DNA of 64,000 nt from a virus (IMGVR_UViG_3300033145_002015:1-64000), one strand, 5' to 3'; shown: positions 1 to 64,000, counted from the first letter of the stretch. Made by a program: numbers and translations. Notes: generated from the letters alone by a model not told the origin.

Positions 1-108
1 CTACTGGTCGTACTGCTGCTACTGGTCGTACTACTGGTCGTACTGCTGCTACTGGTCGTACTGCTGCTACTGGTCGTACTACTGGTCGTACTGCTGCTAC
101 TGGTCGTT
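1..108. repeat. Tandem 12/15-bp repeats (CTACTGGTCGTA / CTGCTACTGGTCGTA) encoding Thr/Ser
   Basis: Directly visible at window start. Confidence 0.95.
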
Positions 109-278
109 GTGGTGCTGGTTCCCCAAGACCTTTCAAGAGCGGCCACTCTGGCATCCAAATCTATCACAGCAGTTCTAATCTGCGATAGAATGTTGTGGAG
201 TCCGCCGGTCCCTTGGTCTGTGAGGAAACTTCCACCCTCTCCAAACCTTTCGTTGATAGTGTCAATGGTGTAAGCCAT
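1..278 (-). CDS. Virion-associated protein with Ser/Thr-only repeat tail (runs off window edge)
   Basis: Translated by hand: RBS GAAAGGAG, ATG at 278, MAYTIDTINERFGEGG...ERSWG then (TTSSS/TTSS)n open to base 1; follows the head genes. Confidence 0.75.
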   Translation of the reverse strand, partial: MAYTIDTINERFGEGGSFLTDQGTGGLHNILSQIRTAVIDLDARVAALERSWGTSTTTTSSSSTTSSTTSSSSTTSSSSTTSSTTSSSSTTS

Positions 279-305
279 TCCTATCATCTCCTTTCAGCGG
301 ACTCG

Positions 306-875
306 TTATCCAGCCGATACATCCCTCCAGATAAGCAGAATCGTTCCTCCAGATGTATTTGTCGAACAGGTGATGGAACCAGAGCCGACCGTAATCTTGT
401 CCTTGACATCAGCACTGACCGCACCGGCAGATAGATGCAGAGCTCCGATCACTTCATCATTGGATGCAATCGTCTGCAGAGTGATGGTGTACGCAGATCC
501 AGAAGTCAGCTCGGTGCTCTGAGCCCCGGACTTGCTTCCGACCACCTTGAACTTGGCAGTCCCGTCGCCTCCCGCAGTCGTACAGGTAAATGTCCAAGTC
601 TCTTCGGGAATCCTTCCAACCAGAGTTCCAGCAGCAACCGTAGGAGTCGTCATCGACCCATTACCAGTATTACCGGAATCAGCCGACGGCGCGGCTGCCG
701 TGGGAGGATTATTGCTGGTAATCTGCATGGTGAATTTATCACCAACAGCCCATTCCGTCGCTCCTGCACTGATGGTGACGACAATCTTCTTGGATACCAC
801 CGCAATTTCAGTATCTGCAGCGGCTCCAGACAGATAACTCATGACAACTTGTTCAGCATCGTTATGTGCCAACAT
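306..875 (-). CDS. Putative head decoration/structural protein
   Basis: G/S/T-rich beta-type sequence, directly downstream of the major capsid gene. Confidence 0.6.
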   Translation of the reverse strand: MLAHNDAEQVVMSYLSGAAADTEIAVVSKKIVVTISAGATEWAVGDKFTMQITSNNPPTAAAPSADSGNTGNGSMTTPTVAAGTLVGRIPEETWTFTCTTAGGDGTAKFKVVGSKSGAQSTELTSGSAYTITLQTIASNDEVIGALHLSAGAVSADVKDKITVGSGSITCSTNTSGGTILLIWRDVSAG

Positions 876-889
876 ATTTGCCTACCTCC

Positions 890-1111
890 TTATTCCGATT
901 TAACCTTCGGTTTCCGGCCTCGCTTCTTGGGAATCCTTCCATCGGCGGTCTTAGCTCTAACCACAAAATCAGGATCATTCTTCAGACGCTCGGCCATCTC
1001 CGTATCAATTATTTCCGGTTCTCCAGCCTTGAAAAGCTGATAGGTAGTGGTGCCGTTGTTCACACGTACAGTAGAACCGGCAACGCCTTTATAAATGGCT
1101 TCCAATTCCAT
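890..1111 (-). CDS. Small head-region protein
   Basis: RBS GGAGGTGA, basic C-terminus, follows MCP. Confidence 0.65.
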   Translation of the reverse strand: MELEAIYKGVAGSTVRVNNGTTTYQLFKAGEPEIIDTEMAERLKNDPDFVVRAKTADGRIPKKRGRKPKVKSE

Positions 1112-1127
1112 AAATCACCTCCCAGCC

Positions 1128-2039
1128 TTACGGCGTTGCGATGTTAGTGTACTTCACGCAGGCTTCTTCCTCTTCGATGGCGAACGCACATCGCATGGTC
1201 AAAACCACGATAAGTACCCGAGCCCGGATATCCTTATCGGTCTCGATCATGATCTGGCGCTGAATCCCGAAGATGAGGTTCTGAGGATAGGTAAAAAACC
1301 CATAGGCGTTGGGCATTAACGCTACCGCCTCAATTGGAACCCCATACGCATACAGGGGATTATTGCCCTGAAGAGTAGAATCACCGAGGGCTGTCTGCCG
1401 ATCCGCTACCGTATCCCGATAGGCTGTTTCTTGATCGGGCGAGATATAGTGGCGCATGGCCGCCCTATTCCGCAAATACTTGTTCGGCATTTCAAGAATG
1501 CCGTTCTTGAACATCGCTTTGGTTATGGCAGCATTGCCTTGATTGACAACATTGGTCGAAATGCTGGCCAGAATCCCGTCCATCAACGCCAGATAGTCAT
1601 CTGAAGACGTGGTATCTCCCTGAATAATCAGTTCCTCCAGATCGACCGAGGCCCTCTCGCTGATCATTTCCATAATAGTTCCTTCAAGAGAACCACGTTC
1701 GATGTTGTCCTCAAGAACATCATAAGGCAAGTGCACTTCAGCGATGACTTCCTTAGTCGTGAGGGTGATTTTGGAAGTCGTGGGTTTGGCTCTTTCGCTC
1801 GAAGCCAATGTTTCGCCGGATGCCGGAGCAGGCCGCAAGATTCGAGAAGCGAACCCTATCTTGTCGATTTCCCTCTTGGGAGAATTCATCCTGACGGTTC
1901 GGATCTCTTTGATAATAGTGGGCTGCTCTTGGATCATACGAATAAACTTGTCACTCTGTTCAGGATTTAGATATCCGCCATCTGCAATGAGATTGGATAC
2001 TGCAATGTCGGCTTTAGCAACAATGTCTCTTTGACTCAT
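1128..2039 (-). CDS. Major capsid protein (HK97 fold)
   Basis: GGYLNPEQSDKFI, LPYDVLEDNIE, DLEELIIQGD motifs typical of this MCP family; position after protease/scaffold. Confidence 0.9.
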   Translation of the reverse strand: MSQRDIVAKADIAVSNLIADGGYLNPEQSDKFIRMIQEQPTIIKEIRTVRMNSPKREIDKIGFASRILRPAPASGETLASSERAKPTTSKITLTTKEVIAEVHLPYDVLEDNIERGSLEGTIMEMISERASVDLEELIIQGDTTSSDDYLALMDGILASISTNVVNQGNAAITKAMFKNGILEMPNKYLRNRAAMRHYISPDQETAYRDTVADRQTALGDSTLQGNNPLYAYGVPIEAVALMPNAYGFFTYPQNLIFGIQRQIMIETDKDIRARVLIVVLTMRCAFAIEEEEACVKYTNIATP

Positions 2040-2082
2040 CGTATCATTTCCTCCTTGGATTTACCTGAAGTCTTCTCCAGAG

Positions 2083-3453
2083 CTATTGCGCAATCGCTCC
2101 CTTTCGGAAAATAACTCCTTTGAAGACATCAGTCTCTTGGGTTTTGGGTTGCGTGGACGTATCCTGAGAAGCCGCCTTGGTCACTCCAGGCTCGGAAACA
2201 TCATTTTCCAGAGTCTGAAGTCGAGAATCGATGGCTTTTAGATTTTCCTGAAGCTGCTCCAACGTCTCTTTCAGCTCTTTTTTCTCATCGGCGGCTTTCT
2301 GGATTTCCGCTTGTCTCTCAGCATCTTGTTGCTTCTGAGCCTCGAATTCCTTGATGGCCTCAATGACAAACTCCTTGACCTGCTCTTTGGTTTCAAACAG
2401 TTGATCCATTGAATTATCCTCCTTCCGAACATTAAATTTCATTGCTGGAAACATATCCAGCTTCTGAGATATCTTCTTCAGATCGTCGGAAATAGATTCG
2501 ATCATCTTTTCATCTATCCCTGTACCGGACACCGATCTGATTGCCTTTGCAACTTTCGATGGACCAAACGATTCCAGCAGCATAGCTACAAAGGACGTAA
2601 AATTCTGCGTCGCAGTCTCAATGGTATTTTTCAGCCAAGTATCCTCCGCTTTGCTTTGGCCGAGACTTCCAGACATGATATCCAGCATGCTGAATGCCTC
2701 ATCTATCAACGCAGCTCTGAGGTCATACCGTCGTAATTCTTCAATTTCCTTGACTACATTTGTTCGATCCTCCTTCCCATCATTCGTATTTTCTTTTTTG
2801 GCTGCCGCTTCAAATGTCCCACCCCTAGATTTGCAGTGCGCTTTCGCATCATCAGCATCCCAGCTTGAAGTCGGATATCTAAGCGCCTGAATCTGTGAGG
2901 TTTTATCCTTGCCTGATCCTTTGATTCCATAGATTACATCTATACATTTTCCATCGTGCTTTTGCGCACAGTTCTGGCGGGCGAAAGAATCAAATTGGCC
3001 AGGATCCGCCAAACGACAGGAATGCTCATTCGGATATGGCTTTTCCGCCAAATCCTTTCCTATTTCCAGATTCTTAGCCTTCGCCGTTATTACGAAGACA
3101 CCCTTTTTTTCATCAAGATAAAAACCATCGAAGGACCCTTCTTCGCACTCCTCCCGATCCACTTGATCGTAGGCAAGATAATTCGCATATTCCTTTTCAT
3201 CGTCGGTGGCGAAGCCTTTCAGAATCTCATCGGCTTCTTCGGTCGGAAGGGATTTAGGAATAACTATTCTCTGCACTATCCTGTCTTCCTGATCCTCTGA
3301 CTTCAAAATGATGAAAGACTTGCCGTTCGCTCCGTGTGGAACCAGCGACACGAAGACAGCCTCAGGATCTTCAAGATAGTTTACATCCATCTCCACGAGC
3401 TTCGTACTTTTGTCATCTACTTTCTTCTGAACTTTCATGACATCTCCTCTCAA
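2083..3453 (-). CDS. Head scaffold/maturation-associated protein
   Basis: N-terminal VSLVPHGAN motif like XkdF-associated domains, internal PYPNEHSCRL domain, acidic coiled-coil C-terminus, between protease and MCP. Confidence 0.65.
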   Translation of the reverse strand: MRGDVMKVQKKVDDKSTKLVEMDVNYLEDPEAVFVSLVPHGANGKSFIILKSEDQEDRIVQRIVIPKSLPTEEADEILKGFATDDEKEYANYLAYDQVDREECEEGSFDGFYLDEKKGVFVITAKAKNLEIGKDLAEKPYPNEHSCRLADPGQFDSFARQNCAQKHDGKCIDVIYGIKGSGKDKTSQIQALRYPTSSWDADDAKAHCKSRGGTFEAAAKKENTNDGKEDRTNVVKEIEELRRYDLRAALIDEAFSMLDIMSGSLGQSKAEDTWLKNTIETATQNFTSFVAMLLESFGPSKVAKAIRSVSGTGIDEKMIESISDDLKKISQKLDMFPAMKFNVRKEDNSMDQLFETKEQVKEFVIEAIKEFEAQKQQDAERQAEIQKAADEKKELKETLEQLQENLKAIDSRLQTLENDVSEPGVTKAASQDTSTQPKTQETDVFKGVIFRKGAIAQ

Positions 3454-3467
3454 GCAAATAATTTAGG

Positions 3468-4061
3468 CTACCGATCTAGGTTTATCCTGTGAGCATGCCC
3501 CAGAGTCTCTTCCGTAGCATCCACATATTTGATTTCGTGGGAATGCCCCAACACAGTATTGGTCTTCCCAGCAACCACTGAACCAGACTCATCCAGTCGG
3601 ATATAGAATTCATGTTCATGAATCGGTAGGATATCTACGGTAGATTTCTCGGTCATGCCGGTGGCGGCATCGACAATTTCCACCAAAACTCGTCTGGGAT
3701 TTTTTCGCACCGGGCCGGCAAGGGAAAAGCTGTTCAGCTTCCCCTTTTTTACTTCGGCCCAAACTTCATCAGTACATTTTACACCAAGACCCCATGTTCC
3801 CGGAGTAAAATCAGGATCTCCTTCTCTGGCGATAAACGACTCCACGACGCAACATCCGCTCTTCTGAAAATTATGCAGGATGTCGATGTTGTGGACTCTA
3901 TTGTTCATCAAAAAGCTGTAGGCCATTTTCCGAATGGCCTCCTTGGTCATAGCTTCGCCATCGCTATCTACATCATCAGGAGAATAGACCGGGCCTAAAA
4001 CTACCTGCTCCTCATCACTTTTCAGAATGAATTTTCCGCTCACGACGACACTCCAGTTCAA
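3468..4061 (-). CDS. XkdF-like putative prohead serine protease
   Basis: EQVVLGPVYSPDDVDSDGE, IDILHN, VESFIA, KKGKLNSFSLAG; C-terminal HxH repeats. Confidence 0.8.
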   Translation of the reverse strand: MNWSVVVSGKFILKSDEEQVVLGPVYSPDDVDSDGEAMTKEAIRKMAYSFLMNNRVHNIDILHNFQKSGCCVVESFIAREGDPDFTPGTWGLGVKCTDEVWAEVKKGKLNSFSLAGPVRKNPRRVLVEIVDAATGMTEKSTVDILPIHEHEFYIRLDESGSVVAGKTNTVLGHSHEIKYVDATEETLGHAHRINLDR

Positions 4062-4072
4062 AATCTCAAAAC

Positions 4073-4107
4073 AAAAAAGGGGCTACTTGAAAAATCAAGC
4101 AGCCCCT
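4073..4107 (-). terminator. Rho-independent terminator
   Basis: AGGGGCTGCTTGA-TTTT-TCAAGTAGCCCCT hairpin followed by a T tract on the minus strand. Confidence 0.75.
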
Positions 4108-4122
4108 CGTCACATCTAATAC

Positions 4123-4151
4123 ATTTTTGAGAAAAAAATAAAAAATGTCAA
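4123..4151 (-). promoter_or_regulatory. sigma70-like promoter
   Basis: TTGACA-17-AAAAAT, upstream of head genes. Confidence 0.5.
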
Positions 4152-4164
4152 CTCCAAATTGAAT

Positions 4165-4530
4165 TCAAGAGATCGACATTATTTCTTCCGCCACTCTTCG
4201 GACGGTCGAATCGTCCCAAGAAAAAGAACGTTTTAATTTTTCCCGAACTGCAAAAAGGGCCGTAATGGCCCCTTTTTGCAGCTTATCTTCTATTAAATCG
4301 GCCAAATCGGCAGCGACATGCTTTAATGAAATCCCTTCCACTTTCATTCGGCCTATCCAATAGATCAATTTTTTCTTTGGATCGAGCTTACCCTTCATTA
4401 CGATTTCCAACCCATCTTGCGCAGAGAAACATTGCTGTTCAAATTCGCAGCTCTTACAGAGATACCTTGCTGCTTCTGGACGCCCCCGATACCATCCCAT
4501 TAAGCATACCATCCCAGCCTCCTCTCGCAA
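4165..4530 (-). CDS. Hypothetical protein
   Basis: ORF in co-oriented gene run. Confidence 0.55.
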   Translation of the reverse strand: MREEAGMVCLMGWYRGRPEAARYLCKSCEFEQQCFSAQDGLEIVMKGKLDPKKKLIYWIGRMKVEGISLKHVAADLADLIEDKLQKGAITALFAVREKLKRSFSWDDSTVRRVAEEIMSIS

Positions 4531-4563
4531 GAATCTGAATTTGGTTTTACTTGACGGCTCGCC

Positions 4564-5124
4564 CTATCCCGAATTTGATGGGAAGGTGATGACCTGTGCT
4601 TCTTCTCCTTTCACTGCCTTCAGACTTTCTTCATTTATTACCTCCTCATTCACTAAGGTAATACCGTGAAATCCTAATTTCAACTGTATTGGAGCTGTCC
4701 CGAATTGTAACCGCATCGTCCACATTCTTTTCAGTTCCCTGCGCCAACTCTCCACTACCAATATCGGCTCAACTTCCGGATGTTCATGAATCCGATCCCC
4801 AAAAAATTCGATCTCTTCGTCAGGAACCCATTCGGGAAGGCCCCATTCGGACCACATAAGGACCACTCCAGTCGGAAAAGTAAATTCTGATATTTGAGAT
4901 TTGCTGCTTTTTAGGATCGCCCGCAACGGAGAACCGATTTGGTTTGACAGATACTCCATTGAAAAGCGACCCATTACAACTTCAGTATTGGCGGGATCGT
5001 CCGTCACCACCGCAACGCCCACTTCCTGATCGGATTCCGCCCCGATGATCAGCATCGAAGCCAGCGACAGCATCAATTTGTTTCCTGTCGATGGAACGAT
5101 GAGTTTGTCCAGCCAGTCCATCAT
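4564..5124 (-). CDS. Hypothetical protein
   Basis: ORF with RBS, 4-nt overlap with upstream gene. Confidence 0.6.
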   Translation of the reverse strand: MMDWLDKLIVPSTGNKLMLSLASMLIIGAESDQEVGVAVVTDDPANTEVVMGRFSMEYLSNQIGSPLRAILKSSKSQISEFTFPTGVVLMWSEWGLPEWVPDEEIEFFGDRIHEHPEVEPILVVESWRRELKRMWTMRLQFGTAPIQLKLGFHGITLVNEEVINEESLKAVKGEEAQVITFPSNSG

Positions 5125-5366
5125 CCCTCCTCCCGCAATCGATTGCGCCTATCGAAATAGATCTTCAAAAACCAGAGAAGGGCGGAGGTGAAAATCATTT
5201 TGAACACCACCAGCCCTTCCCAAAAACCAAACTCCCGAATCAGATAGTCGGCAACCGGATTCAATTCTTCAAAACCCAATACCATTACGCAATAATAAGT
5301 GGTAGTAATGTCCACTATCTGAAGCGAGATTAATACCGACCCTATGATCCACATGCTTCCTGCCAT
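5121..5366 (-). CDS. DUF5658-like membrane protein
   Basis: LQIVDITTTYY...EELNP motif, hydrophobic helices. Confidence 0.6.
   Translation of the reverse strand: MAGSMWIIGSVLISLQIVDITTTYYCVMVLGFEELNPVADYLIREFGFWEGLVVFKMIFTSALLWFLKIYFDRRNRLREEG
5134..5147. promoter_or_regulatory. Copy of dispersed palindrome CGCAATYRATTGCG
   Basis: CGCAATCGATTGCG; further exact copies at 18285, 20494, 22462, 23220, 28644, 41432, 53285, 58512, 63649. Confidence 0.8.
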
Positions 5367-5523
5367 GATAATTTTCTTCGAGAATCAAAATTCAAACTCT
5401 CTATCCAACTATTGAGCCAGACCCAATTATCGTCCCGCCCGCACATGGGACAGAATTGCCCAACAAATAACTCCTCGCACTGCGTACAGAATTTCGCTTC
5501 GGTTAATTTCATTTCCCACCTCC

Positions 5524-5895
5524 TTATTTCCGTACATGTTTTCTGGCGATCCTCATCAAAGCAGCATTCACTAACTCCCACAGCTCGGAAATACGAAGAT
5601 CCGACAGATCCAGAATCTTATTTTTCAGAAATCGTTCCTTCCCCCGACTGAATCCTTGTCCATAGATGAATTCCTGCAACAGCGAAAATAGCTGCAATAC
5701 CCGTTCCCGATCAGCGAAAGATCCGGTTTGATCGACCCTTCTTTCCATCAGCAGATCAATCACTTCATCGGCGGGAAACTCCGCCAATACATCCAGCATC
5801 CTCGCCATGACCTCTTTGATCTGAGCGATATCGGTTTCTTTTTTCTTGCCTTCGAGTTCTGCGACCTTTTGAGCTACGTCATTCAGATTGATCAT
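5524..5895 (-). CDS. Hypothetical protein; C-terminal half paralogous to 14936..15214
   Basis: Shared ERVLQLF...KIL(D/E)LSDL.I..LW.L...ALM.IA(R/K)K.VR. Confidence 0.65.
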   Translation of the reverse strand: MINLNDVAQKVAELEGKKKETDIAQIKEVMARMLDVLAEFPADEVIDLLMERRVDQTGSFADRERVLQLFSLLQEFIYGQGFSRGKERFLKNKILDLSDLRISELWELVNAALMRIARKHVRK

Positions 5896-6091
5896 GTCCT
5901 CTTACCTCCGCATCCCTAATTTTCACACATCTACACTTAATACATGGCATATCTTCATCACCCAGCCACGCACATTCCACCCATTCGGAACACCAGCGCT
6001 GGTGTTTCATAACTCTGTCATGCGGTTTGGCGTGCCTGCAATCGCCGCAATCTTCGCACGCTCGGTTACATATATATTGTTGAGAACTCAT
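5879..6091 (-). CDS. Small Cys-rich hypothetical protein
   Basis: Multiple CxxC-like motifs, overlaps next gene. Confidence 0.5.
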   Translation of the reverse strand: MSSQQYICNRACEDCGDCRHAKPHDRVMKHQRWCSEWVECAWLGDEDMPCIKCRCVKIRDAEVRGHDQSE

Positions 6092-6217
6092 TCAGCATCC
6101 TTTGGAATTCGTGCGAACCCCACGCTCTTTCCCATCTCGGTAGGGCCTAAAGGGGATTCTTGGTTCCTCAAACTGTGTCAAAGTGATCTGTCTGCCGATT
6201 GAAGAACCCCCTCCTTT

Positions 6218-7453
6218 CTACATTTGCGGCAAATAAACCAAGGCTCCGGGCCGCTCTACGAATCGAAGCCTACCAACAGATACGGGATAATTGTCGGAGA
6301 ACGGCAACCGACACTTCACCACCTTTCGGGATGGAACAAAACTACGCACCGTTCCCACAAAACTGCTCCCATCTCGCCTCGTATACTTCACAATGTCCCA
6401 ATGCCTGAATCCAGCAAACCCGTCATACCTGCAGTTGTGCATGTCTCGACGACGCCTGCGCACGACAATCTTAAATTCACAAACCATATCCTCAAAGTTG
6501 CGCGTTCTCAGAGCCAAGGCAAGAGCATCATTCGTATGGGACTTACTTAGATCCAACTGTTTCCGCTTTTCGGCAGTCTGCCAACCATATCTTACCTCAA
6601 GCTGCGCCATGCGTTTCAATCCATTCTTGGTGTAGGTCTTTCCCTGTTGCAACCAAGTGGGATATGCAAATATTCTCCCATGGACTTCAGGGTGCCCGAA
6701 CTCAGCAGCCGTGCGGTTGCCCTTGGCCTGATTGCAGGATCGACAAGCACACACGAGATTTGTCCAAGCCATTGTACCGCCCCTACTGCGTGGAATGATG
6801 TGGTCTACCTCGGCCACCAATCCAGCTTTTATACAGTCCACACCACAGTACTGGCAAACATATCTGTCACGCCAAAGAACCGCTATTTTCCTGTTCTCAA
6901 AGCTGCTGTTAGGCCCGCGCCGATAATCCTTTATGTCATCATCCCACAAGGCCCGGACATCAAATTGTCCCTCTTCATACACGATGCGACTGATGGGCAT
7001 TAACTTGATCAAGTCACGCACGACACGCAAGATATTGTCCTTACGTACTTTGACGCTCGGTGGTATCCAACCCGTCCCGTCTTTCCGCCTCCAACGCGGC
7101 TGGCGATGGCGCAAACGCGAACGCCTTGCCCGTCGCCGCATCCGCCGGTTGGCAAGTTCCTTTTTGACATTGTTCCGCAATTTGATTTCGGCTTTGAATA
7201 CCACATGGTCGCCACTTTTGTTGTGCTGCACCACGGCAATGCCCGCTGTCTTTGCCCCATCGTCAATTCCTACAGTCGTAGGCTGGACAACCGGGTTGGG
7301 TTTCATTTCGATCAAGCGAATTGTGAACGGCACAATTCGCTCAACCGTCGCCCGACCTTTCCTGAGTAGTTTCCTTGCTGCTGCGGGGTGACAGGGGCTT
7401 AACGGCCTGCCATCCCCATTCAGAACGAATACATAGTTTGACATTCCTGTCAC
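6218..7453 (-). CDS. iscB: IscB RNA-guided endonuclease (OMEGA, IS200/IS605 family)
   Basis: PLMP-like PLSP, RuvC-I VGIDDG, Arg-rich bridge helix RRMRRRARR, RuvC-II E, HNH (CQYC...VDHIIP...N...CNQAKG), RuvC-III SHTNDA. Confidence 0.93.
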
Positions 7454-7700
7454 TCCCTTTCGAGGTTAGAGGGCACCTCGGCCATGTGACGATTTTGCCA
7501 GACTAAGCTGGTGCGATACTCAGCCATGCTTACTCGCAAAAAACGAGAACCGTTCACGTAGACGGACACCTCACCGTCAGCAGACAGCTTAAACACCCGT
7601 CTTAGCCTTGAAGCCCCGTGCGCGTTGGCACATTCTGACCTACCTTGATCACTTTCGGTCAACTGCTGAGGGGCTCCTTCCCATATAAATTTGTTTTACG
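7454..7700 (-). ncRNA. Putative omegaRNA of IscB
   Basis: ~270-nt gap directly upstream of iscB containing GTTGACC and a 3' CATGGCCGAG...AACC..GAAAGG segment recalled as typical of iscB upstream RNAs; boundaries approximate. Confidence 0.7.
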
Positions 7701-7725
7701 CAGGGTTCGCACGCCAATCACAATC

Positions 7726-8037
7726 TCACAACGACAATATCCATTTCGGTAGCTGCGAATCTTCCATCGCAGTATTCGTATAGATGCATCGCTTGATGCT
7801 TTCCCATTCGACATCTGAAAAAGTGCCGGGAATCTTTTCCTGCCACCAAGCCAGCATTACACGAGTATCTTGGCCTCCTGGAAATCCTTTCAATGCAGCC
7901 TTTATCTGGTCTCTTACAACCGACGGAACCTTGATGTTTCCGTGATTTCGTTTAAAACACCACCTATCAATATCTTTCCAATCACGGCGTTTCAGCAAAA
8001 TGTTTTTCATCAGCCGCTTCCTTTCCTTCGGCTTCAA
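7726..8037 (-). CDS. Hypothetical protein
   Basis: ORF, 4-nt overlap with upstream gene. Confidence 0.55.
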   Translation of the reverse strand: MKPKERKRLMKNILLKRRDWKDIDRWCFKRNHGNIKVPSVVRDQIKAALKGFPGGQDTRVMLAWWQEKIPGTFSDVEWESIKRCIYTNTAMEDSQLPKWILSL

Positions 8038-8252
8038 TTTAAGATGGTTTTTTCCTTAGCATCACAATGGTTGGCGTAATTACAACTCACGTCTGCCGTA
8101 TTCTCGGATGGAACAATTTTTACGTACAAGCCATTCAATCTACAATTACAGGAATAATAGTTCGGTGGTGGAGTGACCCCCATCCACACACCAGAAGTAT
8201 AAATCGGTGCCCCACAATGGGGACAATGCCCTACCACTGTGAACATAGCCAT
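8034..8252 (-). CDS. Small zinc-ribbon protein
   Basis: CPHCG and CNC motifs, RBS. Confidence 0.55.
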   Translation of the reverse strand: MAMFTVVGHCPHCGAPIYTSGVWMGVTPPPNYYSCNCRLNGLYVKIVPSENTADVSCNYANHCDAKEKTILN

Positions 8253-8262
8253 CTCCTTTCTC

Positions 8263-8448
8263 TCAACCTCCGCTCCCCAAAATCTTCAATATCTTGAGCT
8301 GCCCCAGCTCATCTCCAATTTCCTCGGATATTATCGTTAGCCTGTCGTTATAAAGCAACCCATAATAATATTCAATTTCTTCGGGATCTTGTTCATTAAT
8401 TATGCTTTCTTCGTACCATAACTCGGCCAACACTTTAATCTTTTTCAT
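8263..8448 (-). CDS. Small acidic hypothetical protein
   Basis: Start reassigned to MKKIKV (RBS GGAG). Confidence 0.5.
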   Translation of the reverse strand: MKKIKVLAELWYEESIINEQDPEEIEYYYGLLYNDRLTIISEEIGDELGQLKILKILGSGG

Positions 8449-8635
8449 TCTCCACAACTCCCTCACTTCCCTCCCTCCATTTAGATTCAAGCCACCTATA
8501 ATCCACTGGCGAGTAGCCGCCTCCAAGGGGACGCCAACGCCTGACCCCGCACCGGCACTGCATATAGACGTTAGCACCCTTCGTATGGTGGAAACGATAC
8601 AGGTGGATATGCCAGCATCTAACCCTTCTCATCAC
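8435..8635 (-). CDS. Small hypothetical protein
   Basis: ORF overlapping neighbours. Confidence 0.45.
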   Translation of the reverse strand: MMRRVRCWHIHLYRFHHTKGANVYMQCRCGVRRWRPLGGGYSPVDYRWLESKWREGSEGVVENEKD

Positions 8636-9005
8636 ATCCCTCGATCAATTTACGCCAGTACTGATTGCATCGATCGATCTCGGACCGGATATAATCATGC
8701 CACCACCCGACATCCCCACCGCCGTAAGCATTTAAGAGTCCACAGTCATAATCAGGCTCGGTCAACAAAGATATAGAATAGGGGTCTGACCTCCCTGGGT
8801 AGGGAAAATGTGCAGCAGGGTCGGTATCCGATTTCGTTTTATTCTCCTCTTCCCACTGTTTTCTGCATTCCTCAGGAGTCGGGGCTTCTAGGAACCGCAT
8901 CATATTCTCTGCTGCGTCAGCTTTCTCCATATTACCCCCAATCTCAGACTCATGAACCGCAATCTTGTCCAATTCCCACCAAAGCAGTTTTTCGCCTTTA
9001 AGCAT
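8619..9005 (-). CDS. Hypothetical protein
   Basis: RBS GGAGGT; C-terminal WWHDYIRSEI..CN.YW segment. Confidence 0.55.
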   Translation of the reverse strand: MLKGEKLLWWELDKIAVHESEIGGNMEKADAAENMMRFLEAPTPEECRKQWEEENKTKSDTDPAAHFPYPGRSDPYSISLLTEPDYDCGLLNAYGGGDVGWWHDYIRSEIDRCNQYWRKLIEGCDEKG

Positions 9006-9031
9006 CTTTACCTCCTTGTTGTTCTTGTAAC

Positions 9032-9223
9032 TTACCGCTTATTTGGCGGCTCTATTTCCATCCAATGAGTAACTCGTTCGTTACAATAGTACCATTTGCC
9101 CTTTTCATGATCATAAAAATTTCCAACCCAAAAGAATGGATTCAAATAATCGCCGATCCAAGTAAGAACATACTTCGTCTTACTGGATTCAGGCAGTCTT
9201 TCTTTGACACTGATCCATTTCAT
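9032..9223 (-). CDS. DUF551 family protein
   Basis: MKWISVKERLPE...VTHWM. Confidence 0.8.
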   Translation of the reverse strand: MKWISVKERLPESSKTKYVLTWIGDYLNPFFWVGNFYDHEKGKWYYCNERVTHWMEIEPPNKR

Positions 9224-9275
9224 TCAACCACCTCCCCCCAGTTCGTAGTCCTCTATTTCGACGAAGATCATCTCG

Positions 9276-9941
9276 TCATTCTCCTCCTTCCGAACGGCGA
9301 GCTTTTTGCAATAATTTAACCTTAGTTATCCACATCCGAGGATTTACATTCCATCCTAAGCCTTTCTTGATGTAAATGGAGTTCCATAGCTCTATAAAAT
9401 CCGGCATCAATTCATTCCCATACTCTTCTGGAGATAATTCCCTATGAGGCCAAATATCTTTTTTTGCTGCTCCTAGTTGCGCAAACAGATCAAATAGCCC
9501 AATATCTTGTAATCTTTCGACTCTAATGTCTGTTATTTCCAGTGTAATCCTTGATGCCCAACGAGGCATAAAGATAGGGGAACGCCATTTCCAACCCTCG
9601 ATTGTCTCCCAGTCAGGATCGGTAGCTCTGTATATTACATAATCATCTATTGCATGGCATACACCCATAGTGCTTGCTAGTTGCCAGGTTTCTTTTACCC
9701 AGAGTCTATCTCCAACTTGACCATGAGGACACTTAAAATATCCTGGTGAACCATCACGTGATTGGCTCAACCAGAAACCAGCCCAAAACCACCCCCGGCT
9801 ACTTGGGTAACCCAAATCAGTTTTATAACCTGCAAATTCGCCTCTTGGCTGTGGTTTCATCGGTTTTATTATCGATGCCTCTCGGCCTTCCAGAACAGCC
9901 CGGACCATTTCGGGGCCAAGAATTGCAGGTCGTTTTTTCAT
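9276..9941 (-). CDS. Conserved phage ASCH/PUA-like protein
   Basis: CPHGQVGDRLWVKETW, WRSPIFMPRWASRITLEITDIRVERLQDI. Confidence 0.75.
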   Translation of the reverse strand: MKKRPAILGPEMVRAVLEGREASIIKPMKPQPRGEFAGYKTDLGYPSSRGWFWAGFWLSQSRDGSPGYFKCPHGQVGDRLWVKETWQLASTMGVCHAIDDYVIYRATDPDWETIEGWKWRSPIFMPRWASRITLEITDIRVERLQDIGLFDLFAQLGAAKKDIWPHRELSPEEYGNELMPDFIELWNSIYIKKGLGWNVNPRMWITKVKLLQKARRSEGGE

Positions 9942-9977
9942 AGGCCACCTACCTCATAAATGTAGTATGTCATTAAT

Positions 9978-10400
9978 CTACTCCAAAACCCTTACGGCTT
10001 TGAAAGCTATTGTACCGACGGGAGGAGACGAAAATATCCTGCCGCGTGGAGGATCTTGGACGAGTCTCATGGGATCGTCTCCACACCCACATACGATTTT
10101 CCTAGGTACAATTCCAAGGCCGATTCCTTCAACTCTGATTATTTTCGCTATTCCTTCAAGCTGATGCCGCTTAATGAAATCTTTTGCGGGTACCCTTGAT
10201 TCAAAACACATTATCCCCACACTCCCGTCTGCGGCATAAATGGTCCTTCCCTTAAGGTATCTCGGAAAATATTGAGGATACCTGCGCTTTCGTTTAAGGT
10301 ATTTCTCGACTGCCGTAGAGGATAATAAAAAATGTTTTTTGCATAACATTATATTAGAGCAGTGCCTAGTTCCCTTCTCCACAACTTTGAAAGCGATCAT
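9978..10400 (-). CDS. Unknown paralog family member 1 (MIAFKVVEK...GTIAFK)
   Basis: Clear similarity to 10628..11050 and 12517..12981. Confidence 0.8.
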   Translation of the reverse strand: MIAFKVVEKGTRHCSNIMLCKKHFLLSSTAVEKYLKRKRRYPQYFPRYLKGRTIYAADGSVGIMCFESRVPAKDFIKRHQLEGIAKIIRVEGIGLGIVPRKIVCGCGDDPMRLVQDPPRGRIFSSPPVGTIAFKAVRVLE

Positions 10401-10615
10401 ATATACTCCTGACGTTTCACCTTTTCCCGTCTCACATGTGGCCCGATATTCATTACAACTCGCAAAAAAGCCCTGTAGGCCTCCCCAGCATCCTCAACAC
10501 GTCGCCCTCTGTAAACCATCCCTCTGGAATCCAAGATGAGGGCAATAGTGTTATCCACCACAAACCTTATTTCGCCAGCTCTAATTTGAATTGGCTTCCT
10601 TATATAATTTTTCAT
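10397..10615 (-). CDS. Hypothetical protein
   Basis: RBS GAGGAG, overlaps next gene. Confidence 0.55.
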   Translation of the reverse strand: MKNYIRKPIQIRAGEIRFVVDNTIALILDSRGMVYRGRRVEDAGEAYRAFLRVVMNIGPHVRREKVKRQEYI

Positions 10616-10627
10616 TTTATACTCTCC

Positions 10628-11050
10628 TCACTCCAAAACCCTTACGGCCATAAAAGCTATTGTGCCGACGGGAGGGGGGACGACGACTAAATCAAGCGAG
10701 CCTTTTTTGATGAGATCCATGGGAACAGCCCCGTGCCATTGTATGATTGCTTTGGGTCGGAGTTTAGACCCAATACCTTCAACTTTGATTATTTTTGCGC
10801 TTATCTTAATAAAGCGTTGGCTTTCAATAAATTTCTCCGCTGCTTCTTTGCTCTCAAAACACATTATACCCACGCTGCCGTCTGCGGCGTAGATAGTGCT
10901 CCCCTTCAAATAGCGGGGAAAGTACTGCGGGTATTTACGCTTCCACCTAAGGAATTTTTCAATCGCTTTAAGGGTGGGTAAATATTCTTTGTATATCATT
11001 ACATTCGAGCAATGTCGCGTCTTCTTCTCGACCACCTTAAAAGCAATCAT
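10628..11050 (-). CDS. Unknown paralog family member 2
   Basis: RHCSN, YPQYFPRYLKG, ADGSVGIMCFES, PPVGTIAF. Confidence 0.8.
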   Translation of the reverse strand: MIAFKVVEKKTRHCSNVMIYKEYLPTLKAIEKFLRWKRKYPQYFPRYLKGSTIYAADGSVGIMCFESKEAAEKFIESQRFIKISAKIIKVEGIGSKLRPKAIIQWHGAVPMDLIKKGSLDLVVVPPPVGTIAFMAVRVLE

Positions 11051-11304
11051 TGCTGTCCTCCGCGTCGCATTCTGTCTGCGATCATCATTGCGTAATTCGC
11101 CACATCACAGCATTCCTGTATAGTTGACTCTGTTCCTCCGTCTACTAATGCCTCTTCAAGTTCAGTAATTTCTGTTCGTAACCGTCCCAAGAGGTAAGAA
11201 AGGGGACATGAATCCCATCCTCCCTTATAGTCATTAGATACTAAGACCTCTTCCATCCTCCCCGCGAACCATCTGACTTCTTCCCTTACCTTGTAGGCAA
11301 TCAT
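11047..11304 (-). CDS. MazG-like nucleotide pyrophosphohydrolase
   Basis: EITELEEAL...ECCDVANYAMMIAD. Confidence 0.6.
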   Translation of the reverse strand: MIAYKVREEVRWFAGRMEEVLVSNDYKGGWDSCPLSYLLGRLRTEITELEEALVDGGTESTIQECCDVANYAMMIADRMRRGGQQ

Positions 11305-11349
11305 CAATCATCTCCTTATTTGTTTTTCTTTACTTACTTTTCCTTCCAT

Positions 11350-12027
11350 TCAATTGAACTCCTTCAACGCCTTTAAATTAGTATCAAGCCAATTGTGAAA
11401 GGATTTTCCATGCGACTGTTGCACATAAGGGGACTTGTCCATTGCCAATGGCTTTAAGTCGGTCCATCCTATGGGCCACCCCATAAGCAGTTCCGCTAAT
11501 TCCGGCGTGCATGGCCCTTTCCCGAAAGTTTGTCTCACCCAATCTCGAAATGTCCAATCTTTTCTCCGCCGCCGGCCAACAGATGGTCCTGATGTTCCAT
11601 CCGATACTCGAACGGTCGGCACAAATCCATAACCGCATTCGGACCTGATCTTGTGCGACAATGCACGCTGGAATTGCTGTGATTTTCCCACCATAACCCT
11701 CACGGCGCAAGCCGCCAAGTAAGGTTTCAAAAGAGGAGAAAAGTGGATACCGGGGCACTTGCTCAATGAACAGGTATTTCGGTCGCACAATCTTAATTGT
11801 GTCCAAGAACGCTGAAGTAAGGTCCCGTTCATCTTTCTCTCCTTTTCTTTTACCTGCGGCACTAAACGGCTGGCATGGGGGTCCTGCTGTGACGACTTCA
11901 ACCATTCCCTTATAGCTTTCGGCGTACCCTTGATTGATGAAATCTCGGATATCGCCGAATATTGGGGCTTCATCAAGGAATCCGTCTTTGATTCGCTGCG
12001 CAATGACTTGTTGGCAATATTTGTCAT
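11350..12027 (-). CDS. Alternative-frame C5-methyltransferase partner (motif IX-like) overlapping the MTase gene
   Basis: PELAELLMGWPIGWTDL; 225-codon same-strand ORF nested in another frame; true start uncertain. Confidence 0.6.
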   Translation of the reverse strand: MTNIANKSLRSESKTDSLMKPQYSAISEISSIKGTPKAIREWLKSSQQDPHASRLVPQVKEKERKMNGTLLQRSWTQLRLCDRNTCSLSKCPGIHFSPLLKPYLAACAVRVMVGKSQQFQRALSHKIRSECGYGFVPTVRVSDGTSGPSVGRRRRKDWTFRDWVRQTFGKGPCTPELAELLMGWPIGWTDLKPLAMDKSPYVQQSHGKSFHNWLDTNLKALKEFN

Positions 12028-12118
12028 TGTCTATATACCCCACACATTTCCAATTCAACAAATATTGGCATGCTAAATCCCCACCGCAAGCACCCGAATA
12101 AAGACTGAGATAAAACAT
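11384..12118 (-). CDS. DNA (cytosine-5) methyltransferase
   Basis: Motif I LSLYSGACG, catalytic IV GPPCQPFS, VI EQV, VIII QVRMR, X RLKAIGNGQV. Confidence 0.9.
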   Translation of the reverse strand: MFYLSLYSGACGGDLACQYLLNWKCVGYIDNDKYCQQVIAQRIKDGFLDEAPIFGDIRDFINQGYAESYKGMVEVVTAGPPCQPFSAAGKRKGEKDERDLTSAFLDTIKIVRPKYLFIEQVPRYPLFSSFETLLGGLRREGYGGKITAIPACIVAQDQVRMRLWICADRSSIGWNIRTICWPAAEKRLDISRLGETNFRERAMHAGISGTAYGVAHRMDRLKAIGNGQVPLCATVAWKILSQLA

Positions 12119-12238
12119 TCTTCCTTACCACAAACCACAATTCTTGTAATTATCAAGATACAACTCTAAATCCTAGTCTCCTCGGGGCCTTTTTATCCTC
12201 CCTGCTTTGTACGCTGGACATACTCTTGATCTCCCATG

Positions 12239-12493
12239 TTACTCTGTAACTCTAAGGACGATTTCAGTCCCTGGAGCTAGAAGCTCCACAGCTATATCTG
12301 GCTCGTCGGTCCAACATTTATCCTGCCCAGGACTTGTTAGATTCATCACCTCAAACTGAGACGTAGAAGCTGTCCGCATTACAACATGCCCGTCATAATA
12401 TCCTACAGAGTCTTTTATGATCCCAATATCGCAGGGTTTCATATTCTTCATCGGTACAGTCTTTGCATGACTGGGAAAATCTATCTCAAACAT
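12239..12493 (-). CDS. Hypothetical protein
   Basis: ORF with RBS GGAGGT. Confidence 0.55.
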   Translation of the reverse strand: MFEIDFPSHAKTVPMKNMKPCDIGIIKDSVGYYDGHVVMRTASTSQFEVMNLTSPGQDKCWTDEPDIAVELLAPGTEIVLRVTE

Positions 12494-12516
12494 TTTTTAC
12501 CTCCTAGAGAAAAAGG

Positions 12517-12981
12517 TTACTCCAGAACCTCGACCACTTTGAAGGCGATTGTGCCCGGTGGTGATCTATGACAGGAATAATATGGAGAAAGTTGACGCTG
12601 AAGGCTTGGTAGTCGCGTATAACGCTCAACAAGCCGCCATGGATGCATACCACAACCGGAAACTACTTCTGTGGGAGTGGAGCTTGGTCCAATACCTCTG
12701 ACCTTAATGATTTTAGCATGTTCCCGTACCGCTCTGGGGACATACACCTCACTGATGAACCACTCCGCATGCCTAACAGACTCGAAACACATTATCCCTG
12801 CACTACCCCTGACCGCTCGGACAATTGTGCCTTTCAGATATTTGGGGAAAAATTCTGGATGCTTTCTCCTCCAACGCAAGAAATCCCTGACTCTCTCCGG
12901 GTCATGGGCGTTCCCGGTTTTGAATAGCAAAACGTTCGAGCAATGTCGTGTGCCCTTTTCTACAACCTTATACGCAATCAT
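12517..12981 (-). CDS. Unknown paralog family member 3
   Basis: Start reassigned to MIAYKVVEKGTRHCSN (RBS GGAGGTG); ends PPGTIAFKVVEVLE. Confidence 0.8.
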   Translation of the reverse strand: MIAYKVVEKGTRHCSNVLLFKTGNAHDPERVRDFLRWRRKHPEFFPKYLKGTIVRAVRGSAGIMCFESVRHAEWFISEVYVPRAVREHAKIIKVRGIGPSSTPTEVVSGCGMHPWRLVERYTRLPSLQRQLSPYYSCHRSPPGTIAFKVVEVLE

Positions 12982-12991
12982 ATACACCTCC

Positions 12992-13438
12992 TTATTCTTC
13001 GTGCCTTTTCTTCCATCTTCCTTTCTCATCCCGCGGTCGATTGCTCATCTCCTTGGACAAAACATCGCGGTAATGCTCAGGCCAGAAGCTCCTCAAAACA
13101 GGGACATCAGGCGTGGTCCTCCACGCTTCTACACGCAAATCGTCCGGTAGAACCTGAATTTCTTTTCCCAAAAAGGATTCCCGCACCAGAAACACAAATA
13201 CTTTGGATTTCGTCAGAAACCGCCAGCCCTCTTCTTTGCCTTCGTACGTTTTTTCTCCTAGGGGCACATACCGTGCTCCAACGAGAATACCTCGAAACTC
13301 CCGAGGCACTCTCTTTAGTGTCCGCCGTTGCCAATACCACTTTTCTTTCACATAGACGGCCTCTGCTCGATAACGACCATAAACAGGCATTCCGATATAA
13401 AACGACCCGATCATCCTCTTCGCTTTCGAGACTGTCAT
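12992..13438 (-). CDS. Hypothetical protein
   Basis: ORF in gene run. Confidence 0.55.
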   Translation of the reverse strand: MTVSKAKRMIGSFYIGMPVYGRYRAEAVYVKEKWYWQRRTLKRVPREFRGILVGARYVPLGEKTYEGKEEGWRFLTKSKVFVFLVRESFLGKEIQVLPDDLRVEAWRTTPDVPVLRSFWPEHYRDVLSKEMSNRPRDEKGRWKKRHEE

Positions 13439-13701
13439 TGGTCTCTCTCCTTATCGGCCAGTTCAGCTATAACATCACCATGACAGGGAAGCGGCTTACA
13501 CCAGCAGCCGAGAATCTTCCCTCTCACCTCATGAAGACTGCTCATTAACTCAGGGTTGTTGAGAAGAAATCTTCTGTACTTCTCAATAACCTCTTCCCTA
13601 GTGCCATCTCTCCCTATCTTGAAAGGGTTGCCCCACTTCGAGGGCCTCCCAATATAGACATCGTATTTTTCCTTCTTGCAGTGAACTACCTGCGTCTTCA
13701 T
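13435..13701 (-). CDS. DUF4326 family protein
   Basis: VVHCKKEKYDVYIGRPSKWGNPF...LGCWCKPLPCHGDV. Confidence 0.9.
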   Translation of the reverse strand: MKTQVVHCKKEKYDVYIGRPSKWGNPFKIGRDGTREEVIEKYRRFLLNNPELMSSLHEVRGKILGCWCKPLPCHGDVIAELADKERDQ

Positions 13702-14081
13702 AACACCTCCACCTTACTCCTCCTTCTCCCTGTTTGTTTTCTTATCGCCAATCGGTAAACTAAATTAACTCTTTCAATATCAGAAAGCCCGGCATGAATC
13801 ATTTTAATGAAACTATTCAATGATATAGTATCAGTACGCAAGAATGCTTCTTCTCCGGAAGATCTTTTACTTACGATAAAAACTTCTTCGTCGTTTGGAT
13901 CGTAATAAAATTCATAGCCTGCAATTTTCACGCGCAATCCAGCAAATAGTGCTTTTACAACTACTACAACCGGATCAAGAATTCGACATCCCGATCCGAC
14001 CTCATCCATTCCCTTCCTCCGTGACTGTACGTAGGTATCGGCCCCACCTGCATTCTTCCCAATTCTCACATTATTCTTCAT
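13698..14081 (-). CDS. Hypothetical protein
   Basis: ORF, 4-nt overlap. Confidence 0.5.
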   Translation of the reverse strand: MKNNVRIGKNAGGADTYVQSRRKGMDEVGSGCRILDPVVVVVKALFAGLRVKIAGYEFYYDPNDEEVFIVSKRSSGEEAFLRTDTISLNSFIKMIHAGLSDIERVNLVYRLAIRKQTGRRRSKVEVL

Positions 14082-14082
14082 A

Positions 14083-14301
14083 TCAAATCTCCTGGCTTTT
14101 CATCTTCTTCCCACGGCTGCGCGGAACCCCCAAGACAAATGCACTAACAACGGCCCGAAATGCTTTACGCTTCTCTTCTGGCCATGATGCCACTTCACAT
14201 AATGAACACCAGCCTCGTTCAGTTTCCTGTTTGCTGGCAAGAACAATTTTTCGATTACATTTTGGACATATCCAATTTAATGCCACGATACCTCCATGCA
14301 A
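14083..14301 (-). CDS. Small zinc-finger protein
   Basis: CPKC...CSLC. Confidence 0.5.
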   Translation of the reverse strand: MHGGIVALNWICPKCNRKIVLASKQETERGWCSLCEVASWPEEKRKAFRAVVSAFVLGVPRSRGKKMKSQEI

Positions 14302-14408
14302 ATAATGACTAGATCGAATCGCGCCGACCGATATAAAGCAACCCGGTCATCTTTTTTGCTTATCGACTTCCCTCTTCTCTTGAAATGATATCAGCACTTT
14401 TCCATCTA

Positions 14409-14939
14409 TTATCTTTTCCACCCAAAATCCCTTTTCTTTATTTTGGCCATTCTCCCATCAGGATGATGGAATACGATCCCCTCTATATCCAGATCCTTCA
14501 AATATTCCCTTAGTCCTTCGTATGTCCTCGGGGCATTTTCCAGTCGCTCGGCATCAGCATGTCTAATCAAAACATGCTTCTCAAACCTTTCTGGATTGCC
14601 CTGCACCTTGGGACCCACCAGCTCATAAGTCCCATCGGGTAGATCGGGCTTGAATGCTTCCATATGCCACTTATCTTTCTCCGTCACCGGGACCCAGCCA
14701 AACCGCTTGCCGGTAACCTCATCGAAATCAACCTCAATGAAATCTTCAGATACCGGTTTCTTCTTTGGTATACTACGCCTTTTGAAATATCCGCCGTTCT
14801 GAATCAAGACGCACGTTCCATCATACTTCCTGGTTGCAATCCCTTCCCCGCCCATAACCCAGATACAGAGCGGATTTACTTCGGGCAGTATCAGCTTTGT
14901 CTCAAGATCGCGCTTGAATAATGTAGGGATCTTCTTCAT
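14409..14939 (-). CDS. RNA ligase-like nucleotidyltransferase (DUF5565-like)
   Basis: MKKIPTLF, TRKYDGT (KxDG), GTYELVGPKVQGNP, EGIVFH...KIK. Confidence 0.7.
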   Translation of the reverse strand: MKKIPTLFKRDLETKLILPEVNPLCIWVMGGEGIATRKYDGTCVLIQNGGYFKRRSIPKKKPVSEDFIEVDFDEVTGKRFGWVPVTEKDKWHMEAFKPDLPDGTYELVGPKVQGNPERFEKHVLIRHADAERLENAPRTYEGLREYLKDLDIEGIVFHHPDGRMAKIKKRDFGWKR

Positions 14940-15214
14940 ATCAAGTCTCCCGGCTCTTCGCCCTCTTCCCGTCTCACATATTTTTTCGCGATTTTCATCA
15001 AGGCGTCATCTGCAAGTTTCCATAAATCCCTTATATTCAAATCGGACAGTTCCAGAATCTTCTCTTCAAGTGCCGAGACCTTCTCCTCCTCCGATTCGAT
15101 ACCATACAAAAACGCCCGTAATGTATAGAAAAGCTGAAGCACTCTTTCGTTTTCCCCGGGTTCCGGTGGGGGAGGCCACTCTACACGAAATCTACGTCTC
15201 AGCCGATTCATCAC
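14936..15214 (-). CDS. Hypothetical protein, paralog of the 5524..5895 C-terminus
   Basis: ERVLQLF...LSDL...LW. Confidence 0.65.
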   Translation of the reverse strand: MMNRLRRRFRVEWPPPPEPGENERVLQLFYTLRAFLYGIESEEEKVSALEEKILELSDLNIRDLWKLADDALMKIAKKYVRREEGEEPGDLI

Positions 15215-15573
15215 TTTCCTCTTGTATCCTCCTCATCAATCAAATCATTATACTTATCCCAGGAATCGAAGGAAGTCGGCCTACCGTCCCGCGTTCTTAC
15301 ATTTCCATGGTAAGCGGCGGCGAAGGCTTTTAAACCATGTCTCCCGTAATGCCCTGGATTTCTCTCCGCCGTTTCGATGAAACCCATGGGATCATCAGTC
15401 TCAAGCAAGACTTCGCCGCGAGGCCCGCATGGGAGTCCATTCTCATAGGAATAAACGGGATCTCCAAGTTTCCACCAGCATGTGTTAAAAGCATAAACAA
15501 GACGGTCGTACGATTCAGCCGCTTTTTTGATAGACTCAAAATCCATGAACCAGCTAATATGGAATTCATGCAT
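15211..15573 (-). CDS. Hypothetical protein
   Basis: Start reassigned to MHEFHISW (RBS GGAGGAG). Confidence 0.55.
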   Translation of the reverse strand: MHEFHISWFMDFESIKKAAESYDRLVYAFNTCWWKLGDPVYSYENGLPCGPRGEVLLETDDPMGFIETAERNPGHYGRHGLKAFAAAYHGNVRTRDGRPTSFDSWDKYNDLIDEEDTRGK

Positions 15574-15578
15574 GATTT

Positions 15579-15740
15579 TCACTCCTCCATTATCTCTACT
15601 TTCCACTCCTTCTTCCTGCAGTACTTGACAATTCGTTCTATATTCCAATCCCGCATATATCCCAAGATCGGCGGGACCCGATTCCTCTCCCCGACCTCGA
15701 TCCCCGCGCAAAAATGCGGGGCGGTTATCCTCAGCAGCAT
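15579..15740 (-). CDS. Small conserved phage protein
   Basis: MLLRITAPHFCAG...PPILGYM..W; RBS GAGGGGG. Confidence 0.55.
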   Translation of the reverse strand: MLLRITAPHFCAGIEVGERNRVPPILGYMRDWNIERIVKYCRKKEWKVEIMEE

Positions 15741-16132
15741 TCCCCCTCTATCTCGATATGCCCGTAGTCCATCAGCATCCAATCCTCGTTCAGCCTCCCG
15801 TTCCATGCTCCCCCCCATCTCAGACGGATCCCGCTCTTCCATCCCAGTCCCAACATGATCGCGGCCACTAGGTAATAGCATGCGGTCTCGTCGGGATACG
15901 TCACGATATCGATCGCCTCCGCCGGGATCCTGTTATGCTTCGAGTTCGGCCACTTCACCCGGCTCTTCCCCTCCCGATACGCCGACATCTGCTCCTCCTC
16001 CCCGCGATGCCCGCATACCACGCCGAAGTCCACCGGACTTATCTTCAACGCTTCATCCGCAATCATCCTCAACGCGGGAGCCACTCCTTCAAGATTCTTC
16101 AAAGATCTTTCAGACCATTTCCATCCAGGCAT
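15731..16132 (-). CDS. M15-family peptidase endolysin (L-Ala-D-Glu peptidase-like)
   Basis: SERSLKNLEGV, GHRGEEEQ, SKHN...AIDI, RWGG, DYGHIE. Confidence 0.85.
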   Translation of the reverse strand: MPGWKWSERSLKNLEGVAPALRMIADEALKISPVDFGVVCGHRGEEEQMSAYREGKSRVKWPNSKHNRIPAEAIDIVTYPDETACYYLVAAIMLGLGWKSGIRLRWGGAWNGRLNEDWMLMDYGHIEIEGECC

Positions 16133-16147
16133 AACCTTCTCCTTCTC

Positions 16148-16453
16148 TCAGAAGTCACAATACAGCCACTCCCCTTCGACGACATGTCCCGATTCAACGG
16201 AATAGCAATACTCACACATCTTGAATCGGTTCACCCATTTCTTCTTCCCGCAGCGGAAGCATTTATCTTTTTTGTATTTCGTCCAGTTCGTATGCGTCCG
16301 GGAGATCCCATGCCGCCTGTAGACGGAACGGAACTGAGCCTTCATGTCATGCTTCCGCTTCTTGGCCGTTTGGCATTCCGGCTTTTTACAATACCGTGTG
16401 TTCGGCGCCGTCGCCTCGAATTCTTCTTTACAGTTGATGCATATCTTCTGCAT
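16148..16453 (-). CDS. Zinc-finger protein
   Basis: CINC...YC...C, CFRC, CEYC; start reassigned because a promoter lies inside the longer ORF. Confidence 0.6.
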   Translation of the reverse strand: MQKICINCKEEFEATAPNTRYCKKPECQTAKKRKHDMKAQFRSVYRRHGISRTHTNWTKYKKDKCFRCGKKKWVNRFKMCEYCYSVESGHVVEGEWLYCDF

Positions 16454-16486
16454 GATCTTCCCCCCCATGGCCATCATTGGAAACGC

Positions 16487-16515
16487 AGTATAACATAGCT
16501 TTTTCCCAATGTCAA
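16487..16515 (-). promoter_or_regulatory. sigma70 promoter
   Basis: TTGACA-17-TATACT. Confidence 0.85.
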
Positions 16516-16594
16516 GCAAAAAATAAATTTTCGCAGGACTGGCGTCGAGCAAATTCACAGGAACCCCCCGCAGAGGCGCAATCAATTTCGTATT

Positions 16595-16917
16595 GTAAGA
16601 TAACTTTGTTACTAACTTTTTCAAAATTTCCAGTACAATTTTGCTCTACCATATATTCTTGTTATCAGTTTTTTCAGATTTTTCTTCTAGAATTTTGCTC
16701 TAGCATATACTCTTGTTACTAACTTTTTCAAAATTTCCAGTACAATTTTGCTCCGTCACATAGTTTTGTTGCTAACTTTTTCAAAATTCTTTCCCAGAAT
16801 TTTGCTCTAGCATATAGTCTTATTCCAAACTTTTTCAAAATTTTTTCCCAGAATTTTGCTCTACCATATATTCTTGTTATCAGTTTTTTCAGATTTTTCT
16901 TCTAGAATTTTGCTCTA
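16595..16917. repeat. ~54-bp AT-rich tandem array (about 6 units)
   Basis: AATTTTGCTC at 16637, 16691, 16744, 16798, 16852, 16906; units 1 and 5 identical. Confidence 0.9.
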
Positions 16918-16970
16918 AGGCTGCCGGGGGTGCTCCCCTGGGATTTTAGGAATCATGGGATTTATTATAA

Positions 16971-17084
16971 CATATGTTCCCATATTCTCTTGTTACATAT
17001 TTAATTACATATGTTCCCATATTCTCTTGTTACATATTTAATTACATATGTTCCCATATTCTCTTGTTACATATTTAATTACAT
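16971..17084. repeat. 3 x 37-bp perfect tandem repeat
   Basis: CATATGTTCCCATATTCTCTTGTTACATATTTAATTA at 16971, 17008, 17045. Confidence 0.95.
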
Positions 17085-17098
17085 GCAGGAGAAAGAGA

Positions 17099-17126
17099 AG
17101 GCCATCCTCTCCGGAGAGGATGGCCT
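17099..17126 (-). terminator. 28-bp perfect palindrome, probable terminator
   Basis: AGGCCATCCTCTCCGGAGAGGATGGCCT downstream of 17153..17635. Confidence 0.65.
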
Positions 17127-17152
17127 AGTGGAAGAGAAGAGAGGTTTGAGGT

Positions 17153-17635
17153 TTACTGTTTGGTGGCTTCCCTTCTCCTCACAAAGTATTGGAGCATGAC
17201 CGTATCGAAATCCGCGCCTATAAGCAGATCTTTCTTCTCTTTGGGAAGGGAAATCCCCAGGGCCCTGCTGAAGTGCAGGGCCTTCTTCTTGTCTCCGAGT
17301 AAAGCCAAACGGTATAAATACCGCCTGGCCTTGTCACGCCGAAACTTCTCCGTGTATTTTCCACGGAGAAACTCTTCCGCTTTTGCCTGGACATCCTGGG
17401 GTATTGTCCCCCAGGCATCCTTGTTCTTGAAATAGGCTATGGCGTCTCTAGCCATAACCTCGAAATAACCCCTGTCTTCTTTGGACAGGGGTTTATTTGT
17501 CTTGGCTTCAATCTGTGAAGCCAAGACATAGGCCAGCCGAATACGGCTTGCTGTCAGATTCCATTGTGTGGTTCCCCCCTCCCAGAGGGCTTTTTTAATG
17601 TCCGTGTTCTTGTCTTTCTTCCTTGTCATGATCAT
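17153..17635 (-). CDS. Basic helical hypothetical protein flanked by iteron-like repeats
   Basis: RBS GGAGGT, own promoter and terminator. Confidence 0.7.
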   Translation of the reverse strand: MIMTRKKDKNTDIKKALWEGGTTQWNLTASRIRLAYVLASQIEAKTNKPLSKEDRGYFEVMARDAIAYFKNKDAWGTIPQDVQAKAEEFLRGKYTEKFRRDKARRYLYRLALLGDKKKALHFSRALGISLPKEKKDLLIGADFDTVMLQYFVRRREATKQ

Positions 17636-17665
17636 ACCTCCATTCTTGGGTTGACGTTATTATGC

Positions 17666-17695
17666 TCTATATTATAACAAAGAACCCCTTGTCAA
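17666..17695 (-). promoter_or_regulatory. sigma70-like promoter
   Basis: T-tract, TTGACA, then TGTTATAATATAGA. Confidence 0.65.
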
Positions 17696-17726
17696 GAAAA
17701 AAATGCAAAAAGAAGAAAATTTTTTC

Positions 17727-17789
17727 CGGCATGCTTGTTGCAATATAGCAAGAATCATGCCATATAGTCTTATTGCAATATCTATGCCA
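17727..17789. promoter_or_regulatory. Cluster of three sigma54 (-24/-12)-like motifs
   Basis: CGGCATGCTTGTTGCA (+,17727), TGGCATGATTCTTGC (-,17748-17762), TGGCATAGATATTGCA (-,17774-17789). Confidence 0.5.
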
Positions 17790-18054
17790 AGAATGTTATT
17801 ACATATCTTATTACAAAGTTAATTACATATGTTCCTATATTCTTTTATTACAAAGTTAATTATATCCAGGAACACGGTATCGGACAAAATGAGGAACAAG
17901 GAATTCGACAAGATAAGGAACACGGAATTGAACAAGGAATTCGACAGGCCCCCGCGACAAACACGAGCCAACCAAAGCGACCAACCAATTCGACTAACCA
18001 AAGCGACAAACACGAGCTGACCGATCCGACAAACAATCTCGACAAGCCGACCCT

Positions 18055-18280
18055 AGTAATAACGCTCCCCCCGGTTTTTAACGAACCGGCTGACCAACCA
18101 TAGTAATAACCTTCGCATTGGTTTTTAACGAACGCTCCCCCCGACTGACGTGGGGACCAACCTGCCATTCAACCGACCATAGTAATAACCCTGAGGAAAG
18201 TTTTTAACGCTCCCGCCGACCGACATGGGACCATCGACCACGCCGACTATAGTAATAACGATAAAAAAATTTTTTGACGC
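18055..18280 (-). repeat. Four copies of bipartite AGTAATAAC-N-TTTTTAACG motif
   Basis: Copies at 18055, 18102, 18181, 18251. Confidence 0.85.
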
Positions 18281-18302
18281 CCCCCGCAATCGATTGCGGG
18301 GG
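18281..18302. promoter_or_regulatory. 22-bp perfect palindrome containing the CGCAATCGATTGCG core
   Basis: CCCCCGCAATCGATTGCGGGGG. Confidence 0.85.
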
Positions 18303-18310
18303 ACTATCGA

Positions 18311-18511
18311 CTATAGCAGGATAAACTGATCGGTCTTCTCCCGACAGTCTCCCCGACACTGGATATGAACCACCAGCCGGGCGGTGGTATCCGTCACCCA
18401 GATGGACCACCGGGAGTCGAGGATACTGCTTTTACATATGGGGCAACCCTGTGCTGCAAGATCATCAACCATCTCCTGCAGATCTTCTGATCTATACCTC
18501 GAAACTGGCAT
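18311..18511 (-). CDS. Small zinc-ribbon protein
   Basis: CPIC...CRGDC; AGGAGGATGGTCATG start. Confidence 0.55.
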   Translation of the reverse strand: MPVSRYRSEDLQEMVDDLAAQGCPICKSSILDSRWSIWVTDTTARLVVHIQCRGDCREKTDQFILL

Positions 18512-19010
18512 GACCATCCTCCTTTCCGATGTCGAAAGTAATTACTTCATCCCCATGCTCCACCCGAACGGTCACGCCGCTGGGTTCCCCATGCATGGGG
18601 TGACCGTTATCGTCGAACCCGTTGAAGGTATCCTCGAAGGCGACCATCACCTGCGCCCCGTCCAGCATCCAAGGTGGTGCCCCTAGGGGGAACTCGAAGA
18701 ACCCTGGGTCTCGCCGGTCCAGAAAATGGAATGCCGGCATCGTCACCTCGACCACCCTCCCCTCGATTTCCGAAGGAGACCATAGGGCTCGAACTATCAG
18801 GTACCAATTCTTGTGTTCCGGGTGCCGGAGGATCACAACCCCCGTCATCCGGTGGCCGTTACCGACCTCCGCCGTTCGGTGGGAGAGATACGGACTACGC
18901 CGGCGGCGATACACCACCGACTCCCCCCTGCAGATCACCTCCAACGAGGTGGAATCTGCGAGGGATTGAATCCTTCTTTTCACTTCCAACCATTGCGCCA
19001 TGTTCGCCAT
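18492..19010 (-). CDS. Hypothetical early protein
   Basis: AGGAGGATGGTTATG start downstream of promoter. Confidence 0.6.
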   Translation of the reverse strand: MANMAQWLEVKRRIQSLADSTSLEVICRGESVVYRRRRSPYLSHRTAEVGNGHRMTGVVILRHPEHKNWYLIVRALWSPSEIEGRVVEVTMPAFHFLDRRDPGFFEFPLGAPPWMLDGAQVMVAFEDTFNGFDDNGHPMHGEPSGVTVRVEHGDEVITFDIGKEDGHASFEV

Positions 19011-19049
19011 AACCATCCTCCTTTCTGCTCGGGTTTGCGTTTATAGTGC

Positions 19050-19078
19050 CTTATAGTAAACCTTATCACTATATGCAA
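19050..19078 (-). promoter_or_regulatory. sigma70-like promoter
   Basis: TTGCAT-17-TATAAG with upstream T tract. Confidence 0.6.
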
Positions 19079-19090
19079 GAAAAATCGTAA

Positions 19091-19110
19091 CCGGGGGATC
19101 GCTCCCCCGG
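19091..19110 (-). terminator. Terminator hairpin
   Basis: CCGGGGGA-loop-TCCCCCGG then T-rich sequence on minus strand. Confidence 0.65.
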
Positions 19111-19118
19111 CCGCGCTA

Positions 19119-19208
19119 CTATCTGAAGTCTGTGATCCTTCCGACCGCCACCATCAAAGCAATGACAGCGACTCCCGCCCCGCCAAAGATTAAAATCATT
19201 TCGACCAT
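19119..19208 (-). CDS. 29-aa single-pass membrane peptide (not in ORF track)
   Basis: RBS AGGAGG; MVEMILIFGGAGVAVIALMVAVGRITDFR. Confidence 0.55.
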   Translation of the reverse strand: MVEMILIFGGAGVAVIALMVAVGRITDFR

Positions 19209-19221
19209 CGACCACCTCCTC

Positions 19222-19557
19222 CTATGCCGGAAGGTTGCTCCACCTCCGACGGTTGAACCAGTCCCCTTCCGGAGCGCCGACTATCTCCCCGGTGAATCCG
19301 TCAACCGTCAATTTTTGCCAATATGGCTGGAAAGTTCGGAGGTGAACCCTCCAACAAGAGTTCTTTTCTTTTTTGATGCCTTCGGAGGGAAGAGCATATG
19401 CGTGGTCAACCACCCACCTCATGGGGGTCCGACCATTGCGGGGGGCCACCACTTTGGTGAACCCCCCGATGAAGATTTCATGCCCAACGTCGGGCATTTT
19501 TTGTGAAAGTCTCTTTGCAATCCTTTCCGCAACCCTCTTTCTAATCAATGTCTTCAT
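19222..19557 (-). CDS. Hypothetical early protein
   Basis: AGGAGGATGGTCATG start. Confidence 0.6.
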   Translation of the reverse strand: MKTLIRKRVAERIAKRLSQKMPDVGHEIFIGGFTKVVAPRNGRTPMRWVVDHAYALPSEGIKKEKNSCWRVHLRTFQPYWQKLTVDGFTGEIVGAPEGDWFNRRRWSNLPA

Positions 19558-19592
19558 GACCATCCTCCTTTCTGCCTTCTAGTTTGAAACAA

Positions 19593-19620
19593 AAATATAT
19601 TATAGAAAGAGGGGTGTCAA
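19593..19620 (-). promoter_or_regulatory. sigma70-like promoter
   Basis: TTTTTTCTTGACA-16-TATATT. Confidence 0.65.
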
Positions 19621-19781
19621 GAAAAAAAGTAACCATGATTCAGAGAGGAAATGACGCGGGACTCCCCCCGCTCGACCGATGCAATCAACGAACTAAAGAA
19701 GGAACCAACGAACCTGTGTCTCCACAGACCAACGAACCAAGGATCAAACCGACGGGAGACTCGCCGAACCGACCACCCTTC

Positions 19782-19846
19782 TGTAATAACCTTCGGATCT
19801 ATTTTAACGAACCCAAGTAATAACCTTCGGACGGATTTTTGAACGA
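19782..19846 (-). repeat. Two copies of the bipartite GTAATAAC motif
   Basis: Copies at 19782 and 19816. Confidence 0.75.
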
Positions 19847-19872
19847 TAAAAAAGCCCCGCTATAGCGGGGCT
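19847..19872 (-). terminator. Rho-independent terminator
   Basis: AGCCCCGC-TATA-GCGGGGCT followed by a T tract. Confidence 0.8.
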
Positions 19873-19902
19873 GACGCCACCCAGGGGAGAAAGGAGGAGA
19901 AA

Positions 19903-20148
19903 CTACCCTGAACGGCAGACTGTGACAAACGGCTCGAACACCGCCCCCCGCGGGTTGGAGACGAGCGCTTCCGACCCATCAGGGAACGTAACCTTCACGG
20001 TCGGGTCCACTGACCCGTTGCAATGCGGACAATATTCACTCGCGCAAGCGCAATCCACAAAGGACCCTCCCATACTGGAAGCCAACTCCAACGGGAAGAT
20101 GTTCTCCCTTTCATCTTCAAACCTTCGCTCGAACTCCTCTGCAATCAT
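19903..20148 (-). CDS. Small Cys-containing hypothetical protein
   Basis: AGGAGGATGGTCATG start; CAC...CPHC. Confidence 0.55.
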   Translation of the reverse strand: MIAEEFERRFEDERENIFPLELASSMGGSFVDCACASEYCPHCNGSVDPTVKVTFPDGSEALVSNPRGAVFEPFVTVCRSG

Positions 20149-20158
20149 GACCATCCTC

Positions 20159-20419
20159 CTAGCAGTGATTGACTATGTCCGAGATGATCTCGTCAACCAC
20201 CAACGAGTACTCCAGCGCCGACAGGTCCCCCCGCTCATAGAGGTACCGTCGCGCCGACTTAATCGCCCGGTTGGTCACATTGAACCGACCTTTTATGGGC
20301 CAAAGGTGCGACTCGTCTTGCTGTCGGTAAAGCCGATCGACCACCCGATATTGCTTTTGCCGATCGGACTGCGACGTTTCGGCCACCTCTGCAATTTCAT
20401 ACGGACTACGCATTCTCAT
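20159..20419 (-). CDS. Hypothetical early protein
   Basis: RBS AGGAGG downstream of a consensus promoter. Confidence 0.6.
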   Translation of the reverse strand: MRMRSPYEIAEVAETSQSDRQKQYRVVDRLYRQQDESHLWPIKGRFNVTNRAIKSARRYLYERGDLSALEYSLVVDEIISDIVNHC

Positions 20420-20448
20420 TCCTCCTTTCTCTGTTTAGTTGTGGCGCT

Positions 20449-20477
20449 ATTATACTATAAGGAAAAAGAATAGTCAA
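20449..20477 (-). promoter_or_regulatory. sigma70 promoter
   Basis: TTGACT-17-TATAAT; palindrome copy at 20494 just upstream. Confidence 0.85.
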
Positions 20478-20520
20478 TAAAAAAGTGAACTCCCGCAATC
20501 AATTGCGCCTGACGAACGGT

Positions 20521-20536
20521 TGGCACGCTTCTTGCA
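20521..20536 (+). promoter_or_regulatory. sigma54-type promoter motif
   Basis: TGGCACGCTTCTTGCA matches the TGGCACG-N4-TTGCW consensus. Confidence 0.55.
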
Positions 20537-20583
20537 ATTTCCTTTATATATAGTGTCTCCGGCAACCAACTTCCCACCCGACC

Positions 20584-20613
20584 AAAAAAAGAAGCGGGGG
20601 GCGAACCCCCCGC
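20584..20613 (-). terminator. Rho-independent terminator
   Basis: GCGGGGGG-TTCG-CCCCCCGC, then TTC and a T tract on minus strand. Confidence 0.8.
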
Positions 20614-20619
20614 CCTTCG

Positions 20620-21018
20620 CTACATCTCCGCAACCCGCTTAAGGGCTGCCTTGATTTCTCGATCCAGATTGTCGTCCAACGACCACACGATTGTATCCTC
20701 AAAATAATCCCTCAGCATGAACCTTCGCACCAATTGATGAGACCGCTCCCCGCGAACCACCAACCGGAATTCCGTAGGGTCCGTCTTTGGAATATATACG
20801 TCTAAATCAACCCATCCGACGTAGTATCCGTCTTCGTTCATGACGTGAAAGCTACCGCTGGCAACCCACTCATCTTTCTGGGGCCGATCTTCGACCGTCC
20901 AATCCACGTCGAACCCGCTTCCATGCGGGAGCGCCGACGCTACGGCCTTGCATAGCTCTTCCCGAAGATGGTCGATCCTTGCATACCGACCATTATCCGT
21001 CATCTCCAGCATCTTCAT
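20620..21018 (-). CDS. Hypothetical protein
   Basis: Start reassigned to MKMLEM; LPHGSGFD...SFHVMNEDGYYVGW motif. Confidence 0.6.
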   Translation of the reverse strand: MKMLEMTDNGRYARIDHLREELCKAVASALPHGSGFDVDWTVEDRPQKDEWVASGSFHVMNEDGYYVGWVDLDVYIPKTDPTEFRLVVRGERSHQLVRRFMLRDYFEDTIVWSLDDNLDREIKAALKRVAEM

Positions 21019-21124
21019 CAACCCCCTTCTGCAGATCATTAACAATTCCCGCCAACCCTTGCATGATCGCAAGGATGGCGACCACCACGCCTCCAAAAAT
21101 TAAGGCTACAAAAAGAAATTCCAT
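20993..21124 (-). CDS. 43-aa single-pass membrane peptide (not in ORF track)
   Basis: RBS AAGGGGG; MEFLFVALIFGGVVVAILAIMQGLAGIVNDLQKGVDEDAGDDG. Confidence 0.55.
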   Translation of the reverse strand: MEFLFVALIFGGVVVAILAIMQGLAGIVNDLQKGVDEDAGDDG

Positions 21125-21153
21125 CAACTACCCCCTTTCATCAGTTTGGAATA

Positions 21154-21182
21154 AGAATATCCTATAAAGAAATATATGTCAA
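21154..21182 (-). promoter_or_regulatory. sigma70 promoter
   Basis: TTGACA-17-TATTCT. Confidence 0.8.
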
Positions 21183-21372
21183 GGAAAAAAGCGACCCTAG
21201 CCCCGAACCCCCGCCGACCACCTCGCAGGCTCTCGACCCCGAACCCCACTGACGAACTGACTGCAGATTGAACCGACGGATCGACTAAGGACCGAACTGA
21301 CGGACTGACCAAAGATTGAACTGACGAACTCGTAATCGAACAAAAAAGTGGGGAGCCGACTGACTCCTCCAT

Positions 21373-21435
21373 AGTAATAACTACCGCAGATATTTTAACC
21401 CTCCCCCAGTAATAACCCGGGGGAAAGTTTTCAAC
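21373..21435 (-). repeat. Two copies of the bipartite AGTAATAAC motif
   Basis: Copies at 21373 and 21408. Confidence 0.8.
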
Positions 21436-21617
21436 CTGCCTTTCGATACAGGTCTTTCATGTTAGCCAACTGCCAATCCTGCCATCGCTTCCAATGATTC
21501 TTCCGACAAACGTTCGAGCTTGCTCCATCTCAACCCGATTCATTGCGGGATACTCGACCCGCCAATCGGTCTCCGACTTGCAAACCCCTATTACGTGATA
21601 TGTATGGCTCCGTCCCA

Positions 21618-21881
21618 TCAGCGACCTCCCAACACGTCCTTCGTCCTCTTCCAGGCCTCCGTCGGCCCGAGGGCAATGCACGGACATAGTTGACTGTATT
21701 GGGGCAATCCCACGCTCGACGTACACACGTGGCATGGAATAGATAAACCGTCGGGTCTGAAAATCTCGGCGGGGCGCCGGCCTGGGTCGAAACCGGGAGC
21801 TGCGGGGCACCCGTCGAACTTCCCCAGCTCCGCCATAATCCTTAACCTTCTTAAATGAGTCTTCCGACTGTACTTTCTCAT
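21618..21881 (-). CDS. Hypothetical protein
   Basis: ORF, 4-nt overlap with upstream gene. Confidence 0.45.
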   Translation of the reverse strand: MRKYSRKTHLRRLRIMAELGKFDGCPAAPGFDPGRRPAEIFRPDGLSIPCHVCTSSVGLPQYSQLCPCIALGPTEAWKRTKDVLGGR

Positions 21882-22108
21882 TTCTCTGTCTCCTTTCCCG
21901 ACCTCAAATGATGGGCCAACAGGTAGAGCCCTTCATCGTAATTGAGGGTCATGATATCCAGAATCACCAAGTCCCTTACAGAAATCCGACCATCTTGATT
22001 AGTTAGAATGTCATATCGATCGCACGCCCAATCCACCAACTCGGCGGGAGCCGTACGATCATTCGCCAGCCGCTCGACCGTCTCCATGATCTGATTCATG
22101 AATCCCAT
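21878..22108 (-). CDS. Hypothetical protein
   Basis: RBS AAGGGG. Confidence 0.55.
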   Translation of the reverse strand: MGFMNQIMETVERLANDRTAPAELVDWACDRYDILTNQDGRISVRDLVILDIMTLNYDEGLYLLAHHLRSGKETEK

Positions 22109-22120
22109 CGTTTCCCCTTT

Positions 22121-22375
22121 CTACCAGCCGAAGAGCCATTGAGGATCCTTCTTCGTTTTTTCAACCACCTCCCGATAGACCTCCTCCCAGCCTTCCCGAT
22201 TCAATGTCTCCTGACCTTCCTCGGTCGGGCGCGGAGGCAACCAGCCTTCCCAGAGATCTCGAACCACATCGCTGGTTGTAGTCGTCCGCAAGGGATCGAG
22301 CAGCCACTCCCGAAGCACAGCCTTGGCTGCATCCTGGGGAGTAGCATAAACTTTTCCGAACCCAAATCCCATCAC
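22121..22375 (-). CDS. Hypothetical protein
   Basis: First gene after the promoter at 22436. Confidence 0.55.
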   Translation of the reverse strand: MMGFGFGKVYATPQDAAKAVLREWLLDPLRTTTTSDVVRDLWEGWLPPRPTEEGQETLNREGWEEVYREVVEKTKKDPQWLFGW

Positions 22376-22406
22376 TTTCCCCCTTTCTTTATTTTATTTG
22401 AATAAG

Positions 22407-22436
22407 AGAATATCATAAAGAGTATAGGAATGTCAA
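22407..22436 (-). promoter_or_regulatory. sigma70 promoter
   Basis: TTGACA-18-TATTCT; palindrome at 22462 upstream. Confidence 0.75.
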
Positions 22437-22602
22437 GGAAAAAAGCGACCCTATAAAGAGGCGCAATTAATTGCGGGTACGGGGCGACCCGACCAACCCG
22501 AGAATCAACGAACCGGGGAGCCCATCTTCCTGCTAACCAACCCGTGAACTCGCTCCCCCGCCGACCAACCGGAAAGTAATCCCCTCCCAACGAACCGGGG
22601 CC

Positions 22603-22708
22603 GGTAATAACCTCCAACCGAATTTTTAACCCTCCCCCACAGTAATAACTATCCTGGATTTTTTAACGCTCCCCTACAGTAATAACCATCGAACTAATTT
22701 TCAGACCC
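22603..22708 (-). repeat. Three copies of the bipartite GTAATAAC motif at ~37-38-bp period
   Basis: Copies at 22603, 22641, 22678. Confidence 0.8.
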
Positions 22709-22738
22709 ACTTCCCCGCCGGACCGACAACGATCGCAT

Positions 22739-22850
22739 GGTCTGACCAACAAAAATTTCCAACTGCCCTATACCCTAGGGTCTGACCAACAAAAATTTCC
22801 GACTGCCCTATGCCATAGGGTCTGACCAACAAAAATTTCCAACTGCCCTA
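22739..22850. repeat. 40-bp tandem repeat (~2.8 copies)
   Basis: TCTGACCAACAAAAATTTCC(A/G)ACTGCCCTA at 22741, 22781, 22821. Confidence 0.95.
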
Positions 22851-22996
22851 CGGACTAACCCTTAGAGAAGGAGGGCTGGAAAGAAGAGGGGTTGAGGGAT
22901 TAGAGAAGGAGAGGGAGAAGGGGGGTACAGACTAACCCCGGTAGAAGGGATGGGAGAAGAATTGGAGGAGTACATAAACTAACCCCAATAGAAGAG

Positions 22997-23350
22997 ATGG
23001 AGAAAAAAAGAGAGGATGAACTGACTACGGGGGAAGACCTGTATGAATTAATTCCTGGAGAGAGACGTCCCCCCCGCCGTTGGTGGGAGGAAGAGGGAAA
23101 TATAGATCTCGACTCCCCCCCGCCTTGGGGGAGAGGAAAAGAGAGGGGTATATATAGACTGACTCCCCCCCGCCGGCTGACCAGGGAAATAGAAAAGGCT
23201 CTCCCCCCCGCTGCATTTCCGCAATTGATTGCGGGGATATTGAGAATAAAAGCGGTCCCCCCTGAAGGAAAAGAATTATTCGTAAAGGGTCCGCTCCCCC
23301 GCGTTGAGGGAGCGGTAAAATGTAGAAAAGATAAAATCCCAGTAGAATAA
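22997..23350 (+). CDS. Possible plus-strand low-complexity ORF (doubtful)
   Basis: Only plus-strand ORF not shadowing a minus-strand gene; lies in a purine-rich block. Confidence 0.25.
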   Translation: MEKKREDELTTGEDLYELIPGERRPPRRWWEEEGNIDLDSPPPWGRGKERGIYRLTPPRRLTREIEKALPPAAFPQLIAGILRIKAVPPEGKELFVKGPLPRVEGAVKCRKDKIPVE

Positions 23351-23372
23351 GATCTTATACTAAATTAGCTTT

Positions 23373-23541
23373 CCATCCCAAGTGACATTGAGGGACGGGG
23401 GAGTGTGGGTCGGACTCGAACCGACTGAGGGGGCGGCTCGGGACCGCCTCACTATACCTTGCTACTGCACCCCCCGATGGCCTCACAGTCCACCTCCCCC
23501 TGACGGTCCCTTAACAGCCCCTCAATATCACTTGGGGATGG
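23373..23541 (-). ncRNA. Candidate tRNA-like structured RNA
   Basis: 22-bp terminal inverted repeat enclosing a perfect T-arm (GTCGG-TTCGAGT-CCGAC), a 5-bp/7-nt anticodon-like arm and an 11-bp closing stem. Confidence 0.55.
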
Positions 23542-23545
23542 TGAT

Positions 23546-23740
23546 TCAATTTCCTTTCCGGCCTCGCTCAGGATAGAACAAAGCGACATCTTCGCTCCCG
23601 CATTCCGGGCAACGCCACGTCCAATTTTTGTCCGGAATTGGAACCACGCAATTGAAGGCACAGCCCCTTCCCAGACATTTCAGGCCCACGCAGCGTAAGG
23701 GGCCTGGCTTCTTGATCTGATAATGCTTCATATGAATCAT
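23546..23740 (-). CDS. Small zinc-ribbon protein
   Basis: C...C...C, CPECGS; start reassigned. Confidence 0.5.
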   Translation of the reverse strand: MIHMKHYQIKKPGPLRCVGLKCLGRGCAFNCVVPIPDKNWTWRCPECGSEDVALFYPERGRKGN

Positions 23741-23795
23741 AGGTTTTTCCTTTTCTACCCCAGGGCCGAAGCCCTGGGGCGGTTGATTATTCCTT

Positions 23796-24551
23796 TTAAA
23801 TGATTTTCGTCTCCGTTTCCTCACCGCCTTCGCGGTGACAATGGAAAACAGGATGATCAGGGTTGACCACAGCCAGCCATGCAACTGTATACGCACGGCC
23901 GGATCGAACACCCCCGCGGATCTCTTTATACCACAGAGGCGTCCCCCGAAGATTCGCATGAAACTGACGCCCGAACCCCTTGAGAGTGGTTTTGGAGTAC
24001 GCAGAAATAAAAACCAGTCGGCCCTCCGGCTCCAAACCGTCTGCAGGAAGGAGAACACAGTAACGATCTTCTTCTTGGCGTTCTTCCGCCCCCTCCGCAT
24101 CAGGAGCGCATCGTCTGTATCCCGACACGGGTCCGTGGTGCATTGTCATCCGGGTCCACTTCTGGACCCAAACAGTCTTCTTGACGATCTTTTCACTAAA
24201 GACGCAAATTTGGCCGGGCTCGGGTAGACCAATGTGGCTGTAGAGGTCAATTCGACCGTACCAATCTGCACCGAACCTTTTTCCTTTAAGGACCGATTGG
24301 AAAACCTTTCGGTCCCCTTCTTGGGCCTGGAATTCTTCCCACCCTAAGCCTGCGATAGCCTTATCGAGCTGGACTACCGTGGAAAATAAGGTTTCTCTGG
24401 ATTCGACCACCTCCGGCCTGCGCTGCTTTCTGTCCAAGCAGGTCGGACAATGCTTGGGAAATGCCTCGAATTTAAGGGCTGCGAATGTGGCGACGTCCAC
24501 TTTGAAAGTCGCATTGCATTTCTGACACGTTGCTGTAACCTGCAGAGTCAT
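23796..24551 (-). CDS. Hypothetical protein with N-terminal zinc finger
   Basis: CQKC...CPTC; RBS GGAGG. Confidence 0.65.
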   Translation of the reverse strand: MTLQVTATCQKCNATFKVDVATFAALKFEAFPKHCPTCLDRKQRRPEVVESRETLFSTVVQLDKAIAGLGWEEFQAQEGDRKVFQSVLKGKRFGADWYGRIDLYSHIGLPEPGQICVFSEKIVKKTVWVQKWTRMTMHHGPVSGYRRCAPDAEGAEERQEEDRYCVLLPADGLEPEGRLVFISAYSKTTLKGFGRQFHANLRGTPLWYKEIRGGVRSGRAYTVAWLAVVNPDHPVFHCHREGGEETETKII

Positions 24552-25141
24552 TTTATTTCTCCTTCCATTAAGAGTGCCCTTAGCCGACTTAAAATGGCTG
24601 TGGGCGGTTTGGTCTCCTTACCCCGTGCCCAGCGCCACAGCAGATTCCATTCCGAATCGCTGCAATGGGCACGGACGGCAAGCCAAAACTTCCTGTTCCT
24701 CTGAGGAATGGGCGCCACATCCCTCTCCCGCCGGACCGTCTCAAGGTTTTCATATAGTCTATCCTCATCCCACCCCCTTTTCCTGCGTTGTACAATAATT
24801 GCCTTGTGCCGACGGCACAGGCGACCAAAAACCTCGTCCTTGTAGACGCCGGGCCTCTCGCAACCCGTGCATCCACAAGGCGGGGTTGATGGGTTGTCCT
24901 CTTGGCCGCTTTGATTAAAGTATCCCAAATCGCGACCAAGCCGACGAAGCTCCCTATCAATTGTCCTAGCTAGACTACGATCTTTGGCTGGACTCAGCAC
25001 TGTACTCAGCCTGATGGTCTGATCGTAGTCTTCCGGACACACATGCCGGAGGAAACGAAACCGCGTCCTGCGGCATGCTATGCCGTAGGCATATTTGAAC
25101 AGGGAGTTACTCAATTTATTCTTTCTCCTCTCAAAATTCAA
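24548..25141 (-). CDS. Hypothetical protein
   Basis: ORF with 4-nt overlaps; CGCTGC...C..H. Confidence 0.6.
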   Translation of the reverse strand: MNFERRKNKLSNSLFKYAYGIACRRTRFRFLRHVCPEDYDQTIRLSTVLSPAKDRSLARTIDRELRRLGRDLGYFNQSGQEDNPSTPPCGCTGCERPGVYKDEVFGRLCRRHKAIIVQRRKRGWDEDRLYENLETVRRERDVAPIPQRNRKFWLAVRAHCSDSEWNLLWRWARGKETKPPTAILSRLRALLMEGEIK

Positions 25142-25584
25142 AATGTCGAAATATGCGCCCGCACGATGTCATCATCAACGTCGTGCCAAGTCTCCGCGCC
25201 AAACGTTTCTGGCCGGAGACCGAGCGCGTCCCATGCTTCCCATTCATCATCGACGACCCTGCCATCGATGATGTAAACCGTCTCTCCTCCCTCCCCGATC
25301 CACCGACCGTCCGCCGGATGTCCTGCGATCTTGAGATAGGGAGAAGCAATGATCCGATTGAGATGATCGTACTCCGCCACAACCACGGCGAAGAATTGGT
25401 CCGCAACGATCACCTCTATTCCCTCTTTCTCAAAGTCCGGCCAAAATCGGGGTTCGGGCACGATGCCCGATTGCCCTGGCCGGAATTCAACGACCCATAG
25501 ATTCTTCTTTTGCATGGTCTGCTCCTCTCCCCCGACCCCCGTAATGGAGGTCGGGGTCGTGGGATCATTTGTTGATTCTGACAA
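25138..25584 (-). CDS. Hypothetical protein (start uncertain)
   Basis: ORF in gene run. Confidence 0.55.
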   Translation of the reverse strand: MSESTNDPTTPTSITGVGGEEQTMQKKNLWVVEFRPGQSGIVPEPRFWPDFEKEGIEVIVADQFFAVVVAEYDHLNRIIASPYLKIAGHPADGRWIGEGGETVYIIDGRVVDDEWEAWDALGLRPETFGAETWHDVDDDIVRAHISTF

Positions 25585-25777
25585 TCACCCCGTCCCGCAC
25601 CTCTGCGGAAAGATACCAACGGTGGGGTTCCGGGTAGTGCGGCCCTTCCAAGGAAACCATCCCGTCCTTCACGGTCGGGCCGAATGGACCCGGTTGGTAG
25701 ACTTCGATGGTCTCCCCCCGCTTGAATGCGTCAACGAGGGCCTTTTTGGTTTTGAAGTTTCTCACCGTGTAAGCCAT
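25565..25777 (-). CDS. Small conserved phage protein
   Basis: MAYTVRNFKTKKAL...YQPGPFG...LEGPHYPEPHRWY; start reassigned downstream of promoter. Confidence 0.7.
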   Translation of the reverse strand: MAYTVRNFKTKKALVDAFKRGETIEVYQPGPFGPTVKDGMVSLEGPHYPEPHRWYLSAEVRDGVIVRINK

Positions 25778-25807
25778 AATCCGCACCCCCTTTATAATTT
25801 TAGGATA

Positions 25808-25836
25808 AGGGTATATTATAAAGAAGAAAATGTCAA
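25808..25836 (-). promoter_or_regulatory. sigma70-like promoter
   Basis: TTCTTGACA-17-TACCCT in a TATAATATA context. Confidence 0.65.
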
Positions 25837-25878
25837 GAAGAAAATGAACTATCGCTTCGCCGTATGATAATCTTCCCG

Positions 25879-26706
25879 TCAGCTTCGGAGCTTGTCTCTC
25901 CCCGCTATTTTGTTTATTTCCCGGACCAAATCCGGGCGTTTGAATACTATATGCAGATTGCCGTTCCTGAACCACTTCAGACTGAAGTAATCCGTCTCCG
26001 CAGTTCTTTGCTTCGCGCGTCGTGCTGTATAAATAATACCGCTCAAAGTATTGGGATAAGTCGGGACCCGTTTGCCGTCGAGCAAATGAAATACCCTGTC
26101 CAGAGCATTCAACTTATCTTCACGATAAACGTTTATACCATAATCCGTAACAACGTCACGAACAATCACCTTATCCTTAAGCCCCCAGCGGTTATTTTCG
26201 TTTGTCTTCAACTCATCTCGCCAAGGGCCGGGTCGGTATAAGTCAAAGACTTCTTTGACGGCCTCTTCAAGCACATTGTCGAATCCGCCCACGAACCCGT
26301 GGATAAGGTTGTGGATGTTCTCAGCAGTAAAATCTGGCAAGTCGCAATCCTGAATCTGACGATCCAGTTCTTCGCGTTTTTTGAGAGAAAGCATTTCCCG
26401 CAACTCTAGACGGCTGATGATATATTGCCACGCGCTCTGTTTCAGATGATTGAACGTGGGCTCAACAACATCATCACAATCACAGCTTCCTCGATAAGTA
26501 GTGAGAATGCCGCTGATGTCTCTGAGCAACCCTACTTGTTTGAGGCTGCTCTCGGCTTCCCGAAGCAGCTCAAAGGCTTCGGTGACCTTCTTCACGGCTT
26601 CGTTGTACGTCGCTTCCAGAGCGACCGCATTATTTCGGGGGATAATGTCGTGCATCACCTCCTCCCCATCAAAGATTAGCAAGTTCCTTCTGTAGCCGAC
26701 GCGCAA
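25879..26706 (-). CDS. DUF4942 domain protein
   Basis: LDRVFHLLDGK...ETDYFSLKWFRNGNLHIVFKRPDLV..IN. Confidence 0.8.
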   Translation of the reverse strand: MRVGYRRNLLIFDGEEVMHDIIPRNNAVALEATYNEAVKKVTEAFELLREAESSLKQVGLLRDISGILTTYRGSCDCDDVVEPTFNHLKQSAWQYIISRLELREMLSLKKREELDRQIQDCDLPDFTAENIHNLIHGFVGGFDNVLEEAVKEVFDLYRPGPWRDELKTNENNRWGLKDKVIVRDVVTDYGINVYREDKLNALDRVFHLLDGKRVPTYPNTLSGIIYTARRAKQRTAETDYFSLKWFRNGNLHIVFKRPDLVREINKIAGRDKLRS

Positions 26707-26866
26707 CCGCTTCCGCTACAGACCAGCCGCCGCTTACCTTTTCCTGCTTAGTACATCCGTCGGAAAGCCTGACTACCACCACCCGGTAATCCCATTTTCC
26801 GGCACTCATTTGTCCCGAAAGCGGGGTGATGAACGTCCTGAAATCCTTGTCAAATGCGTCGTTCAT
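26669..26866 (-). CDS. Small hypothetical protein
   Basis: RBS GAGAGG after promoter. Confidence 0.45.
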   Translation of the reverse strand: MNDAFDKDFRTFITPLSGQMSAGKWDYRVVVVRLSDGCTKQEKVSGGWSVAEAVARRLQKELANL

Positions 26867-26894
26867 GAAACACCTCTCTCATAGTTTTGGGATA

Positions 26895-26923
26895 AATATA
26901 TACTATAAAGGAAAATAGATCAA
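26895..26923 (-). promoter_or_regulatory. sigma70-like promoter
   Basis: TTGATC-17-TATATT. Confidence 0.6.
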
Positions 26924-26939
26924 GGGAAAAATCAACTCG

Positions 26940-27200
26940 TCACGATTCCGAATTGAAAAATTCATCCATTGACTCTGCGATCTCATCCCAATCAACTCTA
27001 TTCAGGGCGACGCGGATAAGCTCCCGCGGCAATCCAGATATATCCGACAACGTCAGATCTTCGATCATAGAACGAATGCTGTCTGCGTCTTTATCGAGAA
27101 AAGAATAGTATCGGTCCCGGTCGGACGTGAGCCATAGATGAACAGTCCACGTCTCCCGGTTTTTCCATCCCTGATAGCCCTCTTCCCGTTCTGCCTTCAT
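26940..27200 (-). CDS. Conserved phage protein (YxGWxNxETW family)
   Basis: YQGWKNRETWTVHLW...VDWDEIAE. Confidence 0.7.
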   Translation of the reverse strand: MKAEREEGYQGWKNRETWTVHLWLTSDRDRYYSFLDKDADSIRSMIEDLTLSDISGLPRELIRVALNRVDWDEIAESMDEFFNSES

Positions 27201-27215
27201 CGAACCCCTTCCCCA

Positions 27216-27779
27216 TCAATGCCTGACGAAAATCACATACTTGTTCCGCAGGCACTTGTGACAATGCACCATGCACTTAATTCTTTTATCTGGATAAGGA
27301 CATATTTCCCCGCTCCATCTCCAAGCCAACTCTTCGGCTTCTTCCCTTGTGGATGCCACGTTCTCCCGACCATCCGGCAGGATACTTTCCACCAAAGCGA
27401 AATTAGAAAGCATCTTCGGACGATAAGGGCTTTTAGTATAGGCCAAAAACTGCAAGTCCGACCGTCGCATAATTTCGGTCCACTTGTCAGCGTATTCCTG
27501 ACTGTAGAAATCGCCGGATTCATGGATCCGAAAGTATCGGACTCTCGGCGGAAGTTTTTTGATCCGCTTCACCATGACATCCACGAACCAAGAATGCTGA
27601 CTTGCCCACAAGTTCCGATACCGGGATCGGACCACGCTCCAATATATGTATTCGGCCTTCTTGGCATAACAATATCGAACGCACTCCTCGGTTTTCCCCG
27701 GGCACGTTTTCTCCGCCGGAAGATTGAAGATCGCAACGCTCTCGGGAAGTTTATGGTTCCCTAAAGATATAGTGATCAT
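27216..27779 (-). CDS. GP88-like protein
   Basis: GNHKL...FNLPA..TCPG...CYA, YFRIHESGDFYSQEY...W, AYTKS. Confidence 0.8.
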   Translation of the reverse strand: MITISLGNHKLPESVAIFNLPAEKTCPGKTEECVRYCYAKKAEYIYWSVVRSRYRNLWASQHSWFVDVMVKRIKKLPPRVRYFRIHESGDFYSQEYADKWTEIMRRSDLQFLAYTKSPYRPKMLSNFALVESILPDGRENVASTREEAEELAWRWSGEICPYPDKRIKCMVHCHKCLRNKYVIFVRH

Positions 27780-27803
27780 ACTTGAAATAGTAATATCGTT
27801 TTC

Positions 27804-28427
27804 TTAATCGATAATCTGTTCGACATTGACCGGGGTTACCTTCTCGAACGAGAGCTTGCCGCTGCCGTAAATGCAATAGCGGCCTCCCGCTTTACATTTG
27901 ACTAGGGCCTTTGGCATTCCGATAAGACGACTGTTTGACGGGAACTGCGCCCGCATAGCCTGATCCGCCGTCGCATAGACATAGAACCCTCCCCTATGTC
28001 CCCGACGTGGAGTTTCCCGTCGCTCTTTAAAAAGGATCCAGGAGGATCCGTCGAATACAGAATACATCCGACCATCTTCCCCCAGAGCGACTATCTTATA
28101 GGCCACTCCGTCGGGACACTTACGATTCGGTGGACGTCGATCACTCATCCGGGCCTCACCTTTTTCAGCTTCCGCCAGCAATCGGCAGTTATCCTCTCCT
28201 AACTTTTGCACGACTTTTTCGACGTGCTTTCTGGTTCGGCAATGATGGAGAAGGCTGTACGGCCACCTCCGACTAGGTACTCGAATCTTGCGACAGCAGG
28301 AACATTCTTCCGATTCGGAAGGATACCACCTACCATGACGGTCAAAAGTCCCTTCCGGATGCGACGCCCGACTCTTCCGAGCAGCATAAATTCGATCCAC
28401 GAATTCATTATTCTCTTGCCTAGTCAT
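27804..28427 (-). CDS. Two-domain hypothetical protein
   Basis: HPEGTFD..GRWYP...CC..IR.PSRRWPYS...HCRT..H, plus a C-terminal AYK...GGFYVY domain. Confidence 0.65.
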   Translation of the reverse strand: MTRQENNEFVDRIYAARKSRASHPEGTFDRHGRWYPSESEECSCCRKIRVPSRRWPYSLLHHCRTRKHVEKVVQKLGEDNCRLLAEAEKGEARMSDRRPPNRKCPDGVAYKIVALGEDGRMYSVFDGSSWILFKERRETPRRGHRGGFYVYATADQAMRAQFPSNSRLIGMPKALVKCKAGGRYCIYGSGKLSFEKVTPVNVEQIID

Positions 28428-28533
28428 CTTTTTCCTCTTTTTTGAAGCGGTTCACGATTTTTTCGACCACCCATCCTACGAATAGAAATAAAATGGCCGA
28501 AAGTTGGATGACTATCCACCTTTTCGTGATCAT
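28420..28533 (-). CDS. 37-aa single-pass membrane peptide (not in ORF track)
   Basis: MITKRWIVIQLSAILFLFVGWVVEKIVNRFKKEEKDD, first ORF after promoter. Confidence 0.45.
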   Translation of the reverse strand: MITKRWIVIQLSAILFLFVGWVVEKIVNRFKKEEKDD

Positions 28534-28585
28534 CTCTGGATATTCCGCCAAAGCACCACCCCCTTCCCATTCATTTTGGAATAAG

Positions 28586-28614
28586 ATTATATCTTAAATG
28601 TAAAAGGGGGTCAA
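28586..28614 (-). promoter_or_regulatory. sigma70 promoter
   Basis: TTGACC-17-TATAAT; palindrome at 28644 upstream. Confidence 0.85.
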
Positions 28615-28669
28615 GAAAAAAATCAACTACAGGGCGGGAGGGGCGCAATCAATTGCGCCCCGACTTGGA

Positions 28670-28930
28670 CTATCGAAGTTTCTTGGGGGGAACTAGGGTG
28701 GGCACTATCAACCCGCTTCCGGGGCGGGCGATGCTTGTTTTCCGCAACGATCCGTCTCCTGTTGCTTCTCCGGCAGCAGCCCTTTCAATAAAGAACCTAC
28801 CGACTGCAATCATCGCCTCCGTAAGCAGACGAACGGACTCGTGATATGACGCTGGAAAGTTTTCCAGAACCAACCGCCCATCGCTCATAATAGCTATCCC
28901 GACCTTCTTGATAACCTTCGCCTGCTCCAT
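28670..28930 (-). CDS. Hypothetical protein
   Basis: RBS AAGGAGG. Confidence 0.6.
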   Translation of the reverse strand: MEQAKVIKKVGIAIMSDGRLVLENFPASYHESVRLLTEAMIAVGRFFIERAAAGEATGDGSLRKTSIARPGSGLIVPTLVPPKKLR

Positions 28931-28968
28931 AACTAACCTCCTTCGACGTTCCTGTTACCGAAAACAGT

Positions 28969-29062
28969 AGTAATAACCCTCGAACTAATTTTTAACGCTC
29001 TAAAAATCGACAAGAAATCCAATGAAATGCATAGTAATAACCACCGACTGATTTTTTAACGC
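28969..29062 (-). repeat. Two copies of the bipartite AGTAATAAC motif
   Basis: Copies at 28969 and 29033. Confidence 0.8.
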
Positions 29063-29070
29063 TCTTTTTT

Positions 29071-31347
29071 TCAAACGATTCTCGCACGAAAACGCCTCCG
29101 TGCCGGCCTCGCTGATTTGGGTCTATTCTTTCGAGATCGTCGGGAACTACGCTCAGAAGAATCATGCGTTTCCTCCTGCCTGCGTCGGCGGAGAGCTTGC
29201 ATCGCCATAACTTCTTCTTCATCAAGAAGCATATCTTGCTCGTTTGAATCAGTGTCTTTTTGCTCTTCCTGTTCTATTTGTTCAGCGTCCGATTGAGCAG
29301 ATGTGCTGAGCCATTCCGGAAGCTGAAGATTCAATTCTTTCTGGCTGGCATAAGTAGCTCTGAGTTTGGTGAGATTGTAAACCACCCCGCAAACTGAATC
29401 AGCCAAGTCTTTGGATCCGTTTGGAGGATGATCCACTTTCGCATTCTCACGATCCAGTTCCAGCTCCCGCAATTCGGATAAGAGAACCGGATGCGGAGGA
29501 TATAATACCCGCTTCTGCCGCAAAGCCAGTTTGAAAGTCATATATGGATCTATGGATCGGTCCACGCTGATTCTTTTCGTAAAGATAGTACTGGTCTTTC
29601 TGACATTTTGCATAAGCTGGGCCGACTCGTATTTATCCATCGAAAGCCAGATGATCGGAATCCCCACCTTAGCCATGGCAAGAACCAGACCCTGAATTTT
29701 CTCAAGATCAATTTCTTCAGTTCGAGGCGGGACGACTTGAAGAATACCATCAATAAAAATGACTGGAGCCTTGATCCCCCGCATCGTTCGATAATTATCA
29801 GTGGCAGGGACATAATGCATGAGTTCGGCCTTGGGATTCAATCCCATCACTCTTCCGACAGCAATGCCGACGCTATTGGCAGTCAGAGCGGAATCGATAT
29901 GAATTGCGAATTCCGGTTCCCGCGTGAATCCGTGTGCGATCCAATTACGGATAAAAGTATCCACGTACTCATAATTGATTAACTGATCCAGATCGGTGCT
30001 GGAAATTTTATCCAAATCAATAGCATCATCGGTAAATAATTGCATCGGTTCCGGAACAATTCTTCTGTACGCAGTTATCGGCCATGTAATCCATTCACGA
30101 CTCGGGATAAATTGATGCCTTCGCACCCTCGGAATACCTGCAATATCTCGCAGGGCGGCGTCCATATCCTGTTCAAAATCCTGTTTATGCTCGATTGGAA
30201 CTTCAATTACATTCGATGGATCATCCGCTTCATCCATGGAGTTGATGATTCTGGCCTGTTTTCGCTCGTCTCCCAGATCGATCAGAAACATTTTTCCGGA
30301 ATATCGTCTGGAATCCAGCCTCCCGTCATCATATCGAAACGCTTCCCATTGAGGCATTGAAATATAAAGTACGGTTGGATTATTTTTGGCTTCAATTTCT
30401 TTCTGAGATGTGAAATCCCCAGGGTAATTGGCCGAAGAAACCAAAAATAATTTCCCCGGAAGGGTCCCCCCGGACTGTAAAAATCTCGATTTCATCCTGC
30501 GGAGGATGGTCAAATACAATTCTTTCGCCTTATCGTATTCATCTTCACCTCTTAATTCGGCCAATTTTGATTTTCTGGACCTTGCCATAAAATTTATTTC
30601 GTCAATACAGGCTGCAATTATGTTCATTCCCAGAGCAGAAGTGTCGCTTCCGCTTATTGGAAGGACGGAAATGTTATTTGGGAAGTGTAATTCAGTCGTA
30701 AAAGAAGGATCATACGGAAAAACGGACTTAAAATACGGGGAATTGATTATTTTTTCTCGAAAAGAGGAGAATAAAACCTTTTTTGCTAGAGTCAAGGTGA
30801 TTGATTGAAACGTCAAAACGATTGAAGATCCCGGAGCCAGGCCGAATTCAATTTGCGGATTATGATAACAGGACAGCAAATATAAGAAATATCCCATGGA
30901 AAGGTCGATTGTATAGTTCTTTCCCCATCCAATACTCCCAGAAAGCACAACCTCAATATACTGATTGGACTGAAAAATCTTATTTATTGCCCTTAAAACA
31001 CCTGGTCGGACTGCATCGGCCTGCCCCATATACTCAGGGGAACAGATAAACTCTTCCACCGAAACCGGTTGTCTGGCAAAACCACGATTTTGATAAAGAT
31101 AATCTGGATTGCTGGTCCTGATACTCGCAATCCAATTCTGATAAAAATCAATGATGTCTGCGACCCTGAAGTACCGCTTCCCGTTTTTTGTCCTCGATTC
31201 GACGGAGAAAATTACCCGTTCCATTTCCATCTGAAGACCTGCGGCCTCCCTGTGCGAAAGCTGCAGTTCTTCATTGGCGAGACGAACCAGATAATCCCGC
31301 ACGGATTCTTCGGAAATCCAAGAATCTCGTTGAGCTTTATTCGTCAT
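29071..31347 (-). CDS. terL: Terminase large subunit
   Basis: Walker A-like SGSIGWGKN, Walker B ACIDEINF, nuclease IHIDSA...DHPPNGSKDLADSV. Confidence 0.88.
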   Translation of the reverse strand: MTNKAQRDSWISEESVRDYLVRLANEELQLSHREAAGLQMEMERVIFSVESRTKNGKRYFRVADIIDFYQNWIASIRTSNPDYLYQNRGFARQPVSVEEFICSPEYMGQADAVRPGVLRAINKIFQSNQYIEVVLSGSIGWGKNYTIDLSMGYFLYLLSCYHNPQIEFGLAPGSSIVLTFQSITLTLAKKVLFSSFREKIINSPYFKSVFPYDPSFTTELHFPNNISVLPISGSDTSALGMNIIAACIDEINFMARSRKSKLAELRGEDEYDKAKELYLTILRRMKSRFLQSGGTLPGKLFLVSSANYPGDFTSQKEIEAKNNPTVLYISMPQWEAFRYDDGRLDSRRYSGKMFLIDLGDERKQARIINSMDEADDPSNVIEVPIEHKQDFEQDMDAALRDIAGIPRVRRHQFIPSREWITWPITAYRRIVPEPMQLFTDDAIDLDKISSTDLDQLINYEYVDTFIRNWIAHGFTREPEFAIHIDSALTANSVGIAVGRVMGLNPKAELMHYVPATDNYRTMRGIKAPVIFIDGILQVVPPRTEEIDLEKIQGLVLAMAKVGIPIIWLSMDKYESAQLMQNVRKTSTIFTKRISVDRSIDPYMTFKLALRQKRVLYPPHPVLLSELRELELDRENAKVDHPPNGSKDLADSVCGVVYNLTKLRATYASQKELNLQLPEWLSTSAQSDAEQIEQEEQKDTDSNEQDMLLDEEEVMAMQALRRRRQEETHDSSERSSRRSRKNRPKSARPARRRFRARIV

Positions 31348-32119
31348 CGAGTTCCACTACCTCAAAGACACCTTCCTGATTCTTCAATGTGTCTAAAAAC
31401 TTCTCGGATGCCGTCAACATCCGATCCATTCCAACAGATGTATCTATCTTCCGCCGGTGCATTTCCAGTCCCTGTTTGGCGAAACCGATATTCAATTGAT
31501 ACGGCTGCCTCGGATAAATTCCAAGCTCAATAGAATACTTCAGATAGGTGTCAACCAGTTCATTCAATACTTTCAATTCTTTATTGAGACCTTTAATTGG
31601 AACGCCTCCCCCGAGGCTCTGCTCTCGTTGATAAAATCCATCAATACGCTGGATTTGAATTTTGATTGCCTTACTCAGAGTATCCAAACCATCCACACGC
31701 TCTACGATTTTATCTACGATTTCCCGCTTCTTTGCCGTCCATTCGGCCAGCTCGGGCACGCTTTCAGCCTGGCCGAGAAGTCCTCCGAGTCTAGCCTCAT
31801 ATGCCATGATGGCTCTGGACACATGCCAAATCGTTAGATCAGTCAGCTTGCCAAAATCTTTCTGGATTTTATGGGCCAGTTCTTCATAGACAGGCTTGCC
31901 TCGTTGCTTTGCGCTCTTGAGACGTGCGGCTACCTGAAGCAATTCTTCGTCACCCAGCGCATCGAGAATACTTACGACACGTGCTCTCGATCCATCGGGG
32001 TTATACCGCATGGCTTTGCGAAGTTTGTAAAGAATTCCATTCCTGACTGCCCTATCCACGACCAGATCGGAAACTTGCCCGGTTTCTTCGACTGTTTGAA
32101 GCAATTCGTTTGATTCCAT
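31337..32119 (-). CDS. Putative terminase small subunit
   Basis: Helical protein overlapping the terL start; positional call only. Confidence 0.45.
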   Translation of the reverse strand: MESNELLQTVEETGQVSDLVVDRAVRNGILYKLRKAMRYNPDGSRARVVSILDALGDEELLQVAARLKSAKQRGKPVYEELAHKIQKDFGKLTDLTIWHVSRAIMAYEARLGGLLGQAESVPELAEWTAKKREIVDKIVERVDGLDTLSKAIKIQIQRIDGFYQREQSLGGGVPIKGLNKELKVLNELVDTYLKYSIELGIYPRQPYQLNIGFAKQGLEMHRRKIDTSVGMDRMLTASEKFLDTLKNQEGVFEVVELDDE

Positions 32120-32125
32120 AGGTTA

Positions 32126-33055
32126 CTATTGCCCTGCCGTTTCTTCCAGTCGATCCAAAAACTCTTGATTCAATTCCAAGTCCAAAGTTTTAGGTTCTGG
32201 TGTGTCGAGTTGATCTTTGAATTGCGTGATGAACTTCTCGGTCAATCCTTTTTTAATCAGAAGGCGAATCGCTGAAGATACAGTCACTTCATGCTGTTGG
32301 CAGAGAAGAAACTTTTCCTTGATAAGTTTGAAATCGGATGCCTTTTCCAGACGCACCCATAAATGCTGCTTCCCGCCAAAGTCGAAAATCATATAGTTAT
32401 AATCAAGACTGTCGCCATACTTTGAAAACAGCTTATTAAGAATCCGAGTCAGATCTTCCACCGATTTGATCTCGTGCTTAATCGCATCGAATTCCTTTTT
32501 GATCTTTCCTTCCAATCCAGCCGAGACATCCTCAACCAAGGATTCAAATTCCCTCGGCTCAGGAAAGGCCATGTTGTGTTCGATGTCAGGAATTGAGTAC
32601 CCCATATCCAGCAATTCCTGCACCAAAACCTGAAATTTCTTTTTATTGAGTTGCCCACGAAGGCGGTTCATTCTGACAGTCTGGAATCGTTGTTTCGTCT
32701 CATCAATATCTTCTTTGATGATGCATGGAATTTCAGTCGCATCGGTAAATAATTTAAGCCCTTGATACCGCTGCTCCCCATCAATGATTCGATACTTCCC
32801 GGTAGGAGTCCCGTCTGATCCTTTAATCGGAGTCACGAGAATCGGCTGAGCCATGCCGAGTTCATTCAGATTATCCACCAAGAAGTTGAACAAATCTTCC
32901 GACATTTCTGATGGATTCCATTCATTTGGAACCACATCATCAATGGGAAGCATCTTATATGGAAGATGCTCTACATGCTTCAACTCAATTTGTTCTTCTT
33001 CAGCCTGATTCTTGCTGATCTTTGCGTCTTCAGTTTGTTTCTTTTTTCGAGGCAT
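32126..33055 (-). CDS. ParB/Srx N-terminal-domain protein
   Basis: VVPNEWNP..M, L...GMAQPILV, YRIIDGEQRY, MNRLRG. Confidence 0.85.
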   Translation of the reverse strand: MPRKKKQTEDAKISKNQAEEEQIELKHVEHLPYKMLPIDDVVPNEWNPSEMSEDLFNFLVDNLNELGMAQPILVTPIKGSDGTPTGKYRIIDGEQRYQGLKLFTDATEIPCIIKEDIDETKQRFQTVRMNRLRGQLNKKKFQVLVQELLDMGYSIPDIEHNMAFPEPREFESLVEDVSAGLEGKIKKEFDAIKHEIKSVEDLTRILNKLFSKYGDSLDYNYMIFDFGGKQHLWVRLEKASDFKLIKEKFLLCQQHEVTVSSAIRLLIKKGLTEKFITQFKDQLDTPEPKTLDLELNQEFLDRLEETAGQ

Positions 33056-34550
33056 TGCGATTTCCTTTCTTCTTCGATTCGGGCCAGATCAATCTGGGCA
33101 CCGGAGAATCATAAGTATCTTGCCACCCTGCTCTCAACAGATCCACATAAACAGCGTAAAGAGCTGGTGCTCGCACCGTTCCTTCTTCATCGAATTTGAT
33201 CGTTCTCCCGATCTTCTTAAGTTGATGTCGAAAAGTTCCAAGATCAATATCCTTTCCTTCTTCTTTATAGGCATCCGCAAGCCGGAACATGGAATTGCGG
33301 AACGACCCAAACTTTGATTTCGTTACAGGCCCATTGGCCGGAGCGATGGGACATCCCGCTGTTCTGAATAGCTCCACCGCCCGCTTGATTCTTTTCCATT
33401 CTCGATCAAGCACAGCGGAACTGCTCTTATTCTGTTCGATCCAATTGCGTATCCATGACGATTGCTTGATGGCTTCATCATAATTCTTGTAGAAGTAGGT
33501 CAAAATCCGTAGCGCATCTGCTTTGTTCTTGTAGAACCAAGGAAAGTTGTCGGGAAGTACCGCCCTCGCCCATGGCCGATCAGGAAAGAGCACCAATCCA
33601 TTGAGAACATAAAGCTGCTCGATAAAACCCTTCGGTTCTCCTTCAGTCACTGAAGAACAAATGGCACAATGCGCTCTTGGCATGATCTTCAGATAACGTT
33701 CTTTGTCGCAGTTTTTCACGAATAGTTTCAAAAAGTTTTTCCGTCGATCAAAATCGGGAATAGTGGACTTGGAAAGCGTATCCTTCGGCTGAGTGATATA
33801 GCAGTCAACATCTCTCCCCATTTTTGTCAGCATTTCCATGAGCCAAAACGCTTCTTTGGCATTTTTGGCCCAGTTGAGACGGGCACCGAATAGAATTGAA
33901 AATCGCTTAAATTTGGGCGGCTGTTGGGCGACAATACGCTTCAGGCTTTCTACATCAATACCTCTCCCCGCCACCATGACATTCTTATCGTAGTTTTTAA
34001 GCATCGTTGCTGAAACGTGGCGACGCAAGAAATCACGAATGCGTTTGTTGTCATGCTCATTCATCACCCATACGTATGAATATGCATATGACATCGCACG
34101 CATCAGTCTTTCTGCCAACGGGAATGGATAATCAGAATCCACCCGCCAAGGCACCGGATCGTGGCTGAAAATCGGGATCGATCCACGCCTTCGCATATCA
34201 TTGATGGCTGTGGCCATCATGACCTGGCACGGAATCCTGGAAGCTATAATCGCATCCACCTGATACTTCCCGACACCAGTACCGAACATAGACCTCCACA
34301 AAGGCATATTAATATTCATGCTGTCTCTGTGGAAATCAATCAAATCTTCTCGAAGCCCTATGAAATGAGTATTTTTGGAAAGATCGCTGAGAAGTTCTCT
34401 TCCCTGATCAATCAAACCGATAGGCAGCAGAATATAGAAGAAACAAGGATGCTTGGCTGAATAATATCGCATGAGACTGGCGTAATGATGCCAGTCGGAA
34501 TCTCCATTCAGATTATTGATTCCAATGATCGGAACAATTAGAAGTCTCAT
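33030..34550 (-). CDS. GT-B fold glycosyltransferase (possibly DNA-modifying)
   Basis: LFGARLNWAKN, SSVTEGEPKGFIE (EX7E). Confidence 0.7.
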   Translation of the reverse strand: MRLLIVPIIGINNLNGDSDWHHYASLMRYYSAKHPCFFYILLPIGLIDQGRELLSDLSKNTHFIGLREDLIDFHRDSMNINMPLWRSMFGTGVGKYQVDAIIASRIPCQVMMATAINDMRRRGSIPIFSHDPVPWRVDSDYPFPLAERLMRAMSYAYSYVWVMNEHDNKRIRDFLRRHVSATMLKNYDKNVMVAGRGIDVESLKRIVAQQPPKFKRFSILFGARLNWAKNAKEAFWLMEMLTKMGRDVDCYITQPKDTLSKSTIPDFDRRKNFLKLFVKNCDKERYLKIMPRAHCAICSSVTEGEPKGFIEQLYVLNGLVLFPDRPWARAVLPDNFPWFYKNKADALRILTYFYKNYDEAIKQSSWIRNWIEQNKSSSAVLDREWKRIKRAVELFRTAGCPIAPANGPVTKSKFGSFRNSMFRLADAYKEEGKDIDLGTFRHQLKKIGRTIKFDEEGTVRAPALYAVYVDLLRAGWQDTYDSPVPRLIWPESKKKGNRNASKKETN

Positions 34551-34933
34551 ATAGATTTCCTCTTCCGACGAAGGAGCTTTCTAGACATCCGCTTCGATTT
34601 TTCGGGTCCATCGGGCATGATTTTAGGCATCAATTCCAATGTTATTTGTAGACGTTCCGGATATAACATTCTGTAATTGCAATTACCCATATTGTGATCA
34701 GCATATACGTCACTTGGAGAAGAGGGTATATACGTAACATCGGACACTCTAACAATATCATAGGCGTCAAAAAGTCGAAATATCTCGTTCTTAACATCAA
34801 TCTGGCTTAAAAGACGGTTTGGGGCATCAAAATTCATGGGTTTTCTCAGAACTCCTTTTTTGGCGAAGCACCTTCCTGATATGTCTTTCGCCAGAATTTG
34901 ATTTCTTCGATTCCATGCCACAATCAACGCCAA
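34547..34933 (-). CDS. Hypothetical protein
   Basis: 4-nt overlap with the GT gene. Confidence 0.5.
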   Translation of the reverse strand: MALIVAWNRRNQILAKDISGRCFAKKGVLRKPMNFDAPNRLLSQIDVKNEIFRLFDAYDIVRVSDVTYIPSSPSDVYADHNMGNCNYRMLYPERLQITLELMPKIMPDGPEKSKRMSRKLLRRKRKSI

Positions 34934-35153
34934 TTCTCGGAATCAATCGCAGTGTAAGTGTGAACCTTCCAGAAAGTGGCACTTTGCGATTGTACCCAGC
35001 ACTACCATCCGGCACATCTATTAGATCATTTTTTCTGGAGATCTCCGTAATATCGCATTGATCTAGAAGATCCCGCACCATTTTTTTGACCTCGGCTTGA
35101 TACATATTCCAACTACAATCTGTACTCACCCCGATGTGGCAGTATTCAGTCAT
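34827..35153 (-). CDS. Hypothetical protein
   Basis: 4-nt overlap with upstream gene. Confidence 0.4.
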   Translation of the reverse strand: MTEYCHIGVSTDCSWNMYQAEVKKMVRDLLDQCDITEISRKNDLIDVPDGSAGYNRKVPLSGRFTLTLRLIPRIGVDCGMESKKSNSGERHIRKVLRQKRSSEKTHEF

Positions 35154-36133
35154 GCTTTCCCCTCAAGCAGCACAGTGACTCCAGATTCGTTTGCCCTCCG
35201 AACGATCTCCTCCAGAATCACAGAGCGTTGCTTTGTATAATACAAATCTCCACTGCGATTTTCAAGATTCTTCTGTAGAATCGTGCGGAAGAAACAGCCG
35301 TTCTGAGTCGGAAATGTCTGAAAAGACTCGAAAATAAACCATTTGAATGCTAGAGCATCGTATGTTGTATTCAATCGCCTCGCTGCCCTATACAAAGCCG
35401 TCTTCCCGATTCGAGTATGCTGGTCATATGCCCAATAGGGCAGAATCCGCTTCCCCCGTACCAGAGCAGTTTCTTTGTTGAAATCAGTCTTCGGAGGAGT
35501 CATATGCGGCATTTCATGATATTCGGTAATGGCCAGTATGGCCGCTGCCAGAAACTTATCTTCTTCATGAGGCATTCCATTCATAAAATATCGATATCTC
35601 GCCGCTCTGACAGTATGCTTCACGAATGGATGTTCAGATGCCTTCTTCTCGGCGGCAGTCGTTAAAAGATCCCATGCTTCCCTGGCTTCTTTTTTCCCTT
35701 CAAAACAAGTAGTATATAGCTTTCGCATCGCCTTGAACTGTTTCTGCTTCAAGGCAGGCCACTTCTTCATCTCCCGCTCTGTCACTCTGGAATCCGGGCG
35801 GTCCCACATCAAGACACCAAGAGCAGCGGCGTCTTGATTCTTGAAAGAAAGCACCAATCGCTTCCCCGCTTTGAATAGAATCTTCCTTGCGGCTTCCTTT
35901 GCATCAGGAGTCGCATGCTTTCGGAGACCAGGAGCGGCCTTAGTGTAGGCATCAATCGTATCCCCCAAAAGAGGCCACACTTCCTCACATGCGTAAACCG
36001 GCATTCTTCGATGCAGAAATGCTGGATCCACGTCCCAAATTACGTCAAAGGCTTCCTCGAAAAGAGGAAGATCAGATCTCCGAATCGCCTTCTGGATGGC
36101 GGATCGGCATCCCCAGTAGTACTCTTCGTCCAT
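35150..36133 (-). CDS. Helical protein resembling the RarA/MgsA post-ATPase region, with no ATPase domain
   Basis: SAIQKAIRRSD, EEV, YDQHTRIGK. Confidence 0.55.
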   Translation of the reverse strand: MDEEYYWGCRSAIQKAIRRSDLPLFEEAFDVIWDVDPAFLHRRMPVYACEEVWPLLGDTIDAYTKAAPGLRKHATPDAKEAARKILFKAGKRLVLSFKNQDAAALGVLMWDRPDSRVTEREMKKWPALKQKQFKAMRKLYTTCFEGKKEAREAWDLLTTAAEKKASEHPFVKHTVRAARYRYFMNGMPHEEDKFLAAAILAITEYHEMPHMTPPKTDFNKETALVRGKRILPYWAYDQHTRIGKTALYRAARRLNTTYDALAFKWFIFESFQTFPTQNGCFFRTILQKNLENRSGDLYYTKQRSVILEEIVRRANESGVTVLLEGKA

Positions 36134-36167
36134 GATTCTCCCCCAAGACTATTTTTATTTTGGAGGT

Positions 36168-36196
36168 ATTCTATACGAAACAAAAGGATGTGTCAA
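36168..36196 (-). promoter_or_regulatory. sigma70 promoter for the modification/packaging operon
   Basis: TTGACA-17-TAGAAT. Confidence 0.8.
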
Positions 36197-37146
36197 GAAG
36201 AAATCAGACTATCGTTGGTCGAAACCCATTTTTCGCACATCGCCGAAACTCGAACCCAGACCAAAAACCAATCTTCTTCCGAGATTGAGGTCCTGCGCAA
36301 ACATGCCTGCTTGAGAAACCTTTCCCATTGCAGTTGCCGATTGGAAGTCACCTTATCCGTATAGAAAATCCGCCATGCCAGTAGAATATCTTCAGGGCTG
36401 ATGGAATTTGTTCCAACCCGCAATCCGTTGGATACCGATCGAGCAATTTGTCGTCCAATCGATGTTGATGGATGTACGATATACCACGGAATAGTATTGG
36501 TGAAAGTGTTTGATTCTGGATTCTCACGATCAGTTTTAGTGATGTTCCAATTTGGAGGTTCGGTGATCAGTAAAATACACATTGCAAGCGCAAGCAGGCG
36601 ATCCTGCGGTTCGCTGCAACGCAGCGCCAATGCGGTAGCATCTTCCAGTAAGGACCGAATTACCGGAGACGCTTTGGGACGAATCTCTTCGGCTATAAAC
36701 ACTCTGATCTTGGATTTCTTCCCGTCAGCGATTTCGGCGGCAGATTTCATAAGACGATATTGTTGTATCAACCTAGAAGTCGCAGATTGCGGAAGCCGGA
36801 AAAACTTCAAAGTCGGATCTGCGAATAATTGCCATAAAACATAACCTGAACGGTTTCCCACTCGCTTAGTCATCTCGAAATAGGCAGTCTTAGCAATCTT
36901 CTTCGCCAATTCTTCATTGCCGTTTTCGAGATGAAGTCTGCAAAGCCGATGCGCAGTGGAAGCCAAATCGAAAGAATGAAAACATTCTGAAGCCGCAATC
37001 AATTGCAGGTCTCTATCCACGAAGTCGTCCCGAAAAAATCTCCACATTCGATCGAACATAGCAAAGTGGGCGGTCGCAAGATTGCGACGCACCCCCATCA
37101 TCAATCCAAACCTAAGCGTCTCCCGCCACACGCCTGATTTGCGCAT
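36193..37146 (-). CDS. Degenerate paralog of 35150..36133
   Basis: LMMGVRRN aligns with IQKAIRRS; PWYIVHPSTSIGR aligns with PYWAYDQHTRIGK; similar length. Confidence 0.5.
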   Translation of the reverse strand: MRKSGVWRETLRFGLMMGVRRNLATAHFAMFDRMWRFFRDDFVDRDLQLIAASECFHSFDLASTAHRLCRLHLENGNEELAKKIAKTAYFEMTKRVGNRSGYVLWQLFADPTLKFFRLPQSATSRLIQQYRLMKSAAEIADGKKSKIRVFIAEEIRPKASPVIRSLLEDATALALRCSEPQDRLLALAMCILLITEPPNWNITKTDRENPESNTFTNTIPWYIVHPSTSIGRQIARSVSNGLRVGTNSISPEDILLAWRIFYTDKVTSNRQLQWERFLKQACLRRTSISEEDWFLVWVRVSAMCEKWVSTNDSLISS

Positions 37147-37502
37147 CAGTCGGCCTTATCGAAGGAATGAAGATGTTCGATGACATCATCAAGCAGCAAT
37201 TCTTGATCTTCAACCCACAGGCCGAATGCCAGCAGCCGATAATTGATCTCATCCCTTAGTGTTTCGACGACATGGTCAATATCAATTGACCGCTCTTGAA
37301 GAATCCGATAAAACGTGACCGTATGCTTGGAAGCATTCCCAAGCAAAGCATCCATCGGATCGACCCGGCGGAGAGCTGCTTGGCTTTTGAAATTCTCGAA
37401 ACGATCTCTGCTGTCGGCATAGAGCTTGGCTCTTTGGTCGAGGGTTTTAAAGCTGATCTTGATCAATTCTTCCGCCAATGTCTTAAACATATCCGCACGC
37501 AT
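37146..37502 (-). CDS. dNTP diphosphohydrolase-like / nucleotide-modification-associated protein
   Basis: QRAKLYA...FENF...SKH...ETLRDEINY. Confidence 0.6.
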   Translation of the reverse strand: MRADMFKTLAEELIKISFKTLDQRAKLYADSRDRFENFKSQAALRRVDPMDALLGNASKHTVTFYRILQERSIDIDHVVETLRDEINYRLLAFGLWVEDQELLLDDVIEHLHSFDKAD

Positions 37503-37506
37503 GTCA

Positions 37507-37776
37507 TTATGCCTCCTTCATACGAGACCAGTGAATATGGATATCGGACTCATTCTGCAGAGTTTCCAACATCCGCTTTTGAATTTTGGTCATTTCCGAA
37601 AGCACCTCAATCAGCATATCCAACCGCTGAAACAATTCTTGTATCGCAGTATCTGGGATAGAGTATTCTTTAGAATACTCGTAAGTGGCAGCTTCCGCTG
37701 ATTTATCCAGTATATCCTGTATATTGGAATTAAACACCATATCCCTCTTCCCCTTGCTCGGAAGTAGTGTCTTCAA
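37507..37776 (-). CDS. Hypothetical protein
   Basis: ORF in gene run. Confidence 0.45.
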   Translation of the reverse strand: MKTLLPSKGKRDMVFNSNIQDILDKSAEAATYEYSKEYSIPDTAIQELFQRLDMLIEVLSEMTKIQKRMLETLQNESDIHIHWSRMKEA

Positions 37777-37989
37777 TATCGCCGCTCAGAATCATCTTGA
37801 TAATATTTTGACGCATCCGCTCAACGCGGGCATCGACAAATTGAACATACACCTTCATGATCAGAATCTGAATCAATGCCCACACTATCATCTGGGGCAA
37901 TGCCTTCCAGAGATCTTGCAAAATATCCATGTTTCCCCTCCCTTTTGGTTCAAGAGAGGGGCGAAACATCGCCCCTCTCCGCTGGAAAA

Positions 37990-38973
37990 TCATTTAATGC
38001 CCAGCATTGCATTGATATCGATTTCTTCTTCTCCATCATCAAAGCCAGGATCAGTTGCCTGCGCTGCCAGAATCTCATCGACGATATCGTCCACGCTGGC
38101 TCCCCTTGCGATCTTGATACCAAGCCCTTCTTTCTGGATGTATTCCCGAAGCTGGGCTTTAGTCATACTCCGCAAAGTGACTTCCAAATCATCTTCTGCA
38201 ACAGGCCCTTCTTTCCCTCCTTCGACCTCCTCAGACTTGGGTTTGGTCTGTCGTTTTTTCTCCTTTTGCTCAACAGTATCTGCGGGCACCAAATCCACCA
38301 TGAAAATGTTCTTGGCATACGCAATCAGGCTATCCAGCGTAGGCGCAGTCGCATCTTCATGCTCCTGGAGATACGTCATGCAGATCATCTCCAGAGCAGT
38401 CACCGTATTCTCAGTGTCGATTTCCTTCTTGGCGGACTCAATGGCGTTGAGAATCACATCCGCTTCGTCGGGAGACATCCGAAGACTCATCCGAACCTCC
38501 CCGATCTTTTGGGTGGTTCCAACAGATTCTCCACGGCGCTCCCTGATAAACTGCACTACAGCAGGAGTTGGATTTTTCTCCGCCACATCCAAAAGCTCGT
38601 CCACGTTCTCTTCGGTCATTTCACGGACGATTTCCTTGGTCTTGGTCCACCCGATTTGAAGCAGCCTCTCTTCCGGCAATTTGAGTTGTTTTGCCTTCCG
38701 CCAGATATCAATTAGATACTGAGCCTTTCTCTCCTTCGTGCCCAGATCCAATTCGGCGTATTCACGGAAGGAATTATAGCCGTAATCAATGTAATACTGC
38801 TTTTCCCGAACCTCATACAGCAATTCGGCCAGCCTCAGGTAATTAGATACGGTTTGGATCTTGATCTTGTTGATCTCTTCCCGTACCTTTTCGGCTCTGG
38901 TTAAAGTCTTTTTCTTTCCAGGAACCAAAGCCTTGCCCGTGTCCTTGTCTTTTGTTTTAGCTTTACGCGCCAT
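37990..38973 (-). CDS. DUF3102-like DNA-associated protein
   Basis: LAELLYEVRE...YGYNSFREY...ERKAQYLI; C-terminal Rho-N-like MTKAQLREYI. Confidence 0.55.
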   Translation of the reverse strand: MARKAKTKDKDTGKALVPGKKKTLTRAEKVREEINKIKIQTVSNYLRLAELLYEVREKQYYIDYGYNSFREYAELDLGTKERKAQYLIDIWRKAKQLKLPEERLLQIGWTKTKEIVREMTEENVDELLDVAEKNPTPAVVQFIRERRGESVGTTQKIGEVRMSLRMSPDEADVILNAIESAKKEIDTENTVTALEMICMTYLQEHEDATAPTLDSLIAYAKNIFMVDLVPADTVEQKEKKRQTKPKSEEVEGGKEGPVAEDDLEVTLRSMTKAQLREYIQKEGLGIKIARGASVDDIVDEILAAQATDPGFDDGEEEIDINAMLGIK

Positions 38974-40564
38974 CGATACTCCCTCCTGTTCCTGTCTTTA
39001 TCTTGTGTTTAACTCGTCTCATCTTAACCTCGCCTCCTTCTGATGCCTTGCTTTTCGCACTCGTGCTGACAGGCTTGGCTCTATCCGCACAAAATTTGCG
39101 AATAGCAGATATCTTTTCTTTGTCGGCTACAGACTGTGGATAAAACTGTTTGATCTCAGCCAGGATGTCTTCGGTGGTCACCTCCCGCCCACCATCCGCA
39201 AAAGCGGTAAACATTGCTTCCTGGATTACGGCCTCGATCTCGGAGCCGACAAAGCCAGCAGATGCCGCAGCCAAAAGTCTGAGATTGAACTTCGATGGAT
39301 CACGATTTCGCTTTCTGAGATGAATTTCAAAAATTTCCTTTCGCCCATTCGTCTGCGGCAAATCGGCTGCAAATACTGCATCAAACCTCCCGGCCCGATA
39401 GACTTCCGGTGGAATTCCTTCAATTCGATTCACGGTCGCTACACAGAATGCAGGACATGTTCGTTCCTGCATCCAAGTCAAAATAGTACTGATCACTCTC
39501 GCAGTAACACCGGAGTCAGCCGATCCAGACGAAGAAAGTCCAGCGAAACCTTTATCCAACTCATCGAACAGCACCACAATCGGGGAAACCGTTTCAATGG
39601 TACGAAGCGCTCTTCGGACCATTTCTTCGGATTCGCCTACATATTTCCGAAAGAGACTTCCAATATCAAATTTGATCAGCGGCATCTCCAGATATGATGC
39701 TATTACTTTGGCCGTCAAAGTCTTTCCAGTGCCTGGCGGTCCGATTACTACGATCCCTTTCGGCACCGGAAGGGGATATTCCCTCGCTTCATCAGAAAAC
39801 GCTCCTGCCCGCTTCCGCACCCATTCGATCAGAAGATCGAAGTCTCCAAGATCGTCAATCGTCTCCGAAACGTCCATGATTTCGAGGATCCCGCTCTTCT
39901 TGATGGCCTGTGTCTTCTCTGCCTGAATCATGCCGATATCGATTGCATCTTTCTCGATTATCGAAAGAGAAATCGCATTTTCAGCTTCGATCTCAGTAAG
40001 ACCCAAAGCGGATTCGGCTGCCTTATCCAGGATAAACCGATAAGCAGACGATTTCCGATCAATCGGCAATTCAGATGACGTTACTATGTTATCGAAAAGG
40101 TCTGCCAAGGATGCCTTATCCGGCAGAGGAAAATCTACATACGTTATGAACGGAGTCAGCTCCGAAGGAAAATCGTATCCAGGACCCACGAAAATTATGT
40201 GGCTTCCCTCCTTTCGACAGCGAAGAATGGCATCCTTGGCAGCCTGCAGCACCAGCGGCTGGACGAGATATTTGATGGCGTTGAAGAATACCGCCACCAC
40301 CCGCCTGGAATCCGTTCCGAGGACATCAAACGCCGATTTTATATCGGCAGCCTGAACAGGACTCCCTATCTCGTTCAACAGACCAGTGGTGCTTTTCCAG
40401 GCCCATACGTAGAAATTGGAAGATTCTTCCACCATCGTCTGGACCTTTTCCACTTCTTTTTTAATCATGGCCATAGCTCTATCGTCCTCCGCTGTATCAA
40501 TGTACAGCGCAGGAAAGCCTGCCATGATATAGGAAGACAGTTCTACCCGCATAGCCTTACTCAA
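38963..40564 (-). CDS. AAA+ ATPase (Ycf46-like)
   Basis: GPPGTGKT, LFDELDK, RAGRFD; degenerate N-terminal AAA domain. Confidence 0.85.
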   Translation of the reverse strand: MSKAMRVELSSYIMAGFPALYIDTAEDDRAMAMIKKEVEKVQTMVEESSNFYVWAWKSTTGLLNEIGSPVQAADIKSAFDVLGTDSRRVVAVFFNAIKYLVQPLVLQAAKDAILRCRKEGSHIIFVGPGYDFPSELTPFITYVDFPLPDKASLADLFDNIVTSSELPIDRKSSAYRFILDKAAESALGLTEIEAENAISLSIIEKDAIDIGMIQAEKTQAIKKSGILEIMDVSETIDDLGDFDLLIEWVRKRAGAFSDEAREYPLPVPKGIVVIGPPGTGKTLTAKVIASYLEMPLIKFDIGSLFRKYVGESEEMVRRALRTIETVSPIVVLFDELDKGFAGLSSSGSADSGVTARVISTILTWMQERTCPAFCVATVNRIEGIPPEVYRAGRFDAVFAADLPQTNGRKEIFEIHLRKRNRDPSKFNLRLLAAASAGFVGSEIEAVIQEAMFTAFADGGREVTTEDILAEIKQFYPQSVADKEKISAIRKFCADRAKPVSTSAKSKASEGGEVKMRRVKHKIKTGTGGSIDGA

Positions 40565-40587
40565 GCTCCTTTCGTTGATTTTGGAAT

Positions 40588-40616
40588 ATAGTACTAAAGG
40601 AGCTTGTAAAAGTCAA
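40588..40616 (-). promoter_or_regulatory. sigma70 promoter
   Basis: TTGACT-17-TACTAT. Confidence 0.75.
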
Positions 40617-40624
40617 GAAGAAAA

Positions 40625-40969
40625 TCAACCCGATTTCCTGCTGCGACGGGTTTTCTTCCCTTTTGAATCAGCTACCAGTCTGAAATTCTTCCTGACATTA
40701 CGATAGTCTTCCCACCTGATGACCGTCTTTTTCGAGGTTCCCAATCCCACCCTGGAAAACGCCAGATCGACCACGTAAAACTTCTTCCCGGTCGAAGTTT
40801 CTTCGATTTGCCGTCCCTTCCACAAGAAGGGTCGGCTGGTGGCCAAATCCTTGATCGCCAATAGTTCTTCCGCACTCTTGCGCTCACGAACTCCTTCCAT
40901 CTTGCGCCTCCTTCCATCCTTGAAAAACAGTATACCAGTCTGGATTGGTTTCCAAAACCTTCTGGACAC
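40625..40969 (-). CDS. Hypothetical protein
   Basis: ORF in gene run; start uncertain. Confidence 0.45.
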   Translation of the reverse strand: MSRRFWKPIQTGILFFKDGRRRKMEGVRERKSAEELLAIKDLATSRPFLWKGRQIEETSTGKKFYVVDLAFSRVGLGTSKKTVIRWEDYRNVRKNFRLVADSKGKKTRRSRKSG

Positions 40970-41504
40970 ACTGTTCTTCGTATAGATATAGATCGTTCTT
41001 GTCCCTTACTACCACTGCCTCTACCAATTTGGCTACAGCGAAAGCATCGCAGACATCATCATTGGGAAAAATAATCTTCCACTTGGCGTGGGCGTAGGCC
41101 AGATGCAAATTCTTTTTCACATTGGAACCGTGACCCACAATAAACTTCTTCAACGTTTTGGGATTCACTTTCAGGGGGAGCCTCCCGGTCAAAGACCAAA
41201 GGGTCTGTTTGATGAGACATCCGACTTCTGCCAGATCAATCAGCCGTCCCACGACTTTTCCCAAAGCATAATCTTCAATGCCCCACCAGCAATTGGTCGG
41301 CGGCTCCCCAACAACCTCACACACCTCTGAAACTTTTTTCATGACTTCCGTAGCAATATATCGTACCCTCACCTCCTTCGACGTAAAATTTTGCGGCCTA
41401 GTCTTGACCACATGCAGTTTCACTACCGAGCCGCAATTAATTGCGGCTATGCCGGTAGCCGTCAATGAAGAATCAATTCCAATTATGAGCGGCTCTGGTC
41501 CCAT
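40884..41504 (-). CDS. RuvC-like Holliday junction resolvase
   Basis: IGIDSSLTATG, GIEDY, LKKFIVGHG..KK, NDDVCDAFA. Confidence 0.8.
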   Translation of the reverse strand: MGPEPLIIGIDSSLTATGIAAINCGSVVKLHVVKTRPQNFTSKEVRVRYIATEVMKKVSEVCEVVGEPPTNCWWGIEDYALGKVVGRLIDLAEVGCLIKQTLWSLTGRLPLKVNPKTLKKFIVGHGSNVKKNLHLAYAHAKWKIIFPNDDVCDAFAVAKLVEAVVVRDKNDLYLYEEQCVQKVLETNPDWYTVFQGWKEAQDGRSS

Positions 41505-42403
41505 TCCAAACACTCCCTTTCCACAGGACACTGATATTTCCCAAAAGCAGCTTTAGGGCACCTTGCCATTTTTGAAGATGGTGTCCTAGATGGTAAGTCT
41601 TTGATTTCATTCAAAATCGGATCATAGCTATCCAAAAGTATCTGTCGCATATTATCAATGTCACCCACTATTTTAGCCCGTCTCCTTACTGAAAAGAACT
41701 TGAACGGAAGTTTGTTTTCCGTCCTTGGAATCTGTTTTGCAGCATATAACACATAACCTATCGAAGTATCCACCGCAAATGGAAAACTGGAATAATCCAC
41801 CAACAGCATATACGCGTGCAGTTGCATTACATCTTGCCATCTTGGACCTTTCAGAGATTCAAATTCGCCGACCGCCATCGTCTTGATCTCGCCCAAACGA
41901 ATTATCTTGGAATCATCATCCACTCTGATTAACAGATCAGGGTGGCCGGACATGCCGGGGATCCGAAGCTCCAATTCATTGTAGATCAAAGCTCCCGCAT
42001 TTGATTTACATCGTGGGCAATACTTGGGCTTACGTTCCAAATACGGGGTTGAATACGTGCAGGCCAGACATTTCCATCTTCCTGCTACACGATTCCCCAA
42101 ATACTGAGGATCGTTCTGTAAAATACGATGGACAGCATTGCCTATCGCAAAAGTCATCTTCGTATGAATCGCCAAAGATTTCTTCAGGCGATCGGATGCC
42201 TGCAAATATGATCCCAAAATGATTTCGCGAAGACATAGCTGACTTACACTGCTGGCATGAATCGTTCCATCATACATTCTACCCACATCGAGCTGCTTAC
42301 TCCGATCTCCAATACAGGGCATCAACGATATAAGCAGTTCTTGATCGGTCATTGAATCAACCCTGCACTGGGCTTCGCGACGCTTTCTTCTAACGAATCG
42401 CAC
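41483..42403 (-). CDS. Cas4-like PD-(D/E)XK exonuclease
   Basis: HASSVSQLCLR, GNAVH, GHPD, EIKT, QLHAYM, C-terminal Cys cluster. Confidence 0.75.
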   Translation of the reverse strand: MRFVRRKRREAQCRVDSMTDQELLISLMPCIGDRSKQLDVGRMYDGTIHASSVSQLCLREIILGSYLQASDRLKKSLAIHTKMTFAIGNAVHRILQNDPQYLGNRVAGRWKCLACTYSTPYLERKPKYCPRCKSNAGALIYNELELRIPGMSGHPDLLIRVDDDSKIIRLGEIKTMAVGEFESLKGPRWQDVMQLHAYMLLVDYSSFPFAVDTSIGYVLYAAKQIPRTENKLPFKFFSVRRRAKIVGDIDNMRQILLDSYDPILNEIKDLPSRTPSSKMARCPKAAFGKYQCPVERECLEWDQSRS

Positions 42404-42956
42404 GGGACTTCCTCCCGAACATCTTGGAAACAGCAGCTTTACCCAAATATGCAGGAGCTAAAATCAAATTTCCATCACCGAGCTGCTGAACTATCTGAGT
42501 AAGTTTAGACACTGCTCCGATTCCCCACCAGCCTTTGGCTTCCAGCAGCTTGCCGAATTGAGGAAACCAGAAATCCGGAATATAAACACTACCATCATCC
42601 ATCCGAATAGCCCTACGCTCGTATTCAAATTCGATATTTTCTACAGTAAACAGCCATGCCAGCGCACGCTCATACTCCGAACGCATGTTTCTCCCGTCTC
42701 TCCTGAACCAAGACGGTCTATCGATAAGCAACCCGGATATATCGTTTGAAGCGGGTTGCTGAATCAATTGCAGCAAACATGGTAGTGAACAGCATAAAAC
42801 ATTCCAAAATGCTGAAATATTGCCGACATGAGATCTCTTTCGTTCTACGACGAAGATATCGCCACATGATGCACACCTAAGCCGAAGATTGGTCCTTTGC
42901 GGTGATCCCTTTGATTTTTGCCGTTTCAATTGTAATCCTCCGTAAGATTTTAGCAT
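42390..42956 (-). CDS. PD-(D/E)XK endonuclease (T7 endonuclease I-like) with N-terminal zinc motif
   Basis: RSEYE...FEYE...YIPDF...LEAKG. Confidence 0.7.
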   Translation of the reverse strand: MLKSYGGLQLKRQKSKGSPQRTNLRLRCASCGDIFVVERKRSHVGNISAFWNVLCCSLPCLLQLIQQPASNDISGLLIDRPSWFRRDGRNMRSEYERALAWLFTVENIEFEYERRAIRMDDGSVYIPDFWFPQFGKLLEAKGWWGIGAVSKLTQIVQQLGDGNLILAPAYLGKAAVSKMFGRKSRAIR

Positions 42957-44025
42957 GTACAGGATTCTCGTCCAAATGAGCCATAATGCTATTCAAAGTC
43001 TTAAATCTTAAAATTTCCTCATTGATCTTTACAACATACTTCGCCGAAGAACCTCCATCCATAATCGTTCCGATCTTTCTGGCCCATAGAACCAGCGTCG
43101 GGATATCCAGAACAGTCCCTTTGGCGTAGTTCTCAAAAGAATCCGCACTTACAATTTCATATTCTCCGCTGGTTCCCAGAACTCTTATCTTGTATTTGTC
43201 AATCTTCACCGAGGATTTGGTTACCAAAGGAAGCCCGGTCATTTTATCTATTTTTTGATCCGCTTCCTTGGGAGCTATCGACCGTGCCCCGACCCTGAGC
43301 GATAAACTATATGCAAACTTGGCCGCCCAGCCAGATGGTTGTTCTTCCGGGCTGCCAAAGACTCTTCCGATTTTAGAACGGATTTGATTGATGAATAAAG
43401 CCGCCACCTTGTGGCCTATTTTCCGCTCGTGGAGCACTCGGGAAGTCACCTTCCTGAACATCTTGGCCACAAGCCTGGCTTGAAGACCTGGTTGTAGATC
43501 ATCGGCCCCGCCTTCCAGTTCTGAAGTCGGTTCCAGCATGGCCAGCGAATCAATGATTACTAGACCGCAATCCTGCGCCCGAACCAGACTTTCAGCCAAA
43601 TCTACTGCAGCTTCCCCGGTATCAGGAAGACAATAGACGTAACTTTCCGGATCACACCCCAGAGCTGCCGCCCAATCACGATCCAGAGCACCTTCGACAT
43701 CCACATATGCTGATTTCATTCTAAGCGGTGCATCGCACTGACATTCTTCCAAATACTTGAAGCAATTCCAGCATATTGAATTGACGCCGATCACCCACTT
43801 CATGGCCAATGTTGATTTCCCTGCCGCAGGAGGTCCCCAAACGCAAGAAGATCTCCATATAGGCAGCCCTCCGCCGGTCACGAAATCAACTGGAAAGATA
43901 TCGGACGGGATTCGATTGACATCACCCAAGACAGCACCGCCGGGGACAATAGTCCCATCGCCGTATTTCTTGTTATAATTAGAAGTCAGTTCCGCCAACG
44001 TCGGACCCCGTTGTTTTCCTGTCAC
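42877..44025 (-). CDS. recA: RecA/UvsX-like recombinase
   Basis: GGLP, GPPAAGKST, YVDVEGALD, VIIDSLA, FINQIR. Confidence 0.92.
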   Translation of the reverse strand: MTGKQRGPTLAELTSNYNKKYGDGTIVPGGAVLGDVNRIPSDIFPVDFVTGGGLPIWRSSCVWGPPAAGKSTLAMKWVIGVNSICWNCFKYLEECQCDAPLRMKSAYVDVEGALDRDWAAALGCDPESYVYCLPDTGEAAVDLAESLVRAQDCGLVIIDSLAMLEPTSELEGGADDLQPGLQARLVAKMFRKVTSRVLHERKIGHKVAALFINQIRSKIGRVFGSPEEQPSGWAAKFAYSLSLRVGARSIAPKEADQKIDKMTGLPLVTKSSVKIDKYKIRVLGTSGEYEIVSADSFENYAKGTVLDIPTLVLWARKIGTIMDGGSSAKYVVKINEEILRFKTLNSIMAHLDENPVHAKILRRITIETAKIKGITAKDQSSA

Positions 44026-44347
44026 CTTCCATCTCCTTTACGACGGCATCCAATTTTTCGTCTACCCATCCCAAAACATCGGCATAGACTGAATCTATTT
44101 CTTCCACATAACACGGCATTTCTAAAGAGACATCAACTCTTCCGAATTCCATATTCCCGAGATTCACAGTCGCTCCCATTCGGACAGAAACTTTGGCCGG
44201 TTCAGTGACAAAACTACGAACCTGAATCACTTCATCAGTTTGTTTCAGCGAGGTCCTGTACGTTGAGATCACCGCTATCGCTGCTGCGGATTTCTGTTTC
44301 TTCTGGGGCTTTGACTTCAGTATTGACTCGTTTGGTTTGCGGGTCAT
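43979..44347 (-). CDS. Hypothetical protein
   Basis: RBS GGAGG; GATVNLGNMEFGRVDV. Confidence 0.6.
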   Translation of the reverse strand: MTRKPNESILKSKPQKKQKSAAAIAVISTYRTSLKQTDEVIQVRSFVTEPAKVSVRMGATVNLGNMEFGRVDVSLEMPCYVEEIDSVYADVLGWVDEKLDAVVKEMEGDRKTTGSDVGGTDF

Positions 44348-44813
44348 AAATAACCTCCTTATTCCAATACTTTTTCAGCAAAAGCCTGGTTGCTGCACGT
44401 TGTTTACGAGTCATCCGCTGATACCCCTTCATTTTGCTCAGCAGCAGAATCTGGGTCGGCGTGAACCACCGCCAGCGCCTCGACGTAGTGTCCCGCACCG
44501 GCTCAGGAATAATCCCTTCCTTGATCCAGTGTCGAACAGTCAGAATAGAAACTTCCGCAATTTTGGCCGCATACGATATCGAATAATAGGTCATCCCATC
44601 TTTGATGACAATGTTGTGAGCCACATCAGTAGGCTCCCCGAATTCATACACCTTCTTACCTTCCCGAATTTTTCGTCTTCGATAGCTCTCTCTGGAAAGC
44701 TGCTTCAGACGTTCGCGATAGTCGGGATCAGTTCGATACCTCTCGCGTTTTTTCTTGGCTATCCGGTGTTTATGCACTTCGTAATAGTCTCTGTGATAAG
44801 ATGCATCTACCAT
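44235..44813 (-). CDS. MerR-type HTH DNA-binding protein
   Basis: YSISYAAKIAEVSILTVRHWIKEGIIP...RWFT; start reassigned (RBS GAGGAGG). Confidence 0.7.
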   Translation of the reverse strand: MVDASYHRDYYEVHKHRIAKKKRERYRTDPDYRERLKQLSRESYRRRKIREGKKVYEFGEPTDVAHNIVIKDGMTYYSISYAAKIAEVSILTVRHWIKEGIIPEPVRDTTSRRWRWFTPTQILLLSKMKGYQRMTRKQRAATRLLLKKYWNKEVIYDPQTKRVNTEVKAPEETEIRSSDSGDLNVQDLAETN

Positions 44814-44815
44814 GG

Positions 44816-46192
44816 CTACCTCCTCACTTGAACGATTTCCGCCCCCATTGTCGCATAGTGTCGCAATCTTCGCTGGAGCATCACCCGGCAATCCGAATAG
44901 ACCAGATCCACCAAATCTATGACGACCGGGGGCTTCTTGCCTGGAACATACCTGCGAATCCTTCCTACTACCTGCGTGGCCGAGCTTCTGGGTGTTCCCC
45001 AAACTAAGGCTGATAATGTCGGAATGTCGGTTCCTTCCTGGATAGCGCCGAATGTGGCCAAAATGACCGAACATTCACGTTCAATCCTGGCTCGTTCTTC
45101 ATCATTGGTCCCGCTCACATATTTCCCCATCGCTCCGGGCGGAATGCGGTATCGATCAAGAAGCATGTCATATAACAGCTTTATCTGTTTCAGCCTGCTG
45201 GAAACCAAAAGCACTCGATATCCCTTCCTGCGGAGGACATCGATATATTTGGCGATAGCTGCGTTCCGCCGCCTATCGGAAGCCAATCTACTATCCAGTG
45301 TCCCCATTCGGAGCATATCGTTTTGGATCGATTTGAGCCATTCCTCCAAATCAGGATTCCCGAATCGATTTGGAATGACGAAAACCTTGGGAGCCGGCAT
45401 CTGAATCTGATCCATTTGGATGATATGTTGCCCGATGGTCATGGATGGAACGACATCCATTCCATCGGTACGTCTCGGAGTGGCAGTCAAACCTATCCGA
45501 TAGCGGGCAGGGAACATAGATGCCACCCGTCCCAATTGCTCGGCACCTGTTCGATGGCATTCATCGATCACGACAGTTCCGAAGTAATCATAGATCTCCT
45601 TGGGATATGGATGTTTCCGAAGTGTGAGCGAATGCATCATTCCGATAACGATTCGTTTTCCGTCGAAATTACAAACGTTCTGTCGAATCAGCCCAATATC
45701 ATCGTCAGTCAGAGTCGAATGCTTTTTAATTCGCTGTCTCCACTGTTGGATGAGATTCTCTTGGTGGACCACTACAAGCGTAGGTCTCGCAAGTTTGGCC
45801 ACCATGCGCAAAGCCATTACCGTCTTCCCGCTTCCAGTAGGAGCGATCAGCAGAATTCCAGTGCCCCCATTATCCACGATACGAGCAAATTGATTCAGCG
45901 CCGCATCTTGATGCCCCCGTTTGGCAAAGTTCGGATCATCCACGAAATTGAATGGTTCGATATCAGGCCCCAAGACAGTATAGTCTTCCACATCAAACCA
46001 TCTTTTCGCTTCAGGGGCATACCGTGGAATTCCAATATGCGCCTTCGCTTCCCGAACCAGAGATACGGTCGCTCGTGTCCCATCCGCCCTGACGAAGCGA
46101 GATCGAAACTGATACCGCTTCCGAAGATCCTCAAGGGAAGGAATTTCGCTCTTCGGAAGAAATAAATGGGTATAAAGTATGGCCTTGCGCAT
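44816..46192 (-). CDS. SF2 DEAD/DEAH helicase
   Basis: APTGSGKT, DECH, TAT, QVVGRIRR. Confidence 0.9.
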   Translation of the reverse strand: MRKAILYTHLFLPKSEIPSLEDLRKRYQFRSRFVRADGTRATVSLVREAKAHIGIPRYAPEAKRWFDVEDYTVLGPDIEPFNFVDDPNFAKRGHQDAALNQFARIVDNGGTGILLIAPTGSGKTVMALRMVAKLARPTLVVVHQENLIQQWRQRIKKHSTLTDDDIGLIRQNVCNFDGKRIVIGMMHSLTLRKHPYPKEIYDYFGTVVIDECHRTGAEQLGRVASMFPARYRIGLTATPRRTDGMDVVPSMTIGQHIIQMDQIQMPAPKVFVIPNRFGNPDLEEWLKSIQNDMLRMGTLDSRLASDRRRNAAIAKYIDVLRRKGYRVLLVSSRLKQIKLLYDMLLDRYRIPPGAMGKYVSGTNDEERARIERECSVILATFGAIQEGTDIPTLSALVWGTPRSSATQVVGRIRRYVPGKKPPVVIDLVDLVYSDCRVMLQRRLRHYATMGAEIVQVRR

Positions 46193-46204
46193 GCGGTCCT
46201 GCCT

Positions 46205-46951
46205 TTAGAACGGAATATCATCTTCCGAGTCAGCGGATTCTCCCCCCAGAAGGTCTTCAAGCGTCTCGCCGGATCCAGCTCCAAATTCATCCGAATGCCC
46301 TACCGGAGGAGGCAGTTTTGCCATTTCCCGCAATTGGTCTGCAGATTTCGGAGCAAAAATTTCCAGATAATTGAATGGTTTGAGCCATTCTTCTTTTTCT
46401 GCAAGAGTAGCTCCCTGTGCAATGGACAAAAGCTGCTTTTTGGTGAGTCTTCCAATATATTGGAAATCTTCACCTGTGGCAGCTTCATCCGGAGCGTCCC
46501 TGGAAACTTCCATGACGACATTGGTCAGATCTCCTTTGATGCGCTCATCCCTGTCTCTGACCTTCTTCAATTTTCGATGCGCCCGAGGCTTCATAACCAG
46601 TAGCCGCTTCGTATTCTGAACGGCATTCCCGTCCTTCGTTGTGAATTTGGTGTGATCGATGATGGTGTATGCACATACCCATACAGGTTTATCCTTGACT
46701 TCACACAAAGGACAATTATCAATATCCGACAAGCACGTCTCGTAGGAAAAAGAAAACGATCCACCGACCTGCTGCTGCCTGATCTGATGCTCATAAAAGT
46801 AGAAACCTTCGCTGTCTAGGAAAGTAATTCTGGTAGACTTTCCGTCCTTAATCCAAAACCGTTGGTCCTTGACCGACCTGGATCCAATGGGATTCCTTTC
46901 CAACTCCTCTGACCTGGCTTCTCCGTCTCGTCCTCGCTTGTACCAAGACAT
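46205..46951 (-). CDS. Putative single-stranded DNA-binding protein
   Basis: RFWIKDG..RITFLD, CPLC, acidic tail ending DDIPF. Confidence 0.75.
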   Translation of the reverse strand: MSWYKRGRDGEARSEELERNPIGSRSVKDQRFWIKDGKSTRITFLDSEGFYFYEHQIRQQQVGGSFSFSYETCLSDIDNCPLCEVKDKPVWVCAYTIIDHTKFTTKDGNAVQNTKRLLVMKPRAHRKLKKVRDRDERIKGDLTNVVMEVSRDAPDEAATGEDFQYIGRLTKKQLLSIAQGATLAEKEEWLKPFNYLEIFAPKSADQLREMAKLPPPVGHSDEFGAGSGETLEDLLGGESADSEDDIPF

Positions 46952-46964
46952 ACCTTAGCCTCCT

Positions 46965-47957
46965 TCAAACTTTTTTGGCCCGTTTGAGAGCCTGCGTTAA
47001 TTGATGTTTGGATTGAAGCTCTCCGGGATCTTTCACTCCAACATCGCCCCAATCCACTTCAAACATCCTGAGCGCCTTACATTGACGCTTTACCCTTTCT
47101 GCGCTTGCCCTTCCGGCATCATCAGCGTCAAAGCCCAACACGATGGTCGGAAAACATAGTGCGCCTAACTGCGAACGCCGTATGGGTCCGGCCGTAGCGA
47201 CGGCATTACCGAAACCCAGATCATATAGCCTTAAAACATCCAAACAGGACTCCACGACCAAAACCGGCCGGTCATAATCGATCTTATCCAGACCGAACAA
47301 CATTCCTGTCTTTGCCACTGTCGGCAATGGTGTTTTGCTGCCGATCAATTTTTCGGTGATCTCGAAAAATATTTTCCGTCTGATAGATCTCGAATGCAGA
47401 CCCCAACAGAGTCCATCATACCCGATTAACGGGAAAACAACATGTGGATACGAATCCAAATACTTCCAGCATCTGAGCCGATAGCGCTCCACTGTAGAAA
47501 GCGAAATTTTGCGTCCTTCAAAAAACGTCGAAAAAGCGTCGAAATCAGGCATATCCTTAGTTATCAAAGGAAATTGATCCAATACAGCCTGCGGAACGGC
47601 CTGAATCTTTTCTTCGTCGAACGCTGATTTATATGGATCGACGAATTTGGCTTTGGTGCCGCTTTCTTCTTCATCGATCTCATATTCGGCGAGAAGCATG
47701 GATGCTTCCCGATATCTGTACGAATGCCTGAATGTCAATGTGTGCAGTAATTTGCGGAGAGAACCGTTTCTCCCGCATCCGAAGCAGAAATACCATGATG
47801 GAGCATCATCCAGGATTTCTATTCCAAACGAAGGATGGCGGTCCTCCCCGCCGGCATGAAGCCAACCGAACGGGCACTTTCCCCGAAGCCATCTATCGGA
47901 GACTTTGAGGTTCAGATTAAGTGCCTTCGTAAACGCCATTATTGCTTCGCTGTCCAT
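46965..47957 (-). CDS. DNA primase (zinc finger + TOPRIM)
   Basis: CPF..H...D.HPSF...CFGC; VESCLD; FDADDAG. Confidence 0.85.
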   Translation of the reverse strand: MDSEAIMAFTKALNLNLKVSDRWLRGKCPFGWLHAGGEDRHPSFGIEILDDAPSWYFCFGCGRNGSLRKLLHTLTFRHSYRYREASMLLAEYEIDEEESGTKAKFVDPYKSAFDEEKIQAVPQAVLDQFPLITKDMPDFDAFSTFFEGRKISLSTVERYRLRCWKYLDSYPHVVFPLIGYDGLCWGLHSRSIRRKIFFEITEKLIGSKTPLPTVAKTGMLFGLDKIDYDRPVLVVESCLDVLRLYDLGFGNAVATAGPIRRSQLGALCFPTIVLGFDADDAGRASAERVKRQCKALRMFEVDWGDVGVKDPGELQSKHQLTQALKRAKKV

Positions 47958-48382
47958 TATTTCCGCTTGATAATGATTCCAGAAATCGTTTCTGTCTCGG
48001 TCCAGATCTGGCTGAGATCCATCGCCCCGATGTATTTTTTGGCATCCGCGACCCTGACAGTCACCAGATCATAGAACATCCGGGCTTTTCCGAGCTTCTT
48101 CAGCAAGCTATGAAATGCCTCGGGAGGAATTTGCGTAAGAACTCGGACCTTCGGAGTAGCGATATGAGTAGGCGTTTCAAGAACCATGCTTTTCCCGCCA
48201 TTGAAGAATTCGATGATCGCCTGCTTCAGCGGTTCCATCTCTTTCTTGAGACTTTTCAGCTCTTGCTCCAGCACGGAACGTTTGAAGTCCAGCTCAGCAT
48301 AACGATCCACAATAGTCGTCATCCTGAGAGTCTTTTCCCGTCCATTCCCATTCAGAATTTTTCGTTTGAGTAATCTTGCCAT
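47957..48382 (-). CDS. Hypothetical coiled-coil protein
   Basis: RBS GGAGGTGA after promoter. Confidence 0.6.
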   Translation of the reverse strand: MARLLKRKILNGNGREKTLRMTTIVDRYAELDFKRSVLEQELKSLKKEMEPLKQAIIEFFNGGKSMVLETPTHIATPKVRVLTQIPPEAFHSLLKKLGKARMFYDLVTVRVADAKKYIGAMDLSQIWTETETISGIIIKRK

Positions 48383-48414
48383 CGCCCATCACCTCCTGTT
48401 ATTTTGGTTACCCT

Positions 48415-48443
48415 TTTATAGCATTGTTTCATCCAAATGTCAA
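48415..48443 (-). promoter_or_regulatory. sigma70 promoter
   Basis: TTTTTTCTTGACA-17-TATAAA. Confidence 0.8.
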
Positions 48444-48451
48444 GAAAAAAA

Positions 48452-49774
48452 TCAAGAAAAATCGTTTTCCGACTCTAAAACTTCCGATTGAGCGAAAATG
48501 ACTCCCGCCTCAGCAATTCTCATGCGGAACAGGTCGAATAGAATCTTTATCACAGCGAAGCCTCCCTCCCGATCTTTCATGACTGTCAGAATCCGTGTTG
48601 TTTCCCCACTATCCATGCTGAAGTCATCAACAGTAGACTCAGAAGTTTCGTCCAGAGAAATATCCAGGGCGATGGCGGCCGCCTGTCCGATGGTATCCGA
48701 ATAACCGATGGTTTCCAAAGTTCCTCCCGCCATCGAAGAAGAGCGATCTCTCTTGGCTCTATTGGATATGACGGATTTACGGCCTTGTTGATATGATGCC
48801 ACGACTGGAATTCTGAGATCCAAGGCCAATTTTCTAAGGTCTCTGGCGACGGATGAGACACGTTCCCACGTTGATGGTTCCCGCCGATCAGGTTCGACCA
48901 TGTAAGCGCCATCCACAAAGACAATATCAGGTTCGATTTCTCGGACACGCATCAGCAAATCCGAAATTTTCGTGGATAAACTGCCTTCCATGATGAAGAA
49001 CTCATCCCGTTCCGCCAACATTGCTCTGGCTTCTTCGACTTTTCGCATGGCATATGGGCTTAGCTTACCGGAACGTAAACGCCCATGCGGGACGTGGGAT
49101 ATCAGGGATAGCAATCTCGACGTACATTGAGACGCCGGCATCTCCATTGATACGAATAGCACTTTACGGTTTTGGGCGAAGTACGTATTGAGAGCCATAT
49201 GAAGCAAAAGATAAGTTTTACCAGCACCAGGTCTCCCGGCCACCACCAAAAAGTCTTCATTCTGCAATCCCCCTGTCATGTTGTCCAATGTCGGAAATCC
49301 AAGAGATAATCCCAAGAGCGTTGACGCCCTCTGGTATTCTCGATGCCTCTGCACGACCATTTCAGAGGCATCGCTGACTTTAATAACCGGATTGCTTTGA
49401 TGAACAGTCCTAGATGCAACCGCAATTGATTGCAGCCGGTTATAGGCTTCTTTTGGTTTACCACTAGCCAGAAGCCTTCTCGTGTCTTCGATCCCCCTTT
49501 CCAAAATCTCATGAAGACGACGCTCTTTGATCCGCTCCGCCCAAAAAGCGAGCGGAGCTTGGGGCATTTGCCGCGGAAATTTGATTCCAAGCTCCGCTTC
49601 GACGATCTCCAACTCAGGAATAGTCCCGAATCTAGAATAAAAGTTCTCGATAAAAAGCAGCACATTTTTTTCAGATTCATGAAAGAAGCTCCTGTCCAAG
49701 CCCAATTCCGTCAGCACTAATGGGGGGCTCTTCTCCCTTATCAACGCCTTCAGTATTCCCAGCCCAAGGCTCAT
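48452..49774 (-). CDS. dnaB: Replicative DnaB-like helicase
   Basis: AGRPGAGKT, FVSMEM, VFVDG, SDTIGQ, KDREG. Confidence 0.9.
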   Translation of the reverse strand: MSLGLGILKALIREKSPPLVLTELGLDRSFFHESEKNVLLFIENFYSRFGTIPELEIVEAELGIKFPRQMPQAPLAFWAERIKERRLHEILERGIEDTRRLLASGKPKEAYNRLQSIAVASRTVHQSNPVIKVSDASEMVVQRHREYQRASTLLGLSLGFPTLDNMTGGLQNEDFLVVAGRPGAGKTYLLLHMALNTYFAQNRKVLFVSMEMPASQCTSRLLSLISHVPHGRLRSGKLSPYAMRKVEEARAMLAERDEFFIMEGSLSTKISDLLMRVREIEPDIVFVDGAYMVEPDRREPSTWERVSSVARDLRKLALDLRIPVVASYQQGRKSVISNRAKRDRSSSMAGGTLETIGYSDTIGQAAAIALDISLDETSESTVDDFSMDSGETTRILTVMKDREGGFAVIKILFDLFRMRIAEAGVIFAQSEVLESENDFS

Positions 49775-50348
49775 CCAACAACTCCTCTGCTTTATTATCG
49801 ATTAGTTTCGCTATTTTAGCCGAAAAAGCATCTCCATATCCTATGTCAGGTTCCATAAACAACACAAGATGCTGCTTATGTGTCAGAATTTCCAGCAGAA
49901 AATTGTCAATTCTCAGATAAGACGGGACCGATTCGACAAAATACAAAATCATCCCCGGCGCTCGAAGAACGTCTTCATAATATTCCATATCCCTTTCCCT
50001 GAGCGCCAAAGCCAACTCCGTATACGAACAGCGGGCGGCCCGCTTCAACACGTTGCAAGCATATCCAATCTCGGTCCATTCGGCCAAGTCAAGCACTTTC
50101 TGCGGATTCGCCAAGCGGACAATCGGCCACTTGCCCCTATTGAGAGCATTTAGAATCAAGCTGAATCCACGACATACCCACCCAGGAGGTGTCGTCTTCT
50201 CCAGAAGCACCTGCCTGTGATTCGTTATCAGATACCTCATCAGATTCGGGGAAACTCGCCCAGAATTCTTCATCAGTTGGTCCGGCCATATCAATGTATT
50301 CTCTTCGGTACATTTCTTCAAAGATTTTATCTTGTTCTCGCTCTTCAT
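49677..50348 (-). CDS. Hypothetical protein (possible helicase-loader-like); start uncertain
   Basis: Position between initiator-like gene and dnaB. Confidence 0.45.
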   Translation of the reverse strand: MKSENKIKSLKKCTEENTLIWPDQLMKNSGRVSPNLMRYLITNHRQVLLEKTTPPGWVCRGFSLILNALNRGKWPIVRLANPQKVLDLAEWTEIGYACNVLKRAARCSYTELALALRERDMEYYEDVLRAPGMILYFVESVPSYLRIDNFLLEILTHKQHLVLFMEPDIGYGDAFSAKIAKLIDNKAEELLDEPWAGNTEGVDKGEEPPISADGIGLGQELLS

Positions 50349-51462
50349 GCCTCCTCCACTTTTCAGGATCTACCAATTGCCAATAAAATTTGTCTTCATC
50401 GGACACAGTGAGCAAGGATTTCCGCCGTTTCTCTTCTTCCCTTCGCCTCTCTGCGTCTCGTAGTCTGGCTCGTCGCCTAGCTTCCGCGCTTTGTCTCTGC
50501 ATATCCTGCCATTCAGCTACTACTTTCCTGAAGACTTTGGCATAGGTGAATAAATTTTCCAGATTGGGGAGGGTACTAATGGCCGTCCGCATCTCATACG
50601 ACATCGACGCCTGCGCCCTTTTCGAGTAGATATGCCAATTCGTCAGAACTTCTGAAACAAAGTCAATAGCTTCCTGCTCATTCCCGTCGAAATACAGATT
50701 CAGGAAGTTTTTGGCCTGCCCCCTGAATTTCCCCGTCAATACAGGTTTCAGCCGCTTCTCCGGCGGGAGCGCATCAATAAGCCGGCATACCTTCCCGACG
50801 AAGGTTGACGGGGGACGCCCTCGTTTCTTGGCCAATCGCCGCTGGCGTTTGATCTTGCCTGCTTCAATCTTTTGTTCAGCCGCTTTTAATGCATCATCGA
50901 TCGTCGAGAACATGGTTTCAACCTTCTTCCAATTCGGCCTTCGGCCCGAAAGATCGAATTTCATCCCGTTCATGATTTCCAGCATAACATCAAGATGGAT
51001 GAGTAAGTCAAACCCTTTTTTATCGCCGTCGATCCATCCTTCATCAACAAGCCGAAGCAGCCGGGGAGCCATCAGCATCCCGCAAGAACGTCCCTTCAGC
51101 ATGAGATGCGCCGCAGAAACATACCCTTCGGAAATAAGCCACCTTCTGGCTTTCACAACAGTCGGCTTGGACCTAAGACATCCATTATGGGCGGATTTCC
51201 TCCCGAAAACCAACTCATTGAGCGGGAACAACTCAAAAATCTTCTTCCACTTCACCAAGGTTTCCTCGATAAGGAAATTCAACATCCAATCGTATTTTAT
51301 CCTTGTGCGGGACACTTTACCAGGCAGAACTATAGTTCTCAAGGCTCTAACAGATTTCCGGCCGCCGATCCAATCAATCACGTAATCGTTGATCGCATCA
51401 ATGATGGAGCATAGCTGCGTTCTCATCTCACACCTCCAAGCGTGGTTTGCCCAAGATAACAA
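50137..51462 (-). CDS. Hypothetical protein, possible replication initiator
   Basis: Long ORF heading the dnaB operon; positional call only. Confidence 0.5.
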   Translation of the reverse strand: MLSWANHAWRCEMRTQLCSIIDAINDYVIDWIGGRKSVRALRTIVLPGKVSRTRIKYDWMLNFLIEETLVKWKKIFELFPLNELVFGRKSAHNGCLRSKPTVVKARRWLISEGYVSAAHLMLKGRSCGMLMAPRLLRLVDEGWIDGDKKGFDLLIHLDVMLEIMNGMKFDLSGRRPNWKKVETMFSTIDDALKAAEQKIEAGKIKRQRRLAKKRGRPPSTFVGKVCRLIDALPPEKRLKPVLTGKFRGQAKNFLNLYFDGNEQEAIDFVSEVLTNWHIYSKRAQASMSYEMRTAISTLPNLENLFTYAKVFRKVVAEWQDMQRQSAEARRRARLRDAERRREEEKRRKSLLTVSDEDKFYWQLVDPEKWRRHEEREQDKIFEEMYRREYIDMAGPTDEEFWASFPESDEVSDNESQAGASGEDDTSWVGMSWIQLDSKCSQ

Positions 51463-51481
51463 ACTTCCAGGGCAATGTCAA
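51453..51481 (-). promoter_or_regulatory. sigma70 promoter
   Basis: TTGACA-17-TATCTT. Confidence 0.7.
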
Positions 51482-51704
51482 GACAAAGATTCGCCGTTCA
51501 AACGATCCAAACAACGCCACCATCTCTCCAGCAAAACTGAATCTCATTCATTTTCGCGTCTATCCTTTCAGCACTTTTTTCGACGAAACGCTTCCCTGAA
51601 ACCTCTTCTTATCCCAATGTCTTCCCCTGAAGGCTGCCGCTGCCGCTCCGACGGCAGCAGTTATGCAGTTCCCTGCAGTTCCCTGGAGACTAGTTTTTAG
51701 ATTT

Positions 51705-51819
<115 letters not shown>

Positions 51820-51829
51820 CAGTCCTTTC

Positions 51830-51853
51830 TAAAAGAAGACCTTATGGTCTTCT
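51830..51853 (-). terminator. Terminator hairpin
   Basis: AGAAGACC-ATAA-GGTCTTCT followed by TTT. Confidence 0.6.
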
Positions 51854-52086
51854 ATATAGTAAGAAGGTATAGGGAGTAAACCCAGGTAACTAGGGATGAG
51901 TTAAATAACTTAACTAGGCATGAGTTCAATCCTTTGTACGAAAAAGATATTGTAAAAGTACCACATTGTGGTAGCATTTTTGAGTATTGTAATATCATCT
52001 TGTTTGCATCAAATTTGGATGGTGGGGATATTGTTATGGTATATTCTTTTCCCCACCATCTCAGTGTCAGTACCAAGAATATCTGA

Positions 52087-52395
52087 TTAGTCGTCATCAT
52101 CGAAATCATAAAGAAGTCGTTTCATGATTTCTTCATCCTTCCCTCGAAGATAATTCAGATCCTTTATCGAAGTATTGATCTCATCCACCAGATCTCCGAA
52201 AGACATTCCAAGGGAAATCGCAATGGCGATCGGACCGAAGACAATTCTATAGATCTTGTAAGTCTCCCACCATTGAAAGTTTACATAGAGCAGCCTTTCC
52301 AGGCTGAAGTCGAAGTCTACGATGATCGACCAAGCAAATTTTTTCATTTCCACCTCCATTTTTTTCTTGACAAGCACCAAGGCTATTGCTATCAT
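52087..52395 (-). CDS. Hypothetical protein (probable start at MKKFAW)
   Basis: RBS GGAGGTGG. Confidence 0.45.
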   Translation of the reverse strand: MIAIALVLVKKKMEVEMKKFAWSIIVDFDFSLERLLYVNFQWWETYKIYRIVFGPIAIAISLGMSFGDLVDEINTSIKDLNYLRGKDEEIMKRLLYDFDDDD

Positions 52396-52535
52396 GTACT
52401 TACGATGTGGGCGAGGGGCGGCATTTTTTGGTTCAATGAAACTGTTCCCCTCTTCTCAACAGTTTCAGCTTTAATGGTTACCACCTCCTTAAAGACAAAG
52501 CCAAAGCATCCAACACACCTCCAACAGCCAATCGC

Positions 52536-52823
52536 TCACATCGTTTTTTCTTTGCACCTTAAGAGCCATTCCTGAATCAGCCTTCGTTCTGTTGCTATAG
52601 CTTCTCCCCGATTCTTGAAGATGGATGCGGCGGAAGCCAATGCTTCCCGTGCTTCCGGGGAAATCGGAATAATTTCCCAGCCTCGCTTGGTTTCATTATA
52701 TCTGACATCAGTCATCCGCTTCACGGAAACCGATGTCGCCTTTTCGAGAATCGATACCAATGCATCGTCATACATCCCGGCCAGCGTCCCGTCCTGTTCG
52801 ATCCTGAGAACCAATTTGCTCAT
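52536..52823 (-). CDS. Small protein of the DUF1257/DUF2997 module
   Basis: IEQDGTL..MYDD...RMTDV...GW. Confidence 0.55.
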   Translation of the reverse strand: MSKLVLRIEQDGTLAGMYDDALVSILEKATSVSVKRMTDVRYNETKRGWEIIPISPEAREALASAASIFKNRGEAIATERRLIQEWLLRCKEKTM

Positions 52824-53011
52824 GACCATTCCTCTTCAAACTGCGGAATCTTCTCTTCAGCATAATATTCCGGCTTAAGGCGGGTTTCTGTGGCTCCCCC
52901 AAGGCGGGATATTAGATGAGAAGTTAAATCCGTACAGGATGCTCCCATCACTCCGTCCACATCAATGGTGATTGTTCCATCATGCTTTACTCTTACTTCT
53001 ATCCTCGACAT
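52820..53011 (-). CDS. DUF2997 family protein
   Basis: IEVRVKHDGTITIDVDGVMGASC..LT..L...LG......LKPEYY. Confidence 0.8.
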   Translation of the reverse strand: MSRIEVRVKHDGTITIDVDGVMGASCTDLTSHLISRLGGATETRLKPEYYAEEKIPQFEEEWS

Positions 53012-53024
53012 AGCTTCACTCCAA

Positions 53025-53417
53025 TCAATTCTGATATACTAGGACTAATTCCTGAGTCGCAGGATCGACCTTCTTTTCAGTCATAATGTATCCTTGGTTC
53101 ATCAATTCTTCGGAGACCACGATTTCGGTATAAGTTTTTGCCAGTTTGCCACAATTGCGGCCAAGAATTCCTCCGATTGGATTATCATAATAATCCAGGA
53201 CCACATTATAGTGATCGCCATCTTTGACCACAGCGGCCCCGTAGGTCGGCGTAGCTTCCTGGCCAATTTCAGTGATCACCCCGGCGCAATCAATTGCGCC
53301 TCCATACTTGGAAACATATTTGGCTTGTTCCGTGAATTGCAAATTCAACATCGCCAAAGCCCGCTTCAAGGTGGGAAGATCTTTGATCTTCCAGGTTGAC
53401 TTGGTGAAGTGACTCAT
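53025..53417 (-). CDS. DUF1257 (Ycf35-like) protein
   Basis: MSHFT....IKDL..LKRAL..L. Confidence 0.75.
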   Translation of the reverse strand: MSHFTKSTWKIKDLPTLKRALAMLNLQFTEQAKYVSKYGGAIDCAGVITEIGQEATPTYGAAVVKDGDHYNVVLDYYDNPIGGILGRNCGKLAKTYTEIVVSEELMNQGYIMTEKKVDPATQELVLVYQN

Positions 53418-53436
53418 CTGATACCCTCCCTTTCGA

Positions 53437-54081
53437 TTAGTGTTTACGTCTTCGGGTCACCATTCTTACTTTCGCCGAAGGCGGTGCGCTCACGGTGACC
53501 ATCTGCTGCAGCATTCTCAAAGGAAGCTGAGCAATGTTCCAGTAAAAAGATAATGATGTTTTGTTTCCGGCCAAAGCCTCTTGAAGTTCGGAGCCATTCA
53601 TGATTTTGAACTTCCCGCACAGTAGCATGGATGCTGGTTTCTTGAATACAGGATTCAAGTCAGTTAGCCCCACCACAGAAGCATCGGCGTCATCGGATGC
53701 CAGCTTGAGATATATGCTATACGTATGTTTCCTCCTACCATCCCCAAACTGTTTTGACAAAAATAGTTTAAAATTCGGAGTCGTAGATTGCACGAATATG
53801 AGATACGACGTTTGGCTCATTTTCAAATTGTCCCTGATGGCGGAAGGAATAATATGTGAAATCCGAGGCCATATCTCGGGAGTAATCGAAGATACTCTTA
53901 CATTGAAATGCAATTGCGGGATCACTTGAATAGCCTTGCACACCCCGAAGCTGCGGCATTCTGAAAGATACAGTTCTTTTCCTCCTACAATGGGAAACAG
54001 GATAAATTTGTCCCCTGACGGGGAGATTCTCTGTCCGAAGTTGTTAGGATCCGGGGCCATTACAGCGTAAGTATATGCCAT
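53437..54081 (-). CDS. Hypothetical protein
   Basis: First gene after the promoter at 54157. Confidence 0.6.
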   Translation of the reverse strand: MAYTYAVMAPDPNNFGQRISPSGDKFILFPIVGGKELYLSECRSFGVCKAIQVIPQLHFNVRVSSITPEIWPRISHIIPSAIRDNLKMSQTSYLIFVQSTTPNFKLFLSKQFGDGRRKHTYSIYLKLASDDADASVVGLTDLNPVFKKPASMLLCGKFKIMNGSELQEALAGNKTSLSFYWNIAQLPLRMLQQMVTVSAPPSAKVRMVTRRRKH

Positions 54082-54128
54082 GACAGACTCCTTTGAAAAA
54101 AATACTTATCCCGATCTATGTTGGGATG

Positions 54129-54157
54129 AGTATATCTTATCAGAGAGTCTTTGTCAA
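54129..54157 (-). promoter_or_regulatory. sigma70 promoter
   Basis: TTTTTTTCTTGACA-17-TATACT. Confidence 0.85.
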
Positions 54158-54169
54158 GAAAAAAATCGA

Positions 54170-55873
54170 CTATCGCTTCTCTTGGATGTGTTGACCCAGA
54201 TGGTCCAGCAAAATGACAGCATCCCTGAATTCTTGGTCCCCCTTGGCTTTTTCTTCCGGGGAAGTCGCTCTCGGTGCCGGTTCGTAACTACCAGCCAAAT
54301 TTGCAGCAAGCGAAGGTCCGGCCGTAGTCATAATATCTTCTGGAAGGGCCAATAGTCCCACTTTCGCCAGGCTCAGCACGATCGGCAATGGATAATCTGC
54401 CCACGGAACATCAAGGGTCTTAAGTTTCAAATCAAATTGCTTATTCGCCATTTGAATGGCATTATTCATGGACAATGCTCCGGAATTGACCAGATGCTGG
54501 AACAAAGTCGCCAGTTCATCAGACCTGATGATCTCCGGCCCTTTCGTTCTGATTTTCCAATCAGGAAAATCCCTGAAGAGAGTCCAGCTCAGAATCTCAT
54601 CTTCCATCAGGCGTTCAGGTTTGAATATCTGTTCTTCGGCAATCAACCTCGACGTTTTGGCAGAAGCAAAAGTATAAGACTCGCTGACTCCAATAAATAT
54701 CGGCGGGAGTCGAAACGCATGCCTGACAAATTCATTCGCTCGTTCAATATACGTTCTGAACATTTGATCGTCTTTGCGATATTCAATCAAAGGCTTTAAT
54801 TCGATTTTGGCCCTACTGGCCGAATCAACATCTCCCCCCAGATCTTCCGCTTCAAGGATCGCAATCTTGTTGAAATTCTCATAGCCCTTAAAACCACTGA
54901 ACAAATCCTCAAGTTCGTTTATAGATTCCTCAGTCAGAACGCCTCCCCCCGAAACCATCACTACGAGCGGCGGAATCCCTTGGTTGACGAATAAATCATA
55001 ATTTACGAAATCGGCTGCTCTCACACCAAGGACATTTAGAATTTGCCCAATCCATCGCGGGATACCATACGGAGAAGTCCCACTATCAATACCGATATGA
55101 ATGACTTCGGTCGCCAAGTCATTCTTTTTGATGTTTCCCCCGATTTCCCCTGTAGATGCCGAAACGGGACGGGGATCCCCAAACTCCTTAAACCATACGG
55201 CTTTGTTGGAAGATTCAGTTAGATAGGCAAATCTCCTGAACCTTTTCTTAATCTTCATCTTCATAATTTTTCCCATCCGTCTGATGGGAACGGTCACTTC
55301 AATAGGAGTTTCATCCAAGGGAGTCATACGCATATAAGCAGCCTTGACTCTATAAATCAGAACCACATCACCTTTTCGGTTGCGCACTACTTCATAGTAA
55401 CCATTTCCGGTAACTTCCAAATCTTGTCGTACATCCCGTCGAACGGATAGAAACGATTGCGATTCATTGGCCTGTTCCAGCAATTCCACTATTGGAGCTA
55501 TTGCTGCTTCCCGTTCGCTGTCACTTGGAGGATCGCCCGGAGGTTGGTAGATGAAATCGTAACCGAAACCGGGGATGTTGTCTTTCATAGCAGAGATACA
55601 CTTGGGGAGGATCGAAGATTCCTCATAACATGAATATAGCTTCCGAAAATTGTACGGAGGAATAAGTAACTTGTGGGAAGCATATAAATTGTGATCAGCG
55701 AATGGATCTTCAATATCGGCTTTGCTTTCCAGTACTTGGGGAGCAGGATGTTGCTGCTTCATACGAAGCAGCCTTGCATCTCTTATCTTCTGTCGCAGTT
55801 CCCGAACTTTTTGAACGTGTGTCTTGCGTCGTTCATCTTCAGAAGGAACTAAGACTGTGGTTCTATTCGCCAT
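54170..55873 (-). CDS. Portal protein (PBSX/HK97-like)
   Basis: PPYNF..L, DLEVTGNGYYEVVRN, YGIPRW, NYDLFVNQGIP, FRLPPI. Confidence 0.88.
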   Translation of the reverse strand: MANRTTVLVPSEDERRKTHVQKVRELRQKIRDARLLRMKQQHPAPQVLESKADIEDPFADHNLYASHKLLIPPYNFRKLYSCYEESSILPKCISAMKDNIPGFGYDFIYQPPGDPPSDSEREAAIAPIVELLEQANESQSFLSVRRDVRQDLEVTGNGYYEVVRNRKGDVVLIYRVKAAYMRMTPLDETPIEVTVPIRRMGKIMKMKIKKRFRRFAYLTESSNKAVWFKEFGDPRPVSASTGEIGGNIKKNDLATEVIHIGIDSGTSPYGIPRWIGQILNVLGVRAADFVNYDLFVNQGIPPLVVMVSGGGVLTEESINELEDLFSGFKGYENFNKIAILEAEDLGGDVDSASRAKIELKPLIEYRKDDQMFRTYIERANEFVRHAFRLPPIFIGVSESYTFASAKTSRLIAEEQIFKPERLMEDEILSWTLFRDFPDWKIRTKGPEIIRSDELATLFQHLVNSGALSMNNAIQMANKQFDLKLKTLDVPWADYPLPIVLSLAKVGLLALPEDIMTTAGPSLAANLAGSYEPAPRATSPEEKAKGDQEFRDAVILLDHLGQHIQEKR

Positions 55874-55884
55874 TTCAAACTCCT

Positions 55885-58437
55885 TTACGTCTTCAATTCG
55901 ATTTCTTCCATTTCAGCAAGGGTTTTTCCTATCTTGCACCCCACCATGATAGGGACAGATAACGTAATCCCAAAGTATTCTTGTAGCGGCAAGTTTGCCG
56001 CAATGCGGGGAACGACTTCTGTAACGCGATCAACATAGTCTTCATCCACCTCGAAGACAATCTCATCGTAAACAAATAATACCATCTTTGCTTTTGTTTT
56101 ATCAAGATTGCCGCTACGATACACTTCTCTGGCGATCAGCAACCCAGTGTCTGAACTGGCTCCTTGGATTGGGCTATTGATCGCCTGCCTTTCTGCTAGA
56201 GATCTGACAGACGGATTGTCAGAATCGATCGTTGGTAATCTTCTGATCCTGCCGAATATACTTCTCACCTGCTTATACTTTCTTGCTTCCCCGATCCTTC
56301 GTTGATGCCATTTGGCTACCTTTGGATAAAGTGAGAAATATGTTTCCCGCCATTTGGTAGCCTCTTCAAGATCCAGCCGAATACCATAGTCTATATAAGC
56401 ATGTCGCATAAACGTTTTTGGCATCATGCCATACATAAATCCGAAATTCACAGATTTGGCCGAGCGTCTATGCATAGCTTTCTGCTCGTCGGAAATAGAG
56501 TTCCATTCTTTTCCGACCAAGGCCATGGCGGTTCTAGTATGAATATCTCCTCCGGTTCGATAAATATCTAGCATCACCGGATCTTGTGATTCGTGAGCGA
56601 TGAATCTCAACTCCGACTGATCCAGATCGAATGCCGCCAATACCTTGCCTTCAGGGGCGGCATACAGTCTTCTCACAATCTTAGCCAAGGCAGATCGTTT
56701 TGGAATGTTGAACACATTTGGGTTGGAAGAAGCTGGTCTTCCCGTCACAGTCGATACCATCGAAATGGAAGAATAGATTCTTCCATCGGGCTTAATGGCT
56801 TTTTTGAGGCCATTGATGCTTCTACTGAGAAGCGTAAAACTTTCATGGTAATTCAAATATGCTTTGATGACGGCTTTCGTCTCATCATCCATCTTCGGAT
56901 GATCCATAAGAAGCATTAAATGATCCTTCTTGACCGAATGACCGTTCTTATCAGTCTTCATTTGCGGAGGAATCTTCTTATACTCAAACAAGAAGTCCCT
57001 CATGATATCACGCCTCGTCAGAACGAGACCCTTGTCTTCATGTGCCTTGATCAGTTTTTTAGGAAATCTACTAATGCAGAAATTCTGCTGCTCTTCCAAA
57101 ATACGAGTCAGTTGCTCTTCCGCCATCGGAATATATTCTTGATCGATATAAATTCCATTGGCAGTCATCGGATAGATAACATCAGTCAGAATGGGCTGCA
57201 AGAATCTGGCAAAATAATTTCCAAGTCTTTGGTCTTCCAGCAGCTTTGTTCGCATTGAAATATATGCCCTTCTCGTTCCGTCACTATCCCCTGCCGCGTA
57301 TTTCGATACTTGAACAGGATCAGAACCAATCATATCGTCCTTATCAATGTGTTGCGACAACAGATCTTTGTTTCCTGCAGGGAGATCAGTAAAATCTTGA
57401 ATGACTTGATCTAAAGAAGACATTCGATAGACATTCTCATCGATAACATGCGCCGCCGCCTGGCAATCCATTACATAGCCATTGATTTCAAAATCTCCCA
57501 AAAGCTGACGGAACCGAAGAAGATCGTACGTTCCATGAAACATCACCTTCTTGATGTCACTGCGGGCCAAAAATTCACGAAGCTCAGCGAGCCTCCGATC
57601 ATATTCCGGCAGATAACTGATCCCAATACGCATATTTTTTCGTCTACTTCCAGAAGACTTCCTTTGGACAGTGATCGTGAAATCACCTTCGTCGGGGGGA
57701 ACCTCCCGCACCAGCCACATCACATATCCAACTCCTTTTTTCGGGCTGAAGGATACACATAATACCGGGCTATCCGGACTTGTCCAATCTGTTCCCTGCG
57801 TTTCAGTATCGACGGCGCACACAAAGTTCTTACGGTCCAATAAATGTCTGATGGACATAACTGTAGAATATGAGACAGGTGTCGGATCTTTGTGCTTAAA
57901 ACCAGCTCTGTAAAAATCTCCAACAACTCTAAGCTGACTTTCAAAAGATATCCGCTTACTTGGATCATGCAGCATTGCAGCGGGATGGTATGCAGCAAAA
58001 ACCGGACTGTTGAATTCTTTCGAGTGCATCCATTTTCCCACTACTGTTTTGAAGGAAGCTGAAGATGCCATAATCTGGCGAAAAGCAATCTCGCCCAATG
58101 TGACAATGAGCTTTGGCTTAAGATTCTTGAGAATCTTTTCTACATTTGGCCTGCAGTGCTGCAGGACAGATTTGATTTCTTTCTTGGACATTTTCTTGGT
58201 GTCGATGGTACATCTTGCTGCATTGATGTAGCATATATCCCGATCAGCCATTCCAACAGACGAAACCGTCTTGCGCAGCTCTTCTCCGCTTGGTCCTTTG
58301 AAACATATACCAACTTTGTTTTCCACCGCTCCGGGGGATTCCCCCACGAACACCACAGATGCGGAAGGGCTCCCGTCATATTTGACTTCCCTGGCATCAT
58401 ACAACAAGCATCCTTTGCATTTTTCTCGTTTGGCCAT
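55885..58437 (-). CDS. polA: Family A DNA polymerase with N-terminal family-4 uracil-DNA glycosylase domain
   Basis: UDG: CKGC, GESPG, GPSG, YHPAA; exo DTET / YDL / YAAGD; pol motifs DLDQSELR, AKSVNFGFMYG, VYDE. Confidence 0.92.
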   Translation of the reverse strand: MAKREKCKGCLLYDAREVKYDGSPSASVVFVGESPGAVENKVGICFKGPSGEELRKTVSSVGMADRDICYINAARCTIDTKKMSKKEIKSVLQHCRPNVEKILKNLKPKLIVTLGEIAFRQIMASSASFKTVVGKWMHSKEFNSPVFAAYHPAAMLHDPSKRISFESQLRVVGDFYRAGFKHKDPTPVSYSTVMSIRHLLDRKNFVCAVDTETQGTDWTSPDSPVLCVSFSPKKGVGYVMWLVREVPPDEGDFTITVQRKSSGSRRKNMRIGISYLPEYDRRLAELREFLARSDIKKVMFHGTYDLLRFRQLLGDFEINGYVMDCQAAAHVIDENVYRMSSLDQVIQDFTDLPAGNKDLLSQHIDKDDMIGSDPVQVSKYAAGDSDGTRRAYISMRTKLLEDQRLGNYFARFLQPILTDVIYPMTANGIYIDQEYIPMAEEQLTRILEEQQNFCISRFPKKLIKAHEDKGLVLTRRDIMRDFLFEYKKIPPQMKTDKNGHSVKKDHLMLLMDHPKMDDETKAVIKAYLNYHESFTLLSRSINGLKKAIKPDGRIYSSISMVSTVTGRPASSNPNVFNIPKRSALAKIVRRLYAAPEGKVLAAFDLDQSELRFIAHESQDPVMLDIYRTGGDIHTRTAMALVGKEWNSISDEQKAMHRRSAKSVNFGFMYGMMPKTFMRHAYIDYGIRLDLEEATKWRETYFSLYPKVAKWHQRRIGEARKYKQVRSIFGRIRRLPTIDSDNPSVRSLAERQAINSPIQGASSDTGLLIAREVYRSGNLDKTKAKMVLFVYDEIVFEVDEDYVDRVTEVVPRIAANLPLQEYFGITLSVPIMVGCKIGKTLAEMEEIELKT

Positions 58438-58466
58438 ATCACCACCCCCGTCTTAAATGATGTTAC

Positions 58467-58495
58467 ACTTTACATGAATAGCTTATAAAAGTCAA
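58467..58495 (-). promoter_or_regulatory. sigma70 promoter for polA-portal
   Basis: TTGACT-17-TAAAGT; palindrome at 58512 upstream. Confidence 0.7.
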
Positions 58496-58529
58496 GAAAA
58501 ATCCGACGAGGCGCAATCGATTGCGCCCC

Positions 58530-58605
58530 AAAAAAGTGCCGTGGCGCTAAAGTCTTTGGCAGTCAGGGGGCTGCTTCTTGCCAATAGACCTTCTCACCAC
58601 GGCAC
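58530..58605 (-). terminator. Extended hairpin terminator / structured element
   Basis: GTGCCGTGG...CCACGGCAC with nested GTCT/AGAC and TTGGCA/TGCCAA stems, followed by a T tract. Confidence 0.55.
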
Positions 58606-58627
58606 GCGGGGAGAAACTTGAAAAGCG

Positions 58628-58867
58628 TTATTTGCTTTCAGTATAGCTGAAGAGCTTGTCCAACAGACTCATAATAAATTCATCCACTTCGCTGTCGGGG
58701 TTGTCCACTGCTTGCTTCACCAGATCACGCAGTACTTTTGCATAAAGCAAACAAAGAATGTCGTACAGATCTTGGTATAGCATGGCCATTCCTCCTTCCT
58801 TTTCTAAAGCGTCTTTCAGCTTTAGATACGTCGATAAGATTTTCCACAGATCCCATGGATTTAACAT
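58628..58867 (-). CDS. Small hypothetical protein
   Basis: Start reassigned downstream of speD. Confidence 0.45.
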   Translation of the reverse strand: MLNPWDLWKILSTYLKLKDALEKEGGMAMLYQDLYDILCLLYAKVLRDLVKQAVDNPDSEVDEFIMSLLDKLFSYTESK

Positions 58868-58874
58868 TCGCCAG

Positions 58875-59228
58875 TCACCTGAATTCGAGCCCCCTCCAAT
58901 GTCGCTTTTCCAGGCGCTTTGTTGCGCCAAACTTCTGTTCAATGCTTCTGGCCAATGCTTCTGCGTTTACAGTCTCCCCGCAGGTGAAGACATCCAGGGC
59001 GGCAAATCTGAATTCGGGCCATGTATGAACGGCGAGGTGCGACTCTGCCACCAAAACTAAACATGTGACTCCATGAGGATCGAATTGCTTGGTTTGCACT
59101 CCCAAAACGGTGCAGCCCCAATTTTTGGCTTCGGAAACCAGCAATTCTTCAAGCAGCTCCGAATCGTTGAGAATAGATTCATTGCACTCGAACAGATCAA
59201 TCAGAATATGTTTTCCTACGCCGTTCAT
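58875..59228 (-). CDS. speD: S-adenosylmethionine decarboxylase proenzyme
   Basis: GKHILIDL, F.PHGVT, AESHLAVHTWPE, DVFTCG. Confidence 0.92.
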   Translation of the reverse strand: MNGVGKHILIDLFECNESILNDSELLEELLVSEAKNWGCTVLGVQTKQFDPHGVTCLVLVAESHLAVHTWPEFRFAALDVFTCGETVNAEALARSIEQKFGATKRLEKRHWRGLEFR

Positions 59229-59354
59229 AAATCCAAGCCCGTATTCGTTTCCACCATCGAATCAATTTACATAAATCAATTCTAACTCCAAAACTGGATT
59301 TTGGGGGCCGATTCCCGGCTCCAGAATCGAATTCAGATATCTGCTTGTAATCCA

Positions 59355-59558
59355 TTACATTGAATCTTCATCGATTTCGGAATCGTCACCATATAGCGCT
59401 ACCCGCATTTTTTGTAGATAACCCACAATCGTCGTCCATTCCGAATCAGAAAGCCGATGCTGCTTCCATGCAGTAAAACAGACATAGAAGATTGCCATCA
59501 ATCCATTTCCTATGACATCCACTAGATCTCTCTGTGAAGCCATCGCCAAACATATCAT
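59355..59558 (-). CDS. Small hypothetical protein
   Basis: ORF in gene run. Confidence 0.4.
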   Translation of the reverse strand: MICLAMASQRDLVDVIGNGLMAIFYVCFTAWKQHRLSDSEWTTIVGYLQKMRVALYGDDSEIDEDSM

Positions 59559-59623
59559 ACCTTAAGCAATGCAGTAATATCTGTGAAAATATCGTCCAAG
59601 ATATCTACTTGGATTTCGATTTT

Positions 59624-60106
59624 TTAAACATTTCCGTATAGTTTAGACCACATCTGATCTACACGAGCCTCAAGCCCATTTATCTTAGCTGATTTATCCC
59701 GCACTGCGTCAAGTCGATCTGCCAATCTTGACACTTCTTTCACGAGCTGCGGGAGAGCCTCAAGTTGTGGATAGTATCGTGCAATCGCTTGTTCCCGCTT
59801 TTCGTCCATAATAGTCAACATTTTTTTCATGTCATCCAGCGATCTGCACATGATACTCTGACACCGTTCCTGTTCACGTTCAAATTGTTTAATGGTCATG
59901 AGTTGCAGTACCCCTTGGCGGTCAAACAGCACGTGCTTGACCCCTTCCAGATCGTTCATCATATTCTGCATGTCCTTGGTGATGTCCTGCCGGAGCTGTT
60001 CAAGCGATGCATGCAGATAGCGGATCGCCAGCTTTGTGGACGCAAAAAATGCGCCGGCGAGGAATACCACCAGGGCTACATAATGTATCCAATTAAGGTG
60101 CTCCAT
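59624..60106 (-). CDS. Putative holin-like membrane protein
   Basis: N-terminal TM helix plus coiled coil, downstream of tail-fibre genes. Confidence 0.45.
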   Translation of the reverse strand: MEHLNWIHYVALVVFLAGAFFASTKLAIRYLHASLEQLRQDITKDMQNMMNDLEGVKHVLFDRQGVLQLMTIKQFEREQERCQSIMCRSLDDMKKMLTIMDEKREQAIARYYPQLEALPQLVKEVSRLADRLDAVRDKSAKINGLEARVDQMWSKLYGNV

Positions 60107-60326
60107 TATTGATGCCTTTGTTGTTTGCGGACAGCATCGCTTCCAGCTCCGAAATCCGCTCGGACATTCGCTTGTTCTGCTTCAGCAGTTGGATGTAGCA
60201 TCGTTCGGCGTTGGCTTTTTCTATCAATGCTTTGCCCAGCTCGAAAATGATATCATTTACTGTATAGAGCATTGGTATCTTTGGCTGGACGTTAGCGGTT
60301 TCCTGTTGTGTCATGACATTCTCCAA
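60093..60326 (-). CDS. Small coiled-coil protein
   Basis: RBS GGAG, overlap with next gene. Confidence 0.5.
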   Translation of the reverse strand: MENVMTQQETANVQPKIPMLYTVNDIIFELGKALIEKANAERCYIQLLKQNKRMSERISELEAMLSANNKGINNGAP

Positions 60327-60329
60327 TTT

Positions 60330-60725
60330 TTAGTTCATAGCTATATAAAAATTATGCACCGCCACCGCCCCACTTAAAGCGCCCGCACCGTAAAGCAGGA
60401 TCTGGCGCAGTTTGGGGGGTACGAAGTCCGCCAATACCAGCATGATCGCCGCTGTTCCTACACCCCAAGCCGCCAGTTCAAGGTCGCTTGGATGCTCGCC
60501 CAGGAACGGGTTTACCTCCCTTGCCCCGTGCTCCAGGGCATAGTGCGTCGAGATCATATCCGCCGCTCGTCCCGCCAGCATCACGCCGGCTGCTATCTTA
60601 TCCTGCTTGGTCCATTCGTACCTGTGCAGGGTGGAGCAGCCGATCACCTGCAGGATCGCCGCCCCCAACATCAAGGTGATGCCGAGCGTTAGGCAACGTT
60701 TTTGGAATGGGCTCTTTTTGTGCAT
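60330..60725 (-). CDS. Predicted lipoprotein/membrane protein (DUF5658-like motif)
   Basis: Signal peptide with lipobox VIGC; DMISTHYAL..GAREVNP. Confidence 0.55.
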   Translation of the reverse strand: MHKKSPFQKRCLTLGITLMLGAAILQVIGCSTLHRYEWTKQDKIAAGVMLAGRAADMISTHYALEHGAREVNPFLGEHPSDLELAAWGVGTAAIMLVLADFVPPKLRQILLYGAGALSGAVAVHNFYIAMN

Positions 60726-60736
60726 GTTTTCTGTCC

Positions 60737-61984
60737 TTATATCGGCTCCGCGCGGCCGCGGCCGCCGATAGTCGAAGCCACGGACCAGCGATACATAGTC
60801 GCATTCCGCGCGCGCGACCCGGAAGACGCCCCGCTATTCCATACCGCGCCCGCCCGGAGCTTAACATCACCGTAGGTGCCTTGCTTGTACAGCGAGCCCT
60901 TAGTCCCAGGAAGATTGTACTCGCCGCAGGACGGAGCTGGATCCACGTTCGTCGGATCATACGGGTCGCCGTGGTTATGCTCGCCGCCGTCATAACGATA
61001 CGATTGATCTCTCAGCCACTGCCACATCACGCCACAGCAGTCCTCGCACCCGATATTGGAGATCATCCTCCTTCCGGCGGTATCCACATGGCCGCCGGTG
61101 GTGACGGGATCAACGCTGCCCTGGATGTTTGTCTCCTCGTTGGAGCCTGCAGCGATGATTTGAAATTCAGGATCAGAAAGTAGCTGTTTCTTGACTTCCG
61201 CAAAATCGTCTACAAAATCCATCCAGTTACGGCTGTCGCTGATAGTACCGCCATGGGCTGATGCTGTACTTGCTCCCGTGCCGCTAGCCAAGTAAATGTC
61301 CACCCAAATGTTAGCCTTCTCGCTATAGACCATCCCCTCAGGACTGCATCTGGGACGATGTTTCAGATCCCAAATCGAAGCGGGCAAAATATCATTGGCG
61401 TAATAATTGGCTAGGTCGTGCTCTCTACACGTCCAGGTCACAGTACCATCATCTACGGTATCTCCTGGTGTGGTAGGCCATGTTGGCTCAGAGGCTCCCG
61501 AAGTCCCCGCTACAGTGACTTCGTACCAGTACCCATTGTCGGTCGTAGGAGCCCGGAAATCGCCCAGGCTGTATGCAGTCGATGCAGCCCAATCCGAGGG
61601 GTCGGCATCTGCGCAAAGAGTGTGAAAGCCTCCAATCTTGCGGGAATTATCCGCCGTGAAGCCTGATGGATAGGTGCTGTTCAATGAAATTTTGAATACC
61701 AAGCTTCCATTATCGTCACAGGCATAGACATAGTAGTCTTTGCCATTAGCTACTGTGCCGGTATCAAGGTCGGTAGCCGTGCTGACATTTGTATCCGTGT
61801 CTATGAGAAACCAACTATCACCGATGCGGAGCGGAATAATGTCTGAGCCTTTTACCACCACCTTATCATGGTCAGTTGCATGGGCTTCTAGGATCCGATC
61901 TAACTTATTGAGATAAAAATTAGAAAGAACCGCCGCCGCGATCATGTTATCACTTTCGTCCTTTGTGACTTTTCGATTAGCCAT
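60737..61984 (-). CDS. Tail fibre/receptor-binding protein with Mtd-like C-type-lectin C-terminus
   Basis: WDLKHRP...PEGMV...WVDIYL; GCEDCCGVMWQW; AGAVWNSG..SGSR...IGGRG; internal WAASTAY...W sugar-binding-like repeat. Confidence 0.75.
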   Translation of the reverse strand: MANRKVTKDESDNMIAAAVLSNFYLNKLDRILEAHATDHDKVVVKGSDIIPLRIGDSWFLIDTDTNVSTATDLDTGTVANGKDYYVYACDDNGSLVFKISLNSTYPSGFTADNSRKIGGFHTLCADADPSDWAASTAYSLGDFRAPTTDNGYWYEVTVAGTSGASEPTWPTTPGDTVDDGTVTWTCREHDLANYYANDILPASIWDLKHRPRCSPEGMVYSEKANIWVDIYLASGTGASTASAHGGTISDSRNWMDFVDDFAEVKKQLLSDPEFQIIAAGSNEETNIQGSVDPVTTGGHVDTAGRRMISNIGCEDCCGVMWQWLRDQSYRYDGGEHNHGDPYDPTNVDPAPSCGEYNLPGTKGSLYKQGTYGDVKLRAGAVWNSGASSGSRARNATMYRWSVASTIGGRGRAEPI

Positions 61985-62267
61985 TCTGCTTCACCACCTT
62001 TCTGTGTTTTGCAATCAGGGCAGCTATTTCGTTGCGATTTTTGAACCCCTTGCTTTTCCACAGTGGCATGGGATTGTCAATCTCTTCTGTGACTAGGTCT
62101 TTTGTCTCCTCAGATCCAGAGATGACCCTTTTGACTCTGTCATCTTTAATACCAGAAAGCCTTTCCAAATCTTTAAGAGCCTGCGCTTTGAATTCTTTTA
62201 TACTGAGCAGATTCTCAAAGTCTTGTTTGGTCGCGATATGCTTAGGATATCCTCTCATGATACTCAC
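61977..62267 (-). CDS. Tail-fibre-associated small protein
   Basis: MRGYPKHIATKQDFENL; position. Confidence 0.5.
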   Translation of the reverse strand: MSIMRGYPKHIATKQDFENLLSIKEFKAQALKDLERLSGIKDDRVKRVISGSEETKDLVTEEIDNPMPLWKSKGFKNRNEIAALIAKHRKVVKQNG

Positions 62268-62271
62268 TCCT

Positions 62272-63237
62272 TTACGTCGTATATGTCGGATACGCCTTGA
62301 TGTAGTAATAATTACCGGACGCTTCGTCCTTCACCTTCAGCACTTTGGGTGCACCGGATAGCGTGGCATCGTCTTCAAGGGCCGCAACACCGAGCTCTCC
62401 TACGTTAGTTAGGTTTTTGCCTCCTAAATCGGTATGTTGTTTAGCGCCTGAATATGGGACAAAAATGTCCTGGAAAATCTCGCTGCTGGCGGGGATCTCC
62501 CACCTGCTTGATGTATCTCCTTGGTAATAGACACGGACGGTAGGAGCGTTCCCGCCGCCGGAAACGTCGGCATACAGCTTCCCTACTATCCTGCTGGTCG
62601 CTTCCGGAAGGTAGTCCTCGTCGAGCTGCAAAGGAACCATGTAGGTCGCCTTGGAAGTTATTTCATTTGAATTGGAACTGGTGGCGATGACAAATTCGGA
62701 AGTATCGGCCTTCCGCTCGATCAGCTCCCAGTAAACCCTGAGTGTCTTACCGCCGACCGTCTTTTCAAGAGCAACATACCAATCATAGACACCTTTGAGT
62801 AGCTTAGCGGGAGCCTGCCCCGAAGCGGAGATCCAGCCGCCGATATAATCATCGTCCGAGAGACTGGCCTTCTCTATGTATGTTTCACCGTCTGAAGATG
62901 GAGTTAGGTAGCAAGTCTTGTATCCAGTGGCATCATCTTCATCGTACATATAATATGATGCGCCGAGCGATGTGACCGCCAGGTCCACATACTCCTTGTT
63001 GACGAGGCTCTTAATATCAACGGCGCCGTTTGGAGTAGTTTCCAATACACCCGAATCTGTAATATCAATGCTCGTAACCGTGGGAGAATCGGTAAATTCA
63101 ATTCCATTTTCCGTATTATTTACTACTGGAATGTCTCCGGCTTTTCCGCTGTAGGCCGAAGGAGTATCGGTAAGTTCTAAGAAAGTATCAATTTTGCCCC
63201 GGGTTAATGAAATGCTTTTGCTGACAGGAATACGCAT
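62272..63237 (-). CDS. Tail fibre-related structural protein
   Basis: FLELTDTPSAYSGKAG, NKEYVD motifs. Confidence 0.6.
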   Translation of the reverse strand: MRIPVSKSISLTRGKIDTFLELTDTPSAYSGKAGDIPVVNNTENGIEFTDSPTVTSIDITDSGVLETTPNGAVDIKSLVNKEYVDLAVTSLGASYYMYDEDDATGYKTCYLTPSSDGETYIEKASLSDDDYIGGWISASGQAPAKLLKGVYDWYVALEKTVGGKTLRVYWELIERKADTSEFVIATSSNSNEITSKATYMVPLQLDEDYLPEATSRIVGKLYADVSGGGNAPTVRVYYQGDTSSRWEIPASSEIFQDIFVPYSGAKQHTDLGGKNLTNVGELGVAALEDDATLSGAPKVLKVKDEASGNYYYIKAYPTYTT

Positions 63238-63294
63238 AGTCGTGTACCTCCAGCCACGTCAGACACTACTTTTGGATAGTGGTCTCCGCCGACG

Positions 63295-63624
63295 CTAGTC
63301 GATCAAAAGCACTTCCAGAGTGCCTGACGCAGCGACGCTTTGAACGTAGAATATGGTCTCTCCCGACGTTTTGGCCAGATCTAAAGACAATGATCCTTCC
63401 ACAGTAACGTATCGGGCACCATTCGATAGATGCGACATTTTCCAAGATGTGCCGTCCCGTAAAGCCGCAGCAATGCTTTTACAAGAAAGGCCGCTGGGGA
63501 CGGTTATGGCGGTCCATGACGAATTGTCCACGGACTCGTTCAAAATATCTGCGATAGTACTTCCCCCCGGAATCGGGACCAGGTTGGGATCTTGACGATA
63601 GGCTGTTCCTTGCTGAGTCGCCAT
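63295..63624 (-). CDS. Small virion structural protein
   Basis: Start reassigned to MATQQ (RBS AGGAGG). Confidence 0.55.
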   Translation of the reverse strand: MATQQGTAYRQDPNLVPIPGGSTIADILNESVDNSSWTAITVPSGLSCKSIAAALRDGTSWKMSHLSNGARYVTVEGSLSLDLAKTSGETIFYVQSVAASGTLEVLLID

Positions 63625-63666
63625 TCTAAATTTCCTCCTATCGCCACCCGCAATCAATTGCGGGTG

Positions 63667-63984
63667 CTATTCAGTCTTTTCTTTCCAGTGTTCGAGCCAA
63701 TCCATAATGGATATGGCTTGGCGATCTTTGATCATTTTACGATGATTTTTACATTTGTTCAACACATCTTCGAGGATTGCCTGGAGAACCCTCGGATTAC
63801 CTTTCCGATGCTGTATAAACCTGGTAGCTAGCTCCTCTCCGCCGAATATATAGGTCGCAATAGTTCGATTTCGAGTATAGTCATCACCATTCCAATAGTA
63901 ATTCCTTTTTTCTCCATGATGAAACAATGGAGGTCCTGGCATGATCCATTTCTTCTTTCCTAGAACTGCCAAGGTATAGTTCAT
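63667..63984 (-). CDS. Hypothetical protein
   Basis: Complete ORF at window end. Confidence 0.55.
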   Translation of the reverse strand: MNYTLAVLGKKKWIMPGPPLFHHGEKRNYYWNGDDYTRNRTIATYIFGGEELATRFIQHRKGNPRVLQAILEDVLNKCKNHRKMIKDRQAISIMDWLEHWKEKTE

Positions 63985-64000
63985 GAAGTTCTCCCCGCCG

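Follow-up and report, generated by a model that had tools for sequence, protein, structure and literature searches.

Dispersed palindromes in the phage genome

The window analyzed here, a stretch of 64,000 nucleotides corresponding to bases 1 to 64000 of the 90.6-kb genome of the phage, contains 10 exact and 3 one-mismatch copies of the palindrome CGCAATYRATTGCG, i.e., about one copy per 5 kb. All 13 copies had been listed as enriched in the initial annotation and were recovered at the same coordinates, for expectations of 0.00 exact and 0.09 one-mismatch copies in dinucleotide shuffles. A search tolerating 2 mismatches still returned 13 sites (1.15 expected), indicating that the set of sites in the window is sharply bounded.

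Nine of the 13 sites are intergenic (n = 8) or located at a gene junction. The junction site, CGCAATCGATTGCG (exact; 5134 to 5147), covers the last codons of a small open reading frame (ORF), just upstream of the ribosome-binding site (GGAGGAGGG) and ATG codon (position 5124) of the next gene. Exact intergenic copies were found at 18285 to 18298, within a 24-bp perfect palindrome with CCCCC/GGGGG arms, at 23220 to 23233, without an adjacent predicted promoter, and at 63649 to 63662, with CACC/GGTG arms, between the stop codon of the reading frame at 63667 to 63984 and a ribosome-binding site followed by an ATG at 63624. The four best sigma-70-like promoters of the minus strand in the early region (16 to 29.2 kb) start 17 to 62 bp downstream of a site. 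This distance is 17 bp for the exact copy at 20494 to 20507, which lies between a canonical terminator (20615 to 20592) and its promoter (20477 to 20449; TTGACT-17-TATAAT), 26 bp for the exact copy at 22462 to 22475 (promoter at 22436 to 22409), 30 bp for the exact copy with GGGG/CCCC arms at 28644 to 28657 (promoter at 28614 to 28586; TTGACC-17-TATAAT), and 62 bp for the intergenic one-mismatch copy CGCAATCAATTTCG at 16577 to 16590 (promoter at 16515 to 16487). The exact intergenic copy at 58512 to 58525 precedes a T-run plus TTGAC and the PolA-UDG gene, in agreement with the earlier proposal that five sites lie shortly upstream of a −35 box. The four truly intragenic sites are the one-mismatch copies at 36994 to 37007, read as LQLIA in the gene at 36193 to 37146, and at 49421 to 49434, read as LQSIA in the DnaB gene (48452 to 49774), and the exact copies at 41432 to 41445, in a RuvC-like gene (40884 to 41531), and at 53285 to 53298, in a DUF1257-like gene (53025 to 53417). 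These four sites bear out the claim that copies occur within coding sequence and that DNA-level selection persists there.

At least 2 additional complementary base pairs, with G/C arms of differing sequence, extend 6 of the 10 exact copies (0.6 expected; P = 9e-6). The description of the sites as longer palindromes with differing G/C arms is therefore valid for these six copies but not for three others, which have S-rich, noncomplementary flanks (CC..CC or GG..GG). No flanking element conserved around the sites was found. Half-sites on their own were hardly enriched, indicating that the pair is the unit and that this unit is of the dimer type. The strong terminators of the region are other hairpins, which are G+C rich and followed by T-runs; the palindromes are not of the terminator type, in which a T-run immediately follows a G+C-rich hairpin, and only the copy at 22462 was flagged, weakly. 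Together with the comparison of related phages (see below), these results support the conclusion that the palindromes form a strongly selected DNA-level array of putative protein-binding sites, conserved with variation in relatives.

Conservation and turnover of the array in related phages

A lineage-specific version of T-G-C-A-A-x-(C-G)-x-T-T-G-C-A is present in 12 related genomes at 7 to 40 copies each, in agreement with the expectation that the motif is conserved in relatives, albeit with variant spelling. There are 29 copies of TTGCAATWWATTGCAA in genome G001, 16 and 23 copies of TGCAAGCGMTTGCA in G002 and G003, respectively, 17 copies of TACAATTAATTGTA in G004, 32 copies of TGAAATYRATTTCA in G005, 18 copies of TTGCAAACGTTTGCAA in G006, 10 copies of GTGCACACGTGTGCAC in G008, about 10 copies of TGAACWCGWGTTCA in G009 (100% complete), 21 copies of TCCGCAAACGTTTGCGGA in G010, 15 copies in G321, and 40 copies of TRCAATCGATTGYA in RcDurkin, a cultured virulent phage of Rhodobacter. 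The array also extends to the cultured Rhizobium phage L338C (12 to 14 copies in the first 34 kb, the part that was read) and to further partial relatives. Across these genomes, the central step of the motif is any pyrimidine-purine, except that the center is never CG in G005 because ATCGAT is avoided in this genome (1 found versus 20.9 expected). Thus, the array is family-wide and conserved with a lineage-specific spelling.

The sites are more evenly spaced than random in 8 of 13 genomes (P ≤ 0.02; coefficient of variation [CV], 0.37 to 0.67), the window taken alone giving a nonsignificant value (CV, 0.65; P = 0.07). Intergenic DNA is preferred, since 20 of the 40 RcDurkin sites are intergenic, versus 8% of noncoding DNA in this genome (P = 4e-12). 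The positions of most sites are not conserved between relatives: in the comparison of G002 with G003, they were kept at 1 of 11 and 0 of 14 sites, and in the comparison of the window with relative G004, only the site at 41432 has kept its position. Since positions turn over while density is kept, the array appears to have a coverage function at the DNA level. Even spacing and turnover at conserved density point to such a function rather than to promoter operators, terminators, or stoperators.

Candidate reader proteins

The initial annotation had named three candidate binders, a ParB-like, a MerR-like, and a DUF3102-like protein. The first is encoded in the packaging operon (32126 to 33055, minus strand) and contains a ParB/Srx-type nucleotide-binding domain (Pfam ParB_N; E = 3.9e-9), residues 35 to 158 aligning to Spo0J/ParB structures. 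The GxxRxxA motif of the N-terminal CTP-binding domain, DGEHRYEA in the family consensus, reads GEQRYQG in the window protein, the final A being replaced by G. AlphaFold modeled the protein with low confidence (mean pLDDT, 61). As a binder, this protein fares badly in two respects, since the helix at the position of the helix-turn-helix (HTH) is acidic in the family (consensus DxDEFExLIE) and neither a ParB_N match nor a BLAST homologue was found in array-bearing genomes G004, G007, G008, and G009, the last of which is complete. Its presence nevertheless tracks the array, which is denser in genomes carrying the gene (Mann-Whitney P = 0.028) and mostly more even too. The protein is retained as a candidate for an accessory role in the array. 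No ParA- or KorA-type partner was revealed by Pfam scans of about 70 ORFs of the window, which covered small ORFs in part.

The neighboring gene (31337 to 32119, minus strand) encodes an HTH-like and coiled-coil protein and overlaps the start of the gene for the large terminase TerL (29071 to 31347, minus strand), which anchors the ParB-like/HTH/TerL module. Its position and build are those of a small terminase, although searches for a structural or sequence match to this protein returned none. It was found in 11 of the 12 array-bearing genomes, and the residue preceding its conserved SLAR helix changes whenever the half-site does, a covariation that is based on about 10 sequences and that phylogeny confounds. 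The HTH/coiled-coil protein is weakly favored as the candidate reader of the sites. A crude scan of the conserved core proteins for covariation with the motif returned nothing. The MerR-like winged-HTH protein (44235 to 44813, minus strand), encoded between the helicase and RecA genes, is disfavored because its HTH showed no covariation with the motif. The DUF3102-like candidate found no support, this family being absent from every Pfam scan of the window ORFs examined.

Proposed function of the array and alternative explanations

Our tentative proposal, to which we give somewhat less than an even chance, is that a symmetric dimeric protein with sequence-specific DNA binding docks with high affinity on the palindromes and that these form a roughly even, genome-wide array, maintained in the family, that works by coverage. 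From each palindrome, the bound factor would act over the surrounding few kilobases, whether it spreads, slides, marks, or recruits, so that density and spacing, rather than exact positions, would be selected. Under this logic, which would be that of KorB at the OB sites of plasmid RK2 or of ParB at parS, some sites could lie just upstream of strong early promoters, others far from promoters, and some within genes where no gap offers. We infer that the reader is encoded by the phage; the proposals for its identity and for what the bound complex does are conditional in the same way. The likeliest apparatus in the window phage would be encoded in the packaging operon, in which the protein encoded at 31337 to 32119 would read the sites and the adjacent ParB-type nucleotide-binding protein (32126 to 33055) would be the partner of this HTH/coiled-coil reader. 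The pair might act in DNA modification, packaging, or global transcription control, and a glycosyltransferase gene adjoins the packaging operon. In a more specific form, which we regard as doubtful, the array would self-mark the phage chromosome, the two-gene ParB-like apparatus on the terminase side covering a few kilobases per site and thereby licensing phage DNA alone for postreplicative modification and/or packaging. This would imply that virulent phages apply ParB-type chemistry to the whole genome and that self-marking is shared by Rhodobacter phages, Rhizobium phages, and many uncultured lineages.

Promoter proximity raises the question of ordinary operators for a phage transcription factor running the early-to-late switch, with intragenic and promoter-distant copies serving internal promoters or acting as roadblocks. 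Sites are indeed centered ~55 to 100 bp upstream of the predicted start for 4 of the 8 strongest minus-strand promoters (16 to 29 kb) and for the PolA promoter, and they are densest in promoter-rich early regions (16.5 to 23.3 kb in the window and 87.5 to 89.9 kb in RcDurkin). We consider this explanation decidedly unlikely: a comparison of 10 genomes revealed no conserved promoter element at any fixed distance from the sites, positions change between relatives, and long structural genes are tiled by sites at ~3.3-kb intervals, with two in a single 2,569-residue gene of G005; the authors who described the analogous repeats of Cluster O mycobacteriophages also ruled against operators (PMC4351075). 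A role as hairpins in single-stranded nucleic acid is improbable, whether as priming or loading signals for lagging-strand synthesis or recombination or as RNA hairpins that stabilize or process the long transcripts. The 2 to 5 extra pairs of differing sequence at six of the exact window sites, the use that can be made of a palindrome on both strands, the 2- to 5-kb spacing, which is the size of Okazaki fragments, and the DnaG-like primase and DnaB helicase common to all array-bearing genomes fit such a role. The core stem has only 5 bp, however, the sequence itself is conserved across distant phages beyond pairing, and the three S-rich flanks mentioned above cannot pair. In the coding strand of RcDurkin, the A-C mismatch variant (12 sites) is more common than the G-U wobble (4 sites), and real phage terminators are different hairpins. 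Recognition by a homodimeric phage nuclease, which would nick or cut the sites to start recombination-dependent replication, is very improbable. Perfect 14-bp palindromes are typical of the sites of homodimeric endonucleases, a conserved 327-residue protein with an endonuclease VII-like C terminus (37990 to 38973) is a candidate, and RecA-like, Cas4-like exonuclease, RuvC-like, and endonuclease VII-like proteins are present in all array-bearing genomes. This argument is purely circumstantial, and the RcDurkin reads revealed only one defined packaging end, of the P1 type (PMC8601537).

The sites might instead be operators of a host LacI/GalR-family regulator similar to PurR, CcpA, Cra, or GapR. 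The phage genome, as it replicates, would then titrate the repressor like a sponge, so that a metabolic regulon, e.g., nucleotide synthesis, is derepressed, or the phage would use the regulator as a nutritional sensor. The consensus drawn from the motifs of 13 genomes, T-G-x-A-A-x-C-G-x-T-T-x-C-A, has the form of a LacI-family operator, and the G010 and G006 motifs contain the core of the Escherichia coli PurR box, GCAAACGTTTGC. The LacI family has a central CG in 1,173 of 1,251 even-palindrome motifs (PMC4052901). Tandem exact copies of the window 14-mer adjoin LacI-family genes in two contigs, one from Rhizobiaceae and one from Clostridiales, and a further exact copy is next to a third LacI-type HTH. 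The RcDurkin 14-mer was found 12 times in 301 genomes, versus 0 times for the control; in one Rhodobacteraceae genome, it precedes a LacI-family gene by 94 bp. The phages themselves encode no LacI-type HTH, and a number-dependent function agrees with positional turnover. If this explanation were true, an R. capsulatus LacI-family protein would bind the RcDurkin sequence TGCAATCGATTGCA. We nonetheless consider it unlikely. A sponge leaves the even spacing unexplained, LacI-related context is missing at 10 of the 12 Rhodobacteraceae occurrences of the RcDurkin 14-mer, and a crude test of 30 Rhodobacteraceae genomes revealed no shared CG-centered palindrome upstream of pckA. Less than 1% of LacI-family sites are in coding DNA, versus 31 to 50% in the phage arrays, and they lie 30 to 140 bp upstream of start codons (PMC4052901), a placement from which the arrays depart, given that 4 of the 13 window sites and 20 of the 40 RcDurkin sites are intragenic. 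Rhodobacterales and Rhizobiales have nonorthologous global LacI regulators with different motifs (PMC4052901), whereas the TGCAA half-site persists in phages that infect very different hosts (37 to 58% GC), so that inheritance with the phage fits better. The match to a known host regulator site that the initial annotation had envisaged holds for the LacI/GalR operator form but not for the placement of the sites, many of which are located in genes.

Comparison with known systems

Coming back to docking sites that work by coverage, several known systems offer partial likenesses. LacI/GalR operators, such as the PurR box and the CcpA cre, are also even palindromes, centered on CG or a pyrimidine-purine step, whose half-site is TGxAAxC, but they are degenerate and promoter bound, whereas the phage sites are near perfect and evenly spaced. 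The C1 operators of P1, the conserved inverted repeats of phiC31, and the stoperators of Cluster A mycobacteriophages (the last as described in PMC4351075) provide many dispersed copies of one short repressor site, including promoter-distant ones. Unlike the phage sites, stoperators and C1 operators are asymmetric, oriented with transcription, and serve lysogenic immunity. The stoperator analogy of the initial annotation gained no support, since the sites are symmetric and found with both central orientations, most are not fixed relative to promoters, no immunity repressor is linked to them, and the cultured (RcF) relatives are virulent phages (PMC8601537).

We found no published description of the array for this phage family, the closest report being that of unexplained 17-bp repeats in Cluster O mycobacteriophages. 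These dyad-symmetric repeats, TGTTCGGNNNCCGAACA, are present in 34 copies in Corndog and were attributed to a dimeric binder acting in a process other than transcription initiation (PMC4351075). As in the phages studied here, more than 30 near-invariant palindromes (Cluster O figures) are dispersed over a genome of about 70 kb, about a third of them in genes, with a variable center devoid of orientation bias and a higher density towards one genome end. Cluster O phages are likewise not obviously temperate and encode a ParB-like domain protein, an AAA ATPase, and glycosyltransferases. The window array thus shares tens of near-invariant palindromes, a nontemperate setting, about a third of sites in genes, and no promoter linkage, a likeness of pattern only. 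The repeats differ in sequence and geometry (7+3+7 versus 6+2+6 in the window phage family), the phages belong to an unrelated lineage with hosts of another phylum, and neither even spacing nor conservation beyond one cluster was reported for them (PMC4351075).

Phage ParB homologues that activate postreplicative thymine dioxygenases adjoin DNA-modification enzymes and have no obvious DNA-binding domain, according to the available part of a published report (PMC13229309). They resemble the window protein as nucleotide-binding ParB-like proteins encoded beside DNA-modification and packaging genes. No 5mYOX dioxygenase was identified in the window, and a dispersed palindrome array is not described for the homologues in that part of the report.

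The approximately 12 OB sites of IncP plasmid RK2 are short perfect palindromes dispersed over the replicon, with both promoter-near and promoter-distant copies. KorB, a ParB-type nucleotide-binding protein encoded by the element, is a CTP-dependent sliding clamp of the ParB family that slides from these sites and acts at a distance (PMC11790492), a mode of action in which coverage matters. The phage copies are more numerous (13 to 40) and evenly spaced, a third to half of them are intragenic, and they belong to a virulent phage rather than to a plasmid. The ParB-like protein of the phage shows no convincing HTH for reading DNA, it is missing from four relatives that have the array, and no KorA-like or ParA-like partner was seen among the window ORFs scanned. 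The parS analogy of the initial annotation is therefore weakened in that the ParB-like gene does not accompany all arrays, but dispersed loading sites with a parS/KorB-like logic remain the best functional analogy, because the presence of the ParB-like protein correlates with the density and evenness of the array.

Distribution of the palindrome in the window

A pattern search for CGCAATYRATTGCG recovered 10 exact copies and 3 copies with one mismatch, in agreement with every position reported in the initial annotation, whereas dinucleotide-preserving shuffles gave 0.00 (exact) and 0.09 (one-mismatch) expected matches. Relaxing the search to two mismatches returned 13 sites versus 1.15 expected and none beyond the known set, indicating that the palindromes form a sharply bounded set, in contrast to an ordinary regulon with its graded sites. 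The window belongs to a 90.6-kb phage contig whose genes are almost all encoded on the minus strand, including those for the portal, a PolA-UDG fusion, DnaB, the large terminase, and a RecA-like protein. With gene starts chosen by ribosome-binding site, eight copies were intergenic, one (5134) lay at a gene junction, and four were intragenic (36994; 41432, in a RuvC-like gene; 49421, in DnaB; and 53285, in a DUF1257-like gene). Nine of the 13 sites were therefore outside gene bodies, versus roughly 10% of non-coding DNA (P = 5e-7).

The proposal that several copies precede -35 boxes was borne out, since the four best minus-strand sigma-70-like promoters of the 16-29.2 kb region adjoin sites, starting 17-62 bp downstream of those at 20494, 22462, 28644, and 16577. 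A T-run and TTGAC come after site 58512. The arms had also been said to extend beyond 14 bp with differing sequence, and this held for six of the 10 exact sites, where the arms gain two or more complementary pairs that vary from site to site (P = 9e-6); at three other sites the G/C flanks were non-complementary. A reading of the palindromes as terminators was rejected because the terminators of this region are other hairpins with T-runs. Canonical G+C-rich hairpins followed by T-runs, distinct from the palindromes, are located on the minus strand at 20592-20615, 19853-19872, and 17099-17126, and the transcript order at 20.4-20.6 kb is terminator, palindrome, promoter.

Lineage-specific arrays in related phages

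No close relative of the window at the DNA level was found in phage or plasmid collections. Relatives were reached through portal homologues, leading to metagenomic and IMG/VR contigs with a common gene order, and their arrays were detected by counting recurrent palindromes de novo and then by whole-genome reads. The relatives carried arrays of the same kind as that of the window (spelled GCAATYRATTGC), with a spelling specific to each lineage. The palindrome was TTGCAATWWATTGCAA in G001 (29 copies), TGCAAGCGMTTGCA in both G002 and G003 (16 and 23 copies), TACAATTAATTGTA in G004 (17 copies), TGAAATYRATTTCA in G005 (32 copies), TTGCAAACGTTTGCAA in G006 (18 copies), CTTTCA-N6-TGAAAG in G007 (6-8 copies), GTGCACACGTGTGCAC in G008 (10 copies), TGAACWCGWGTTCA in G009 (about 10 copies), TCCGCAAACGTTTGCGGA in G010 (21 copies), and TGCAAGCGATTGCA in G321 (15 copies). 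Among cultured phages, Rhodobacter phage RcDurkin harbored 40 copies of TRCAATCGATTGYA (duplex spelling, TGCAATCGATTGCA), and 12-14 copies of TGCAACNNGTTGCA were counted in the first 34 kb of Rhizobium phage L338C. Judged by portal and polymerase, these phages are the deposited isolates nearest to the window, although their portals are only about 32% identical to that of the window. RcTiptonus, the sister of RcDurkin, has copies at the same places, the two phages being 98.5% identical and thus too close to reveal purifying selection on the sites.

RcF phages, the group of RcDurkin and RcTiptonus, are virulent and use P1-type headful packaging, as reported in a paper that does not mention the repeat (PMC8601537). 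A literature search for the motif, or for RcF or L338C phages with palindromes, found no description. A comparable motif was absent from two more distant relatives, G012 and G014. Another distant relative, G015 (L318-L323; 107 kb, 58% GC), contains a distinct 22-24-bp palindrome, AGTTGTCGCCCCGGGGCGACAACT, dispersed in 12 copies, and a contig end (122476-122744) of the 122-kb relative G011 (L330) contains ten tandem 25-bp units that include GGTCGACCCCGCGACC.

Spacing, turnover, and symmetry of the sites

The sites were more evenly spaced than expected from random placement, with coefficients of variation (CV) of 0.37-0.67 versus about 1. Even spacing was significant (P <= 0.02) in G001, G003, G004, G005, G006, G010, G321, and RcDurkin; the window alone gave a CV of 0.65 (P = 0.07). 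The structural half of G005 contains one site per 3.0-5.2 kb, including two inside a 2569-aa gene. In the manually annotated genome of RcDurkin, 20 of the 40 sites fall in the non-coding 8% (P = 4e-12), and the intergenic sites are often fitted into spacers of 30-100 bp within an operon. Site positions were mostly not conserved between relatives (1/11 and 0/14 for G002 versus G003; 0/4 and 1/5 for the window versus G001 and G004, respectively), and density was kept throughout these relatives despite this turnover.

In none of 10 genomes was the palindrome accompanied by a conserved flanking element. Solo half-sites were hardly enriched, indicating that the inverted pair is the unit and ruling out a Chi-like function of the half-site. 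Asymmetric centres were found in both orientations. The centre of the palindrome is a pyrimidine-purine step, and CG is never used in G005. In this genome (L102-L106), ATCGAT occurs once versus 20.9 expected and TCGA is depleted, which suggests restriction-site avoidance; since a CG centre would create ATCGAT, this avoidance shapes the palindrome centre. Together, these features point to an array that is read by a symmetric dimer binding duplex DNA and to a function governed by genome coverage, not by individual promoters.

Candidate readers of the array

All ORFs of 14 genomes were clustered in the search for a protein reading the palindrome. The ParB-like protein (32126-33055) combines a genuine ParB/Srx N-terminal domain, in which the family motif DGEHRYEA fits GxxRxxA, with a conserved domain of no known kind. 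The helix at the helix-turn-helix (HTH) position is acidic, and the AlphaFold model was poor and of low confidence. The gene is missing from array-bearing G004, G007, G008, and G009, the last of which is a complete genome, and its product therefore cannot be the universal reader, a role ruled out both by this distribution and by the chemistry of the helix. The build of the protein matches that of phage ParBs encoded beside DNA-modification enzymes, which, according to a 2026 report, keep the nucleotide-binding and dimerisation domains and have no obvious DNA-binding domain (PMC13229309). Arrays were denser in genomes carrying the ParB-like gene (Mann-Whitney P = 0.028) and clearly even in seven of these eight genomes, compared to only G004 among the four lacking it. 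A functional link between the gene and the array is thus likely.

A C-5 cytosine DNA methyltransferase domain is encoded at 11384-12118 on the minus strand (PF00145, E = 1e-23, the match being limited to the profile's N-terminal half). In combination with a glycosyltransferase and the ParB-like gene, this domain hints that the phage may modify its own DNA. The minus strand of the window also encodes an S-adenosylmethionine decarboxylase (58875-59228; PF02675, E = 1e-33), just upstream of the PolA promoter region; an IscB-like RRXRR plus HNH protein (6218-7453; domains by Pfam only); a protein with an Mtd-like second domain, possibly the target of a diversity-generating retroelement (60737-61984); an RNA ligase 1-like domain (14409-14939); and a DUF4942 protein (25879-26706).

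The MerR-like protein (44235-44813) is conserved and its gene adjoins that of the helicase. It was rejected as the reader because changes in its recognition helix do not follow those of the motif: G002 and G003 have one motif and differing HTHs, and G003, G006, G007, and G008 have one HTH and differing motifs. The HTH-like/coiled-coil protein (31337-32119), a putative small terminase encoded between the ParB-like gene and TerL, belongs to a family present in 11 of the 12 genomes with arrays. Immediately before the conserved SLAR helix of this family, the four genomes with a TTGCAA half-site have K, and every genome with a different half-site has a different residue; this covariation is a weak lead to the reader, confounded by relatedness. 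Foldseek returned only coiled-coil noise for the fold of this protein, and its profile had no match among PDB sequences. The RcDurkin counterparts of this protein and of the ParB-like protein are gp24 and gp23, respectively, and gp76 of that phage is a further HTH protein. Reading of the palindrome as a pac site by the small terminase is unlikely, since the defined left end of RcDurkin has a different, direct-repeat array. About eight direct repeats of GACATAACCGATTT occupy the first 240 bp of this packaging end (L107:1-260), and the 10-mer AATCGGTTAT occurs 14 times in the genome. These repeats may be a pac or early-promoter array and may correspond to the bipartite GTTAT motif found at 18055-29062 of the window. 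When conserved core proteins were compared column by column with the motif partitions, no cluster of matching columns emerged from this covariation scan, and small ORFs of the early region (17-22 kb) matched no Pfam family.

Function of the array

The array is a real, family-wide, evenly spaced, and strongly selected set of palindromic candidate protein-docking sites, the mechanism of which we infer. Our tentative proposal, held at somewhat less than even probability, is a coverage system encoded by the phage and linked to the ParB-like/HTH/terminase module. Alternatively, the sites could belong to a LacI-type regulator of the host, with the phage genome acting as a sponge or sensor. The family consensus, T-G-x-A-A-x-C-G-x-T-T-x-C-A, has the form of LacI/GalR operators, which are palindromes of even length centred on CG (PMC4052901). 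No LacI-type HTH was found to be encoded by the phages. In bacterial genomes, the exact 14-mer of the window is mostly a chance match; its double copies in one contig each of Rhizobiaceae and Clostridiales adjoin a LacI-family gene, as is the case at a third locus. These tandem exact copies of CGCAATCGATTGCG (L151:2569-2608 and L218:4369-4447) probably serve as natural operators for nearby regulators of sugar or acid utilisation. The 14-mer of RcDurkin occurred 12 times in 301 Rhodobacteraceae genomes, versus 0 for the control, with one copy 94 bp upstream of a LacI-family gene. The G010 and G006 motifs contain what we take to be the core of the E. coli PurR box. The operator form and the copies beside LacI-family genes make a host-regulator sponge or sensor possible, but this does not account for the even spacing, for the many intragenic sites, or for TGCAA having been kept in phages whose hosts are very different, and we consider it improbable. 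Smaller shares of probability go to plain operators, hairpin signals, and nuclease sites. In a crude test on 30 Rhodobacteraceae genomes, the Rhodobacterales GapR motif was not recovered upstream of pckA.

In a large family of siphophages of roughly 60-110 kb, the array is an ancient trait under active maintenance, evenly spaced with positions that turn over. Its occurrence in cultured virulent members, namely, RcDurkin and RcTiptonus (Rhodobacter capsulatus) and L338C (Rhizobium leguminosarum), makes it directly testable. Any of the readings, be it a clamp or marking system of the phage, a host-regulator sponge, or priming signals, would point to an undescribed way for lytic phages to handle the whole chromosome or the host. 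In practice, a single palindrome per lineage, present in 7-40 copies per genome, provides a marker.

Comparison with known systems

The window array differs from stoperators, intrinsic terminators, and classical parS by at least one defining feature of each. Dispersed phage palindromes were noted in 2015 in Cluster O mycobacteriophages and never explained; their 17-bp dyad repeat, present in 34 copies, is the nearest published observation, for which the authors concluded that a dimeric protein binds the repeat in a process distinct from transcription initiation, without assigning a function (PMC4351075). Mechanistically, the closest model is KorB and its OB palindromes, which are likewise dispersed over a replicon, plasmid RK2: KorB is a CTP clamp of the ParB family that loads at these sites and slides, thereby acting at a distance (PMC11790492).
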